From a virus (lineage: Duplodnaviria; Heunggongvirae; Uroviricota; Caudoviricetes): a DNA stretch of 43,000 nucleotides. This document shows, in pieces, positions 1-43,000 of the stretch. The position numbers and the translations under genes are program-made. The stretch spans positions 1-43,000 of IMG/VR virus record IMGVR_UViG_3300021387_000463; one strand, written 5' to 3'. Numbering within the stretch: the first letter of the stretch is position 1; every line of letters begins with the position of its first letter. The notes below the pieces were generated by a model, which saw only the letters and a program-made list of their open reading frames with translations, was not told the origin of the DNA and ran no database searches.

Positions 1-1557
1 GACTTTGACTTGATTATGTCGGTCACAGAATCAACTCTAGATGACCTTGTGAACAAGAAAGAAGCCGATAGGGGAAGACTTTTATCAAGATGGATAGGTT
101 TACTACCACTTGAGGAAAAGGACAAGCTAGCGAGGGAAAAGTTCAACACTGAGATTAAACCTATGTTGTTATCAAATAGGTATAACGAGGAAACAATGCT
201 CCAAGAGATTGAAGCTTTTGAATTGCAGAAGAAGACCTTAACAGAGGAGAACAAGAAGCTAGAGAAAGAGAATAAGGCTCTTGATAAGGAAATAGATACA
301 TTGGAGAAGAGCAAGGAGACATTATTGGCTTCAAAGTCTGTAATAGACAACAATATTCTTAAGATTGATATTACTACATTAAATAAGAAGATAGAAGATA
401 GTATATTCAATGGGAAGAAAAAGAAAGAAGAAATCGAAGATATTAATAAGGAACTCAGTGGAATTGGAGATATTGAATTCTCTGTTGAGGAATATGACAC
501 TACTCAAGCAGAATTGACAAAACTTACTGGAGAGATTGCTGTTATGAGAGAGAGGTATAAGAATACCGAACACAACATACAGCACCTTAAATCAAGCGAG
601 ATTTGTCCCACATGCGGAAGAAAACTAGACAATGTGGACAATTCAGCAAAGATAAAGGAGTTTACCGAGGAACTTGAGAAGCTTGCTGTTGACGGAAAGA
701 AGAAGAGTGAGTTAAAGACGAAGTTAACAGCTAAGATTGAACAACTCAAGATTGATAGAGAAAAATACAACAAAAAATCGAATCTCACTATTAAGAAAGC
801 AGCGTTGGAGGTTAATGTCGAAAAGCTACGTGCTGAATACCAAGAATACAAGGCGACAAAGACTGAATACGATAAAAATAGCGAGGCAATTGACAAAAAT
901 AACGCAATTGACATTCAGATTCGTAATAATGATGTATTTATACGAGATAAGAGAAATACTAGAGATACCAATGCAAATTTCATTGCAAGGCATGAGACAG
1001 AGATAAAGAATTACGATAGACAAGTGGAGGACAGACGAGAGGTAATCAAGAAATTGCAAGAGGAAGAGAAACTTGTTCGAAACTGGAAGATTTATCTTGA
1101 ACTTGTTGGTAAGGATGGTATTTCAAAGATGGTTCTCAGAAAGACATTACCAATAATCAATGCGAAGTTGTCTAAGCTTTTGGGCGATGTATGTGACTTT
1201 GATGTTGAGGTGGCGATAAACCAGAAGAATGATGTGATGTTCTATCTAATCAAAGATGGCATCTATTCAGACTTAAGCAGTGGTAGTGGATTTGAGCTTA
1301 CGGCTAGTGGTATAGCACTGAGAGCAGTACTTTCAGAGCTTTCAACGATACCACGCAGCTCAATTCTAACATATGATGAGATTTGGGGACGTGTAGCGAA
1401 AGCAAATTATGAGAACATGAAAAATCTTATTGAGAAGGTTGCAAAACAATATGATGCGGTATTCTTGATAAGTCACTCTGACGAGGTACGTGATTGGTGT
1501 GATTGCCATGTATCTGTTATGAAAGAAAATAACATTTCAAAGGTGGTTTTGAAATGA
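1..1557 (+). CDS. Rad50/SbcC-like (T4 gp46-like) recombination ATPase, C-terminal part; 5' truncated by window
   Basis: Long coiled coil with zinc hook CPTCG, ABC signature-like LSSGSGFE, Walker B LTYDE, H-loop LISH; frame open from base 1. Confidence 0.9.
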   Translation, partial: DFDLIMSVTESTLDDLVNKKEADRGRLLSRWIGLLPLEEKDKLAREKFNTEIKPMLLSNRYNEETMLQEIEAFELQKKTLTEENKKLEKENKALDKEIDTLEKSKETLLASKSVIDNNILKIDITTLNKKIEDSIFNGKKKKEEIEDINKELSGIGDIEFSVEEYDTTQAELTKLTGEIAVMRERYKNTEHNIQHLKSSEICPTCGRKLDNVDNSAKIKEFTEELEKLAVDGKKKSELKTKLTAKIEQLKIDREKYNKKSNLTIKKAALEVNVEKLRAEYQEYKATKTEYDKNSEAIDKNNAIDIQIRNNDVFIRDKRNTRDTNANFIARHETEIKNYDRQVEDRREVIKKLQEEEKLVRNWKIYLELVGKDGISKMVLRKTLPIINAKLSKLLGDVCDFDVEVAINQKNDVMFYLIKDGIYSDLSSGSGFELTASGIALRAVLSELSTIPRSSILTYDEIWGRVAKANYENMKNLIEKVAKQYDAVFLISHSDEVRDWCDCHVSVMKENNISKVVLK

Positions 1558-1574
1558 GTGTTTAACCAATCAAT

Positions 1575-2300
1575 ATGAATCAATACGCAAATGACTTTAC
1601 AAGCACAGTTAAAATCTATTACGATGACCTAAAAAAGTATAAGCCATTAACAAAGGCGAAAGAAAAAAGACTACTTAAACTTTCAAGAAAGGGTAATTTA
1701 AAGGCCAAGAATGAAATATTGGAGGCAAATTTGAAGTTTGTTTTCGATATTGCCAAACACTACACTGGTCGTGGACTTTCAATTTCAGAACTTATTTCAG
1801 AGGGAAATATGGGTTTATTGAGAGCTATTGAGAAGTTTGATGAAGAAAAGGATATTAAGTTTATTTCCTATGCCGTGTGGTGGATAAGGCAAGCAATGTT
1901 GGAAGCCATCAAGAAGAAGAAAATGCTTATGATGGTTGAGATTGACCCAACGGACTCCAATGATAACATCTTTGAACGCAAGATAGCTGATGATGAAGAT
2001 GAAAGAATTGGAGGGGCTAGTGATGTTGGTTTTTCAAATGAAGCCGAAGAGTATAAGAAGGAATTAAAAGCGAATCAGAAGGAAGTGATTGGAAAGCTTC
2101 TAAATTCACTTAACTCAAGGGAAAAGGAGATTATAGAACATTACTATGGTCTCAGTAATAAGAGGGAGTTAACATTGAATGAGATTGGAAAGAAATACAA
2201 TCTTAGTTCTGAGAGAGTTAGACAAGTAAAGCTAACCGCAATAAGAAAGCTTCGTTCATCAATGATGATGTATGATGATATGGAAGAATTATTGAGTTAA
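1575..2300 (+). CDS. RNA polymerase sigma70-family factor
   Basis: Region 1.2-like start, region 2 (LISEGNMGLLRAIEKFD, KFISYAVWWIRQAM) and region 4 HTH (LTLNEIGKKYNLSSERVRQ). Confidence 0.93.
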   Translation: MNQYANDFTSTVKIYYDDLKKYKPLTKAKEKRLLKLSRKGNLKAKNEILEANLKFVFDIAKHYTGRGLSISELISEGNMGLLRAIEKFDEEKDIKFISYAVWWIRQAMLEAIKKKKMLMMVEIDPTDSNDNIFERKIADDEDERIGGASDVGFSNEAEEYKKELKANQKEVIGKLLNSLNSREKEIIEHYYGLSNKRELTLNEIGKKYNLSSERVRQVKLTAIRKLRSSMMMYDDMEELLS

Positions 2301-2326
2301 TAATATTTATATATAATAAAAGAGTT

Positions 2327-2755
2327 ATGGTAAAAAAGGAAACAACAAAGAAGAAGACAGCTAAGAAGTCAACGACTAAGAATAGTATTATAAAGGAAGT
2401 TGCTGAGAGCATTATCAATGAGGAAAAGATGGATTTGGTTGAACAAGACCCACCAATTGAACAAGAATATCTAGATGCAATTGTTGAGAATATGGCAACG
2501 GCAGAACCATTCATAGAGAAAAAGGAACTAGAATATGAGCCAACAGAAGAACAAATTCAAAAGGCTATTGAGTTTATGAATGGAGACCCAAGTGTAATCA
2601 TTCCTTCAAATGATATTGAACTTAAGAAGACTGATGAAATTGAGGAAGCAGCTTTCAAACAGACATTCAAGACTGTTAAATTAGAAAATAAGAAACCTAG
2701 AAGAATAAACAACATGTTTGGATATTCTTGGAATGGAATAGAAATGGATTTTTAA
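2327..2755 (+). CDS. hypothetical protein (basic N-terminus, acidic core)
   Basis: 142-aa ORF 16 nt after TATTTAT motif. Confidence 0.7.
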   Translation: MVKKETTKKKTAKKSTTKNSIIKEVAESIINEEKMDLVEQDPPIEQEYLDAIVENMATAEPFIEKKELEYEPTEEQIQKAIEFMNGDPSVIIPSNDIELKKTDEIEEAAFKQTFKTVKLENKKPRRINNMFGYSWNGIEMDF

Positions 2756-2759
2756 TCAA

Positions 2760-3335
2760 ATGAACGAAAACAGTATGACAAGAAAGATGCTCGACACTTT
2801 GAGAAAGGGAAGGGTTGAGCAAGCTAGAAAGGCAGCAGAACAATTTGTAACCGAAGAAAAAGAGAATGACAATTTCTTGACAATGGCAAGAATTCTCATG
2901 GAGGAAGCTGTTGAAGATTCTAAAAAAAAAATCTTAACTGAGGAAGAAGAGGTTGATGATGACCACAAGGATTCCTTCGAGATTAATAAGGGAACTCCAC
3001 AATTCGGTGATGTTAGGGTATCACAAGAGGAAGCAATCAGAAAGGCCATCAATAATAATGTACAATTCTCAGATGGTGCTTTGAAGTACTATCCAAAGGC
3101 TGATGATATGACATTGGATGGTAAAATACCTTCATTGAATCTTGATTTCCAATTCAGATATAATGACCCATCTGGTGATGGTTGTTATGTTTGGACTGAT
3201 GCAATGCAGCTTACAGACACCAATGCAAGAACATTGGGAAAGATTAGGGACGCATTCTCAAACTGGAAGGATTCAATCACTCAAGATGGTGACTTGATGG
3301 AGAAATTAAAGAAAGCAGCAGAAAATAAGGATTAA
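2760..3335 (+). CDS. hypothetical protein, possibly virion-associated
   Basis: 191-aa ORF tightly packed after previous gene; several (L/V)xE motifs in N-terminal third. Confidence 0.65.
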   Translation: MNENSMTRKMLDTLRKGRVEQARKAAEQFVTEEKENDNFLTMARILMEEAVEDSKKKILTEEEEVDDDHKDSFEINKGTPQFGDVRVSQEEAIRKAINNNVQFSDGALKYYPKADDMTLDGKIPSLNLDFQFRYNDPSGDGCYVWTDAMQLTDTNARTLGKIRDAFSNWKDSITQDGDLMEKLKKAAENKD

Positions 3336-3342
3336 TATAAAT

Positions 3343-3543
3343 ATGAAAGTAGAGTTAAAGGAAATTATTAATCAATTGTCAGAAGCGATACAATTAGATA
3401 ATGGCACGAAAGTATCTGCTATAATTGATGGAAACAGTATTGTAGGTTGGACTATTGTAACTGTATTTGATGATGGCACAATAAAGCCTATAAATGACAA
3501 GGTTTACAAAAATTTAAAAGAATTGCTATACGCTAAAATGTAA
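3343..3543 (+). CDS. hypothetical protein
   Basis: 66-aa ORF in operon, followed by terminator hairpin. Confidence 0.6.
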   Translation: MKVELKEIINQLSEAIQLDNGTKVSAIIDGNSIVGWTIVTVFDDGTIKPINDKVYKNLKELLYAKM

Positions 3544-3552
3544 TAAATGTTA

Positions 3553-3590
3553 AAAATTGGATTGATTTTTGGTCAGTCCAATTTTTTTTT
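3553..3590 (+). terminator. intrinsic terminator overlapping a host-type promoter
   Basis: attggattga / tcagtccaat stem followed by T-run. Confidence 0.65.
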
Positions 3591-3599
3591 GTATCTTTA
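3568..3599 (+). promoter_or_regulatory. Bacteroidota sigmaA-type promoter (-33 TTTG, -7 TATCTTTA)
   Basis: TTTG 3568-3571, 20-nt spacer, TATCTTTA 3592-3599. Confidence 0.65.
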
Positions 3600-3685
3600 C
3601 ACCATAAGATTCAGTTATGATGTTTGCAATGCGGTTGTATGTGAATATAAAACAGTAGAATTAATTAGAAAACATTTGAAAGAAA

Positions 3686-4432
3686 ATGGAAGAGAAGGTT
3701 AATGAAGATAGAGTTAAAAAGGTATTGACTCTTTCAGATAAAGAGGTAGATGAATGGTGGGAGAATAAGTTTAAGGAAATGCTCAGAAAGAAGCATGATG
3801 AGGTGAAGGAACACCCATTCTGGCGCACTTTTTCTAAGGATTTCCATATCGATTGTTTGGATAAGATGAGAGATATGCTTAATACTTTCATTGAACATTT
3901 CAATAAGGAAAGTCTCGAAAGATGCCCTCAAGCTGTTATCATGATTGAGTTGATGCATAATATCTTTGATAGTATCTTAAAGGCAAAGATTATGCAGAAG
4001 AATCAGCATACGACCATCATGGAAACCAATGCATTCGGCAATTATGTTCTTTGTCTTCAGACAGCATTGCAGTTGGTACACAATTATCTCGATAACATTT
4101 ACATTGAGAGGGATGTCGTAGGCTATGACCCATACCTTAGTTGGGACAAGGAAAAAGATACCTATGATTCTTGTACCTATAAGACATTTACCGCACTAGA
4201 GAATGGCGATGGTACATACAGACTTGTGCAATTTATCAACAAAGATGAAGTTGATAAGCTTGCTGAATGGAATATGGACTGTGCTAAGTTCCATGCTGAA
4301 AGAGCAAAGGAATTTGCTGAGAGAGGTAGCAAGGATTATGCAGAGTACCAGTTAAAGGAGGCTGAGTATTATAAAGAAAAATACGAGGATTTGGTTGATA
4401 ACAAGGAGAAACATTATATTATAAAGTCATGA
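3686..4432 (+). CDS. hypothetical protein
   Basis: 248-aa ORF after host-type promoter. Confidence 0.7.
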   Translation: MEEKVNEDRVKKVLTLSDKEVDEWWENKFKEMLRKKHDEVKEHPFWRTFSKDFHIDCLDKMRDMLNTFIEHFNKESLERCPQAVIMIELMHNIFDSILKAKIMQKNQHTTIMETNAFGNYVLCLQTALQLVHNYLDNIYIERDVVGYDPYLSWDKEKDTYDSCTYKTFTALENGDGTYRLVQFINKDEVDKLAEWNMDCAKFHAERAKEFAERGSKDYAEYQLKEAEYYKEKYEDLVDNKEKHYIIKS

Positions 4433-4902
4433 TAACGGAAGATAGTTGGTATTATATTGATTTAGTATCGATTTTAACGACAACTGATAGTGTTAAAATT
4501 GTTGCAAGGGATTGTAAGCACATTCTTGTTGAGGTTTGCTCACATAAAGCTTACTCAGATTTGTTCCCATATTATTCAGTGATGTGGTGTTTCAGAAGTA
4601 AAACTGATAGTATTTCTAAAGGGTTTTATGACTCTTATGTTAAGCAGAATCTTACTCGTAAGCAATATATTCTGTTTGACTTATCAAAACCATTCACGAT
4701 TTTTAGTAGACTAGATGATTCTGACTTATCTTGTATAACTTTTACAACTGAAATTCCTAAGAAGAAAAGTGAGGAAGCTAACCTAATAGATGGTTCTCAA
4801 GTTATATTCGCTTTTTCACGGAGTGAAAGTAATATTGCCATTCCAAGTAGTGATTTGTATTTAAAGTTTATTGATACTATCAATAGTTTGTTATCAAAAT
4901 GA
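4429..4902 (+). CDS. hypothetical protein
   Basis: 157-aa ORF with ATGA overlaps at both ends. Confidence 0.65.
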   Translation: MITEDSWYYIDLVSILTTTDSVKIVARDCKHILVEVCSHKAYSDLFPYYSVMWCFRSKTDSISKGFYDSYVKQNLTRKQYILFDLSKPFTIFSRLDDSDLSCITFTTEIPKKKSEEANLIDGSQVIFAFSRSESNIAIPSSDLYLKFIDTINSLLSK

Positions 4903-5297
4903 ACAAATTAACAGTTAAGCAGTTGAATTTTAAGACCACTAGATACCGTTTGGAGAATGAGGATGGGACTTTGTTATCTAGTTTGGAAATCGATAGAGAG
5001 TACATGACAAAGACTAGGAGAGAGTGCCTAGGCTTCCCAATTGAGGATAGTGTTTATTATCTCTGTAACTTTCATACTCCACGAGACCGAAGGCGTAAGG
5101 GTTATGGTAGAGAGCTACTTAACCGAATAAAGGAAGAGACAAAGGGACAGTTTATTTATCTCATTGTTCATTTTGCATATGAGGATATATTTCCTGATGA
5201 GAAACTAGTTGAATTCTATAAATCAGTTGGGTTTAAGGTTCACGAACAGAAAGACGAATACAAGTGTTACACTTGGATGGTTTTAGATAATAGATAA
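4899..5297 (+). CDS. GNAT-family N-acetyltransferase
   Basis: Acetyl-CoA motif A RRRKGYGRELL and C-terminal LVEFYKSVGF. Confidence 0.85.
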   Translation: MNKLTVKQLNFKTTRYRLENEDGTLLSSLEIDREYMTKTRRECLGFPIEDSVYYLCNFHTPRDRRRKGYGRELLNRIKEETKGQFIYLIVHFAYEDIFPDEKLVEFYKSVGFKVHEQKDEYKCYTWMVLDNR

Positions 5298-5311
5298 AAG
5301 TTTTAAACATT

Positions 5312-5674
5312 ATGAATTTGAACGAATTAAGAAAAAAGGTAATTGAAACCATCGATTCATGCTATATGCTTGAAGATGGTAAGATTTATGAATTCAAAAT
5401 TCATGTTAATCTAAAAGGAGATAAGAATGTTTCTGCAATTTATGATGAAGAACCAAAGTCGTTTACCATTGGTTTTGAGTATCCAAATCACAAAAAAGTA
5501 TGGAAGCCTGATTATGCTAAACCATTCATTGATGTTATGGGTATTGAAAATAATGGCAAACTCATATTGACAGACTTTAATCAAGGTGGGTGGGATGTTC
5601 CTAACAGATGGTTCACTATTCACGGTGATTTTTTCTTAACCAAGGAAAATGCTGAATCATTTAAAGGGTGCTAG
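5312..5674 (+). CDS. hypothetical protein
   Basis: 120-aa ORF ending in terminator. Confidence 0.65.
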   Translation: MNLNELRKKVIETIDSCYMLEDGKIYEFKIHVNLKGDKNVSAIYDEEPKSFTIGFEYPNHKKVWKPDYAKPFIDVMGIENNGKLILTDFNQGGWDVPNRWFTIHGDFFLTKENAESFKGC

Positions 5675-5692
5675 AAATAGCATCCTTTTTTT
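5664..5692 (+). terminator. intrinsic terminator
   Basis: aagggtgcta-gaaa-tagcatcctt followed by T-run. Confidence 0.8.
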
Positions 5693-5725
5693 GTTATTAT
5701 GATATTTATATAAAAATAATGTTAT

Positions 5726-5935
5726 ATGATTTCAGAGAACAGAATAAGAGAGATTATCAATGAGGAATTAAGCAAGACTGAGGTTGAATCAATTGTATCC
5801 AACCGTCTATCTTCTGCCTATAACTCAAGGGACTTTAAGAAAGCGGTTAAGGACATAACAGCAGATGTCATTGAAGACTTATTCCGTACCTTGTGGAATC
5901 GTAGTAGCACATGGAAGGGAGGAGTAACTAGATGA
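5726..5935 (+). CDS. hypothetical protein with ISE...IINEE leader
   Basis: 69-aa ORF 16 nt after TATTTAT. Confidence 0.65.
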   Translation: MISENRIREIINEELSKTEVESIVSNRLSSAYNSRDFKKAVKDITADVIEDLFRTLWNRSSTWKGGVTR

Positions 5936-6525
5936 AGTTAATACACATCAATGAGGCAGTATTCAACAGACTCCTAGAAGACAACAGAAGACCACCTTTT
6001 CAAGACTTTTACGACAGCGTTGTTGCGTTCATAGAGGGAATGCGCAAAGACCCTATAGGAACAGTCCCAAACGAGCTTTTAAAGGGCTGTGGGCTTCATA
6101 ATGGAGAGCTTAGAAAGAAACTCTATGACTATGGAATAATCACTAAGGACGAAAGGATTGATGAGCCATATGATGAAACAACTGGACGCCAGCAGTCTCG
6201 TTATTACGTAACATACGATTGGTCTGAGAGAATTAAGAAGGAAATGAAGAATAAGGAGAGAGTTGGCAACCCTATCAAAAAAGCATTTATAAGGAAGTTG
6301 TATAATGACCATTTCGGCATCAATGAGGCTTATCACACATCAAAGGGTGTAATGCTTCATGACAACGACCTAGAGAATGATATAAACATGAGGGGACAAA
6401 TAGATACGATGCTTAATTCTCCTTTAACAATGGGTGTGATAAGTGATGAGTCGGCACCTGAGTATGTTAAACAAGCAACTGACATTTACAATAATAAAAT
6501 TAATAAAAACAGAAAAAAGATATGA
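5932..6525 (+). CDS. hypothetical protein with leader-like N-terminus (MKLIHINEAVFNRLLE)
   Basis: 197-aa ORF coupled to previous gene. Confidence 0.65.
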   Translation: MKLIHINEAVFNRLLEDNRRPPFQDFYDSVVAFIEGMRKDPIGTVPNELLKGCGLHNGELRKKLYDYGIITKDERIDEPYDETTGRQQSRYYVTYDWSERIKKEMKNKERVGNPIKKAFIRKLYNDHFGINEAYHTSKGVMLHDNDLENDINMRGQIDTMLNSPLTMGVISDESAPEYVKQATDIYNNKINKNRKKI

Positions 6526-6695
6526 AAGAAAAATTAAGAACTCTTGAATTCTACGGTTTTGATGATGACAATACAATGTATGATGTAAACTCATACCCTA
6601 TTTCAGACGTTAAGGAAATTAAGAACAAGAAATATATCAGACCTGATGAGGAAGAGCCAGAGTCAGAATCTGGTGATACTGAAACTAATAATTAA
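6522..6695 (+). CDS. small acidic hypothetical protein (57 aa, not in ORF track)
   Basis: ATGA overlap with upstream stop; MKEKLRTLEFYGF...ESGDTETNN. Confidence 0.55.
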   Translation: MKEKLRTLEFYGFDDDNTMYDVNSYPISDVKEIKNKKYIRPDEEEPESESGDTETNN

Positions 6696-6721
6696 TTATT
6701 AACATAAAAAGAGATAAAATC

Positions 6722-7126
6722 ATGAATAAGCCTATTCAATTAACAGAGCAAGACCTTCACATGTTGGTGGAGGACGCAGTAAAAACATACCTAACAGAGA
6801 ACGGTATGGACGAAGGATGGTTTGGTGACAAGTGGAATCAAACTAAGACAGCAGCTAATACCATGTTTCAAGGAAACAAAGGAGCTGGTTTGAAACAGAA
6901 ATTCAATAATGCTAGACAGAATTGGAACACCCAAGGCCAGTTGAATGGATTGAACAATTTAAGACAGCAACTTGAGCAGTTCATTGATTCTGGACAGCTA
7001 AATCCACAGATGACAATTGCGCAACTTGTTGGCGGTAAGTACAATGGTAACAAGTTTGGCAGAATGAGTGGTATGATTGGAAATAGACAATCTCAGATTT
7101 CTAAAAGAGGTGGTCAATACAACTAA
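6722..7126 (+). CDS. hypothetical protein with LTEQDLH leader, Gln/Asn/Gly-rich
   Basis: MNKPIQLTEQDLHMLVEDAVKTYLTE resembles the shared leader. Confidence 0.7.
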   Translation: MNKPIQLTEQDLHMLVEDAVKTYLTENGMDEGWFGDKWNQTKTAANTMFQGNKGAGLKQKFNNARQNWNTQGQLNGLNNLRQQLEQFIDSGQLNPQMTIAQLVGGKYNGNKFGRMSGMIGNRQSQISKRGGQYN

Positions 7127-7133
7127 AAACAAT

Positions 7134-7169
7134 AAAAATCCAAGAGAGTTAACCTTTCTTGGATTTTTT
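7134..7169. terminator. bidirectional intrinsic terminator between convergent genes
   Basis: aaaaatccaagagag-ttaac-ctttcttggattttt, A-run before and T-run after. Confidence 0.75.
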
Positions 7170-7538
7170 CTTAAGTGGACAACTGCTTATTGTAATTCCT
7201 AAATTAAATTCCTTGTTTAATTGATGCATCTTTTTTCTAAACTGAAATCCATGTTTAAAGAAAAGATATTCATTTTTCTTTTTAATTGACTTCACGTAAT
7301 GATGAATCATTTCGTGTACAATTACCTCACGCAATACTTCTTCAGTCCAATCAACGTCATTGGTAATCCATATTTTGCCGTGAACAGTACCATCATCATC
7401 TTGTTTGTTTGTATAACGACCATATGTACATTTATCTAATTTAATATAATGGCAGTCGCACATAGATAATTCCCCATTAAAGTACATTTTGTTGTACTTC
7501 TTGTATAATTCCTTTATTAATTCTTTTGTAACTTTCAT
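7149..7538 (-). CDS. SprT-like zinc metalloprotease
   Basis: N-terminal YNKMYFNGEL, HEMIH zinc motif, HGFQF. Confidence 0.85.
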   Translation of the reverse strand: MKVTKELIKELYKKYNKMYFNGELSMCDCHYIKLDKCTYGRYTNKQDDDGTVHGKIWITNDVDWTEEVLREVIVHEMIHHYVKSIKKKNEYLFFKHGFQFRKKMHQLNKEFNLGITISSCPLKKKSKKG

Positions 7539-7542
7539 GTTG

Positions 7543-7574
7543 TAAAGATACGAAATTTCCTATAAATAGCCAAA
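7543..7574 (-). promoter_or_regulatory. Bacteroidota sigmaA-type promoter driving SprT gene (near-leaderless)
   Basis: Minus strand TTTG, 20-nt spacer, TATCTTTA, then ATG 4 nt later. Confidence 0.65.
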
Positions 7575-7650
7575 TATTAAATGTTAAACTATGTTTAACA
7601 AAAATTTTGGTATAAGTGTGATATTTATATTTAAATAACTGTCTTTAGAT

Positions 7651-8436
7651 ATGAAGAAAATAATAAGACTTACAGAGAGTGACTTACATAGAATCGTCAA
7701 GGAATCTGTATATAGAATACTGCAAGAGGATGGTCTAGGTGGGACAACATCATGTGCTGGAGTATATGATACCCCTAGCAGCACTGGAACATACGAAGGT
7801 GGTAAGGCTCAGAGTAAAGAGGTTACAGATTATCCTTTAGGTGGCGTTATAAGAAAGGGTCACAATCTTGGTAATCCGACTAAAAAAAAAGAAAAAGGAA
7901 TTGACATGACACCAGCCACAGATAGAAGTGGTGGAAAGAATCATTCTATTGCTATAAACTATGTTGGAGAGTCTGCTATTCATGAGGCTGTAGAAGAAGG
8001 AATCGGAAATTGGTTAAAGGGTGCAGCACTTGGTGGTATGATGGCAATGTCAAACCCACAAGCAGCTCAAGCACAGAACCATCAATACCAAGAGAATCCT
8101 TATGTTAATGGTGTTGAACAAGTTAACCATCCTTATTCCCAGAAATATGACATATCATATGATAACGAGGAAAGCAAATCATTGATATATGATTTATTAA
8201 GGAATAATGCAGCATATGACTCTAGATGGGGAAAGGGAATAACACCAGAGGTATTTGCTAAGATTCAAAAGTACCCTAAATATGATATGAAGACTCCAAT
8301 TGAAGCATTCTTGAAAGCAAATAAGGATTTGATAAAAAGATGCGGTGGCAATGTAGGTGGTGTTGAATCAGATGTCACATTCGTATATGCTAATGGAGGC
8401 TATTACTTAGTTCCTAGTGATATTAACATGTTATGA
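7651..8436 (+). CDS. hypothetical protein with MKKIIRLTESDLH leader
   Basis: N-terminus MKKIIRLTESDLHRIVKESVYRILQE; preceded by TATTTAT. Confidence 0.75.
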   Translation: MKKIIRLTESDLHRIVKESVYRILQEDGLGGTTSCAGVYDTPSSTGTYEGGKAQSKEVTDYPLGGVIRKGHNLGNPTKKKEKGIDMTPATDRSGGKNHSIAINYVGESAIHEAVEEGIGNWLKGAALGGMMAMSNPQAAQAQNHQYQENPYVNGVEQVNHPYSQKYDISYDNEESKSLIYDLLRNNAAYDSRWGKGITPEVFAKIQKYPKYDMKTPIEAFLKANKDLIKRCGGNVGGVESDVTFVYANGGYYLVPSDINML

Positions 8437-8594
8437 TAGATTACGAAACAAATGAAGAGGCAATCAAGAGGGTTCGTGAGATTGATGAACAACTCAAGGA
8501 AGAAAATGAAAAAGAGGTTGCCGACAATAAGAAAGTGACTCAACTTATGTTTGAGCAATTGTTAAGGGGATTATACATAAATCAATACAGATAA
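8433..8594 (+). CDS. small hypothetical protein (53 aa, not in ORF track)
   Basis: ATGA overlap; MIDYETNEEAIKRVREID...; fills gap in operon. Confidence 0.55.
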   Translation: MIDYETNEEAIKRVREIDEQLKEENEKEVADNKKVTQLMFEQLLRGLYINQYR

Positions 8595-8606
8595 AATAAA
8601 TTAATT

Positions 8607-9428
8607 ATGGTAACAAAGATTAACGTAGGCGATTTGAGAAGAGTTATCAAGGAAAGTCAAAACGAGTTCAAACCAGTTGTTTTTGGAATGGATAAGTCTA
8701 AGGAAATCAACGACAAGGCTTACAGTGATACCAAGAAGGAAACCGAGAAGTATGACGGTGGACTTACAAAGGACAAGAAGACACTTGGTGGAGGTATTTC
8801 TGCCACAGACAACAAAGGTATGCATGATTTGACCTATGATAGCATCAACAAGCCTTTCCAAGACAGAGTTAAGTCTCAGATGAAGGGCTATCCATCAAAG
8901 GATGCAGAGACCAAACATAAGGGTGAACCTTTTGGAAATGCAACATTTGATGATGAAGGTAATATTTATAAAGCAGCAGTTGACCATGCTGAAGCTGTTA
9001 AGGACGGTAAGGACGCAGCAGTTGAAATTGGTCTAACAGGTAGAGAACTTAATAAAACTGAAGTAGAAAAAAATAGGAAAACAATGGGAGAATCAAAGAA
9101 AATCAAGATGCTTACCTTTAAGAATACACAATTTATCTCTGAGAATCATATGATGACTAGAATTCCAGATGAGTATAAGACAGAAGGTAACAGATTCGTA
9201 ATGAAAGACAGTGCTGATAACCAGTATCTTGTTGAGTGGCACACAACGGAGCCAGTAGTTACTAAAAAGCCTAACATGACTTTGGTAAATGAGCAGAAGG
9301 AGAGAATGAAGCAGCTTTGGAATTATCACTATGCAGAGGCTAAGACTTCAACTTCTAATTTCAGAGTACAAGAAGACAAGGGCTTCACCGACATGGTAAA
9401 TAAGGCTAGAAAGTTAATGAAGGATTAA
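8607..9428 (+). CDS. hypothetical protein, possibly virion/prohead-associated
   Basis: Leader-like MVTKINVGDLRRVIKES and internal VNEQKERMKQL motif. Confidence 0.65.
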   Translation: MVTKINVGDLRRVIKESQNEFKPVVFGMDKSKEINDKAYSDTKKETEKYDGGLTKDKKTLGGGISATDNKGMHDLTYDSINKPFQDRVKSQMKGYPSKDAETKHKGEPFGNATFDDEGNIYKAAVDHAEAVKDGKDAAVEIGLTGRELNKTEVEKNRKTMGESKKIKMLTFKNTQFISENHMMTRIPDEYKTEGNRFVMKDSADNQYLVEWHTTEPVVTKKPNMTLVNEQKERMKQLWNYHYAEAKTSTSNFRVQEDKGFTDMVNKARKLMKD

Positions 9429-9452
9429 TAAAGATTTAATATTAGTATAGAA

Positions 9453-10211
9453 ATGAAGAACAATGACATAAATATTAATTTAAATCAACCAAGTGGCGAA
9501 AAAGCATCTTCAGTCGTTAAGGCTATAAAAAGTGTTACGGATGCTATTTCAAATGCAAAATGGACAAGGATTGTTAAAGTTTATTTAGTTATGTTTTTCT
9601 TTCTAGCCACACTATTAGGGGGATTTTTTGCTTATAAGTTCATAAGCGATAAGGATGCTATGCATGAGGCATCAATTAGTTTGGTGAGAAGCCAAAAAGA
9701 AGAGAATATAAGGGATTTTATTGTAACACCTAAGATACAGCACGACCTTAGACTCTTGATATATACACTTAATGCTGACAGAGCATTTCTGTTTGAACTG
9801 CACAATGGTAAGAAGAACACTTGTGGACTTCCATTCAGATTTGCAGATATGTCATATGAAGAGGTTAATGAGGAAAAAAAGGTTGACAGAATTGCGATGC
9901 AGTTTCAAGACATTCCTTTAACACTTTACAAATATCCTCATTATTTGCAAAGACAGAAGATGATAATTGGCACAATAGATGAGATTGACAAGATTGACCA
10001 CGAATTTGCAAATCACATAAAGGATGTGGGGGGTGTATATCTTGGAATGATTTATATAAGCAGCGGTGGTACTCCGCTTGGCTTCTTGTGCGTATCATAT
10101 CATAAGTATGAGGATATTCCAGACCCAAGATTAATAGAGCAGAAACTGACAGAGCACGATAAAACGCTGACACAACTGTTAGACCTCGATATAGTTATGA
10201 AAAATAATTAA
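9453..10211 (+). CDS. single-TM protein with GAF-like C-terminal domain; candidate T4 gp t-type holin
   Basis: TM helix VYLVMFFFLATLLGGFFAY; LNADRAFLFELHNG and PLGFLCVSY are GAF-like. Confidence 0.55.
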   Translation: MKNNDININLNQPSGEKASSVVKAIKSVTDAISNAKWTRIVKVYLVMFFFLATLLGGFFAYKFISDKDAMHEASISLVRSQKEENIRDFIVTPKIQHDLRLLIYTLNADRAFLFELHNGKKNTCGLPFRFADMSYEEVNEEKKVDRIAMQFQDIPLTLYKYPHYLQRQKMIIGTIDEIDKIDHEFANHIKDVGGVYLGMIYISSGGTPLGFLCVSYHKYEDIPDPRLIEQKLTEHDKTLTQLLDLDIVMKNN

Positions 10212-10213
10212 TT

Positions 10214-10915
10214 ATGAAGGAATTTTTGAAAAATCTATACAAGAAATATTATTCGTGGATTATAGCATTCTTGCTTACGATTGTAGTATACTTGATTGCC
10301 TATTTCAACTATAGACTTGAGCAAAAGCAAAAGAAAATAGATAAAATAGAATATACGGATTCAACTAGCGCATATAACAAACTTTACTATGAGACTAAGT
10401 TTACATCGTTGAAGAAGGAAAATAAAGACTTGTATGATTCTCTAAAACAATATAAGGATAAGATTGATTATATAGTGCAATTCTATCACGAAAAGGAATA
10501 TAACACTGGTCAAGTTCATACAAAGCCTAACATTATTGATAGCGTGGTGTATGACACAATCCCAGTAAGCGTGCCTCAGATTGCTAAGACGTATGAATAC
10601 TTGAGCGAACCAAACGACACGTTCCAATATAAGTTGAATGTCAACTCGTTTACAGAACCAAATTGGTATTCAATACAAGCAAAGGTAAAGAATAAGTTTA
10701 CGATAGTTAATAAGGAAGAGGGTGGTGCTAACCACATTACGATTAAACCAGAGAATGGCGGTACAATAACAGACCCAACCGTTTGGAAGAAGAAAGAGAA
10801 GAGAAACTTCTTGGATAGATTCTCATTCGGACCTGGTGTTACCGCTGGTTATGACCCAATTAATAAGAAATGGGGCGTGATGGTTGGTGCTTCAGTAACA
10901 TTTGATTTAAAGTAA
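10214..10915 (+). CDS. membrane-anchored protein, candidate spanin
   Basis: N-terminal TM, coiled coil, C-terminal amphipathic beta strands (FSFGPGVTAGYD...VGASVTFDL); adjacent to holin candidate. Confidence 0.5.
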   Translation: MKEFLKNLYKKYYSWIIAFLLTIVVYLIAYFNYRLEQKQKKIDKIEYTDSTSAYNKLYYETKFTSLKKENKDLYDSLKQYKDKIDYIVQFYHEKEYNTGQVHTKPNIIDSVVYDTIPVSVPQIAKTYEYLSEPNDTFQYKLNVNSFTEPNWYSIQAKVKNKFTIVNKEEGGANHITIKPENGGTITDPTVWKKKEKRNFLDRFSFGPGVTAGYDPINKKWGVMVGASVTFDLK

Positions 10916-10916
10916 T

Positions 10917-11393
10917 ATGAAAAAGATAATTAGATTAACAGAAAGCGAACTCCATAACATTGTAAAAGAATCTGTAACTAGAATTTTGAAGGAAGATTTT
11001 AATCAGTTCTCAGATGAAGACTTTGCAAGTACTGGAAATCCAAATGAGCTTGATGCTTATAACCCAATAAGTGAAGTTGAACATATAACACCTCAAGATT
11101 TAAGGCGTGTATACGTCTGGGAAACTGGAGATTCATATTATGAATTCGAAGCCGATTATGGCGAAGGAATGAGTGAAGCAGTATCTATAAGAGGTAGTTT
11201 TGACGGTGATTTCACTATAGATGACGTTGTATTGGGACATAGTGGCTTTGGTAGACAAATGAATCGAAGTGATGTTCAGTCATCACAATTTGACGAATGG
11301 TTTAATACAACACTTGGAGACCATCTTGCAAGGGTGATATACAAGAAGATAGAAGTTGGAGATTTCGCTAATGATGCCGAAAGTGGATATTAA
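10917..11393 (+). CDS. acidic hypothetical protein with MKKIIRLTESELH leader
   Basis: MKKIIRLTESELHNIVKESVTRILKE. Confidence 0.75.
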   Translation: MKKIIRLTESELHNIVKESVTRILKEDFNQFSDEDFASTGNPNELDAYNPISEVEHITPQDLRRVYVWETGDSYYEFEADYGEGMSEAVSIRGSFDGDFTIDDVVLGHSGFGRQMNRSDVQSSQFDEWFNTTLGDHLARVIYKKIEVGDFANDAESGY

Positions 11394-11398
11394 AATAT

Positions 11399-11438
11399 AA
11401 AATGCTTGGAAACTATTTAGTTTCTGAGCATTTTTTTT
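11399..11438 (+). terminator. intrinsic terminator
   Basis: aaaatgcttggaaacta-tt-tagtttctgagcatttt with T-run. Confidence 0.7.
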
Positions 11439-11472
11439 ATATTTTATAAAGAATGTAATATTTAATATAATT

Positions 11473-11673
11473 ATGGAGATAAAGAAAGGAAGCATAATAA
11501 TAACCAAAGATGGTGAATATAAGCTAAAGAATATGATGACACTCTATAATCCGTTTAATTTGCAACCAAAGACATGTTTCGTGGTTGATGACAACGGTAA
11601 AGATAAATTCGTTGGAGAAAAGGATATTATCAGTGTTAAAAATAACCACATAGAAAATATAGAAGAACCATGA
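11473..11673 (+). CDS. hypothetical protein
   Basis: 66-aa ORF starting an operon. Confidence 0.6.
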   Translation: MEIKKGSIIITKDGEYKLKNMMTLYNPFNLQPKTCFVVDDNGKDKFVGEKDIISVKNNHIENIEEP

Positions 11674-11861
11674 TTGCGACTTTACTATTACAATTAAAGG
11701 TATTTTTGTTTATAATGGCATTATTGACACTAGTTGTTGATATATTCCATGTTATAAGTGTGTTCCGTCTTAAGAATGGAAAACTTGCTACACAGAACGA
11801 GCTTATCGTTTTCGGTGTTGCGTTATCTTATGTACTAACAATGTTAATCTGCGGATTCTAA
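11670..11861 (+). CDS. small two-TM membrane protein
   Basis: Two hydrophobic helices; ATGA overlap. Confidence 0.65.
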   Translation: MIATLLLQLKVFLFIMALLTLVVDIFHVISVFRLKNGKLATQNELIVFGVALSYVLTMLICGF

Positions 11862-12353
11862 ATGAAGACATTACAAGAAAGAATGAATGACATGAAGCCT
11901 TATTTTCGTGGCATAGAAATGTACAATGAGGCACTCATGGTCAAGGTTGTGTATCCAAGAAACTGGAAAGCATATCCTTCCAACGATGGTAGGATAAAGG
12001 TTACTCCATCAGATGATGGGGCTTTAACCTATTACTATGCAGATTCAAAGGATACTAGTTATGAAGACATGTTTGACTTGGTTGAGGAAACAATCAAGGC
12101 AAATAACGATATTGTGCTCAAACTCAAGCTTCTTAAGGATAAGGTTACTGAGTTGAAGGAACTGTTCTCAGAACTTTCTTATGACGAATTGACAACCCTA
12201 AAATTTGTCACTGAGAAGGTCAAAACTGAGAAGGGTAAGAGGAAGTACACCAAGAAGAAAAAAGAGGATGAGAAGCCACGAGAAGAGCCTCAAAATGAAA
12301 CTAACAATGTTATGGAAGAGTTAATAAAAGATAATGAAAAGAAAGACAACTGA
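11862..12353 (+). CDS. hypothetical protein
   Basis: 163-aa ORF in operon. Confidence 0.65.
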   Translation: MKTLQERMNDMKPYFRGIEMYNEALMVKVVYPRNWKAYPSNDGRIKVTPSDDGALTYYYADSKDTSYEDMFDLVEETIKANNDIVLKLKLLKDKVTELKELFSELSYDELTTLKFVTEKVKTEKGKRKYTKKKKEDEKPREEPQNETNNVMEELIKDNEKKDN

Positions 12354-13233
12354 TGAGTTTGTTGAACAAGCTAAAAATGTACATGGAGATAAATATGATT
12401 ATTCGAAAGTCATATATGAATCAACTCAAAAACCAGTTGAAATCGTTTGTAGAATTCATGGAAGTTTTTTTCAACGTCCTTTAGACCATTTGCATGGTCA
12501 GAATTGTCCACATTGTTCACATAGGAGCACTAAGTATACATTAGAAGAATTTATAAATAAAGCAAAGGAAATTCACGGTAATAGATATGATTATTCTAAT
12601 GTAAATTATGTGGATAATCAAACTAAAGTATGCATAATTTGCCCTATTCATGGGGAATTCTGGCAAACTCCACAACATCATTTAAAAGGTTATGGATGTA
12701 AAAAATGTTCTTTGACACATAATTATACAACAGATGAATTTATTTCAATTTGTAAAGAATTGTATGGCGAGAAATATGATTATAGTAAAACAGTATATGT
12801 AAATCAGAAAACAAAGGTATGTGTTATCTGTTCTAAACATGGAGAATTTTATACTTATCCTATGCATCATATGAGAGGTGTTGGATGTCCACATTGTCAA
12901 AACAGTATTTTGGAAGAAAAAGTTGCTAGAGAATTGGAGAAGAATAATTTAGAATATATATGGCATTGTAAGAAGAAAAATTTATCGTGGTTAGGTAAAC
13001 AAAGCTTAGATTTCTATTTACCAAAATATGATATAGCAATAGAATGTCAAGGTATACAGCATTTTGAACCAATAGAATTTTTTGGTGGAGAAAAAATGTT
13101 TGAGTATAGAAAAAATTTAGATAGAAATAAATTGAAATTATGCACTGAGAATAATGTGAATTTATTTTATATAAATTATAATGACAAGTTAGAAAATAAA
13201 ATAAATGAATTAATTGAAATATGTACTGGTTAA
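12334..13233 (+). CDS. putative homing endonuclease: three Zn-ribbon repeats plus C-terminal PD-(D/E)xK nuclease domain
   Basis: 3x (H/Y)G.KYDYS...Y.....V.I.C..HG.F...P..H..G..C..C repeats; LDFYLPKYDIAIECQGIQHF nuclease motif. Confidence 0.8.
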   Translation: MKRKTTDEFVEQAKNVHGDKYDYSKVIYESTQKPVEIVCRIHGSFFQRPLDHLHGQNCPHCSHRSTKYTLEEFINKAKEIHGNRYDYSNVNYVDNQTKVCIICPIHGEFWQTPQHHLKGYGCKKCSLTHNYTTDEFISICKELYGEKYDYSKTVYVNQKTKVCVICSKHGEFYTYPMHHMRGVGCPHCQNSILEEKVARELEKNNLEYIWHCKKKNLSWLGKQSLDFYLPKYDIAIECQGIQHFEPIEFFGGEKMFEYRKNLDRNKLKLCTENNVNLFYINYNDKLENKINELIEICTG

Positions 13234-13586
13234 TATTAGTTATTTATATGATTGTTTGTTATGGTATTGCAAATACTATAATTTATGCAAATGGTCCGTT
13301 TCATTGTTTTGTTAAAATGCACGAAATAGCTAAAAAGATTCATCCACAGTTGGATGAAATGCTCTCTTGTTTTATATGTTCTGGGTGGTGGTTAGGATTT
13401 GGAATGTCAGCACTTAATTTATGGATATTACCAAGTGTAATATTAACACCAATGATTATGATTGGTTTGCCATTAGAATATTGGTATGTAACAATGTTTT
13501 TAGATGGAGCGTTTGTTAGTAGTAGTAATTGGCTAATAAATACAGTACAAAATTATTTTGAGACAAATAGTAATTCTAATGGATGA
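13221..13586 (+). CDS. DUF1360-like membrane protein
   Basis: Hydrophobic segments flanking LSCFICSGWW (CxxCxxxW). Confidence 0.6.
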   Translation: MYWLILVIYMIVCYGIANTIIYANGPFHCFVKMHEIAKKIHPQLDEMLSCFICSGWWLGFGMSALNLWILPSVILTPMIMIGLPLEYWYVTMFLDGAFVSSSNWLINTVQNYFETNSNSNG

Positions 13587-13794
13587 AATAAGTAGGGAAA
13601 TCACTACAATGAATAGTGAAAAGAAAATGGATAAACTTGCCCTAAAGGGACATCAATGGAACATTGCAGAGCAATTGAATGGTACGATGGGTAAGGATAT
13701 GAACGATGTCTTGAGTGGAAAGAAGAGGGTTGAGTTTACATTCTGGACTAAGTTACGTTATAGAATTAATAATTTCTTAAAGATGTTCAATTAA
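13579..13794 (+). CDS. hypothetical protein
   Basis: ATG at 13579 overlapping upstream stop region. Confidence 0.6.
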   Translation: MDEISREITTMNSEKKMDKLALKGHQWNIAEQLNGTMGKDMNDVLSGKKRVEFTFWTKLRYRINNFLKMFN

Positions 13795-13795
13795 A

Positions 13796-14050
13796 ATGGA
13801 TTTCAAATTTGGCACTTTGAGTATTTTTGAGGTTGGTCAGATGATTTCAGAGAGACTAAAGGAAGATGGGGTCACTAGCCAAGCTGAACTTTATGTATAT
13901 CTCAATGAGGATGAATTCAAGAGAGTTGACGAGGATTTGTTCTTGAGGAATAGAAATAGCACTGAAGATGAGTTTATACCATCCGAAGGGGAAATTGATA
14001 TAAATGTCGATATGGTTAAAATTATCATAAAAAAGAAGAGTGGGGAATAG
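13796..14050 (+). CDS. hypothetical protein
   Basis: 84-aa acidic ORF ending in terminator. Confidence 0.65.
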   Translation: MDFKFGTLSIFEVGQMISERLKEDGVTSQAELYVYLNEDEFKRVDEDLFLRNRNSTEDEFIPSEGEIDINVDMVKIIIKKKSGE

Positions 14051-14064
14051 TCCTCACTCTTTTT
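14036..14064. terminator. bidirectional terminator between convergent operons
   Basis: aagagtgggga-atag-tcctcactctt with flanking A/T runs. Confidence 0.75.
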
Positions 14065-14759
14065 TATGGTCTTGTGCTACTCCTTTTAATTTTTTCATCA
14101 CTCCAATGAGTTAACTCTTTTATCTTTTTTAGCCAATCTTTTTTATGCTTGCTCATGGTAATATCACCCATAAAGGCTATATACTTAAGTTTTTTCTTAA
14201 CGGATTCTATTTCAATTGTGTTATATAGTCTAATTCCATCTTGTTTATTCTTACAGATTACCATTTCAAGTTTGCCATTGCAATCTACCAATAATTTGTT
14301 TTTATACACTTGAACTGACTTGAACATGTATTTGTTCTTTGCGTCTTTGGCGATAAACGTGTCGAATATCCAATTAAAGTCCTTCCTCTGGAGTCTTGGA
14401 TGATAGCCATACACCCAAAATGTTTCTTCAATGTTGTATGGGGCACGGTCAATAACAATCCAGTCATCATCTGTTGTAGTATAATCGGTGAATTCTCCAG
14501 TATCAGTCCTTACCTTGTTGACCATACTTTCGTACTCTTCCCTACATTTGATAATGACAAGTTCATACTCAGACTCAATCATTATATGCTCATGATTATT
14601 GTATTTTATTGGAAAGGCAATCTTCTTGTTCTCTTCCAATATCTTCTTAAATCGTTTGTATATCTTTTCCTCTGTTGTATCTGAGCATATTGTACGCAGT
14701 TGTTTTCCGTGATTGATTAGTATGATACTATATATTTTCTTTTTGTTCCTACGTGCCAT
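14064..14759 (-). CDS. hypothetical protein
   Basis: 231-aa ORF abutting upstream minus-strand ORF. Confidence 0.7.
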   Translation of the reverse strand: MARRNKKKIYSIILINHGKQLRTICSDTTEEKIYKRFKKILEENKKIAFPIKYNNHEHIMIESEYELVIIKCREEYESMVNKVRTDTGEFTDYTTTDDDWIVIDRAPYNIEETFWVYGYHPRLQRKDFNWIFDTFIAKDAKNKYMFKSVQVYKNKLLVDCNGKLEMVICKNKQDGIRLYNTIEIESVKKKLKYIAFMGDITMSKHKKDWLKKIKELTHWSDEKIKRSSTRP

Positions 14760-15098
14760 TTAGAACCAGATTTGAACTTCTTTCTTACCGTCTTCATCTT
14801 CGCTAACAGCAAGGTCTGTACAGTAGCCATTTCTTGCACCATAAGCCATACCATCATCCTCAAGTACCAATAGTTTTACATCGTCATCCAATGCACCGTT
14901 GTCTCTGACGAATTTTCTTAGTTGCTTCATGGTAAGTTGCTCAAGTGGCCAACCTTGGAAATCATATTGCTGTTCATCTTTATGTTCTATCTTAGCCAAA
15001 AAGAATAAAGCCTCGTCAATAGCAGCTCTTTCACGTGTGTCTATCTTGTTACTAATACTCATGTTGTTTAGTATTGTAACTACCTCTTTTATATTCAT
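14760..15098 (-). CDS. hypothetical protein
   Basis: 112-aa ORF, A-rich leader. Confidence 0.65.
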   Translation of the reverse strand: MNIKEVVTILNNMSISNKIDTRERAAIDEALFFLAKIEHKDEQQYDFQGWPLEQLTMKQLRKFVRDNGALDDDVKLLVLEDDGMAYGARNGYCTDLAVSEDEDGKKEVQIWF

Positions 15099-15147
15099 AT
15101 TTTTTTTCTTTAAAATTTAATTTTTTTTTATTTTAATTCAATAAATA

Positions 15148-15179
15148 TTTGGAATTTTAACATTTTTTATATATCTTTG
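15148..15179 (+). promoter_or_regulatory. Bacteroidota sigmaA-type promoter
   Basis: TTTG 15148-15151, 20-nt spacer, TATCTTTG 15172-15179. Confidence 0.75.
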
Positions 15180-15246
15180 CAAAAAACATGAAAGAAATAA
15201 AACATATTAATGAAAATAATAAAAATAATTTTTTAAATAAAATAAT

Positions 15247-15714
15247 ATGAAATTTTTTGAAACATCTGAGGATATAGTTGCATTGGCTCAATCTAAGTTT
15301 GAAGAGACTGGTTTACCTCAAATGGGTATTGATTTAAAGGTCATATCTGTTACAAAATCTAAGAATATACTGAAAGCCACAAAAGCTGGGGCAACTATTC
15401 ATTATTTAACCAAGAAAGACGCAATTCTTGTCATATATGAAGAGGCTTTTGATAGACTTACAGATGAGTATAAGGAGAAACTTATGGAAGGTGCTATAAG
15501 CAACATTTCTTATGATACCGAGAAGGATAAGTTGAATGTAGAAAGCGACATTGCAAAGGAAATCTTCAGAATGCGTAGAAAGTATGGCAATTATACCGAC
15601 ATTATGGAGGCATCTTACATCGTAATGGAAGAGATTGAGGACGAAGAGCGCAGACGCAAGGAAGAGGAGAAACTAAAGAAAGCAGAAGAAAGGGCAGCTA
15701 AGAAAAAGCAATGA
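15247..15714 (+). CDS. hypothetical protein, possibly degenerate phage metallopeptidase-like fold
   Basis: DAILVIYEEAFDRLTDEYKEKLME resembles phage metallopeptidase family but HExxH is absent. Confidence 0.45.
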   Translation: MKFFETSEDIVALAQSKFEETGLPQMGIDLKVISVTKSKNILKATKAGATIHYLTKKDAILVIYEEAFDRLTDEYKEKLMEGAISNISYDTEKDKLNVESDIAKEIFRMRRKYGNYTDIMEASYIVMEEIEDEERRRKEEEKLKKAEERAAKKKQ

Positions 15715-16082
15715 AAGTAATAATTAATAGAGACGAATTTGGTAACATTCTTAGGTTGTTAAAGTCCTTAAACCTAACTCAAATAACAGATAGGGAAGAG
15801 CTTTGTGATTGGACTGATGGTGATTGGGGAGAGTATTGGTATCTATTTAGGAATGAAGATGATACAATAAGAGTTTCCTTTATCAACACCCTCGATGAAA
15901 AAACAATACTTGATATAGCTTTTTTGAAGGATATAACTAGTTTTGGTAAAAAGTTCTATATAAATTCCTTTAAATTTATTTTATTGGAGAAGTTAGACCC
16001 AACTGATTTAGCTGCCATGTGTAGGTGGAACGATATAATCTTTACTGACTTAGATTTTAAATACGGTTTAAAGAAAGATTAA
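15711..16082 (+). CDS. hypothetical protein
   Basis: 123-aa ORF, ATGA overlap. Confidence 0.6.
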   Translation: MKVIINRDEFGNILRLLKSLNLTQITDREELCDWTDGDWGEYWYLFRNEDDTIRVSFINTLDEKTILDIAFLKDITSFGKKFYINSFKFILLEKLDPTDLAAMCRWNDIIFTDLDFKYGLKKD

Positions 16083-16303
16083 TGGGAAAGGTTATTGGAA
16101 AGGCTCCAGCCCCAAGGGGACACAAGAGCAGAAAAAAGGATAATATCAGAGAGCAAGCCTTTAAGGAGATTTTGAAGCAATATCCAAATCTCGTAAATTC
16201 TGAGGAAAAAAGAAAACAACTAATGAACATTATCAACAATACCGATGTTGCAGTTGATAACACTGGTAAGATGAAGATGTTCTATAATGGAGAAGAAAAA
16301 TAA
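16082..16303 (+). CDS. hypothetical basic protein
   Basis: 73-aa ORF, TAATG overlap. Confidence 0.6.
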   Translation: MGKVIGKAPAPRGHKSRKKDNIREQAFKEILKQYPNLVNSEEKRKQLMNIINNTDVAVDNTGKMKMFYNGEEK

Positions 16304-16324
16304 TAACTACTAAAGCAAATAACA

Positions 16325-17029
16325 ATGGCAAATTTAAACAAAAATTGGATTAATCTTGTATTTGTCATCGACAAGTCTGGGAGTATGTATTCTTCAAGGG
16401 AAGACGTAGTTGGTGGCTTTGATAAGACTATCGAGGAACAGAAGAAGGATAAGGATGGTAAGGTGACTGTATCACTTTTCACCTTCAACGAGAAAGTAAA
16501 TCAAGAATATCTAGGTGTAGATATTAACGATATTGCAAAGTTCCATTATTCACCAGATGGTATGACTGCCATGAATGATGGTATTGGTACTGCAATTGAC
16601 AAGGTTGGGGAGTGGCTTTATGAAAAGGACAAGAGAGGTGCAGAACTTCCAGGTAAGACACTTGTAGTTGTCATGACCGATGGTATGGAGAATGCATCAA
16701 AGGAGTACACATTAAAGCAAGTTCAAGATAAGATTAAGGAGCAAACTGACAAGTATTCTTGGGAGTTTATTTACATGGGCACTGACATTACCACATCAAA
16801 GGCAGCAGATGACCTTGGATTCAAGTTCAAGACTTATGGTTCTAGAAAGAAGTTCGCTAACAATTATGACATTATTAACAGTGCAACCACAGCTTATAGG
16901 TCAATGGCTAAGACTAGTGCATCACTAGCAGATACTAGCGCATTGTTCTGTGCAACCCTTGATGAAGCAGCTACTAAGAACACAGCCGACTATGAGGCTG
17001 AGATTGGTAAGAAGATTACCAATACATAA
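16325..17029 (+). CDS. von Willebrand factor A domain protein
   Basis: MIDAS motif VIDKSGSM, GMTAMNDG, VVVMTDGMEN. Confidence 0.9.
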   Translation: MANLNKNWINLVFVIDKSGSMYSSREDVVGGFDKTIEEQKKDKDGKVTVSLFTFNEKVNQEYLGVDINDIAKFHYSPDGMTAMNDGIGTAIDKVGEWLYEKDKRGAELPGKTLVVVMTDGMENASKEYTLKQVQDKIKEQTDKYSWEFIYMGTDITTSKAADDLGFKFKTYGSRKKFANNYDIINSATTAYRSMAKTSASLADTSALFCATLDEAATKNTADYEAEIGKKITNT

Positions 17030-17036
17030 AAATAAC

Positions 17037-17060
17037 AAGGGGATTAGTGCAATCCCCTTT
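17037..17060 (+). terminator. possible terminator hairpin
   Basis: aaggggatt-agtgc-aatcccctt(t); short T tail. Confidence 0.55.
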
Positions 17061-17076
17061 AATATTTTCTAATAAT

Positions 17077-17394
17077 ATGGACAAAGAAGAGAAAGAGAAA
17101 GTCCTTCAAGAGATTGTTAATGAGATTAAACCAATCGTCAAATCATTATACAACGATAAAAGTAAAATCACAGTGTTAGAGAGTGAAATTGACGAATATG
17201 GAACTAAGACAGTTACATTATGCGGAGGGTTGAATGGAATCGGAGAGTGGAAAGACTATTTTACTGATTTATCAAAGTTATTTGAAGAATTGGGTAAAAA
17301 TGGTTTCGATGTTTGGGTAATTAGATTAGATAATGATTGTCCAGATGACATATTTTATTGTAGAACTGGTATAAGTAGAAAGAAGAATGAGTGA
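17077..17394 (+). CDS. hypothetical protein
   Basis: ATG at 17077 (track start lies within hairpin). Confidence 0.6.
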   Translation: MDKEEKEKVLQEIVNEIKPIVKSLYNDKSKITVLESEIDEYGTKTVTLCGGLNGIGEWKDYFTDLSKLFEELGKNGFDVWVIRLDNDCPDDIFYCRTGISRKKNE

Positions 17395-18280
17395 TATTAA
17401 ACTACTTGAGAAAATAAAAAATTATGACAAACCTTGGTGTTACCAATATCAGAAGAGATTGGATACATTACAAGAGGATATGGAGAAATATGGATGGTCT
17501 CAAGAAGATATTGATAGTATTTCATTAGACGATTTCGTATTTGATAACATCACTACAAAGGAAGAGAAACGTGAAGCCATAGATTTCATAAAGAGATACG
17601 AGTGGCTTGAGGAAGTTAATGGTTTTCCTATGCAGTGGTTTACAGCTAGATATAAAGGCATTCTTGGTGGGGTTGTAATCATGAGTCCACCAAATGCCTT
17701 TTCAAAACTCTTAGGGGAAGGTACAGAAAACATTGAAGCATTGATTACAAGAGGCGCATCTGCCTCATGGTGTCCCTTCAATCTTGGAAGTAAGTTCGTA
17801 ATGTGGTGTATCAAGTGGATGGTGAACAACACACCATATCGTATATTCACTTGTTACAGCGACCCACAAGCAAAGGAAATGGGTAGTATATACCAAGCAC
17901 TCAATTTTTATTATCTAGGTCAAAAGAGTGGTGGTACAATAAAATGTATCAATCCTTATAAACCTAATTCATTGATTTCTGACAGGACATTCCGTTCTCG
18001 TAGCTTCTATAAGCTCTACGCAAAAGACCTTGGTATCGTATGGCATAAGGATTGGAACGACAGAAGTAGGATGGAATGGAAGAATGTACCAGATGATGTT
18101 GAGCAGAGACTTAGGGAATACTCTAGGGAAATGTTCAAGAAAGCTGAGAAGATTATATTCCCAAACAAGCATAAATATGCATTTGTATTGGGAAGAGATA
18201 AGAGAGAAACAAAGGCTCTTAGGAAGAAGTTCTTGGAACTGAATAAAGTGTACGAATATCCAAAGGAAAGAGGAAAATGA
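17387..18280 (+). CDS. Mom-like GNAT-fold DNA modification protein
   Basis: FIKRYEW, YSDPQAKEMGSIYQALNFYYLG and KHKY match Mom-family pattern (Y.D......G.IY.A.N..Y.G). Confidence 0.7.
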   Translation: MSDIKLLEKIKNYDKPWCYQYQKRLDTLQEDMEKYGWSQEDIDSISLDDFVFDNITTKEEKREAIDFIKRYEWLEEVNGFPMQWFTARYKGILGGVVIMSPPNAFSKLLGEGTENIEALITRGASASWCPFNLGSKFVMWCIKWMVNNTPYRIFTCYSDPQAKEMGSIYQALNFYYLGQKSGGTIKCINPYKPNSLISDRTFRSRSFYKLYAKDLGIVWHKDWNDRSRMEWKNVPDDVEQRLREYSREMFKKAEKIIFPNKHKYAFVLGRDKRETKALRKKFLELNKVYEYPKERGK

Positions 18281-18402
18281 CATTAAGAACATATCAAAGT
18301 CCGTTTGACGAGTGGGCAGAGGTATTTATGCAAAACTTTGCACAAGAGATTGACAGAGATATATTAGCACAATTAAGACGTAACGCAGAATGGCAAGTTT
18401 AG
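18277..18402 (+). CDS. small hypothetical protein (41 aa, not in ORF track)
   Basis: ATGA overlap; ...FAQEIDRDILAQL... Confidence 0.45.
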   Translation: MTLRTYQSPFDEWAEVFMQNFAQEIDRDILAQLRRNAEWQV

Positions 18403-18596
18403 AATTACCGAGAAGTCAGATTGTATTTGGAAATTATATACCAATGCATGAACCAGAATCATTAGAAGAGGTTTTAAGTCAGTTTGAGGGTGAGGTTAAT
18501 AATGAAGTGATTAGGCAAAGAATTATATTCGCTTTGGATGAATGGAATATGCGTAATGGAACTAACATAACAATTGACGATTTAGAATTAAATTAA
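18390..18596 (+). CDS. hypothetical protein
   Basis: 68-aa ORF in operon. Confidence 0.55.
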   Translation: MASLELPRSQIVFGNYIPMHEPESLEEVLSQFEGEVNNEVIRQRIIFALDEWNMRNGTNITIDDLELN

Positions 18597-18599
18597 GTT

Positions 18600-18791
18600 A
18601 TGATAGGATATAAAATAGAATATGGTACAGTTGGTCACGATTGCTGGGGTGCTCTTGAATTTTCTTGGGATGGTGACTACAATGGTATAGTTTACACAGA
18701 CTATAACGAATGCGAAAAGGAAATGAATAAATTAAAGAAAGAACACCCATACGACATGGAGTTCAGAATCTATAATGTTGAAATAAGATAA
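18600..18791 (+). CDS. hypothetical protein
   Basis: 63-aa ORF in operon. Confidence 0.6.
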   Translation: MIGYKIEYGTVGHDCWGALEFSWDGDYNGIVYTDYNECEKEMNKLKKEHPYDMEFRIYNVEIR

Positions 18792-18797
18792 TAATAT

Positions 18798-19325
18798 ATG
18801 GCGATAGTAGTTAATTTATTTGCAGGGCCAGGTGTTGGTAAAAGCACCACAGCAGCACGTATATTTGCTGAACTTAAACTAATGGGAGTCAACTGTGAAA
18901 TGGCTCTTGAGTTTGCAAAGGATAAAGTTTGGGAAGAGTCATTCAAGACGATGGATGACCAGATTTATATCTTCGGCAAACAGTTCCATAAGATATGGAG
19001 ATTGAAAGATAAGGTCGATGTAATCATAACAGATTCACCTCTTCCAATATCAATCGTCTATGATAAGGAGAATTCACAAGCATTCCACACATTGATAATG
19101 GAGCAATTTAATAAATTTACCAATTTTAATTTCCTACTTGAGAGAGGTAGTGAGTATCAAACTGAGGGTAGAGTACAAACTGAAGATGAAGCAAAGGAGG
19201 TAGATAAGACTGTTAAAAGAGTTTTAGATGAGAATGGAATCAATTACATAACATTGCCTATTGATGGCGCATATAGTGCGATAACTGATTTTATAATGAG
19301 AGAACTTAAGTATTATAAAAGATAA
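18798..19325 (+). CDS. P-loop nucleoside/nucleotide kinase (NadR/AAA_28-like)
   Basis: Walker A GPGVGKST, IITDSP, EGRVQT lid. Confidence 0.8.
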   Translation: MAIVVNLFAGPGVGKSTTAARIFAELKLMGVNCEMALEFAKDKVWEESFKTMDDQIYIFGKQFHKIWRLKDKVDVIITDSPLPISIVYDKENSQAFHTLIMEQFNKFTNFNFLLERGSEYQTEGRVQTEDEAKEVDKTVKRVLDENGINYITLPIDGAYSAITDFIMRELKYYKR

Positions 19326-19360
19326 GATTTACTTAATGAATATCTAACAAATACAAAATA

Positions 19361-20044
19361 ATGGAAAATATTACAAAAGATTTTAGACATTTTGCAATTG
19401 ATAAGGTGGGTATGTCACCTTCAGTAATTGATGATAAGATTGGTAAGGTAAATAATCATATTACGCCTTACATCCTTGAGGAAAGACAGTTGAATGTGGC
19501 AACATTTGATGTATTTTCTAGGTTGATGTATGATAGAATCATCTATTTTACTGGAGTTGTTAATGATGAAACTTGCGACACAGCAATAGCACAGTTGCTT
19601 TACTTGTCATCAGTGGATGAGAGGGACATTAACATGTATATTAATAGCGTGGGTGGTTCAGTAATTTCTGGACTTGGACTTGTAGACACAATGAATTATA
19701 TTAATTGTGACATTTCAACTACTTGTATTGGTATGGCAGCATCTATGGGTTCTGTGCTCTTAAGTAATGGTGCAAAGGGTAAGAGATTCGTATTGCCTCA
19801 CAGTAGGGTTATGATACATCAAGTAAGCAGCAGTCAATCTGGAACTCTTGCAGACCTTGAGATTGAACTTGAGCAGACTAGAAGGTGTAAGAACGATGTT
19901 TATAAGATTCTTGCAGACAACACTGGACGTTCATTTGAGGAAATGGAGAAACTTTGTGACCGTAACAATTGGTTTATCGGACAAGAGGCTGTTGATTTGG
20001 GTATTGTTGATAAAGTGTTAATTTCAGCAAAAAAAGAAGGATAA
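19361..20044 (+). CDS. clpP: ATP-dependent Clp protease proteolytic subunit
   Basis: DVFSRLMYDRII, YINSVGG, GMAASMG (Ser), RVMIHQ (His), DRNNW. Confidence 0.95.
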   Translation: MENITKDFRHFAIDKVGMSPSVIDDKIGKVNNHITPYILEERQLNVATFDVFSRLMYDRIIYFTGVVNDETCDTAIAQLLYLSSVDERDINMYINSVGGSVISGLGLVDTMNYINCDISTTCIGMAASMGSVLLSNGAKGKRFVLPHSRVMIHQVSSSQSGTLADLEIELEQTRRCKNDVYKILADNTGRSFEEMEKLCDRNNWFIGQEAVDLGIVDKVLISAKKEG

Positions 20045-20045
20045 A

Positions 20046-20077
20046 TTTGGTTATTCAAAAAATATTTCATATCTTTG
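20046..20077 (+). promoter_or_regulatory. Bacteroidota sigmaA-type promoter
   Basis: TTTG, 20-nt spacer, TATCTTTG. Confidence 0.75.
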
Positions 20078-20083
20078 CAATAT

Positions 20084-20620
20084 ATGGATAAAATTAAAGT
20101 TTTTACACCTCCTTATGATTATGATAATGGCAAAAACATAGGATATGATATTATGCCATTAAGAGTATTTTTTGGAGGTACTATAGACAACGGAAAAAGT
20201 ATAAATTGGCAAAATGAATTGATAGGTGAACTGAATCAAGAGGATACGGTTCACCCTATCATAGTTTATAATCCAAGACGTGATAATTGGCCTTCATCTA
20301 ACGACCATAGTGAAATTGATAAACAGATTAAATGGGAGCTGTCTCATTTAGAAGATGCTGATATAATTGTGATGAACATATTAGGTGATTCCAAATCACC
20401 AATATCGTTAATGGAAATAGGATTATTTGCGAAGGCTCACAAACTAATAGTATTTTGTGAACCAAATTTCTATAGATTTGATAATGTTAGAGTTGTATGT
20501 GAAAGATACAATGTTCCGTTATATCAGACTAATGAGATTTCAGCAATTAAAAATAAGATTTTGAAGTTTGCCAATATGGATAAGAATGTACGTTATATAA
20601 CCCCTAATCGTTATGTTTAA
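20084..20620 (+). CDS. nucleoside 2-deoxyribosyltransferase-like protein
   Basis: VFFGGTI..WQ, YNPRR, QIKWE, SPISLMEIGL. Confidence 0.85.
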   Translation: MDKIKVFTPPYDYDNGKNIGYDIMPLRVFFGGTIDNGKSINWQNELIGELNQEDTVHPIIVYNPRRDNWPSSNDHSEIDKQIKWELSHLEDADIIVMNILGDSKSPISLMEIGLFAKAHKLIVFCEPNFYRFDNVRVVCERYNVPLYQTNEISAIKNKILKFANMDKNVRYITPNRYV

Positions 20621-20927
20621 AGATATAAAAAAAATTAAATACAGAAATTTAAAAATTTGGCTAGTTGACCAAATTAAAAGAAAAAGGTGGTTTACGAATT
20701 TTTTTATCACTAGAAATTCTTGGGGAGCATTTTCCATAAACTCACACGTTAATCAGCATACTGGAAAAGAAAAGGTTACGTACAATACTATTGAGAGTGC
20801 TAAGAAGGCAGCAGATGCTATGTCAAAGAAACGTGGGACACATTTCTCGTTCTACAAGTGCCTTTTCTGTGACGGTTATCATGTTGGTAAAAATAGAGAT
20901 AATAAAATAGAAGGATACGACAAATGA
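20613..20927 (+). CDS. hypothetical protein with C-terminal zinc-finger (YKCLFCDGYHVG)
   Basis: CxxC-x3-H motif; similar to 27393..27680. Confidence 0.65.
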   Translation: MFKDIKKIKYRNLKIWLVDQIKRKRWFTNFFITRNSWGAFSINSHVNQHTGKEKVTYNTIESAKKAADAMSKKRGTHFSFYKCLFCDGYHVGKNRDNKIEGYDK

Positions 20928-21343
20928 CGTTCAAAAAATTTACAAAAGAGGAGAGAAGTACGTTTCCTTATTGGTGGAATCATTACTTGGCATATAATTG
21001 GGTTGCATGGAAATTAGGTGTATGGAAACCTAAGTATCTTTTACATGACATTGAAAAACCTTGGTTAAAACTTATTTGGGGTGATTATAAAAAAGTACAG
21101 AAATGGCATAAGTATCATAATGAACACCATATATTTTCTGGTCGCCACTACGGTCTCAATAAAGTGGATTGGCTTGCAGCAGTCATTGATTGGGAATGCG
21201 GACGATACACGAAATATGCTTGTCCAAGGAATGCAAGGGAAGAGGTTGACTATCTATTAACCCAGACTGATAAGTATACTGATGATGAGAGGGAAGAAAT
21301 AAGGAAAAATTGTTATCCAATATTAGATTATTTGGAGTTGTAA
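20924..21343 (+). CDS. HD-like (DUF5662-type) metal-dependent phosphohydrolase
   Basis: LLHDIEK, HKYHNEHH, VIDWE. Confidence 0.6.
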   Translation: MTFKKFTKEERSTFPYWWNHYLAYNWVAWKLGVWKPKYLLHDIEKPWLKLIWGDYKKVQKWHKYHNEHHIFSGRHYGLNKVDWLAAVIDWECGRYTKYACPRNAREEVDYLLTQTDKYTDDEREEIRKNCYPILDYLEL

Positions 21344-21412
21344 GAGATTAATGTTAATTATTGATTATTTTTTCACTTTATTGTATATTTATATTAGAAA
21401 ATTACATTTAAA

Positions 21413-21874
21413 ATGAAGAAAATAATTAGATTAACTGAGTCAGATTTGCACAATCTTGTCCAACGCAGTGTCCTAAGAATCTTACAAGAGCAGAACGATT
21501 TTGGCTTGCTCTTGCAATCAATTGCGCAATCAATTGCTCAAAAAGGAACTATCTATGTTAATTTAGGTGAGAATTATATTGATGTTGAATTACAGCAAGG
21601 TAATTTCGCAGATATAAATTTTGAGGTTGATGGAGACCCATATCTACAGCAAGGAATGAAAAGTAGTAGCTACGATGTGCCAAATGACCCAGATGAAATA
21701 ATTGACAATTTAAAGATTACAATTGGCAGTATTGAATATTGCAACGGAGAAGGAGAATGTTTTCCAATTCGTGATAATGGAATTGTTAAAAAAGCTTTGG
21801 AAAGTGTGATTCAAGTTGATTACAGCAACTATGATGTTCCAAGCGAAGAAGATTATTTCTATTATGAGGACTAA
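21413..21874 (+). CDS. acidic hypothetical protein with MKKIIRLTESDLH leader
   Basis: MKKIIRLTESDLHNLVQRSVLRILQE; TATTTAT 20 nt upstream. Confidence 0.75.
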   Translation: MKKIIRLTESDLHNLVQRSVLRILQEQNDFGLLLQSIAQSIAQKGTIYVNLGENYIDVELQQGNFADINFEVDGDPYLQQGMKSSSYDVPNDPDEIIDNLKITIGSIEYCNGEGECFPIRDNGIVKKALESVIQVDYSNYDVPSEEDYFYYED

Positions 21875-21900
21875 TAACGTTATTTAAATACATTAAAGCT

Positions 21901-22035
21901 ATGCCATGTGGATGTAAGAACAAACAGAACGCTGCTGCAAAGCAAGCAGTACAAAAACCAAGTAATCCATTGAACAACGGAAACGTTGGTGGAATTAAAA
22001 GCGGAAGAAGAATCGAAAAGAGAATTATTCGTTAA
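21901..22035 (+). CDS. small basic protein MPCGCK... (44 aa, not in ORF track)
   Basis: ATG..TAA frame with N-terminal CGC and basic tail. Confidence 0.5.
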   Translation: MPCGCKNKQNAAAKQAVQKPSNPLNNGNVGGIKSGRRIEKRIIR

Positions 22036-22049
22036 ATCTTCTTAAGAAA

Positions 22050-22081
22050 TTTGGTTATTTAAAAAAATTTTCATATCTTTG
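22050..22081 (+). promoter_or_regulatory. Bacteroidota sigmaA-type promoter upstream of tRNA cluster
   Basis: TTTG 22050-22053, 20-nt spacer, TATCTTTG 22074-22081. Confidence 0.7.
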
Positions 22082-22122
22082 CATTATGAGTTGACGATTT
22101 CGATTCATAATGCAATTTTTTT
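22079..22122 (+). terminator. 16-bp hairpin plus T-run overlapping the tRNA promoter
   Basis: ttgcattatgagttga / tcgattcataatgcaa then T7. Confidence 0.55.
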
Positions 22123-22124
22123 AT

Positions 22125-22208
22125 GGCTTTATGCTGGAATTGGTAGACAGGCTTGACTCAAAATCAAGTGTCAGCGATGGCGTGAGGGTTCGAGTCCCTC
22201 TAAAGCTA
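22125..22208 (+). tRNA. tRNA-Leu(CAA)
   Basis: Acceptor ggcttta/taaagct, anticodon arm cttga-ctCAAaa-tcaag, long variable arm, T-loop ttcgagt. Confidence 0.9.
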
Positions 22209-22209
22209 C

Positions 22210-22410
22210 ATGGATAAGAATGTCGCTTTTAAGACCATAATGCATGAGCCAATGATACTAGATGGAGGTGGCGATGTCAATAAGCTATCTGAAATCATTG
22301 GTGATAATAACGTTGAAAGATTAGTGGGTCTTAACGTTATTAAGGAACATGATGGGTCTTTTGAAGTGACCGACTTGGGAAAGAAATTTATTGAAATATT
22401 CAACAAATGA
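22210..22410 (+). CDS. hypothetical protein within tRNA cluster, possibly winged-helix-like
   Basis: 66-aa ORF filling the gap between two tRNAs; C-terminal FEVTDLGKKFI. Confidence 0.5.
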   Translation: MDKNVAFKTIMHEPMILDGGGDVNKLSEIIGDNNVERLVGLNVIKEHDGSFEVTDLGKKFIEIFNK

Positions 22411-22419
22411 TGACAATAT

Positions 22420-22498
22420 GCCCTTGTGGTGGAATGGTAGACACGCTGATTTAAGGGGTCAGTTCTTCGGAGTGTGGGTTCGAGTCCCACCGAGGGTA
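22420..22498 (+). tRNA. tRNA-Leu(AAG)
   Basis: Acceptor gcccttg/cgagggt, Leu-type D arm, ctgat-ttAAGgg-gtcag, T arm gtggg-ttcgagt-cccac. Confidence 0.8.
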
Positions 22499-22660
22499 CT
22501 CTAGATTGGTGAAAGATGGTGGGTTCGAGTCCCACATAACGACACTAGCTAAAGTTTTCGAGGTGAAAACATTCACCAAACAACAATGTGCAGCACGTGA
22601 TGTATGTTGGCTAGGTTGGGATATTATGCGCCATAAGGAACTGCAAATATCCCATTAAGA
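22499..22660 (+). ncRNA. putative structured RNA of unknown class with a tRNA-type T arm
   Basis: Several complementary segments and a T-loop hairpin; no plausible sense ORF. Confidence 0.4.
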
Positions 22661-22661
22661 C

Positions 22662-22756
22662 ACCCCTATGGTGGAATTGGTAGTCACGCACGGTTAAGAA
22701 TCTGTGTGCCGAGGTGATAAACAGTAGGCGTGAGGTTTCGACAGCCTCTAGGGGTA
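22662..22756 (+). tRNA. atypical tRNA-Leu-like (8-nt anticodon loop ttaagaat, extended variable arm)
   Basis: Acceptor accccta/taggggt, Leu-type D arm, cacgg/ctgtg stem, T arm gaggt-ttcgaca-gcctc. Confidence 0.6.
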
Positions 22757-22762
22757 CTAAAT

Positions 22763-22836
22763 TGGTGAGTAGCGCAACTGGCTAGAGCATCAGAATTTGG
22801 GTCTGAGGGTTAAGGGTTCGAATCCCTTCTCGCCAA
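22763..22836 (+). tRNA. tRNA-Gln(TTG)
   Basis: U1-A72 acceptor tggtgag/ctcgcca; tcaga-atTTGgg-tctga; T-loop ttcgaat. Confidence 0.7.
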
Positions 22837-22856
22837 CAAAAATAAATAGTGTATAT

Positions 22857-22944
22857 TGGGAGTTGGTCGAGTGGTTTAAGACGCAGGACTTTGACCCCTG
22901 TTGGGAGAATTCCCTCGCAAGTTCGAATCTTGCACTCCTAACCA
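22857..22944 (+). tRNA. tRNA with TTG (Gln) anticodon and long variable arm; encoded CCA
   Basis: Acceptor tgggagt/actccta + ACCA; loop ctTTGac; variable stem ggga-gaat-tccc; T arm gcaag-ttcgaat-cttgc. Confidence 0.75.
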
Positions 22945-22962
22945 TTTATATATAATAGCAAT

Positions 22963-23166
22963 ATGTCAAAAGGCAAGAAATACAATACTCCCAAAAGGTT
23001 TTGGGGTAAGAATTCTCACAGTAGACACTGGAAAGCACATGTAATGGGAGGAAAACATAAAAAGTATAAATGGTTTTTCCGAAAGAAAAAGTGGTTTACT
23101 GATGAAGATTTGCAAAAAATGTCTATGAGAAAACCATTTTCTCATGAGATTTGGGGATGGGATTAA
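22963..23166 (+). CDS. small highly basic hypothetical protein
   Basis: 67 aa, K/R/W/H-rich. Confidence 0.55.
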   Translation: MSKGKKYNTPKRFWGKNSHSRHWKAHVMGGKHKKYKWFFRKKKWFTDEDLQKMSMRKPFSHEIWGWD

Positions 23167-23198
23167 GGTTGCTTATTTTCGTGGTCTAAGATACCACA

Positions 23199-23242
23199 AA
23201 AGATGCTGATTGTCTGCTAAGATAGTCAGCATCTTTCTTTTT
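23199..23242 (+). terminator. intrinsic terminator ending the tRNA transcript
   Basis: aaagatgctgattgtct-gcta-agatagtcagcatcttt plus T-run. Confidence 0.8.
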
Positions 23243-23279
23243 GAAATTAGTGTTATATTTATTCTAAAACTTAAGTGAT

Positions 23280-23450
23280 ATGAATATAGTAAGTAATGAT
23301 AAAATGGAGTTGAAGTACGATAAGTACGAGAGAACCTACACGCTCACTGTGTATGATAAGTATGGTCATTACATTGATGATGTTGTGTTGAATAGAGAAG
23401 AAGTTAAAGAACTTTATGAAGGATTAGATTCTGTAAAAAACACGTTCTAA
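23280..23450 (+). CDS. small hypothetical protein (56 aa, not in ORF track)
   Basis: ATG 17 nt after TATTTAT; MNIVSNDKMELKYDKY... Confidence 0.5.
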   Translation: MNIVSNDKMELKYDKYERTYTLTVYDKYGHYIDDVVLNREEVKELYEGLDSVKNTF

Positions 23451-23452
23451 AA

Positions 23453-23484
23453 TTTGTTAATTAGGATTTTTTTGTATATCTTTG
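23453..23484 (+). promoter_or_regulatory. Bacteroidota sigmaA-type promoter
   Basis: TTTG, 20-nt spacer, TATCTTTG. Confidence 0.7.
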
Positions 23485-23502
23485 CAAAAATGGATTAATG
23501 TT

Positions 23503-23706
23503 ATGGCAAATATGTTTTTGAAGAAAACTATGGCATCAATGTTGAACATGCCTAGTGACCAAGTAGAAGCAATCTTGAATGCTGCCGAGGCATTTAAGAG
23601 TAACGAGATTGACCGTAATCTTGCGATTAAGTTGTTCGACAAGTTTTCAAAGAAGAGTCCGAAGGAAATCAATGAGATTCTGAGGTACGTAGATAATAAT
23701 TTCTAA
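23503..23706 (+). CDS. hypothetical protein
   Basis: ATG after host-type promoter; TAATG coupling to next gene. Confidence 0.6.
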   Translation: MANMFLKKTMASMLNMPSDQVEAILNAAEAFKSNEIDRNLAIKLFDKFSKKSPKEINEILRYVDNNF

Positions 23707-24161
23707 TGACAGCCACGCAAGTGTTTATGCTTTTTCTCAAGACAGAACTTTCTGTAAATGAATACATCTTCTTCATGCACCATTTATCAAGGAGAAGAAG
23801 AGGGGGTAAGGTAAGACCAGTATTGGGAAAAGGATTTGTTGAGGGGTATCTATGTAGAACAAGGAGGACTCTTGGTGGATTTATGACAAGAGTGTTTGTC
23901 CTTTGTCCTAATCTCTTGAGGTATGGTGAAAATAATCCAACCTATATGCAGATTTATAAAGGTATAAGACCAATTTATTATGGTAAGTTTTGTTCCCCCA
24001 ACGATGATGATTATTTTTTTTGGAGGCGTGTTAATTCAAAATGCGTATCGGTATATCGTTATAAATGGCATGTATTTCTAGAGAAACACATAATAAGTGA
24101 GAAGAAATTCAATAGTGTCTATAAGGAAGGTGAAACATATAGTTACGAATACAAAAAATGA
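23706..24161 (+). CDS. hypothetical protein, MTAT paralog 1
   Basis: MTATQVFMLFLK N-terminus; W..FL.E.I C-terminal motif. Confidence 0.7.
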   Translation: MTATQVFMLFLKTELSVNEYIFFMHHLSRRRRGGKVRPVLGKGFVEGYLCRTRRTLGGFMTRVFVLCPNLLRYGENNPTYMQIYKGIRPIYYGKFCSPNDDDYFFWRRVNSKCVSVYRYKWHVFLEKHIISEKKFNSVYKEGETYSYEYKK

Positions 24162-24670
24162 CAGCAACTCAAGTATTATTTCTTTTCTTTAAGGAATGCT
24201 GTACCATCGATGAAATGAGATTCTTCAAGTATACGATTTTGAAGGACAATGGTAACAAGTATTTTAGGAAAAGACCTCTATATACCCCAACCTTTGTTGA
24301 AGACTATCTAGCTAGGAATGAAAGAGCATTAAATAACTATATGACAAGACTATTCATCCTTGCCCCTAATTTGGAAAAAAAGAGAGATAAAAATCCTAGA
24401 TGGATGTGGATAGCGAATGATTTTAAAGCTAAAAATGAGGGTAAGGTTAGAAAGTTTAGAATTAAGGATTGGTTTGGTAACTATACTGGAGAGGTTAAGG
24501 ACTATTTTGTGACATTTCAATATTATAATGCTGGAATGTACATCAACTACTATAAAAGGAAATGGAATCAGTTTTTAAGAGAAAGGATAGAGAGTAAGAA
24601 AAAGTTTAATAGCCCATTCAAGAAGGGTGAGTGTTACGATTTTAAACTAAAAACCAATGACAGCAACTGA
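24158..24670 (+). CDS. hypothetical protein, MTAT paralog 2
   Basis: MTATQVLFLFFK; FVEDYL.R..R.L..YMTRLF.L.PNL shared with paralog 1. Confidence 0.7.
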   Translation: MTATQVLFLFFKECCTIDEMRFFKYTILKDNGNKYFRKRPLYTPTFVEDYLARNERALNNYMTRLFILAPNLEKKRDKNPRWMWIANDFKAKNEGKVRKFRIKDWFGNYTGEVKDYFVTFQYYNAGMYINYYKRKWNQFLRERIESKKKFNSPFKKGECYDFKLKTNDSN

Positions 24671-25166
24671 GATATTCAAATTGTTTTTGAGAAACGGAGT
24701 TACACCAAACGAGAGACTAGCATTCATGACTGAGATACGTAAGAATGTACGTGATAAGGATAACGTCTACTTGTGGAGGCAACGCTATTGGAATGAGCCA
24801 CCGAAAGAGATACATGAGATTGAGGCATCATTCGCTGAGAGAGTTATGTTCAACAGCCACTATGTAGGTAATCATCTTGGAAGATATGGCGAATCCTCTG
24901 GTTGTACCTCTCTTTCATCCCTCATGAGGTATCTTTTGTACTACATGCAATCAATCATAGGTACAGCAAGAAAGAAGAATAGATTCCTTGGAAGGGAAGA
25001 GGTTGAAATCCCAGAGAAGATTGGATATAAGCGATATTGGGAGAACAGACTCATAAAGAAATGGCATGAATTCCTCAAAGAGAATGTGAGAAGCTATGAC
25101 AGCTATGTAGCACCTTGGGGATTCAGATATGATAGGTGGATGTTGAAGAATCAAACAAAGTCATGA
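24657..25166 (+). CDS. hypothetical protein, MTAT paralog 3
   Basis: MTATEIFKLFLR; KWHEFLKENV. Confidence 0.7.
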   Translation: MTATEIFKLFLRNGVTPNERLAFMTEIRKNVRDKDNVYLWRQRYWNEPPKEIHEIEASFAERVMFNSHYVGNHLGRYGESSGCTSLSSLMRYLLYYMQSIIGTARKKNRFLGREEVEIPEKIGYKRYWENRLIKKWHEFLKENVRSYDSYVAPWGFRYDRWMLKNQTKS

Positions 25167-25555
25167 TATACGTTTACAATAGTCATCAAGAAGATTTTAC
25201 AAGCAAACCTAATAATTTCTATATTGGTAGGGGTAGCGCATTAGGAAACCCATTCACTCATAATGGTGTCAGAAGCATATTCAAAACCATGTCATTCAAG
25301 ACTAGGGAACAAGCCATTGAAGCCTATGAAAAGTATTTCGATGAAGTCTACGGAAAGGACGAATCATTCACTAAGGCTTTTGATGAGATATATGAACATT
25401 ACAAGAATGGTGAAGATATATACCTTCAATGTTTTTGCAAGCCAAAGGCATGTCATGGTGATGTGATTGCCGATAGATTACAAAGGAAACTGATTAAGGA
25501 AAAAATGGAAGAAAGGAAGAAAAATGAAAAGATTTCCAATGAAAAGAAAAATTAA
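25163..25555 (+). CDS. DUF4326-family protein
   Basis: YIGRGSALGNPF and LQCFCKPKACHGDVI. Confidence 0.8.
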   Translation: MIYVYNSHQEDFTSKPNNFYIGRGSALGNPFTHNGVRSIFKTMSFKTREQAIEAYEKYFDEVYGKDESFTKAFDEIYEHYKNGEDIYLQCFCKPKACHGDVIADRLQRKLIKEKMEERKKNEKISNEKKN

Positions 25556-25700
25556 ACATGCTTTAACTGAGCATTGGACTAATGATGGAAGACGTTTTAG
25601 CAAGACAGATAGACAGCATCTTTTGACAAAGTGTAAGAAACGTAGCATGAGACGTTTTATACAGAGGGAAGCCGAAGAAGAAATAAATGAAGAAACATAA
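25524..25700 (+). CDS. small basic hypothetical protein (58 aa, not in ORF track)
   Basis: Frame ends immediately before terminator. Confidence 0.45.
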   Translation: MKRFPMKRKIKHALTEHWTNDGRRFSKTDRQHLLTKCKKRSMRRFIQREAEEEINEET

Positions 25701-25731
25701 AAGTAGCAATAGAAATATTGCTGCTTTTTTT
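25701..25731 (+). terminator. intrinsic terminator
   Basis: aagtagcaata-gaaa-tattgctgctt plus T-run. Confidence 0.75.
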
Positions 25732-25767
25732 GTAACCATAATATTTATAGTAAATAAATAAATTAAT

Positions 25768-26916
25768 ATGGTTTTATCTGAAGATATACAATCTCTATTC
25801 AGAACAGTAAGAACGATGCTTGGCGCTCCATTGAGAAAGGTTCAACTTGAGGATGAGCAGCTTTGTGACCTTCTAGATGTGGCAATCGGTGACTATTCTG
25901 AGAAGGTTCAGAATTGGGTATTAGAGACACAATGGTTGAACATACAGAATAAGAATGCTATACAGTTTCAGAATGCGAATGAATTGGCATATGCCATGAC
26001 AGTTAGAACTATGGACTGGTCACGTGATTACTCATATTGGTTCTCTCGTGAGGTTGGCTTGCAGCAGAGAGGTAACTACGAACTTAAGAAGGATTTTTTT
26101 AGAATCGAAAAGGGAAAACAAGTATATGTCATTCCAGCTGGACGTGAGATTAATAAGGTAATGTATATAACCCCATCCACTACCAAGGCAGCATTGTATG
26201 GAAACTTAGGTACACTTGATACAGGTATCGGTGGAGGTTTCGGACAGTATGGTAATATGGGTAATGGTATGGGTATTACTGGATTCTATGTCGGTTCTGC
26301 ATATGATACAGCGTTGATGTCAGTTGACTTGAAATATAAGAACTCTCTATTGAGAGGTGACTTGGCTTATAAGGTAACTGCTGGTCCAGAGGGTACACAC
26401 CTTGTACACTTGATGTCAGTTCCTGGTTCTCCAAATATGGTTGGCGGTATTGCTGCTGATGATACTTGGGGATGGAATCGTTATGCTAACTGTATTTGTT
26501 GGTATACATATTATGATGTTAATGGTGCAGAAGATGCAGACCTTTGTATGTTGGAGAATAAGGATGATGTGATTATAACGCCAGACCAAGTGCCATTGGA
26601 TAAGATGAAGTACGAACTCATGAACAATCCAACACAGCAGATTATAAGACGTTTGCTTGTGGCAGAGGCAAAGATATTGCTTGGTATCATAAGAGGTACA
26701 TTCAGTGGAGCAGTGAAGATTCCAGAGGCTGAAATGCAGATGGACTATAACATGTTGCTTCAGCAAGGCGAAAAGGAGAAGGAAACTGTACTTAACGAGA
26801 TAAAAGAACGTTTGGATAGAATGACACCTTGGAACTTGATGGAGAAACAAAGCACCATGAATGAGCAACTTATCAAGGTACTTAAGAATAAGCCACTAGG
26901 CTTTTATGTAAGATAA
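25768..26916 (+). CDS. head-tail connector/neck protein (T4 gp13-like)
   Basis: LGAPLRKVQLEDEQL..L.D.AI N-terminus; C-terminal AEAKILLGIIRGTF...LLQQGEKEKE...PLGF typical of gp13 family. Confidence 0.75.
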   Translation: MVLSEDIQSLFRTVRTMLGAPLRKVQLEDEQLCDLLDVAIGDYSEKVQNWVLETQWLNIQNKNAIQFQNANELAYAMTVRTMDWSRDYSYWFSREVGLQQRGNYELKKDFFRIEKGKQVYVIPAGREINKVMYITPSTTKAALYGNLGTLDTGIGGGFGQYGNMGNGMGITGFYVGSAYDTALMSVDLKYKNSLLRGDLAYKVTAGPEGTHLVHLMSVPGSPNMVGGIAADDTWGWNRYANCICWYTYYDVNGAEDADLCMLENKDDVIITPDQVPLDKMKYELMNNPTQQIIRRLLVAEAKILLGIIRGTFSGAVKIPEAEMQMDYNMLLQQGEKEKETVLNEIKERLDRMTPWNLMEKQSTMNEQLIKVLKNKPLGFYVR

Positions 26917-26925
26917 ATAATGTTA

Positions 26926-26972
26926 AAATTTGGGCTGATATTTTGTCAGTCCAATTTTTTTTCGTATATTTG
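26926..26972 (+). promoter_or_regulatory. fused terminator hairpin and Bacteroidota-type promoter
   Basis: ttgggctga/tcagtccaa stem, T-run; TTTG 26942-26945, 19-nt spacer, TATATTTG 26965-26972. Confidence 0.65.
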
Positions 26973-26976
26973 CATT

Positions 26977-27237
26977 ATGAGAAAATTTAATAGACGAATA
27001 GCTTTTAAAGATTATTATGAAGGAAGAGGAAAAGAATTTTTGATTCTTTTAATTCCATTTACTTGGATTTTTTTACCATTAATAATAGCTGATGAACTTT
27101 GCAATTTAATAAGTTTATTTATGTCAGGCAAGGTGCATTATACTTATGGCTATTGTACAATTGACCATTATGAAGAAGGTATGCGAAAAGAGAAACAAAA
27201 ATTTCTAGAAGAACTTGATAAATATGGCACTTTATAG
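26977..27237 (+). CDS. small single-TM hypothetical protein
   Basis: ATG 4 nt after -7 element; hydrophobic FLILLIPFTWIFLPLII. Confidence 0.55.
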   Translation: MRKFNRRIAFKDYYEGRGKEFLILLIPFTWIFLPLIIADELCNLISLFMSGKVHYTYGYCTIDHYEEGMRKEKQKFLEELDKYGTL

Positions 27238-27403
27238 AGAACAGTTAGAACCTTACATGTACTCTGAGAAGAGACGTAAGCGCAAGTCCTATAAGTGGGC
27301 TAAGAAACAAATGAACAAGTGGCTTCGTATCAAGAACAAGAAGATTAGCGAAGACGATTCTAGTGGACACGGTAAAAAGCAGTGGCATGGGTATGAGTGG
27401 TAA
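27224..27403 (+). CDS. small basic hypothetical protein
   Basis: K/R-rich, overlapping starts/stops. Confidence 0.55.
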   Translation: MALYREQLEPYMYSEKRRKRKSYKWAKKQMNKWLRIKNKKISEDDSSGHGKKQWHGYEW

Positions 27404-27680
27404 TAAATTCAAACAAACCAATATGAAATGTACTACATTTAAGTATATTGGTGAGAATGGCGAGAAGATTGAGAAGCCAAAGAAGCAGTTTAATAGCGAG
27501 GAAGAAGCGTTTAAGCAAGCTTGCTATTATAATGCCTATGGCAACACCATACATAAGTTATCGGCTTACAAGTGTTGGTCTTGCGGAAAATGGCACATTG
27601 GGAGGACACCACATGTTCTAACTCAAGAGGATAGAGAGAAATATAAACAAAGACTTGCAGAGTTAAGTAAGAATAGATAA
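27393..27680 (+). CDS. hypothetical protein with zinc-finger (YKCWSCGKWHIG)
   Basis: CxxC-x3-H motif. Confidence 0.65.
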   Translation: MSGNKFKQTNMKCTTFKYIGENGEKIEKPKKQFNSEEEAFKQACYYNAYGNTIHKLSAYKCWSCGKWHIGRTPHVLTQEDREKYKQRLAELSKNR

Positions 27681-27700
27681 AATATGGTACTTGAGGAAAT

Positions 27701-27734
27701 AAAAAAGGGTGAGATTAGTTCTCGCCCTTTTTTT
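27701..27734. terminator. bidirectional terminator
   Basis: aaaaaagggtgaga-ttagt-tctcgcccttttttt between convergent genes. Confidence 0.8.
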
Positions 27735-29667
27735 CGTTTAATACCTTATCGACACTAGCACTGAAGAAGTTTTCATTTCCTTCAATCATTCCACCTCTAA
27801 GGTTTCCAAAGTGTTGTGTCATACTATATATTGCATTCTTGGTAATTTCGTTATAAGCCTCATCAGCCATTCGACTTTCTGTTATTAATGATTTACCCTC
27901 ATGGACAACTAGATTGTCATCATAGCCTTCACCAGTGTCTCTAATTCCAATTTGGTAATTCTCAGGAACTCCAATCTTTTTAATGATTTCCATTTCCCTC
28001 TTTTCATCCAATACATTTGCATGAGAACCATGAGCTTTTACGAACACAAAGTATTTACCTCCGTTTTGCAATTTAGCTAATATACTCTCATCGTTTGGCT
28101 CATAGCATAAATGGCATTGGTAACAGTTAACTGATTGGTTTTCTTTTACATTACCATTTTTAGCATTAACCAATGAGAAATCTTCTCTAGAACATGGACA
28201 TTTGTAATAGAACGAACCATTTGGTGTTTTATTACCATTTGCATCGACACTAAACAATGGAAGAGGGTTCTTACCGATTGAATCAAATGAGTTTGTCATG
28301 CTTCTAGAGGTATACGTATCCTCAAATGCTTCATACATCTTAACTGGAATAGCATAGAAATATCTAGCGATTGTTGGACCTTCCATTTCCATTCTAGATG
28401 CATTGATTACAATGTTCTTAATACCCTTGAAGTTTAGGTTTCTACAAGAATATGCTGCTGTATTAACACCTATATATTTGAAATCTCCAGCTAGGCTATC
28501 GAATGACTCTAACAAATCTTGATTAATAAAGTCTCCATTCTCATTTAATCTAATATAAGAAACACGTTTACATTGTTTTACAACCTCAAGTAATTGTTCT
28601 GGCATGTCCTTAAAATACATCTGTGAAATCTTTGAAATACTACCAACCTTTCCCAACTTAGCTGTCTTAAGTGACTTAAGAACCTTATCCCAATCAACCA
28701 CATATGCCTTAAGCAAATCATATACCATTTTTGTTAGTTTATGGTCATCTTGGCATGCCATCCACATTAAGTTCTTTTTATCGTTTGATGGTTTAACATT
28801 GTTATAGTGTCTTCCTTCTCCAGCTCTTGCATAACAAGCATGCTTAACTAAACATTCATTCCAAGCTGGACATCTAAACGCTGATGTGAAGTTAATCATT
28901 AAGGCATCTGTAACTTTTTGGTTTCCTAATGCGAAGTTAGGTGTATTGAATTGTACACCATAGACACTCTGTAGATACTTGTCTACAATTTGTTCCTTCA
29001 TTTCAATGAAAGCCTTTGCTTGTGATATTGTTTCTTGTCTGCTATCTGTGTACCAAGTATCAAACTGGTTTTTGTTAATATCATTCAAGTCAAAGTGAGA
29101 ATCATCGTAAGTACCATCACGATTGATTATAATACCGAATTTATAAAGTTTTGAGTCTTCACCTTTATTAAATTGAACCTTTGATGCAGGGTTGATAGAT
29201 GTATCATATAAGAAACGTAAATCCAATGAATCGATATAATCCTTTACTCGTAGGATGTCAGCATAAGATAAGCCATGATAAGCATCACTGTCTGCATTTT
29301 TCTTGAGTACGATTTGATTAATTCCACCAGTACTATTCGTAACTTCTCTTAAGATGTTTACTACAATTTTCACTTTATCAGTCATTGAAGTAGAGATACT
29401 AGCTGTCTCAGGCTCCAAGTTCTGATTCATCATCTTCATTTTCTCTTTTCTTGAATAGTTTGGATTGATACCCAATTCATTGGCAGTTTGTTGCAAGTTT
29501 GAATCGGTTTTCAACTTATCTTGAATTGCTGCATTGATATTCTTTTGAAAGTCAGTGATATATTTGTCTGAAACGTATTTTTCACCCTCTTTCAAAGATA
29601 TTGCTTCATTTATAGACCTATTTATAATATTTAAGTACTGTTTATCTGAAATTTTAAATTTTTTCAT
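27715..29667 (-). CDS. large Cys-rich protein with phage Gp88-like (radical-SAM-related) domain
   Basis: GNQK, CPAWNECLVKHACYA, IRLNENGDF, CPC and CYQCHLC motifs. Confidence 0.6.
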   Translation of the reverse strand: MKKFKISDKQYLNIINRSINEAISLKEGEKYVSDKYITDFQKNINAAIQDKLKTDSNLQQTANELGINPNYSRKEKMKMMNQNLEPETASISTSMTDKVKIVVNILREVTNSTGGINQIVLKKNADSDAYHGLSYADILRVKDYIDSLDLRFLYDTSINPASKVQFNKGEDSKLYKFGIIINRDGTYDDSHFDLNDINKNQFDTWYTDSRQETISQAKAFIEMKEQIVDKYLQSVYGVQFNTPNFALGNQKVTDALMINFTSAFRCPAWNECLVKHACYARAGEGRHYNNVKPSNDKKNLMWMACQDDHKLTKMVYDLLKAYVVDWDKVLKSLKTAKLGKVGSISKISQMYFKDMPEQLLEVVKQCKRVSYIRLNENGDFINQDLLESFDSLAGDFKYIGVNTAAYSCRNLNFKGIKNIVINASRMEMEGPTIARYFYAIPVKMYEAFEDTYTSRSMTNSFDSIGKNPLPLFSVDANGNKTPNGSFYYKCPCSREDFSLVNAKNGNVKENQSVNCYQCHLCYEPNDESILAKLQNGGKYFVFVKAHGSHANVLDEKREMEIIKKIGVPENYQIGIRDTGEGYDDNLVVHEGKSLITESRMADEAYNEITKNAIYSMTQHFGNLRGGMIEGNENFFSASVDKVLNEKKGEN

Positions 29668-29707
29668 CGTAAAATACGTTTTTATATAACAATAAATACC
29701 TTTTTAT

Positions 29708-29738
29708 TTTGAAATTTAACTTTTTTTATATATCTTTG
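29708..29738 (+). promoter_or_regulatory. Bacteroidota sigmaA-type promoter
   Basis: TTTG, 19-nt spacer, TATCTTTG. Confidence 0.75.
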
Positions 29739-29755
29739 CATTAAATAACATTCAA

Positions 29756-30928
29756 ATGATACAACCAATTAGGAAAAGAGTAGCAGAAGCCAATGGAATA
29801 AAGCCTAAAAATGGTGGCTATACAGTAGTTTTCGATATGAACAACATTATGAAGATGGCTTCAGTTGACCATAAAATGAATAATGATGGTAAAGAATATG
29901 GAATAATACTCACATCTATCAAGATGATAGGTGATGTTCTTAGGAAGAAGGATTTTAACTATTGCATCGCTGCATACGATGGTGAGGGTAGTGGAGTCCT
30001 CAGATGGGAACTATATAAGGATTATAAAGCCAATAGGGATAAGAACTATGAGTTACACAGTCCAAAACGTACAGACTATGACAAGTTTATAGATAGTTAC
30101 GTGAAGTCGGTATTGTCACACTCAAGAGAGAAAACAAATGAAGAAACTGAAGATGAAAGCTTTGCTAGACAGAAATCAATCATTCAGCGTATATTAGATG
30201 AACTTTGTATAAGACAATACGAATTTGAGAATGTTGAAGGTGATGACATTATAAGTTATTACGTAACGGCAAAGAAGCCAGACGAGAAGGTGGTCATAGT
30301 ATCCTCAGATAAAGACCTTACACAGCTTATATCCGACACTGTGGTTGTATATAACCCAAGAAAGAAGGAGTTCATAACAAAGGACAATGCAATAAAAGAA
30401 ATAGGTGTATTATCGGAGAATGTGGTACTTGAGAAGGTGATATGCGGTGATGCGTCTGATAATATAAAAGGTGTAAAGGGAGTAGGTAATGAAACACTAG
30501 GTAAATTGTTCCCAGAAATAAGGGAGAGGAAAATCGATTTGGACTTCATTCTAAGGCGTTCTAGGGAACTGCTTGATGAGCGTAAGGCGAATAAGAAAAA
30601 ACCTCTCAAATCGCTTGAAAACATCATTAATGGGGTCACAGATGGATGCCAAGGGGATAGACTATATGAAATCAATGAAAAAATCATTGATTTATCAAAA
30701 CCACTATTGACTGATGAGGCTAGGGAAACGATGGATGAAGAGTTTTATGCCCCAATAGATACAACAGATAGAAACATTAAGAATATATACGAGATAGTTA
30801 AGGAAAACGAGGTAAACGAGATTCTAGACGAACAAAAGTTTGGAAATATACTTGAGCCATTCGCTAGAATACAAATGATGGAAAACAAAAGATACTATGA
30901 GTTTAAAAAAGAGAATGCAAGAAAATAA
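29756..30928 (+). CDS. 5'-3' exonuclease / flap endonuclease (T4 RNase H / PolI N-terminal-like)
   Basis: YKANR, EGDDII, SSDKDLTQL, GDASDNIKGVKGVG (H3TH). Confidence 0.92.
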   Translation: MIQPIRKRVAEANGIKPKNGGYTVVFDMNNIMKMASVDHKMNNDGKEYGIILTSIKMIGDVLRKKDFNYCIAAYDGEGSGVLRWELYKDYKANRDKNYELHSPKRTDYDKFIDSYVKSVLSHSREKTNEETEDESFARQKSIIQRILDELCIRQYEFENVEGDDIISYYVTAKKPDEKVVIVSSDKDLTQLISDTVVVYNPRKKEFITKDNAIKEIGVLSENVVLEKVICGDASDNIKGVKGVGNETLGKLFPEIRERKIDLDFILRRSRELLDERKANKKKPLKSLENIINGVTDGCQGDRLYEINEKIIDLSKPLLTDEARETMDEEFYAPIDTTDRNIKNIYEIVKENEVNEILDEQKFGNILEPFARIQMMENKRYYEFKKENARK

Positions 30929-31232
30929 TTGCAAATGGTTAGATGAATATCTTAAGAATCTAATTAAATCAAAGGATTTTAAGAACTATAATAGGGCTAA
31001 GACTCTTATATATTATTTTCCCCAGATAGTTAACGGATTATCTCAGAACAACTTTGAATTAGCTATTTCAAAGTCAGCAGACACCTATATCTGTCTTGGC
31101 AGTGAAGATAATAGATATAAGGTGTTCGATGACATGTACGAAGAAAAAAACGGTAAAGAGTTCGAACCTAATACTTATGGGGATTCTAGATATGTAACGG
31201 TTGAGGATGTGGCTAAACAGTTTGGTTTATAA
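30915..31232 (+). CDS. hypothetical protein
   Basis: ORF overlapping exonuclease stop. Confidence 0.6.
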   Translation: MQENNCKWLDEYLKNLIKSKDFKNYNRAKTLIYYFPQIVNGLSQNNFELAISKSADTYICLGSEDNRYKVFDDMYEEKNGKEFEPNTYGDSRYVTVEDVAKQFGL

Positions 31233-31259
31233 CTTTTTTAAAACTTTTTAAGGTAAAAA

Positions 31260-31291
31260 TTTGGAGTTTTAACAATTTTTATATATCTTTG
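31260..31291 (+). promoter_or_regulatory. Bacteroidota sigmaA-type promoter
   Basis: TTTG, 20-nt spacer, TATCTTTG. Confidence 0.75.
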
Positions 31292-31335
31292 CAACACAAT
31301 TCAACAAATATGTTTAACTTTTAACAATTTAATTT

Positions 31336-32109
31336 ATGGAAAATAAGGAAAAGGATTACAAAGAGGAGAGATTTGAATTTACCGTGTATGTTAACGACAA
31401 CATCATCTGTAAAAGAAATTTCAGAATCTTCAACTTTATTGAGAATAGTATGAACACATTGGAGTTCAAGAATAAGGTAGATGAAATCGTCAAGTTAATT
31501 GATGATGACTTGAAATCAAAGAGCCGTGTTTATACTTGGTATTACTTCAATCCTAAATCCCCAGACGAGAATGAGGAATTCAATACAAAACTCATTGAGC
31601 CTTGGACTTGTACATTTAAGATTGTAATATCGGATAACAAGAGAGACGTAATCACTAGAATTTGGGATGGCTATGCATATCCTAAGTACATCCGTGACAA
31701 GGTTGACCTCAGTAATAAGAACGTAAAGGTCACAACCAAGGACGGACAAACATTCTCATATGAAAAGGAGAATTTCTTCAAGACAAACGAGGGAAGACTC
31801 TCATTCGAGCATGAGGTACTTAAGAGAATGATAATCGACAAGCCAGACGTATTGCTTCAGATTACCAAGAAGATTTGCGAGGCTTGTTCACCTTCGAGAG
31901 AAGAGATTAAGGACAAGGGATACTTTGACCCAAAGGAAAACAGCAAGTATCTCAGCAAGTACACCGTAATCGATAACTACGGTAAGGATGCAAAGGGCAA
32001 GACAAAGAAGTATGCCTACAGTTTGTATCTAGCAAATAAAAAGATTGAGAAGGATTGGGAGCGTTCAGTAATGGGTAAGACCAATCGCTATTTCAAGAAT
32101 CTTTTTTAA
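31336..32109 (+). CDS. hypothetical protein upstream of helicase
   Basis: 257-aa ORF in replication operon. Confidence 0.75.
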   Translation: MENKEKDYKEERFEFTVYVNDNIICKRNFRIFNFIENSMNTLEFKNKVDEIVKLIDDDLKSKSRVYTWYYFNPKSPDENEEFNTKLIEPWTCTFKIVISDNKRDVITRIWDGYAYPKYIRDKVDLSNKNVKVTTKDGQTFSYEKENFFKTNEGRLSFEHEVLKRMIIDKPDVLLQITKKICEACSPSREEIKDKGYFDPKENSKYLSKYTVIDNYGKDAKGKTKKYAYSLYLANKKIEKDWERSVMGKTNRYFKNLF

Positions 32110-32140
32110 GAAAATAACAAATTCAAAAGAGTGGTTTTTA

Positions 32141-33547
32141 ATGGCTCAGACTAATAAAAAAGATTTAGGATTCTTAGGTGAGAAATTTCAGTATAAACTC
32201 ACCCATGAGTTCATGGAAAACCACACTTTCTTTGAGGACTTGAGTAGTATCATAGACCAGAATATGTTTACTGACCCAAACCTCAAGACATTTGTTGGTG
32301 TAATGAAGAACTTTTTCGAGAGAGAAGGTAATGTGCCATCTTACGATATGATGGAGATTGAATTGCGAGATATTTCACACTCTGATAAGGAGATTGAAAC
32401 ATATCTCGCAATTATTGAAAAGGTTAAGAATACCCCAAGTGACGGTGTGGATAGGATAAAGGACTTGGCTGAAAAGTTCTTTAGGCAACAGAATATTGTC
32501 AGAACAGCCAATGAGATATTAAGAATAGCAGGAAATGGTGATGTAGAAAAGTATGATGCTTGTGTTGGCCTACTAAACGATGCTATGACACAAGGTATTC
32601 ATAACGATTTTGGAGAAAAGCCATTTGACCATATAGGAGAAACTTTATCAGATGATTACAGAATACCAATTCCAACTGGTATAGGAAAGATTGATGAGGC
32701 TTTAGAAGGTGGACTTGGTAAGGGAGAACTAGGAGTAATCATTGGGCCGACTAGTTTCGGTAAGACCTCACTTACAACAGCAATGGCTTCACACGCTGCA
32801 TGTTGTGGATATAAGGTATTGCAGATTGTATTTGAGGACAGAATCAAGCAGATTCAAAGAAAACACCTTGGACGTATTACTGGCATCGAGGCAAAGGATT
32901 TATCAAAGCCAGAGAATATAGATAGGGTTAGAGAAACGATTGAGAATTTTCCTGATAAGGATAAACTCAATGAAAATCTTAGAATCGTTAAGTTCCCAAG
33001 CGGAGAAAAAACAGCAAGACAAATTGAAAGGTTTATAAAGAAACTGATTAACAGTGGTTTCAAACCAGACCTAACGATTATTGACTATTTCGAGTGTCTT
33101 GAGCATGAGAATGATAAGTCAACAACCAATGAGTTTTCACAAGAGGGTAAAACCATGCGTAGGTTTGAGGCAATGGCTGGAGAACTTGATATGGCGATTT
33201 GGATTCCATCACAAGGTACTAAGGACTCAATCAACCTTGAGTTGGTTACGATGGATAAAATTGGAGGTTCGGTTAAGAAAGCTCAGATTGCGCACGTAAT
33301 TATGTCAATCGCAAGAACAGTGGATGATATAGCCAACAACAAAGCAACAATAGCTATTCTTAAAAATCGTGCAGGAAAGAGTGGAAAGGTCTTTAACAAC
33401 GTAGAATTCAACAATGGTACATGCCGTATAAGCACCGATAACGTTGATGAATTGGATAGTTTATTCGAACTTAAAAAGAAGCAAGAAGATATGAGACTAA
33501 ATACTCAGAAAGAGATTTTTATGAGCGTTAGAAACGAAAAAAAATAA
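32141..33547 (+). CDS. replicative DNA helicase (DnaB / T4 gp41-like)
   Basis: IPTGIGKID, Walker A GPTSFGKT, IIDYFE, PSQG, ILKNRAG. Confidence 0.92.
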   Translation: MAQTNKKDLGFLGEKFQYKLTHEFMENHTFFEDLSSIIDQNMFTDPNLKTFVGVMKNFFEREGNVPSYDMMEIELRDISHSDKEIETYLAIIEKVKNTPSDGVDRIKDLAEKFFRQQNIVRTANEILRIAGNGDVEKYDACVGLLNDAMTQGIHNDFGEKPFDHIGETLSDDYRIPIPTGIGKIDEALEGGLGKGELGVIIGPTSFGKTSLTTAMASHAACCGYKVLQIVFEDRIKQIQRKHLGRITGIEAKDLSKPENIDRVRETIENFPDKDKLNENLRIVKFPSGEKTARQIERFIKKLINSGFKPDLTIIDYFECLEHENDKSTTNEFSQEGKTMRRFEAMAGELDMAIWIPSQGTKDSINLELVTMDKIGGSVKKAQIAHVIMSIARTVDDIANNKATIAILKNRAGKSGKVFNNVEFNNGTCRISTDNVDELDSLFELKKKQEDMRLNTQKEIFMSVRNEKK

Positions 33548-33572
33548 AAAAATTTTTTTTTCATCGTGTAAT

Positions 33573-33618
33573 AAAATTGGCTATCAGAAACTTAGCAGAA
33601 TGATAGTCAATTTTTTTT
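33573..33618 (+). terminator. intrinsic terminator
   Basis: aaaattggctatca ... tgatagtcaatttt plus T-run. Confidence 0.65.
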
Positions 33619-33734
33619 ATTCTTTGACATCTTTTTGGAAATTTAAATCATATTTATTCTTACATCAGATGTTAAAATTAAAGGTTGACCGAATCGAAAA
33701 TAATAATTTAATGAACAAATAAAGTTTTGCTTTA

Positions 33735-35924
33735 ATGGAAGTAAGAAAGAGCGATAGTTCCTTTGAAGAGTATACCCCTTCGAAGGTAAAACATGGAATT
33801 TGTGAAGCTTATGCAGCTACAGGTGAAGTATGTCCTGATGGATTGATTGAGTCCCTTATTAGAAATTTATTTATCTACGATAAAATATCTTCTAAAGAAA
33901 TACGAAGACAAGTAGAGGAAGCCTTAATGTCAGTAAACAAGAAGGTAGCTAGAGAATATATAAAGAAGTATGAGGAAAAGGAAGGTAAGAGTAGCACACT
34001 CAAAAAGGACAGCGATTTTATAAAAGACTACATAAATGCTTCAAACGCATCAACAGGTTCTAAGTATGATTCCAACGCAAACGTTGAGAACAAGAACGTT
34101 GTAACATTGGGTCAAGAGTTGCATAAGGGAAAGAACATCATGCAGAATAGGTACATTATGCAAAATAAAATCAAAGTATTGTACTCTAAGAAACTTGCAG
34201 ACCAATATATTAAAGACCTCGAATCACATGTATTGTACAAACATGACGAAAGTGGGACACCAGGATACCCATATTGTGTTGCAATTACAATGTATCCATT
34301 CCTCATCGATGGTTTAACAAAGATTGGAGGACAATCTAAAGCTCCAACAGACCTTAAATCATATTGTGGTGAGTTTATCAATCTAGTTTATTCAGTATCT
34401 TCACAATTCATGGGTGCAGTTGCAACCCCAGAATTCCTTATGTATATGGATTATTTCATTAGGAAAGATTATGGTGATGATTATTTGACAATACTTGATA
34501 AGGTAGTTGAACTAAATAAAAAGGCTAGAACACTTGAGCAAGTTATTGAAAATGCGTTCCAACAAGTAGTACACTCAATGAATATGCCAGCTGGTAATCG
34601 TGGATACCAAACAGTCTTCTGGAATGTTGGTTATTTTGATAAAAACTATTTCGATGGTGTATTTGGCGAATTTAAGTTCCCTGACGGAACAGCACCAAAA
34701 TGGGAAACACTATCTTGGCTTCAGAAGAAATTCATGAAATGGTTCAATGAAGAAAGAACCAAATATGTACTAACATTCCCAGTAGAGACAATGGCAATGC
34801 TTACTGATGGGCATGACATTGTTGATAAAGAATATGCTGACTTCACGGCAGAAATGTGGAGTGAAGGACATTCATTCTTCTGCTACTTGAGCGACTCACC
34901 AGACTCTTTGAGTTCTTGTTGCAGACTTAGAAACTCACTTAAGGATGGAGAAGATGATGAACACAACCACACAACACACCAATTCTCAATGGGCACAGCT
35001 TCTGTTGCAACTGGTTCTAAATCAGTTATGACTATAAACCTTAATAGAGTAATACAAAATGCCACAAGAGATTATTTCGAGCAATACGAGGGAATCATCC
35101 TCAAGGAAGGTGAACAAGTAGATATCGATAAAGTAAAGGATAAGAAACTACTTTATGAATTTATCTCAAATGGTATCACTGAAATAACTGAAAGGGTACA
35201 CAAGTACCAAAGAGCATTCAATGAGATAATAAAGGATTTCCTTAATGCTAATATGCTTGACATCTATAGAGCTGGATTCATTAATATGAAAAAACAATAT
35301 CTAACCATTGGTGTGAATGGTCTTACAGATGCAGCAGAGTTCTTATCAATTGATGCAAACCTTAATGACAAGTATGAGGAATTTGTAAATTTAATTCTTG
35401 AGACTATCAACATTTCTAATAGGAAAGATAAGACAAGAGATTGCATGTACAATACTGAGTTCGTTCCAGGTGAAAATCTTTCAAATAAGAACTATAATTG
35501 GGATAAGAAAGATGGATACTACGTATCACCAAAGCACGTGATGTACAGTAGTTATTTCTTCAATCCAGAGGATACAGAACTTTCAATCCTTGATAAAATG
35601 AAACTACATGGCAAGAATTATGTAAAGTATCTTGATGGAGGACAAGCAGCACACTTGAACATTAATGAGCATCTTTCATTTGACCAATATAGGCAGTTAT
35701 TGAGAGTTGCTTCAGAATATGGCTGTAGCTACTTTACGTTTAACTGTAAAAACACAGTATGTAACGATTGCGGATTCATAAGCAAGGATACACTTGAGGT
35801 ATGCCCTAAGTGTGGAAGCCACAATGTAGACTACTTAACTAGAATTATCGGATACTTGAAACGTGTAAGCTCTTTTAACGAAGCAAGACAAGTAGAAGAA
35901 CATATGAGAAGTTATAGGCAATAA
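33735..35924 (+). CDS. nrdD: anaerobic (class III) ribonucleoside-triphosphate reductase with N-terminal ATP cone
   Basis: EVRKSD ATP-cone, LYKHD, SSCCRL thiyl loop, C-terminal CxxC..CxxC, glycyl radical motif TRIIGYL. Confidence 0.95.
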   Translation: MEVRKSDSSFEEYTPSKVKHGICEAYAATGEVCPDGLIESLIRNLFIYDKISSKEIRRQVEEALMSVNKKVAREYIKKYEEKEGKSSTLKKDSDFIKDYINASNASTGSKYDSNANVENKNVVTLGQELHKGKNIMQNRYIMQNKIKVLYSKKLADQYIKDLESHVLYKHDESGTPGYPYCVAITMYPFLIDGLTKIGGQSKAPTDLKSYCGEFINLVYSVSSQFMGAVATPEFLMYMDYFIRKDYGDDYLTILDKVVELNKKARTLEQVIENAFQQVVHSMNMPAGNRGYQTVFWNVGYFDKNYFDGVFGEFKFPDGTAPKWETLSWLQKKFMKWFNEERTKYVLTFPVETMAMLTDGHDIVDKEYADFTAEMWSEGHSFFCYLSDSPDSLSSCCRLRNSLKDGEDDEHNHTTHQFSMGTASVATGSKSVMTINLNRVIQNATRDYFEQYEGIILKEGEQVDIDKVKDKKLLYEFISNGITEITERVHKYQRAFNEIIKDFLNANMLDIYRAGFINMKKQYLTIGVNGLTDAAEFLSIDANLNDKYEEFVNLILETINISNRKDKTRDCMYNTEFVPGENLSNKNYNWDKKDGYYVSPKHVMYSSYFFNPEDTELSILDKMKLHGKNYVKYLDGGQAAHLNINEHLSFDQYRQLLRVASEYGCSYFTFNCKNTVCNDCGFISKDTLEVCPKCGSHNVDYLTRIIGYLKRVSSFNEARQVEEHMRSYRQ

Positions 35925-35944
35925 TAATTGATAAAATTAGTGTT

Positions 35945-36769
35945 ATGTTAGATTTAGACAAAATCTATTGTGGGGATTCTGAAGAGTTACTTAAAAATAT
36001 TGATAGTAACACAATTGATTTAATTATAACCTCGCCACCTTATGATGATTTAAGACATTATAACGGAGTTTGCAAAGATTGCTGGAACAAACAAAAATTT
36101 GAGGCAATTGCGACTGAGTTATCTAGGGTGCTCAAAGATGGTGGGGTTTTAATTTGGAATGTTGACGATAAAACCGAAAACGGTGGTAAAACAGGTACTT
36201 CTATGCGTCAAGCATTGTATTTTATGGATAACTGCGGTTTAAAACTTAATGACTATATGTATTGGAGAAAAAAAAATCCAATGCCACAAGTAAAGCAGCC
36301 AAGGTATACAAAACGAATTGAGTTTATGTTCTGTTTTGTTAAAGGAGATAAACCTAAAACATTTAACCCAATAATGATACCATGCAAATCTGCTGGGAAA
36401 CATTACAATTCAACCGCTAAGAATATTGGAGGAGAAAATGGTAGAAGGAATCTAGATTATAACGTTAATCAAGAAATGATAGATTTCCAAGATTGGGATA
36501 TTGCAGTTGCACAAAATAGAAGGCTGTTCGATGTAAGCAGTGGTAATAAGTTAAAACATCCAGCAGTATTCCCAATCGAGATACCAATTAGGCATATTAA
36601 GTCTTGGACAAATGAGGGTGATGTTGTTCTTGACCCATTTATGGGCAGTGGTACGACAGCATTGGCAGCATTGGAATTAAACCGCCATTATATTGGACTT
36701 GAAATGAATCAAGATTATGTTGATATTGCAAACACGTTAATTGATGAAAAAATTGTGAGATATGATTGA
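35945..36769 (+). CDS. DNA N4-cytosine/N6-adenine methyltransferase (beta class)
   Basis: TSPPY catalytic motif, HPAVFP, VLDPFMGSGTT. Confidence 0.92.
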   Translation: MLDLDKIYCGDSEELLKNIDSNTIDLIITSPPYDDLRHYNGVCKDCWNKQKFEAIATELSRVLKDGGVLIWNVDDKTENGGKTGTSMRQALYFMDNCGLKLNDYMYWRKKNPMPQVKQPRYTKRIEFMFCFVKGDKPKTFNPIMIPCKSAGKHYNSTAKNIGGENGRRNLDYNVNQEMIDFQDWDIAVAQNRRLFDVSSGNKLKHPAVFPIEIPIRHIKSWTNEGDVVLDPFMGSGTTALAALELNRHYIGLEMNQDYVDIANTLIDEKIVRYD

Positions 36770-36980
36770 AATATATAGAAAAGAAGGCTGGGTTCTTAAC
36801 CCAAATGATAAGGTTGTGAATGCAATTCTTAAGAGGTGTGAGAAGTGTGATGGATTATGTCCTTGTACACACGATTCTGAGGACTATGAGGGCAAAGATT
36901 TGCATTGCCCTTGCAGTGACTACAGAATGAAAAATAAATGCGAATGTGGACTTTATATTAAGGAAGATGAAGTATTATAA
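36762..36980 (+). CDS. ferredoxin-thioredoxin reductase catalytic subunit-like protein
   Basis: LNPN, CPC...CPC...CECGLY pattern. Confidence 0.8.
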   Translation: MIEIYRKEGWVLNPNDKVVNAILKRCEKCDGLCPCTHDSEDYEGKDLHCPCSDYRMKNKCECGLYIKEDEVL

Positions 36981-37461
36981 TGCAATGGTGGTATTCGAGG
37001 AAATACCAAATGAGGTTACGTTGGCAATTAACATAACAAATTGTCCTTGCCACTGCAAAGGCTGTCACTCAAAGTTCCTTTGGGAAGATGTTGGCACTGA
37101 ACTCACAATTGATGAATTAAATAGACTGATTGATAAAAACGATGGAATAACGACAGTTTGCTTTATGGGTGGCGATGCAAATCCTGAAATAATAGATGCA
37201 TTGGCAGAATATGTGCATGAAATCAGACATCTTAAGGTTGGGTGGTACAGTGGAATGGATGATTTTTACAAAAACATTAATTTTAATTGGTATGATTATA
37301 TTAAGCTAGGACATTATAATGAAGAATCTGGACCACTCAATAAACCAACTACTAATCAAAAACTATTTAAACTGTACCATAAGAAACTTGAAGATGATGT
37401 AATACGTATAGATTTTGAGAATATTACTCATTTATTTTGGAAAAAAAGGTATCTAAACTAG
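36967..37461 (+). CDS. nrdG: anaerobic RNR activating enzyme (radical SAM)
   Basis: EIPNEVTL, CPCHCKGCHS (CxxxCxxC), FMGGD, TTNQ. Confidence 0.92.
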   Translation: MKYYNAMVVFEEIPNEVTLAINITNCPCHCKGCHSKFLWEDVGTELTIDELNRLIDKNDGITTVCFMGGDANPEIIDALAEYVHEIRHLKVGWYSGMDDFYKNINFNWYDYIKLGHYNEESGPLNKPTTNQKLFKLYHKKLEDDVIRIDFENITHLFWKKRYLN

Positions 37462-37473
37462 ATACCTTTTTTT
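37441..37473. terminator. bidirectional terminator
   Basis: aaaaaaaggtatcta-aac-tagatacctttttt. Confidence 0.8.
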
Positions 37474-37490
37474 ATTGTTTCTAGGTAGCC

Positions 37491-38297
37491 TTAACCTTTC
37501 TGAGAAATTGTGAATTTCTTTGATGTACATGCCACATCATTAACGTACCATGTTATAACGCAATTACGTTTTTGACCAGTTGTGTTAGGCTTTACAGTAT
37601 ATTCGACAGTACCAAGTTTGTTTGCATAATCACCAATATTATTAACAGCATCTTGTACAGCTTGAGGATATACACTCAATGGTGGATGATATTCCCAAGG
37701 ATGGTCTTGATAACTTGGGTGTTCACAAGACCTTATTATGCCCTTATCAACAAAATATGGGTCTGTTTTTTTATCGCTAGGCGATTGTATACATAAATCA
37801 GTATCACTTCTAGACCATTCACATTCGTCAGTGCTTACTGGACTAGATGCAGCCTCATCTATTTTAGCTAACACCATAAGGCGTTGCGCTACACTTGGAT
37901 ATGCGTTATAAAGAGAACACATAGTACTATCTGGGTCAATTCCCCATCTGTATTGTTTGACTTCAATCCAAGTACATGTTTCTGAAGTTATTCCATTCTC
38001 ACTAAATATAGGTTTTCCTTCAGCAGCAATCCAGGCACTATCACAACCTACACCGCCTTCTGCTTCAACATCCATATACTTTCCACTATCTACGATGAAG
38101 TAATCACATATTCTAGGCTGTGGTGGGTCTGGTTTTCCACCACAGTCCACTGGAAGATTATATATGGTTTTGGCAGTACATCCAACTTCATTGTCACATA
38201 TCACTGTATATTGCGTAATGCTAGCATTTTCTGGAAATGTAAAGCTGCCATCACCATTATTAGTTACGCCATCACTAGGTTCAATCGACCATTTCAT
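37491..38297 (-). CDS. Cys-rich beta-sandwich protein with BACON-like C-terminus, possibly virion/tail-associated
   Basis: YTVKPNTTGQKRNCVIT...FTISQKG; W.I.P N-terminal module shared with 40645..42735. Confidence 0.55.
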   Translation of the reverse strand: MKWSIEPSDGVTNNGDGSFTFPENASITQYTVICDNEVGCTAKTIYNLPVDCGGKPDPPQPRICDYFIVDSGKYMDVEAEGGVGCDSAWIAAEGKPIFSENGITSETCTWIEVKQYRWGIDPDSTMCSLYNAYPSVAQRLMVLAKIDEAASSPVSTDECEWSRSDTDLCIQSPSDKKTDPYFVDKGIIRSCEHPSYQDHPWEYHPPLSVYPQAVQDAVNNIGDYANKLGTVEYTVKPNTTGQKRNCVITWYVNDVACTSKKFTISQKG

Positions 38298-38317
38298 ATA
38301 TCTTCTTTTTTTTTTAA

Positions 38318-40630
38318 TTAAATGCTACCAGCACCGTCATCATGAGTACTGCAACGACAAAGCTTATAGTAAAGAATTCTAATACCATTGTCATTGCGCA
38401 TTGTTATCTTTGCTGTTTTCTCTTCGCCTTCTCCCACTGCTGGGCAGATAAGCTCGTAATTCTTATTAGTTTCCCAAGTTCCGCTTGTCTTACCATCAAC
38501 AGTTTTCATTCCAGCACCTTCGATTGTGAATTCAACCTTCTGTGATACGTTAATTGATGGATGTCTATCTGTATCTGCTTGCTTCTTACAATTGTGAGTG
38601 ATTGTCTGTTCACCAGAATCACAGTGACAGCTTCCATAACCGCCAATAGCGTATGATAGTGTTAGATTTACCTTTTCAGTTGGTGTTGGAGTTGGTTCTG
38701 GACTTGGATTCTCAAGTTCCTTTCTTGCCTCTTCCAATCTAGCATCATAGTCACTTGCTGCGTGTGCAACAGCATTTGTAGCACCGCCAAGCACTCTACC
38801 ATTCACTGTGTCACTGTTCCAATGGTATCTTGCAATGGTTCTGTTAACAGCAAACTGATTCAAAGCTCTCAGTATCTTGTCAGATAATTCTGGCATAAGC
38901 TCCATGAGCACCATTCCAGCTCCTTGTATGCCAGAAGAGTGTCCACTTGGATATGAGTTTGCATATAACGAGTTTTTCTGTGCCTCACAGAAAGCATCTT
39001 CCTCAGCTTGTGTATAAACCCATTGGTTCTTTGATGTATAATAACCGAACTGTGAACTGTCCTTGCATCCGTCGTTATCTTCTATGTCAATATCGCAAAG
39101 GGCATTTCTTCTATCATCTGTTGCTGAGTTCTTTACACCTTCTTGAGACCAAGAACAGCCTGGTCTTAGCCTTCCATACTGTTTTGGAAATACGTCCTTG
39201 CTCTGCAATATGGTTCTTGATGAACTTGAAGCCTTTAACGAATCAAATGCAAAATCAGCCATCTTCCCATATCCGTTAAACCTTCTTCCTATGGTGTCAA
39301 CACCAAACACTGGGTGGAACTTATAATTATCAACAGTCACATTATCACCAAACAAATGATATGTGCAAGCCTCCTCATCGGCTATTGCTTGTACAACCTT
39401 TTCATAGAACTTAGCCTCATCAAGATTATAATCCTTTACAACCATTTCGTGTATCTCACGGTCAACAAGGAGATTGCTCTTCTCGTCCTTCTTCTCATTT
39501 GGATAAGTCACGTCTGGTCGTGAGGAATAACCTGGAGCATATGGTCCAGGTGCAGTTGGCATAAACTGTCTGAAGTCAGTATAAAAATCATCATCACCAA
39601 CTGACTCTTTATCAGTCTTGCGCAAGTCATACAATGTATTGTTGTATTTGCTTCCACCAATTTCCTTTCTCATAGAGTCAACGTTAGGCTTCTTTAATCC
39701 CCTCATTGACACATACAATGATGAAGCAACAAGACGTGCAACGTTAGGGTCACACTTGAACTTGTATCCATATATATTTGAATATCTGTCATATCCACCC
39801 ATCTCATAGCCAATCTTAAAGATATATACCCTTCTATTTGGTTTCAGTTCTGACAATACCAATGAGAACAACCATCCAGCAAAACACTTGAAACTAGATG
39901 TCTCATCACCATTATCCCCATAGAAATTGTATATGTTAGGGAAATTAGCTTCCTTATACAATGCTGGAATTCCATTAGCAGATGTTTCTCCGTAATACTG
40001 AGCCTTTGCCTCACAATAAATCTTCTTGAGATAATTGTAAGTCTCACTACCAACCTTCACGTCAGCCTCACTTCTGAATGCGTCCAAGATGGTTGTAAAC
40101 TCATCGTCTACAGCACTTGCTTGGGTAACGTCAAAGAAATCATCCTTTGATACGTTCTCTCCAGAAAGATGAGTGATGTAACGAGTTGTTCTTTCCTCTC
40201 CGTAGTTTGTATCAGATACAACGGCTGTAATGTCTCCATCTTCAAACTTGATGTCTGAAAGGAAATTAATACCCTCAGAGTCATTTACTGACCATTCACC
40301 ATCACAGATATTCTCCGTGTCATACCAACCAATCTTTGTCCTTTCTGCTGAAGCAAAGTAAGGTACAGCATCTTGTATTTTATGTGTTTCACTATCAGCG
40401 ATACATGTTGGTTCAGTGTCTCCAGTATCAGGTGTATCTCCACTATCGATTGGCTCAGTATCTCCAGTATCTACTGGTTCTGGAGCATCAGGTTCCGTGT
40501 CACCACTTGAAGGTGTCTCGCCACTGTCTGGAATTGGCTGTGGTGGATTTGGTTTTCTATTCTTAAAGTAAAACCATACGCAAACTCCTATTATCAATAG
40601 GATTGTTAAAATTACGATTACTGTTGTCAT
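38318..40630 (-). CDS. membrane-anchored PAP2 / class A acid phosphatase-like protein
   Basis: N-terminal TM, Pro/Asp linker, GRLRP, SYPSGHS, NRTIARYHWNSD. Confidence 0.8.
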   Translation of the reverse strand: MTTVIVILTILLIIGVCVWFYFKNRKPNPPQPIPDSGETPSSGDTEPDAPEPVDTGDTEPIDSGDTPDTGDTEPTCIADSETHKIQDAVPYFASAERTKIGWYDTENICDGEWSVNDSEGINFLSDIKFEDGDITAVVSDTNYGEERTTRYITHLSGENVSKDDFFDVTQASAVDDEFTTILDAFRSEADVKVGSETYNYLKKIYCEAKAQYYGETSANGIPALYKEANFPNIYNFYGDNGDETSSFKCFAGWLFSLVLSELKPNRRVYIFKIGYEMGGYDRYSNIYGYKFKCDPNVARLVASSLYVSMRGLKKPNVDSMRKEIGGSKYNNTLYDLRKTDKESVGDDDFYTDFRQFMPTAPGPYAPGYSSRPDVTYPNEKKDEKSNLLVDREIHEMVVKDYNLDEAKFYEKVVQAIADEEACTYHLFGDNVTVDNYKFHPVFGVDTIGRRFNGYGKMADFAFDSLKASSSSRTILQSKDVFPKQYGRLRPGCSWSQEGVKNSATDDRRNALCDIDIEDNDGCKDSSQFGYYTSKNQWVYTQAEEDAFCEAQKNSLYANSYPSGHSSGIQGAGMVLMELMPELSDKILRALNQFAVNRTIARYHWNSDTVNGRVLGGATNAVAHAASDYDARLEEARKELENPSPEPTPTPTEKVNLTLSYAIGGYGSCHCDSGEQTITHNCKKQADTDRHPSINVSQKVEFTIEGAGMKTVDGKTSGTWETNKNYELICPAVGEGEEKTAKITMRNDNGIRILYYKLCRCSTHDDGAGSI
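40408..40531 (-). repeat. low-complexity D(S/T)GD(T)EP peptide repeat linker
   Basis: DSGETPSSGDTEPDAPEPVDTGDTEPIDSGDTPDTGDTEP. Confidence 0.7.
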
Positions 40631-40644
40631 ATTATTAAATATTA

Positions 40645-42735
40645 TTATCCTAATTGTGAGAAATTAAACTTTGATTGTTTGCCTTCGCTATCATATTTAC
40701 CACACTTTGCAACTATATGTACATATACATCATGTCCAGTGTTATTTTCTGGTAAATTACTCATAACTATAAAATAAGGATTCCACCATTCTGGATGACC
40801 ATATGGTTTTCTTGTAGAGGCATCATCTGGGTTTGCTGTATCACTAGCATTTTCGTCTTCATTTAATGATAATTGAACTACGCTTAGAACTCTTTCAACA
40901 TATTCAACATTCTCTTGGGCTTCATCACTGCTTATAGTTCTATTATTACCATTAGGGTCCTTATATAGTAACACAGGTAGTACATCAAACTCTGGACATT
41001 GAGACGGATAGCATTCTCCTGGATTATCGGCTGTCCAACCATTAGGTTTCCACTGACCAATTTTTATAGAACCAGTAAATCCAGTTTTAGGCGCAAAACC
41101 ATTACCACTACCACTACTATCACGATTCCAAGCGTCACCGCCTCCACCAAATCTTGAGTGTGAACATTCGCAATTTTCATAGCATTCAGTTGGTGTTGGC
41201 TGTAGATTGCAAGTTGGGTAAATTTCGTTAAATAATGTGTCAAAATCATTGAATCCCATTAGGTATCCTATACAAGAAGAAGCGATTACTTGTCCTATTA
41301 ACACATCAGTTGGCCAATGTGCTTTAACAACATATCTGTGGTTTCCATATAATACGCCTCTTTCAGCTCTAGTCATGTACACTCCTTCTTTTGTGTTTAT
41401 CTCACATTGTTCATTACCATCGTATAGAATAGATAACAATGCAGCAGTATAACCCCAAGAAGCATGCCCAGAAGGGTATGAGGTGTTACCACTTACATAA
41501 TCTTGTTGGCCATCACAAACAGAAGCATCTTCGTAACTGCACACTTGTTCAACATACTCTTGTTCAACTTCGTCATCACAAATGAATTTTATCTGTATAC
41601 TCTGTGTAGCATCACCAACTGTACATTTGCTTGGGCGCCATCTTCCAGCCATGCTTTTTGCAAAATTACTTGCTAGATACTCAACCTCTTCACAACCGTG
41701 TACTCTTTGATAAGTGTCATGCGCTTTAGCACCAATAAATTCATCGAATTTTCTATTACAATAATCGTTTTCCAAATCGACACCATATATTGTACGAGCA
41801 TAACAAGGTGTATGTCTTTTATCATATAATGGTAAATAACCATAATCATAACTTCTTTTCAAATCGTCGGCATTAAGATAATGACCATTTTGATTTAAGG
41901 CAAACATTAAACTACCATCATATGTGTTATAATTTTCAACTCCTGGAAATGTTCCACTAGATTGACTAGGTACTTTAGGGATATATTTGTTATATGCCTC
42001 TGGAACATAGTCTCTAATATCATAAGCACTTGGATTATTTCTAACATCGTATAAAATATCGAATGATGTATTATTTTTTCCAGCTCCAGAAACTCCAGCA
42101 TTAAATAATTCAGTTCTAGATTTTCTAACTATTTCTTTACACTCTGTATATGTTTCATGCCTAAATTGGGCGAACATTGCGGCACTATCAATTCTAGCCT
42201 TATATATAGCAACTTCTTTATTGTATTCTGCAACTGTTATTGCTGTTAGTGGAGGAATACCACCCCAAGGAGCATAACTAGATTGTCCAGTTTCTACTGG
42301 AGTTCCAGTTGCTCTTCTGAAAAACTTGGTAACTGTTTTAGGATTTGGAACTAATTCAGAAAACATATTAGCCATAAACCATCCAACAGCGACTTCTTTC
42401 ACGTCAGCATCTAAAGTAGATACATGCTCTCTTATATATGTCCATCCTCTTTTTAAGTATTCATAAGTACATACAGTGTCCCCATCATGTTCAATTTCAA
42501 TATTAAGACAATCATGAGCAAACCAATTAATACATCCTTCAAAATCAGTATTTCTCTCTGGTTCACACGTAATACACTCAACAGTTATTGTTGTACTCTT
42601 GCTACAAGTATTATCTTTTTTATATGTCACTTTAATGCTAGTACCAAGAGGTGTATCATTTGGTATAGTTAGTTTAATACTGCTATCTCCAACTAGTGTA
42701 TATTCTAAAGGTGGGTCTATTATCCAATTCGCCAT
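40645..42735 (-). CDS. PAP2 / class A acid phosphatase-like protein with Cys-rich and BACON-like modules
   Basis: KSMAGRWRP (Kx6RP), SYPSGHA, RYVVKAHWPTD (Rx5Hx3D); C-terminal PENNTG...FNFSQ. Confidence 0.8.
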   Translation of the reverse strand: MANWIIDPPLEYTLVGDSSIKLTIPNDTPLGTSIKVTYKKDNTCSKSTTITVECITCEPERNTDFEGCINWFAHDCLNIEIEHDGDTVCTYEYLKRGWTYIREHVSTLDADVKEVAVGWFMANMFSELVPNPKTVTKFFRRATGTPVETGQSSYAPWGGIPPLTAITVAEYNKEVAIYKARIDSAAMFAQFRHETYTECKEIVRKSRTELFNAGVSGAGKNNTSFDILYDVRNNPSAYDIRDYVPEAYNKYIPKVPSQSSGTFPGVENYNTYDGSLMFALNQNGHYLNADDLKRSYDYGYLPLYDKRHTPCYARTIYGVDLENDYCNRKFDEFIGAKAHDTYQRVHGCEEVEYLASNFAKSMAGRWRPSKCTVGDATQSIQIKFICDDEVEQEYVEQVCSYEDASVCDGQQDYVSGNTSYPSGHASWGYTAALLSILYDGNEQCEINTKEGVYMTRAERGVLYGNHRYVVKAHWPTDVLIGQVIASSCIGYLMGFNDFDTLFNEIYPTCNLQPTPTECYENCECSHSRFGGGGDAWNRDSSGSGNGFAPKTGFTGSIKIGQWKPNGWTADNPGECYPSQCPEFDVLPVLLYKDPNGNNRTISSDEAQENVEYVERVLSVVQLSLNEDENASDTANPDDASTRKPYGHPEWWNPYFIVMSNLPENNTGHDVYVHIVAKCGKYDSEGKQSKFNFSQLG

Positions 42736-42909
42736 ATTTTATATTTTTTTTTAACATAAATATTTTTACTATATAAAAAAATAAGTGTATGGATATTCAA
42801 AGTCAAATGTAATTAGAAGTGGCTGCATTTTTTATTTATTTTCTTGGGCAAAAAGTTATTTTTTATATACTTATAAGAAATAATTTTTCAAAATGGCAAA
42901 GAAACAATA

Positions 42910-43000
42910 ATGAGGAAAAAACTTACGTTAGAAGAGTTCATAGAACGAGCAAATGAAATTCACAATAACAAGTATGATTATTCAAAATCAAAATATGTTA
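42910..43000 (+). CDS. Zn-ribbon-repeat endonuclease, N-terminus only (3' truncated)
   Basis: MRKKLTLEEFIERANEIHNNKYDYSKSKYV matches repeats of 12334..13233. Confidence 0.7.
   Translation, partial: MRKKLTLEEFIERANEIHNNKYDYSKSKYV

Follow-up and report, generated by a model that had tools for sequence, protein, structure and literature searches.

A 26-residue N-terminal leader is carried by otherwise unrelated proteins of a T4-like giant phage that infects rumen Prevotella-type bacteria. We consider it most probable, at roughly 60%, that this leader is an extended version of the T4 capsid-targeting sequence (CTS) and is also used as a joint in multi-module proteins. Under this interpretation, the leader would fold as one amphipathic helix on a flexible tether and would attach proteins made late to the scaffolding core while the prohead assembles. 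A gp21-family protease would then cut after the Glu of L-T-E (residues 7-9) and/or of (I/L)-x-E (residues 24-26), freeing the mature protein inside the head; at internal leaders, this cleavage would divide a multi-module precursor into its parts. We infer core binding, cleavage, presence in the virion, and delivery to the host from the features described below. The window analyzed here is the whole 43,000-nt stretch of DNA, that is, bases 1-43000 of the 412,753-bp genome.

Leader copies and the boundary of the conserved peptide

As the sequence-only reading had proposed, a profile of the leader was searched against the full genome (six-frame translation, 412,753 bp), which yielded 12 copies in 11 proteins. 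Three copies are internal, two within a 649-aa protein and one behind a DUF3008 domain. Four of the leader ORFs belong to the window, namely, 7651, 10917, 21413, and the diverged 6722 (Table 1), and the 7 further leader proteins are encoded outside it. The near-identity of the first 26 residues of 7651, 10917, and 21413, on which the sequence-only reading was built, holds (E 1e-17 to 1e-18), and 6722, listed there as a diverged version, is confirmed as a diverged member (first-pass E 0.0023, improving to 3e-14 upon one iteration) that retains L-T-E at residues 7-9 and again at residues 24-26.

The remaining four of the eight copies in that list were not supported as members by the profile. The looser copies were checked by profile on six frames and on N-termini alone, with reversed and internal controls. 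ORFs 5726, 5932, and 29667 gave E values of at least 3 even with the search restricted to 560 N-termini, and 8607 gave an E value of 0.04, comparable with that of the reversed-sequence control (0.008). The 8607 gene shares one unit headed by the class A motif (see below) with 7651 and 10917, and the start of ORF 5726 resembles that of ORF 247832 elsewhere in the genome, a separate two-member motif. A second leader class, of the M-K-I-I-I-T-E-x-Q-Y type, is abundant in two distant relatives (G004 and G005). A profile of this class, built from outside sequences only, found one significant member in the present genome (392581, E 0.002) and matched neither 29667 nor 5932 of the window.

Table 1. 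Leader genes, non-member ORFs, promoter motifs, and sigma factor gene in the window
Feature	Coordinates	Strand	Evidence
Leader protein, 261 aa; leader residues 1-26 = nt 7651-7728	7651..8436	+	profile
Leader protein, 158 aa; leader residues 1-26 = nt 10917-10994	10917..11393	+	profile, AF2
Leader protein, 153 aa; leader = nt 21413-21490; cargo family not recognised	21413..21874	+	profile
Diverged leader protein, 134 aa; leader = nt 6722-6799	6722..7126	+	iterated profile
Non-member; resembles the central part of the leader over 9 residues (9-17) only, noise level	8607..9428	+	profile
ORFs 5726-5935 and 5932-6525, membership not supported	5726..6525	+	profile
Non-member, 650-aa protein, E 3; weak Pfam GP88 match	27715..29667	-	profile
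Class A motif TATTTATA, starts 29 nt before the 7651 ATG; heads unit 7651 to 10917	7622..7629	+	
Class A motif, starts 27 nt before the 21413 ATG	21386..21393	+	
Class A motif heading unit 5726 to 6722	5703..5710	+	
Class A motif of the 29667 gene	29691-29698	-	
Phage-encoded sigma-70-family factor (regions 2 and 4)	1575..2300	+	

The leader comprises 26 residues, MKKIIRLTESDLH…ILKE. The hydrophobic-x-Glu ending described in the sequence-only reading is found in all 12 genuine copies, with I or L at -2 and an invariant Glu. In the alignment of these copies, A1, I5, E9, L12, and E26 are invariant, similarity stops immediately past E26, and L-T-E at residues 7-9 forms a second invariant site within the leader. 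Among the best 150 of 6,199 outside hits, a sample biased towards the profile by which the hits were chosen, Glu occupies position 26 in 238/238 copies, Leu or Ile occupies position 24 in 221/238, and Glu occupies position 9 in 217/218, followed by Ser, Gly, Asn, or Ala; the residue after Glu-26 in the same best 150 hits is highly variable (G, I, D, A, S, Y, T). More distant phages encode a 22-residue version, which still closes in (I/L/V)-x-Glu. Hydrophobic-x-Glu is common in amphipathic helices, and the motif by itself is weak evidence.

The leader codons differ synonymously between the copies, and the upstream DNA is dissimilar save for a short promoter motif, which indicates that selection acts on the peptide rather than on the DNA. 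On the same grounds, we rejected the view that the common start stems from a cassette or regulatory element at the DNA level. No curated model in Pfam or PHROG covers the leader, and the sub-threshold matches in these collections were to helix ends only (Holin_LLH and YqzH).

Cargo parts and internal leader copies

The proteins were also said to be unrelated beyond the leader, and the BLASTP comparison agrees, with E > 0.2 for all cargo pairs (15-sequence database). In the 7651 protein, the leader precedes a Gly-rich region that is conserved in homologues, a hydrophobic segment near residue 125-140, and a C-terminal domain that varies between homologues. The AF2 model of 10917 comprises a helix at residues 9-26 (low confidence), a disordered tether at residues 27-58, and a confident, compact, very acidic alpha+beta domain at residues 59-147, for which no known fold match was found; the leader in this protein is thus modeled, with low confidence, as a detached helix on a disordered tether. 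The 21413 cargo is acidic (pI 4.1) and the 6722 cargo basic (pI 10.3). The modules behind the leader are thus oppositely charged, and they also differ in fold class. Several of the cargos combine small size with extreme acidity, as do DNA mimics.

Pfam, PHROGs, Foldseek against the PDB, and the ESM Atlas returned nothing on cargo function. A single weak PHROG match is the only virion-protein annotation among the cargos, and the WG-repeat family is the sole family recognized among the longer leader proteins found. Because no cargo has a recognizable function, the step "for injection" in the sequence-only reading is its least supported part.

Between its two internal leaders, the 649-aa protein has a stretch with 42% identity (E 4e-34) to a separately encoded 162-aa protein, which bears the leader at its own start. 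In fused relatives of 10917, an extra module is joined to the cargo via I-T-E, or else the whole leader is kept internally. A word-based search for leaderless cargo homologues returned none, reaching only relatives of at least 71% identity, all of them leader-bearing; portability is shown instead by the fusions and by the pair of the 649-aa and 162-aa proteins. Given that internal copies occur, the leader would serve both to join modules and to address proteins from their N-terminus.

Promoter motif, head module, and prohead protease

Most of the listed leader copies had been described as lying in units preceded by TATTTAT. This motif is real, and the association is stronger than originally stated, with every leader gene in a unit headed by it. 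The class A motif, [T/C]ATTTAT[A/T], usually lies 20-30 nt before the ATG and is one of two upstream motifs that are strongly enriched genome-wide. The 11 leader genes fall into 10 units, all located behind TATTTATW (unit-level chance about 3e-4), and the terminase, portal, protease, scaffold, capsid, and tail genes likewise have this motif ahead of them; judging from these downstream genes, the class A promoter is presumably late. The phage-encoded sigma-70-family factor may recognize one of the two promoter classes of the phage.

The genome encodes a Peptidase_S77 (gp21-family) protease (PF03420, E 4e-24) that is 32% identical to T4-like gp21 across 92% of its length, with the LNHP and GVSSRG motifs retained, along with a T4-type head set (Portal_T4, E 1e-87; Gp23, E 5e-73; an acidic 497-aa scaffold-like protein). 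Three leader genes lie within the head module, two of them adjoining the protease gene. Leader genes 297659 and 298055, located between the portal and protease genes, encode products of 110 and 132 aa that match nothing in Pfam or PHROG, and leader gene 289574 abuts the terminase gene. This arrangement is kept in two relatives (G001 and G003). The similarity of the scaffold N-terminus to the leader was not significant in the profile search. The T4-family gp21 cleaves after L/I-x-E (PMC9026906). The capsid protein of a T4-like coliphage has L-T-E followed by Ala at the known cut region, and the capsid protein of the present phage has I-Y-E followed by Ala at the matching place.

The leader could instead be a permanent docking or oligomerization helix that is never removed, its terminal Glu being a helix or contact feature, in which case varied late proteins would be attached to the scaffold, the inner body, the capsid wall, the portal, or each other. 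We regard this as unlikely. Such a helix would be compatible with the amphipathic helix on a tether in the model, with the late promoter and the leader genes in the head module, with a conserved length that exceeds the needs of a cleavage tag, and with the variable residue past Glu-26. However, the two invariant Glu with Leu or Ile at -2 match the rule of the phage's own protease family, the conservation boundary lies exactly at Glu, with the 22-residue variant ending alike, and the internal copies are found at module borders.

Eight of the 11 leader genes lie outside the head module, amid DNA-metabolism genes. Together with the near absence of virion-protein annotation among the cargos, the copies in host chromosomes (see below), and a ClpP homologue encoded in the window (19361-20044), this placement would suit a general interaction or joint module of late proteins unconnected with the capsid interior, which might, for example, recruit them to an assembly factory, a membrane site, or a phage-made complex, with a different protease, such as the phage ClpP, responsible for any cleavage. 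To us, this is an improbable account, slightly less favored than a permanent helix. The genes for T4 internal proteins are scattered too, and the perfect association of the leader with the structural-gene promoter and with genomes encoding the S77 protease would be unexpected: this protease is present in 6/6 complete leader-bearing IMG/VR records (269-412 kb) and in 10/14 overall. As for a degron, the M-K-K-I-I start is only loosely like known N-terminal ClpX signals, and an invariant Glu 26 residues in is not needed by a degron.

Each testable sequence-level prediction of the capsid-targeting interpretation was borne out, namely, the protease and head set, the leader genes within the head module, the promoter motif common to leader and structural genes, the boundary, the co-occurrence, and the detached helix in the AF2 model. 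Set against it are the lack of similarity to the T4 tag (see below), the 26 residues with two candidate sites, the internal copies, and the four non-members among the eight listed copies.

Known systems, distribution, and implications

In T4, the CTS is present on IPI, IPII, IPIII, and Alt and is removed by the prohead protease gp21 (PMC9026906). Like the T4 CTS, the leader is a short N-terminal peptide common to unrelated proteins and ending in (L/I)-x-Glu, and the present phage resembles T4 in its gp21-family protease, T4-type portal, acidic scaffold, and gp23-type capsid protein. In both phages, the carrier genes are scattered; the leader genes share the motif of the structural-gene promoter and are probably expressed late. 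Unlike the T4 CTS, the leader consists of 26 (or 22) residues, compared with 10-19 in T4, holds two invariant candidate cut sites, also lies inside proteins, and belongs to 270-412-kb phages of rumen Bacteroidota known from sequence alone; there are 11 carriers in the present phage versus four or five in T4. Comparison of the leader with the 10-residue T4 IPIII/IPII tag showed no sequence similarity, so the likeness is one of kind, not of descent. That the leader is more than twice as long as this tag counts against our interpretation, as 26 conserved residues are unexplained if 10 suffice in T4. Furthermore, Ala follows the known T4 cut sites examined, whereas the residue following the leader Glu-26 is variable. 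The T4 core genes for gp67 and gp68 lie between portal gene 20 and protease gene 21, the same placement as that of leader genes 297659 and 298055, but the T4-like gp67 and gp68 start without a common leader, and no sequence similarity was found between them and the two leader proteins.

In phages phiKZ, 201phi2-1, and SPN3US, propeptides of inner-body or ejection proteins are cut by gp21-related proteases (PMC9026906, PMC10052503, PMC7411985). These are likewise giant phages with many head-internal proteins cut after Glu, at several redundant sites per propeptide. Their motif is small-residue-x-Glu, compared with (L/I)-x-Glu in the leader, a single common leader peptide has not been described for them, and they represent another lineage with another head gene set. 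Cargo-loading peptides of encapsulins, like the proposed leader, are short portable addresses that bring unrelated cargo into an HK97-fold shell; unlike it, most of them are located at the C-terminus, and they bind directly to the shell and are uncleaved. We know of no sequence relation between them and the leader.

The leader was detected in 6,199 protein clusters (50% identity), none of which is named or represented in Pfam, and the five complete leader-bearing IMG/VR records searched for it contain 9-19 copies each. It gave no match in 50,697 GenBank phage records (tblastn, 32-residue query), with no cultured phage carrier; the genome DNA likewise had no match among GenBank phages, and no mention of the leader was found in the literature. 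Leader ORFs are also present in Prevotellaceae chromosomes, including those of two cultured strains. The Segatella bryantii chromosome holds a leader-gene copy with the same promoter motif, and in Prevotella sp. MA2016, a leader copy adjoins an IS1595 transposase. A capsid tag would have no obvious use in host chromosomes, unless these copies are phage-derived passengers.

The two chromosomal copies suggest that the promoter and the leader gene form a mobile cassette, and the common N-terminus could accordingly be a remnant of a paralogous gene family or of a recombination cassette, with no targeting function of its own. This is very improbable: the peptide is conserved despite synonymous codon differences, which implies that it is itself under purifying selection, the leader persists in 6,199 clusters, and the cargo parts, with their opposite charges and different fold classes, bear no trace of common descent.

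A more speculative extension of the capsid-targeting interpretation, to which we give a small but real chance, is that late promoter, leader, and cargo constitute a mobile cassette that feeds a very large, fast-turning pool of capsid-delivered proteins (thousands of families) that giant phages of rumen and gut Prevotellaceae have in common. Such cassettes would be linked in series into precursors with protease joints, and IS1595 elements would bring some of them into host chromosomes; tagged proteins made by the host could then even load into the heads of infecting phages.

If the leader does load proteins into the head, it would mark the injected or head-internal proteins of a large group of uncultured 270-412-kb phages whose hosts are dominant Bacteroidota of the rumen and gut, a repertoire to which more than 6,000 unannotated clusters would belong. 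Head-delivered proteins meet host defenses first and would therefore be a rich source of candidate anti-defense factors, and the leader would provide a ready-made packaging tag to engineer phages of Bacteroidota. The tagging principle known from T4, with its four proteins, would then extend to a dozen or more per genome, as well as to multi-module precursors.

A leader peptide shared by unrelated proteins

The genome, a single virus record of 412,753 bp with 36% G+C, of which bases 1-43,000 make up the window, encodes three ORFs (7651, 10917 and 21413, named by start coordinate) with near-identical first 26 residues. This leader begins M-K-K-I-I-R-L-T-E-S and ends R-I-L-(Q/K)-E. A profile built from the leader and run against the complete genome translated in all six frames yielded 12 significant copies in 11 proteins. 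The sequence-only reading, which had assigned the shared N-terminus to eight ORFs, was thus only partly confirmed: 7651, 10917, 21413 and the diverged 6722 are members, whereas in a search space of 560 N-termini the supposed diverged versions 5726, 5932 and 29667 scored E 3-4.5, and 8607 scored E 0.04 versus 0.008 for a reversed-sequence control.

In the alignment of the 12 copies, residues I5, E9, L12 and E26 never vary, L7 and T8 hardly do, and similarity stops directly past E26. Synonymous codon sites vary freely within the leader, the DNA upstream of the leader genes is dissimilar, and no pairwise similarity was found between the cargo parts, that is, the protein portions behind the leader, whose pI runs from 4.1 (net charge -20) to 10.3. 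The conserved entity is the leader peptide. Such selection at the peptide level, together with the exact Glu boundary, argues against the leader being a functionless family remnant, a very improbable explanation. In the more distant relatives G004 and G005 (292-296 kb), the leader takes a 22-residue form, still ending in (I/L/V)-x-Glu.

A second N-terminal motif, M-K-I-I-I-T-E-x-Q-Y…, is common in G004 and G005, has one significant member in the phage genome and may represent a second leader class. Two small ORFs share the N-terminal sequence N-(K/R)-I-R-E-I-I-x-E-E, a possible third, two-member leader type.

Leader genes and other features, by position in the window, the genome or a host locus
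Feature	Coordinates	Strand	Remarks
Leader ORF, diverged	window 6722		profile match
Leader ORF	window 7651-8436	+	profile match
Hydrophobic, signal-peptide-like segment in ORF 7651	window 7966-8080		ends A-x-A-Q; kept among 7651 homologues
Leader ORF	window 10917-11393	+	profile match
Leader ORF	window 21413-21874	+	profile match
649-aa protein, two internal leader copies	genome 248539-250488 (L004:4539-6488)		profile match
Leader ORF	genome 250538	-	profile match
Leader ORF	genome 289574		profile match
Leader ORF	genome 297659		profile match
Leader ORF	genome 298055	-	profile match
Leader ORF	genome 357579		profile match
Leader copy behind 58-residue DUF3008 domain	genome 394875-395354		profile match
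Terminase	genome 290518		T4-type head module
gp20-type portal	genome 292454		Portal_T4, E 1e-87
Peptidase_S77 prohead protease	genome 298458-299153	-	
Scaffold-like protein	genome 299328-300821		497 aa, very acidic
gp23-type capsid protein	genome 300892-302931		679 aa, E 5e-73
M-K-I-I-I-T-E-x-Q-Y member	genome 392581-392829	-	E 0.002
N-(K/R)-I-R-E-I-I-x-E-E ORFs	window 5726-5935; genome 247832-248104		
Sigma-70-family factor	window 1575-2300	+	regions 2 and 4, E 7e-19 and 4e-14
Early-promoter block	window 3540-3610 and 26915-26985	+	also genome-wide
Small ORFs with common N-terminus	window 3547-3702 and 26920-27237		
ClpP protease homologue, full	window 19361-20044	+	E 1.5e-58; amid DNA-metabolism genes, distant from head module
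Five clustered tRNA calls	window 22125-22944	+	Leu-CAA, Leu-AAG, two Gln-TTG, one unnamed by ARAGORN (96 nt, four-base anticodon aaga)
Two large adjacent proteins, 770 and 696 aa	window 38318-42735	-	PAP2 phosphatase-family domain each; N-terminal membrane segment in the first
IS1595 transposase	genome 323067-324089		single copy
IS1595 transposase with 506-aa glycosyltransferase-like protein	genome 323067-325991	-	adjoining, within tail-gene region
Segatella bryantii DSM 11371 leader ORF	L104:6932-7195		87 aa
Prevotella sp. MA2016 leader locus	L107:4808-6823		internal leader, 342-aa ORF

Modular architecture of leader-bearing proteins

The leader is present in all relatives of the 10917 cargo. 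In one of them an extra module of ~95 residues is inserted and joined to the cargo via I-T-E, and two others have a 113-residue domain ahead of an intact leader that retains its Met. Between its two leaders, the 649-aa protein contains a stretch with 42% identity (E 4e-34) to a free-standing protein of 162 aa, which itself has an N-terminal leader preceded by 10 extra residues; leader plus module is therefore a unit found both alone and embedded. The 649-aa protein consists of an N-terminal part resembling Dps/ferritin (weak PHROG 858 and DUF5856 matches), the two internal leaders and two further modules, an acidic one in the middle and a basic one at the C-terminus, and is a candidate protease-jointed precursor. 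Homologues of 7651 have the leader, a Gly-rich region and a hydrophobic segment in common, followed by several unrelated C-terminal domains; this combination of conserved front and differing C-terminal domains resembles the architecture of polymorphic effectors.

The AlphaFold2 model of 10917 (15-sequence alignment, mean pLDDT 77) comprises a modestly confident helix at residues 9-26, a disordered segment from 27 to 58 and a confident alpha+beta domain at 59-147, so that the leader is predicted to lie outside the cargo fold. Foldseek found no match to this domain in the PDB.

Head module, promoters and the proposed role of the leader

The prohead protease of the T4-type head module shares 32% identity across 92% of length with gp21 of T4-like coliphages and retains the LNHP and GVSSRG motifs. 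Between portal and protease, the position of T4-like phage genes annotated as prohead core proteins (the gp67/gp68 position), lie leader genes 297659 and 298055, and a third, 289574, abuts the terminase gene. Leader genes adjoin the protease in the relatives G001 (412 kb) and G003 (295 kb), too. Among leader-bearing IMG/VR records >100 kb, 10 of 14 encode a Peptidase_S77 protease, as do all six of those with completeness >=90%. Cleavage by gp21 occurs after L/I-x-E, T4 internal proteins carry N-terminal propeptides of 10-19 residues that target them to the core, and ten residues are enough for targeting of IPIII (PMC9026906). The known cut region of the T4-like capsid protein contains L-T-E↓A, and the capsid protein of this phage has I-Y-E↓A-T-A-S directly ahead of the conserved mature N-terminal block. 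The Gp23 domain match covers only residues 385-664 of the latter protein, which places a ~280-residue insertion after that block.

Two motifs are 10-15-fold enriched upstream of genes. Class A, [T/C]ATTTAT[A/T], located mostly 20-30 nt upstream of the ATG, precedes the terminase, portal, protease, scaffold, capsid and large tail-region genes and is a putative 'late' promoter. Class B, TTTCGTATCTTTGCA, lies ahead of many small genes, especially at 160-240 kb, and matches TAnnTTTG, the form of the housekeeping promoter in Bacteroidota. Every one of the 11 leader genes, which belong to 10 separate units, is behind class A (unit-level chance ~3e-4); exclusively early expression, which the sequence-only reading had named as counting against its proposal of a capsid-targeting leader, is accordingly not indicated by the upstream sequences. 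The phage-encoded sigma factor could be the reader of one of the two promoter classes. The phage genome also contains an extended, conserved early-promoter block with TTTTTTTTCGTATCTTTGCA, of the Bacteroidota -7 type, at its end, and the core TATCTTT[G/A] is carried by ~80 genes; the two small ORFs with a common N-terminus are probably artefacts of reading across this block.

The best-supported reading, to which we assign a probability of about 0.6, is that the leader is a T4-style capsid-targeting propeptide. Judged by sequence-level features, it would work like the T4 capsid-targeting sequence, of which it is not a sequence relative. The amphipathic leader helix would attach late proteins to the scaffolding core, the leader would be cut off at Glu-9 and/or Glu-26 by the gp21-family protease, and internal copies would be joints where a protein is cut apart. 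Alternatively, the leader could be a docking helix that is never cleaved, which is unlikely, or, with slightly lower probability, a general interaction module of late proteins or a tag for a different protease, for example the phage ClpP. Both alternatives, like that of a functionless remnant, are weakened by the end of conservation exactly at Glu, by the two invariant sites of protease type within the leader, by its co-occurrence with the protease and by selection on the peptide.

Distribution of the leader in viruses and bacterial chromosomes

Among 1.84 billion proteins, the profile of the 12 copies matched 6,199 cluster representatives with E <= 1e-3, of which 520 reached E <= 1e-10. The best 150 of the 6,199 matches contain 126 N-terminal and 126 internal copies, with Glu at position 26 in 238 of 238 copies, Leu/Ile at position 24 in 221 of 238, and Glu, then a small residue, at position 9 in 217 of 218, statistics that are biased towards the profile that picked these matches. 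Where source and Pfam annotation was listed for relatives, source names went no further than 'hypothetical protein' and the only Pfam domain was that of one WG-repeat family; the motif was found neither in the literature searched nor in any GenBank phage. IMG/VR contains at least 229 loci that encode the leader, and the five complete genomes searched for it contain 9-19 copies each.

When 185,579 species genomes were scanned for the exact pattern, the leader was detected in 19 contigs, nearly all from rumen Prevotellaceae or Bacteroidaceae MAGs, which points to Prevotellaceae as the phage hosts. Two cultured strains are represented. The leader ORF of S. bryantii DSM 11371, next to a GH2 glycosidase gene, retains the class A motif 30-odd nt upstream, and that of Prevotella sp. 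MA2016 abuts an IS1595 transposase (Pfam E 9e-43). The phage genome carries one IS1595 transposase copy, the neighbour of which is not a leader gene.

The capsid-targeting concept dates from T4 work of the 1990s. The leader family described here, its size, its 22- and 26-residue forms, the double cut motif and the use of the leader as an internal joint appear to be previously undescribed.
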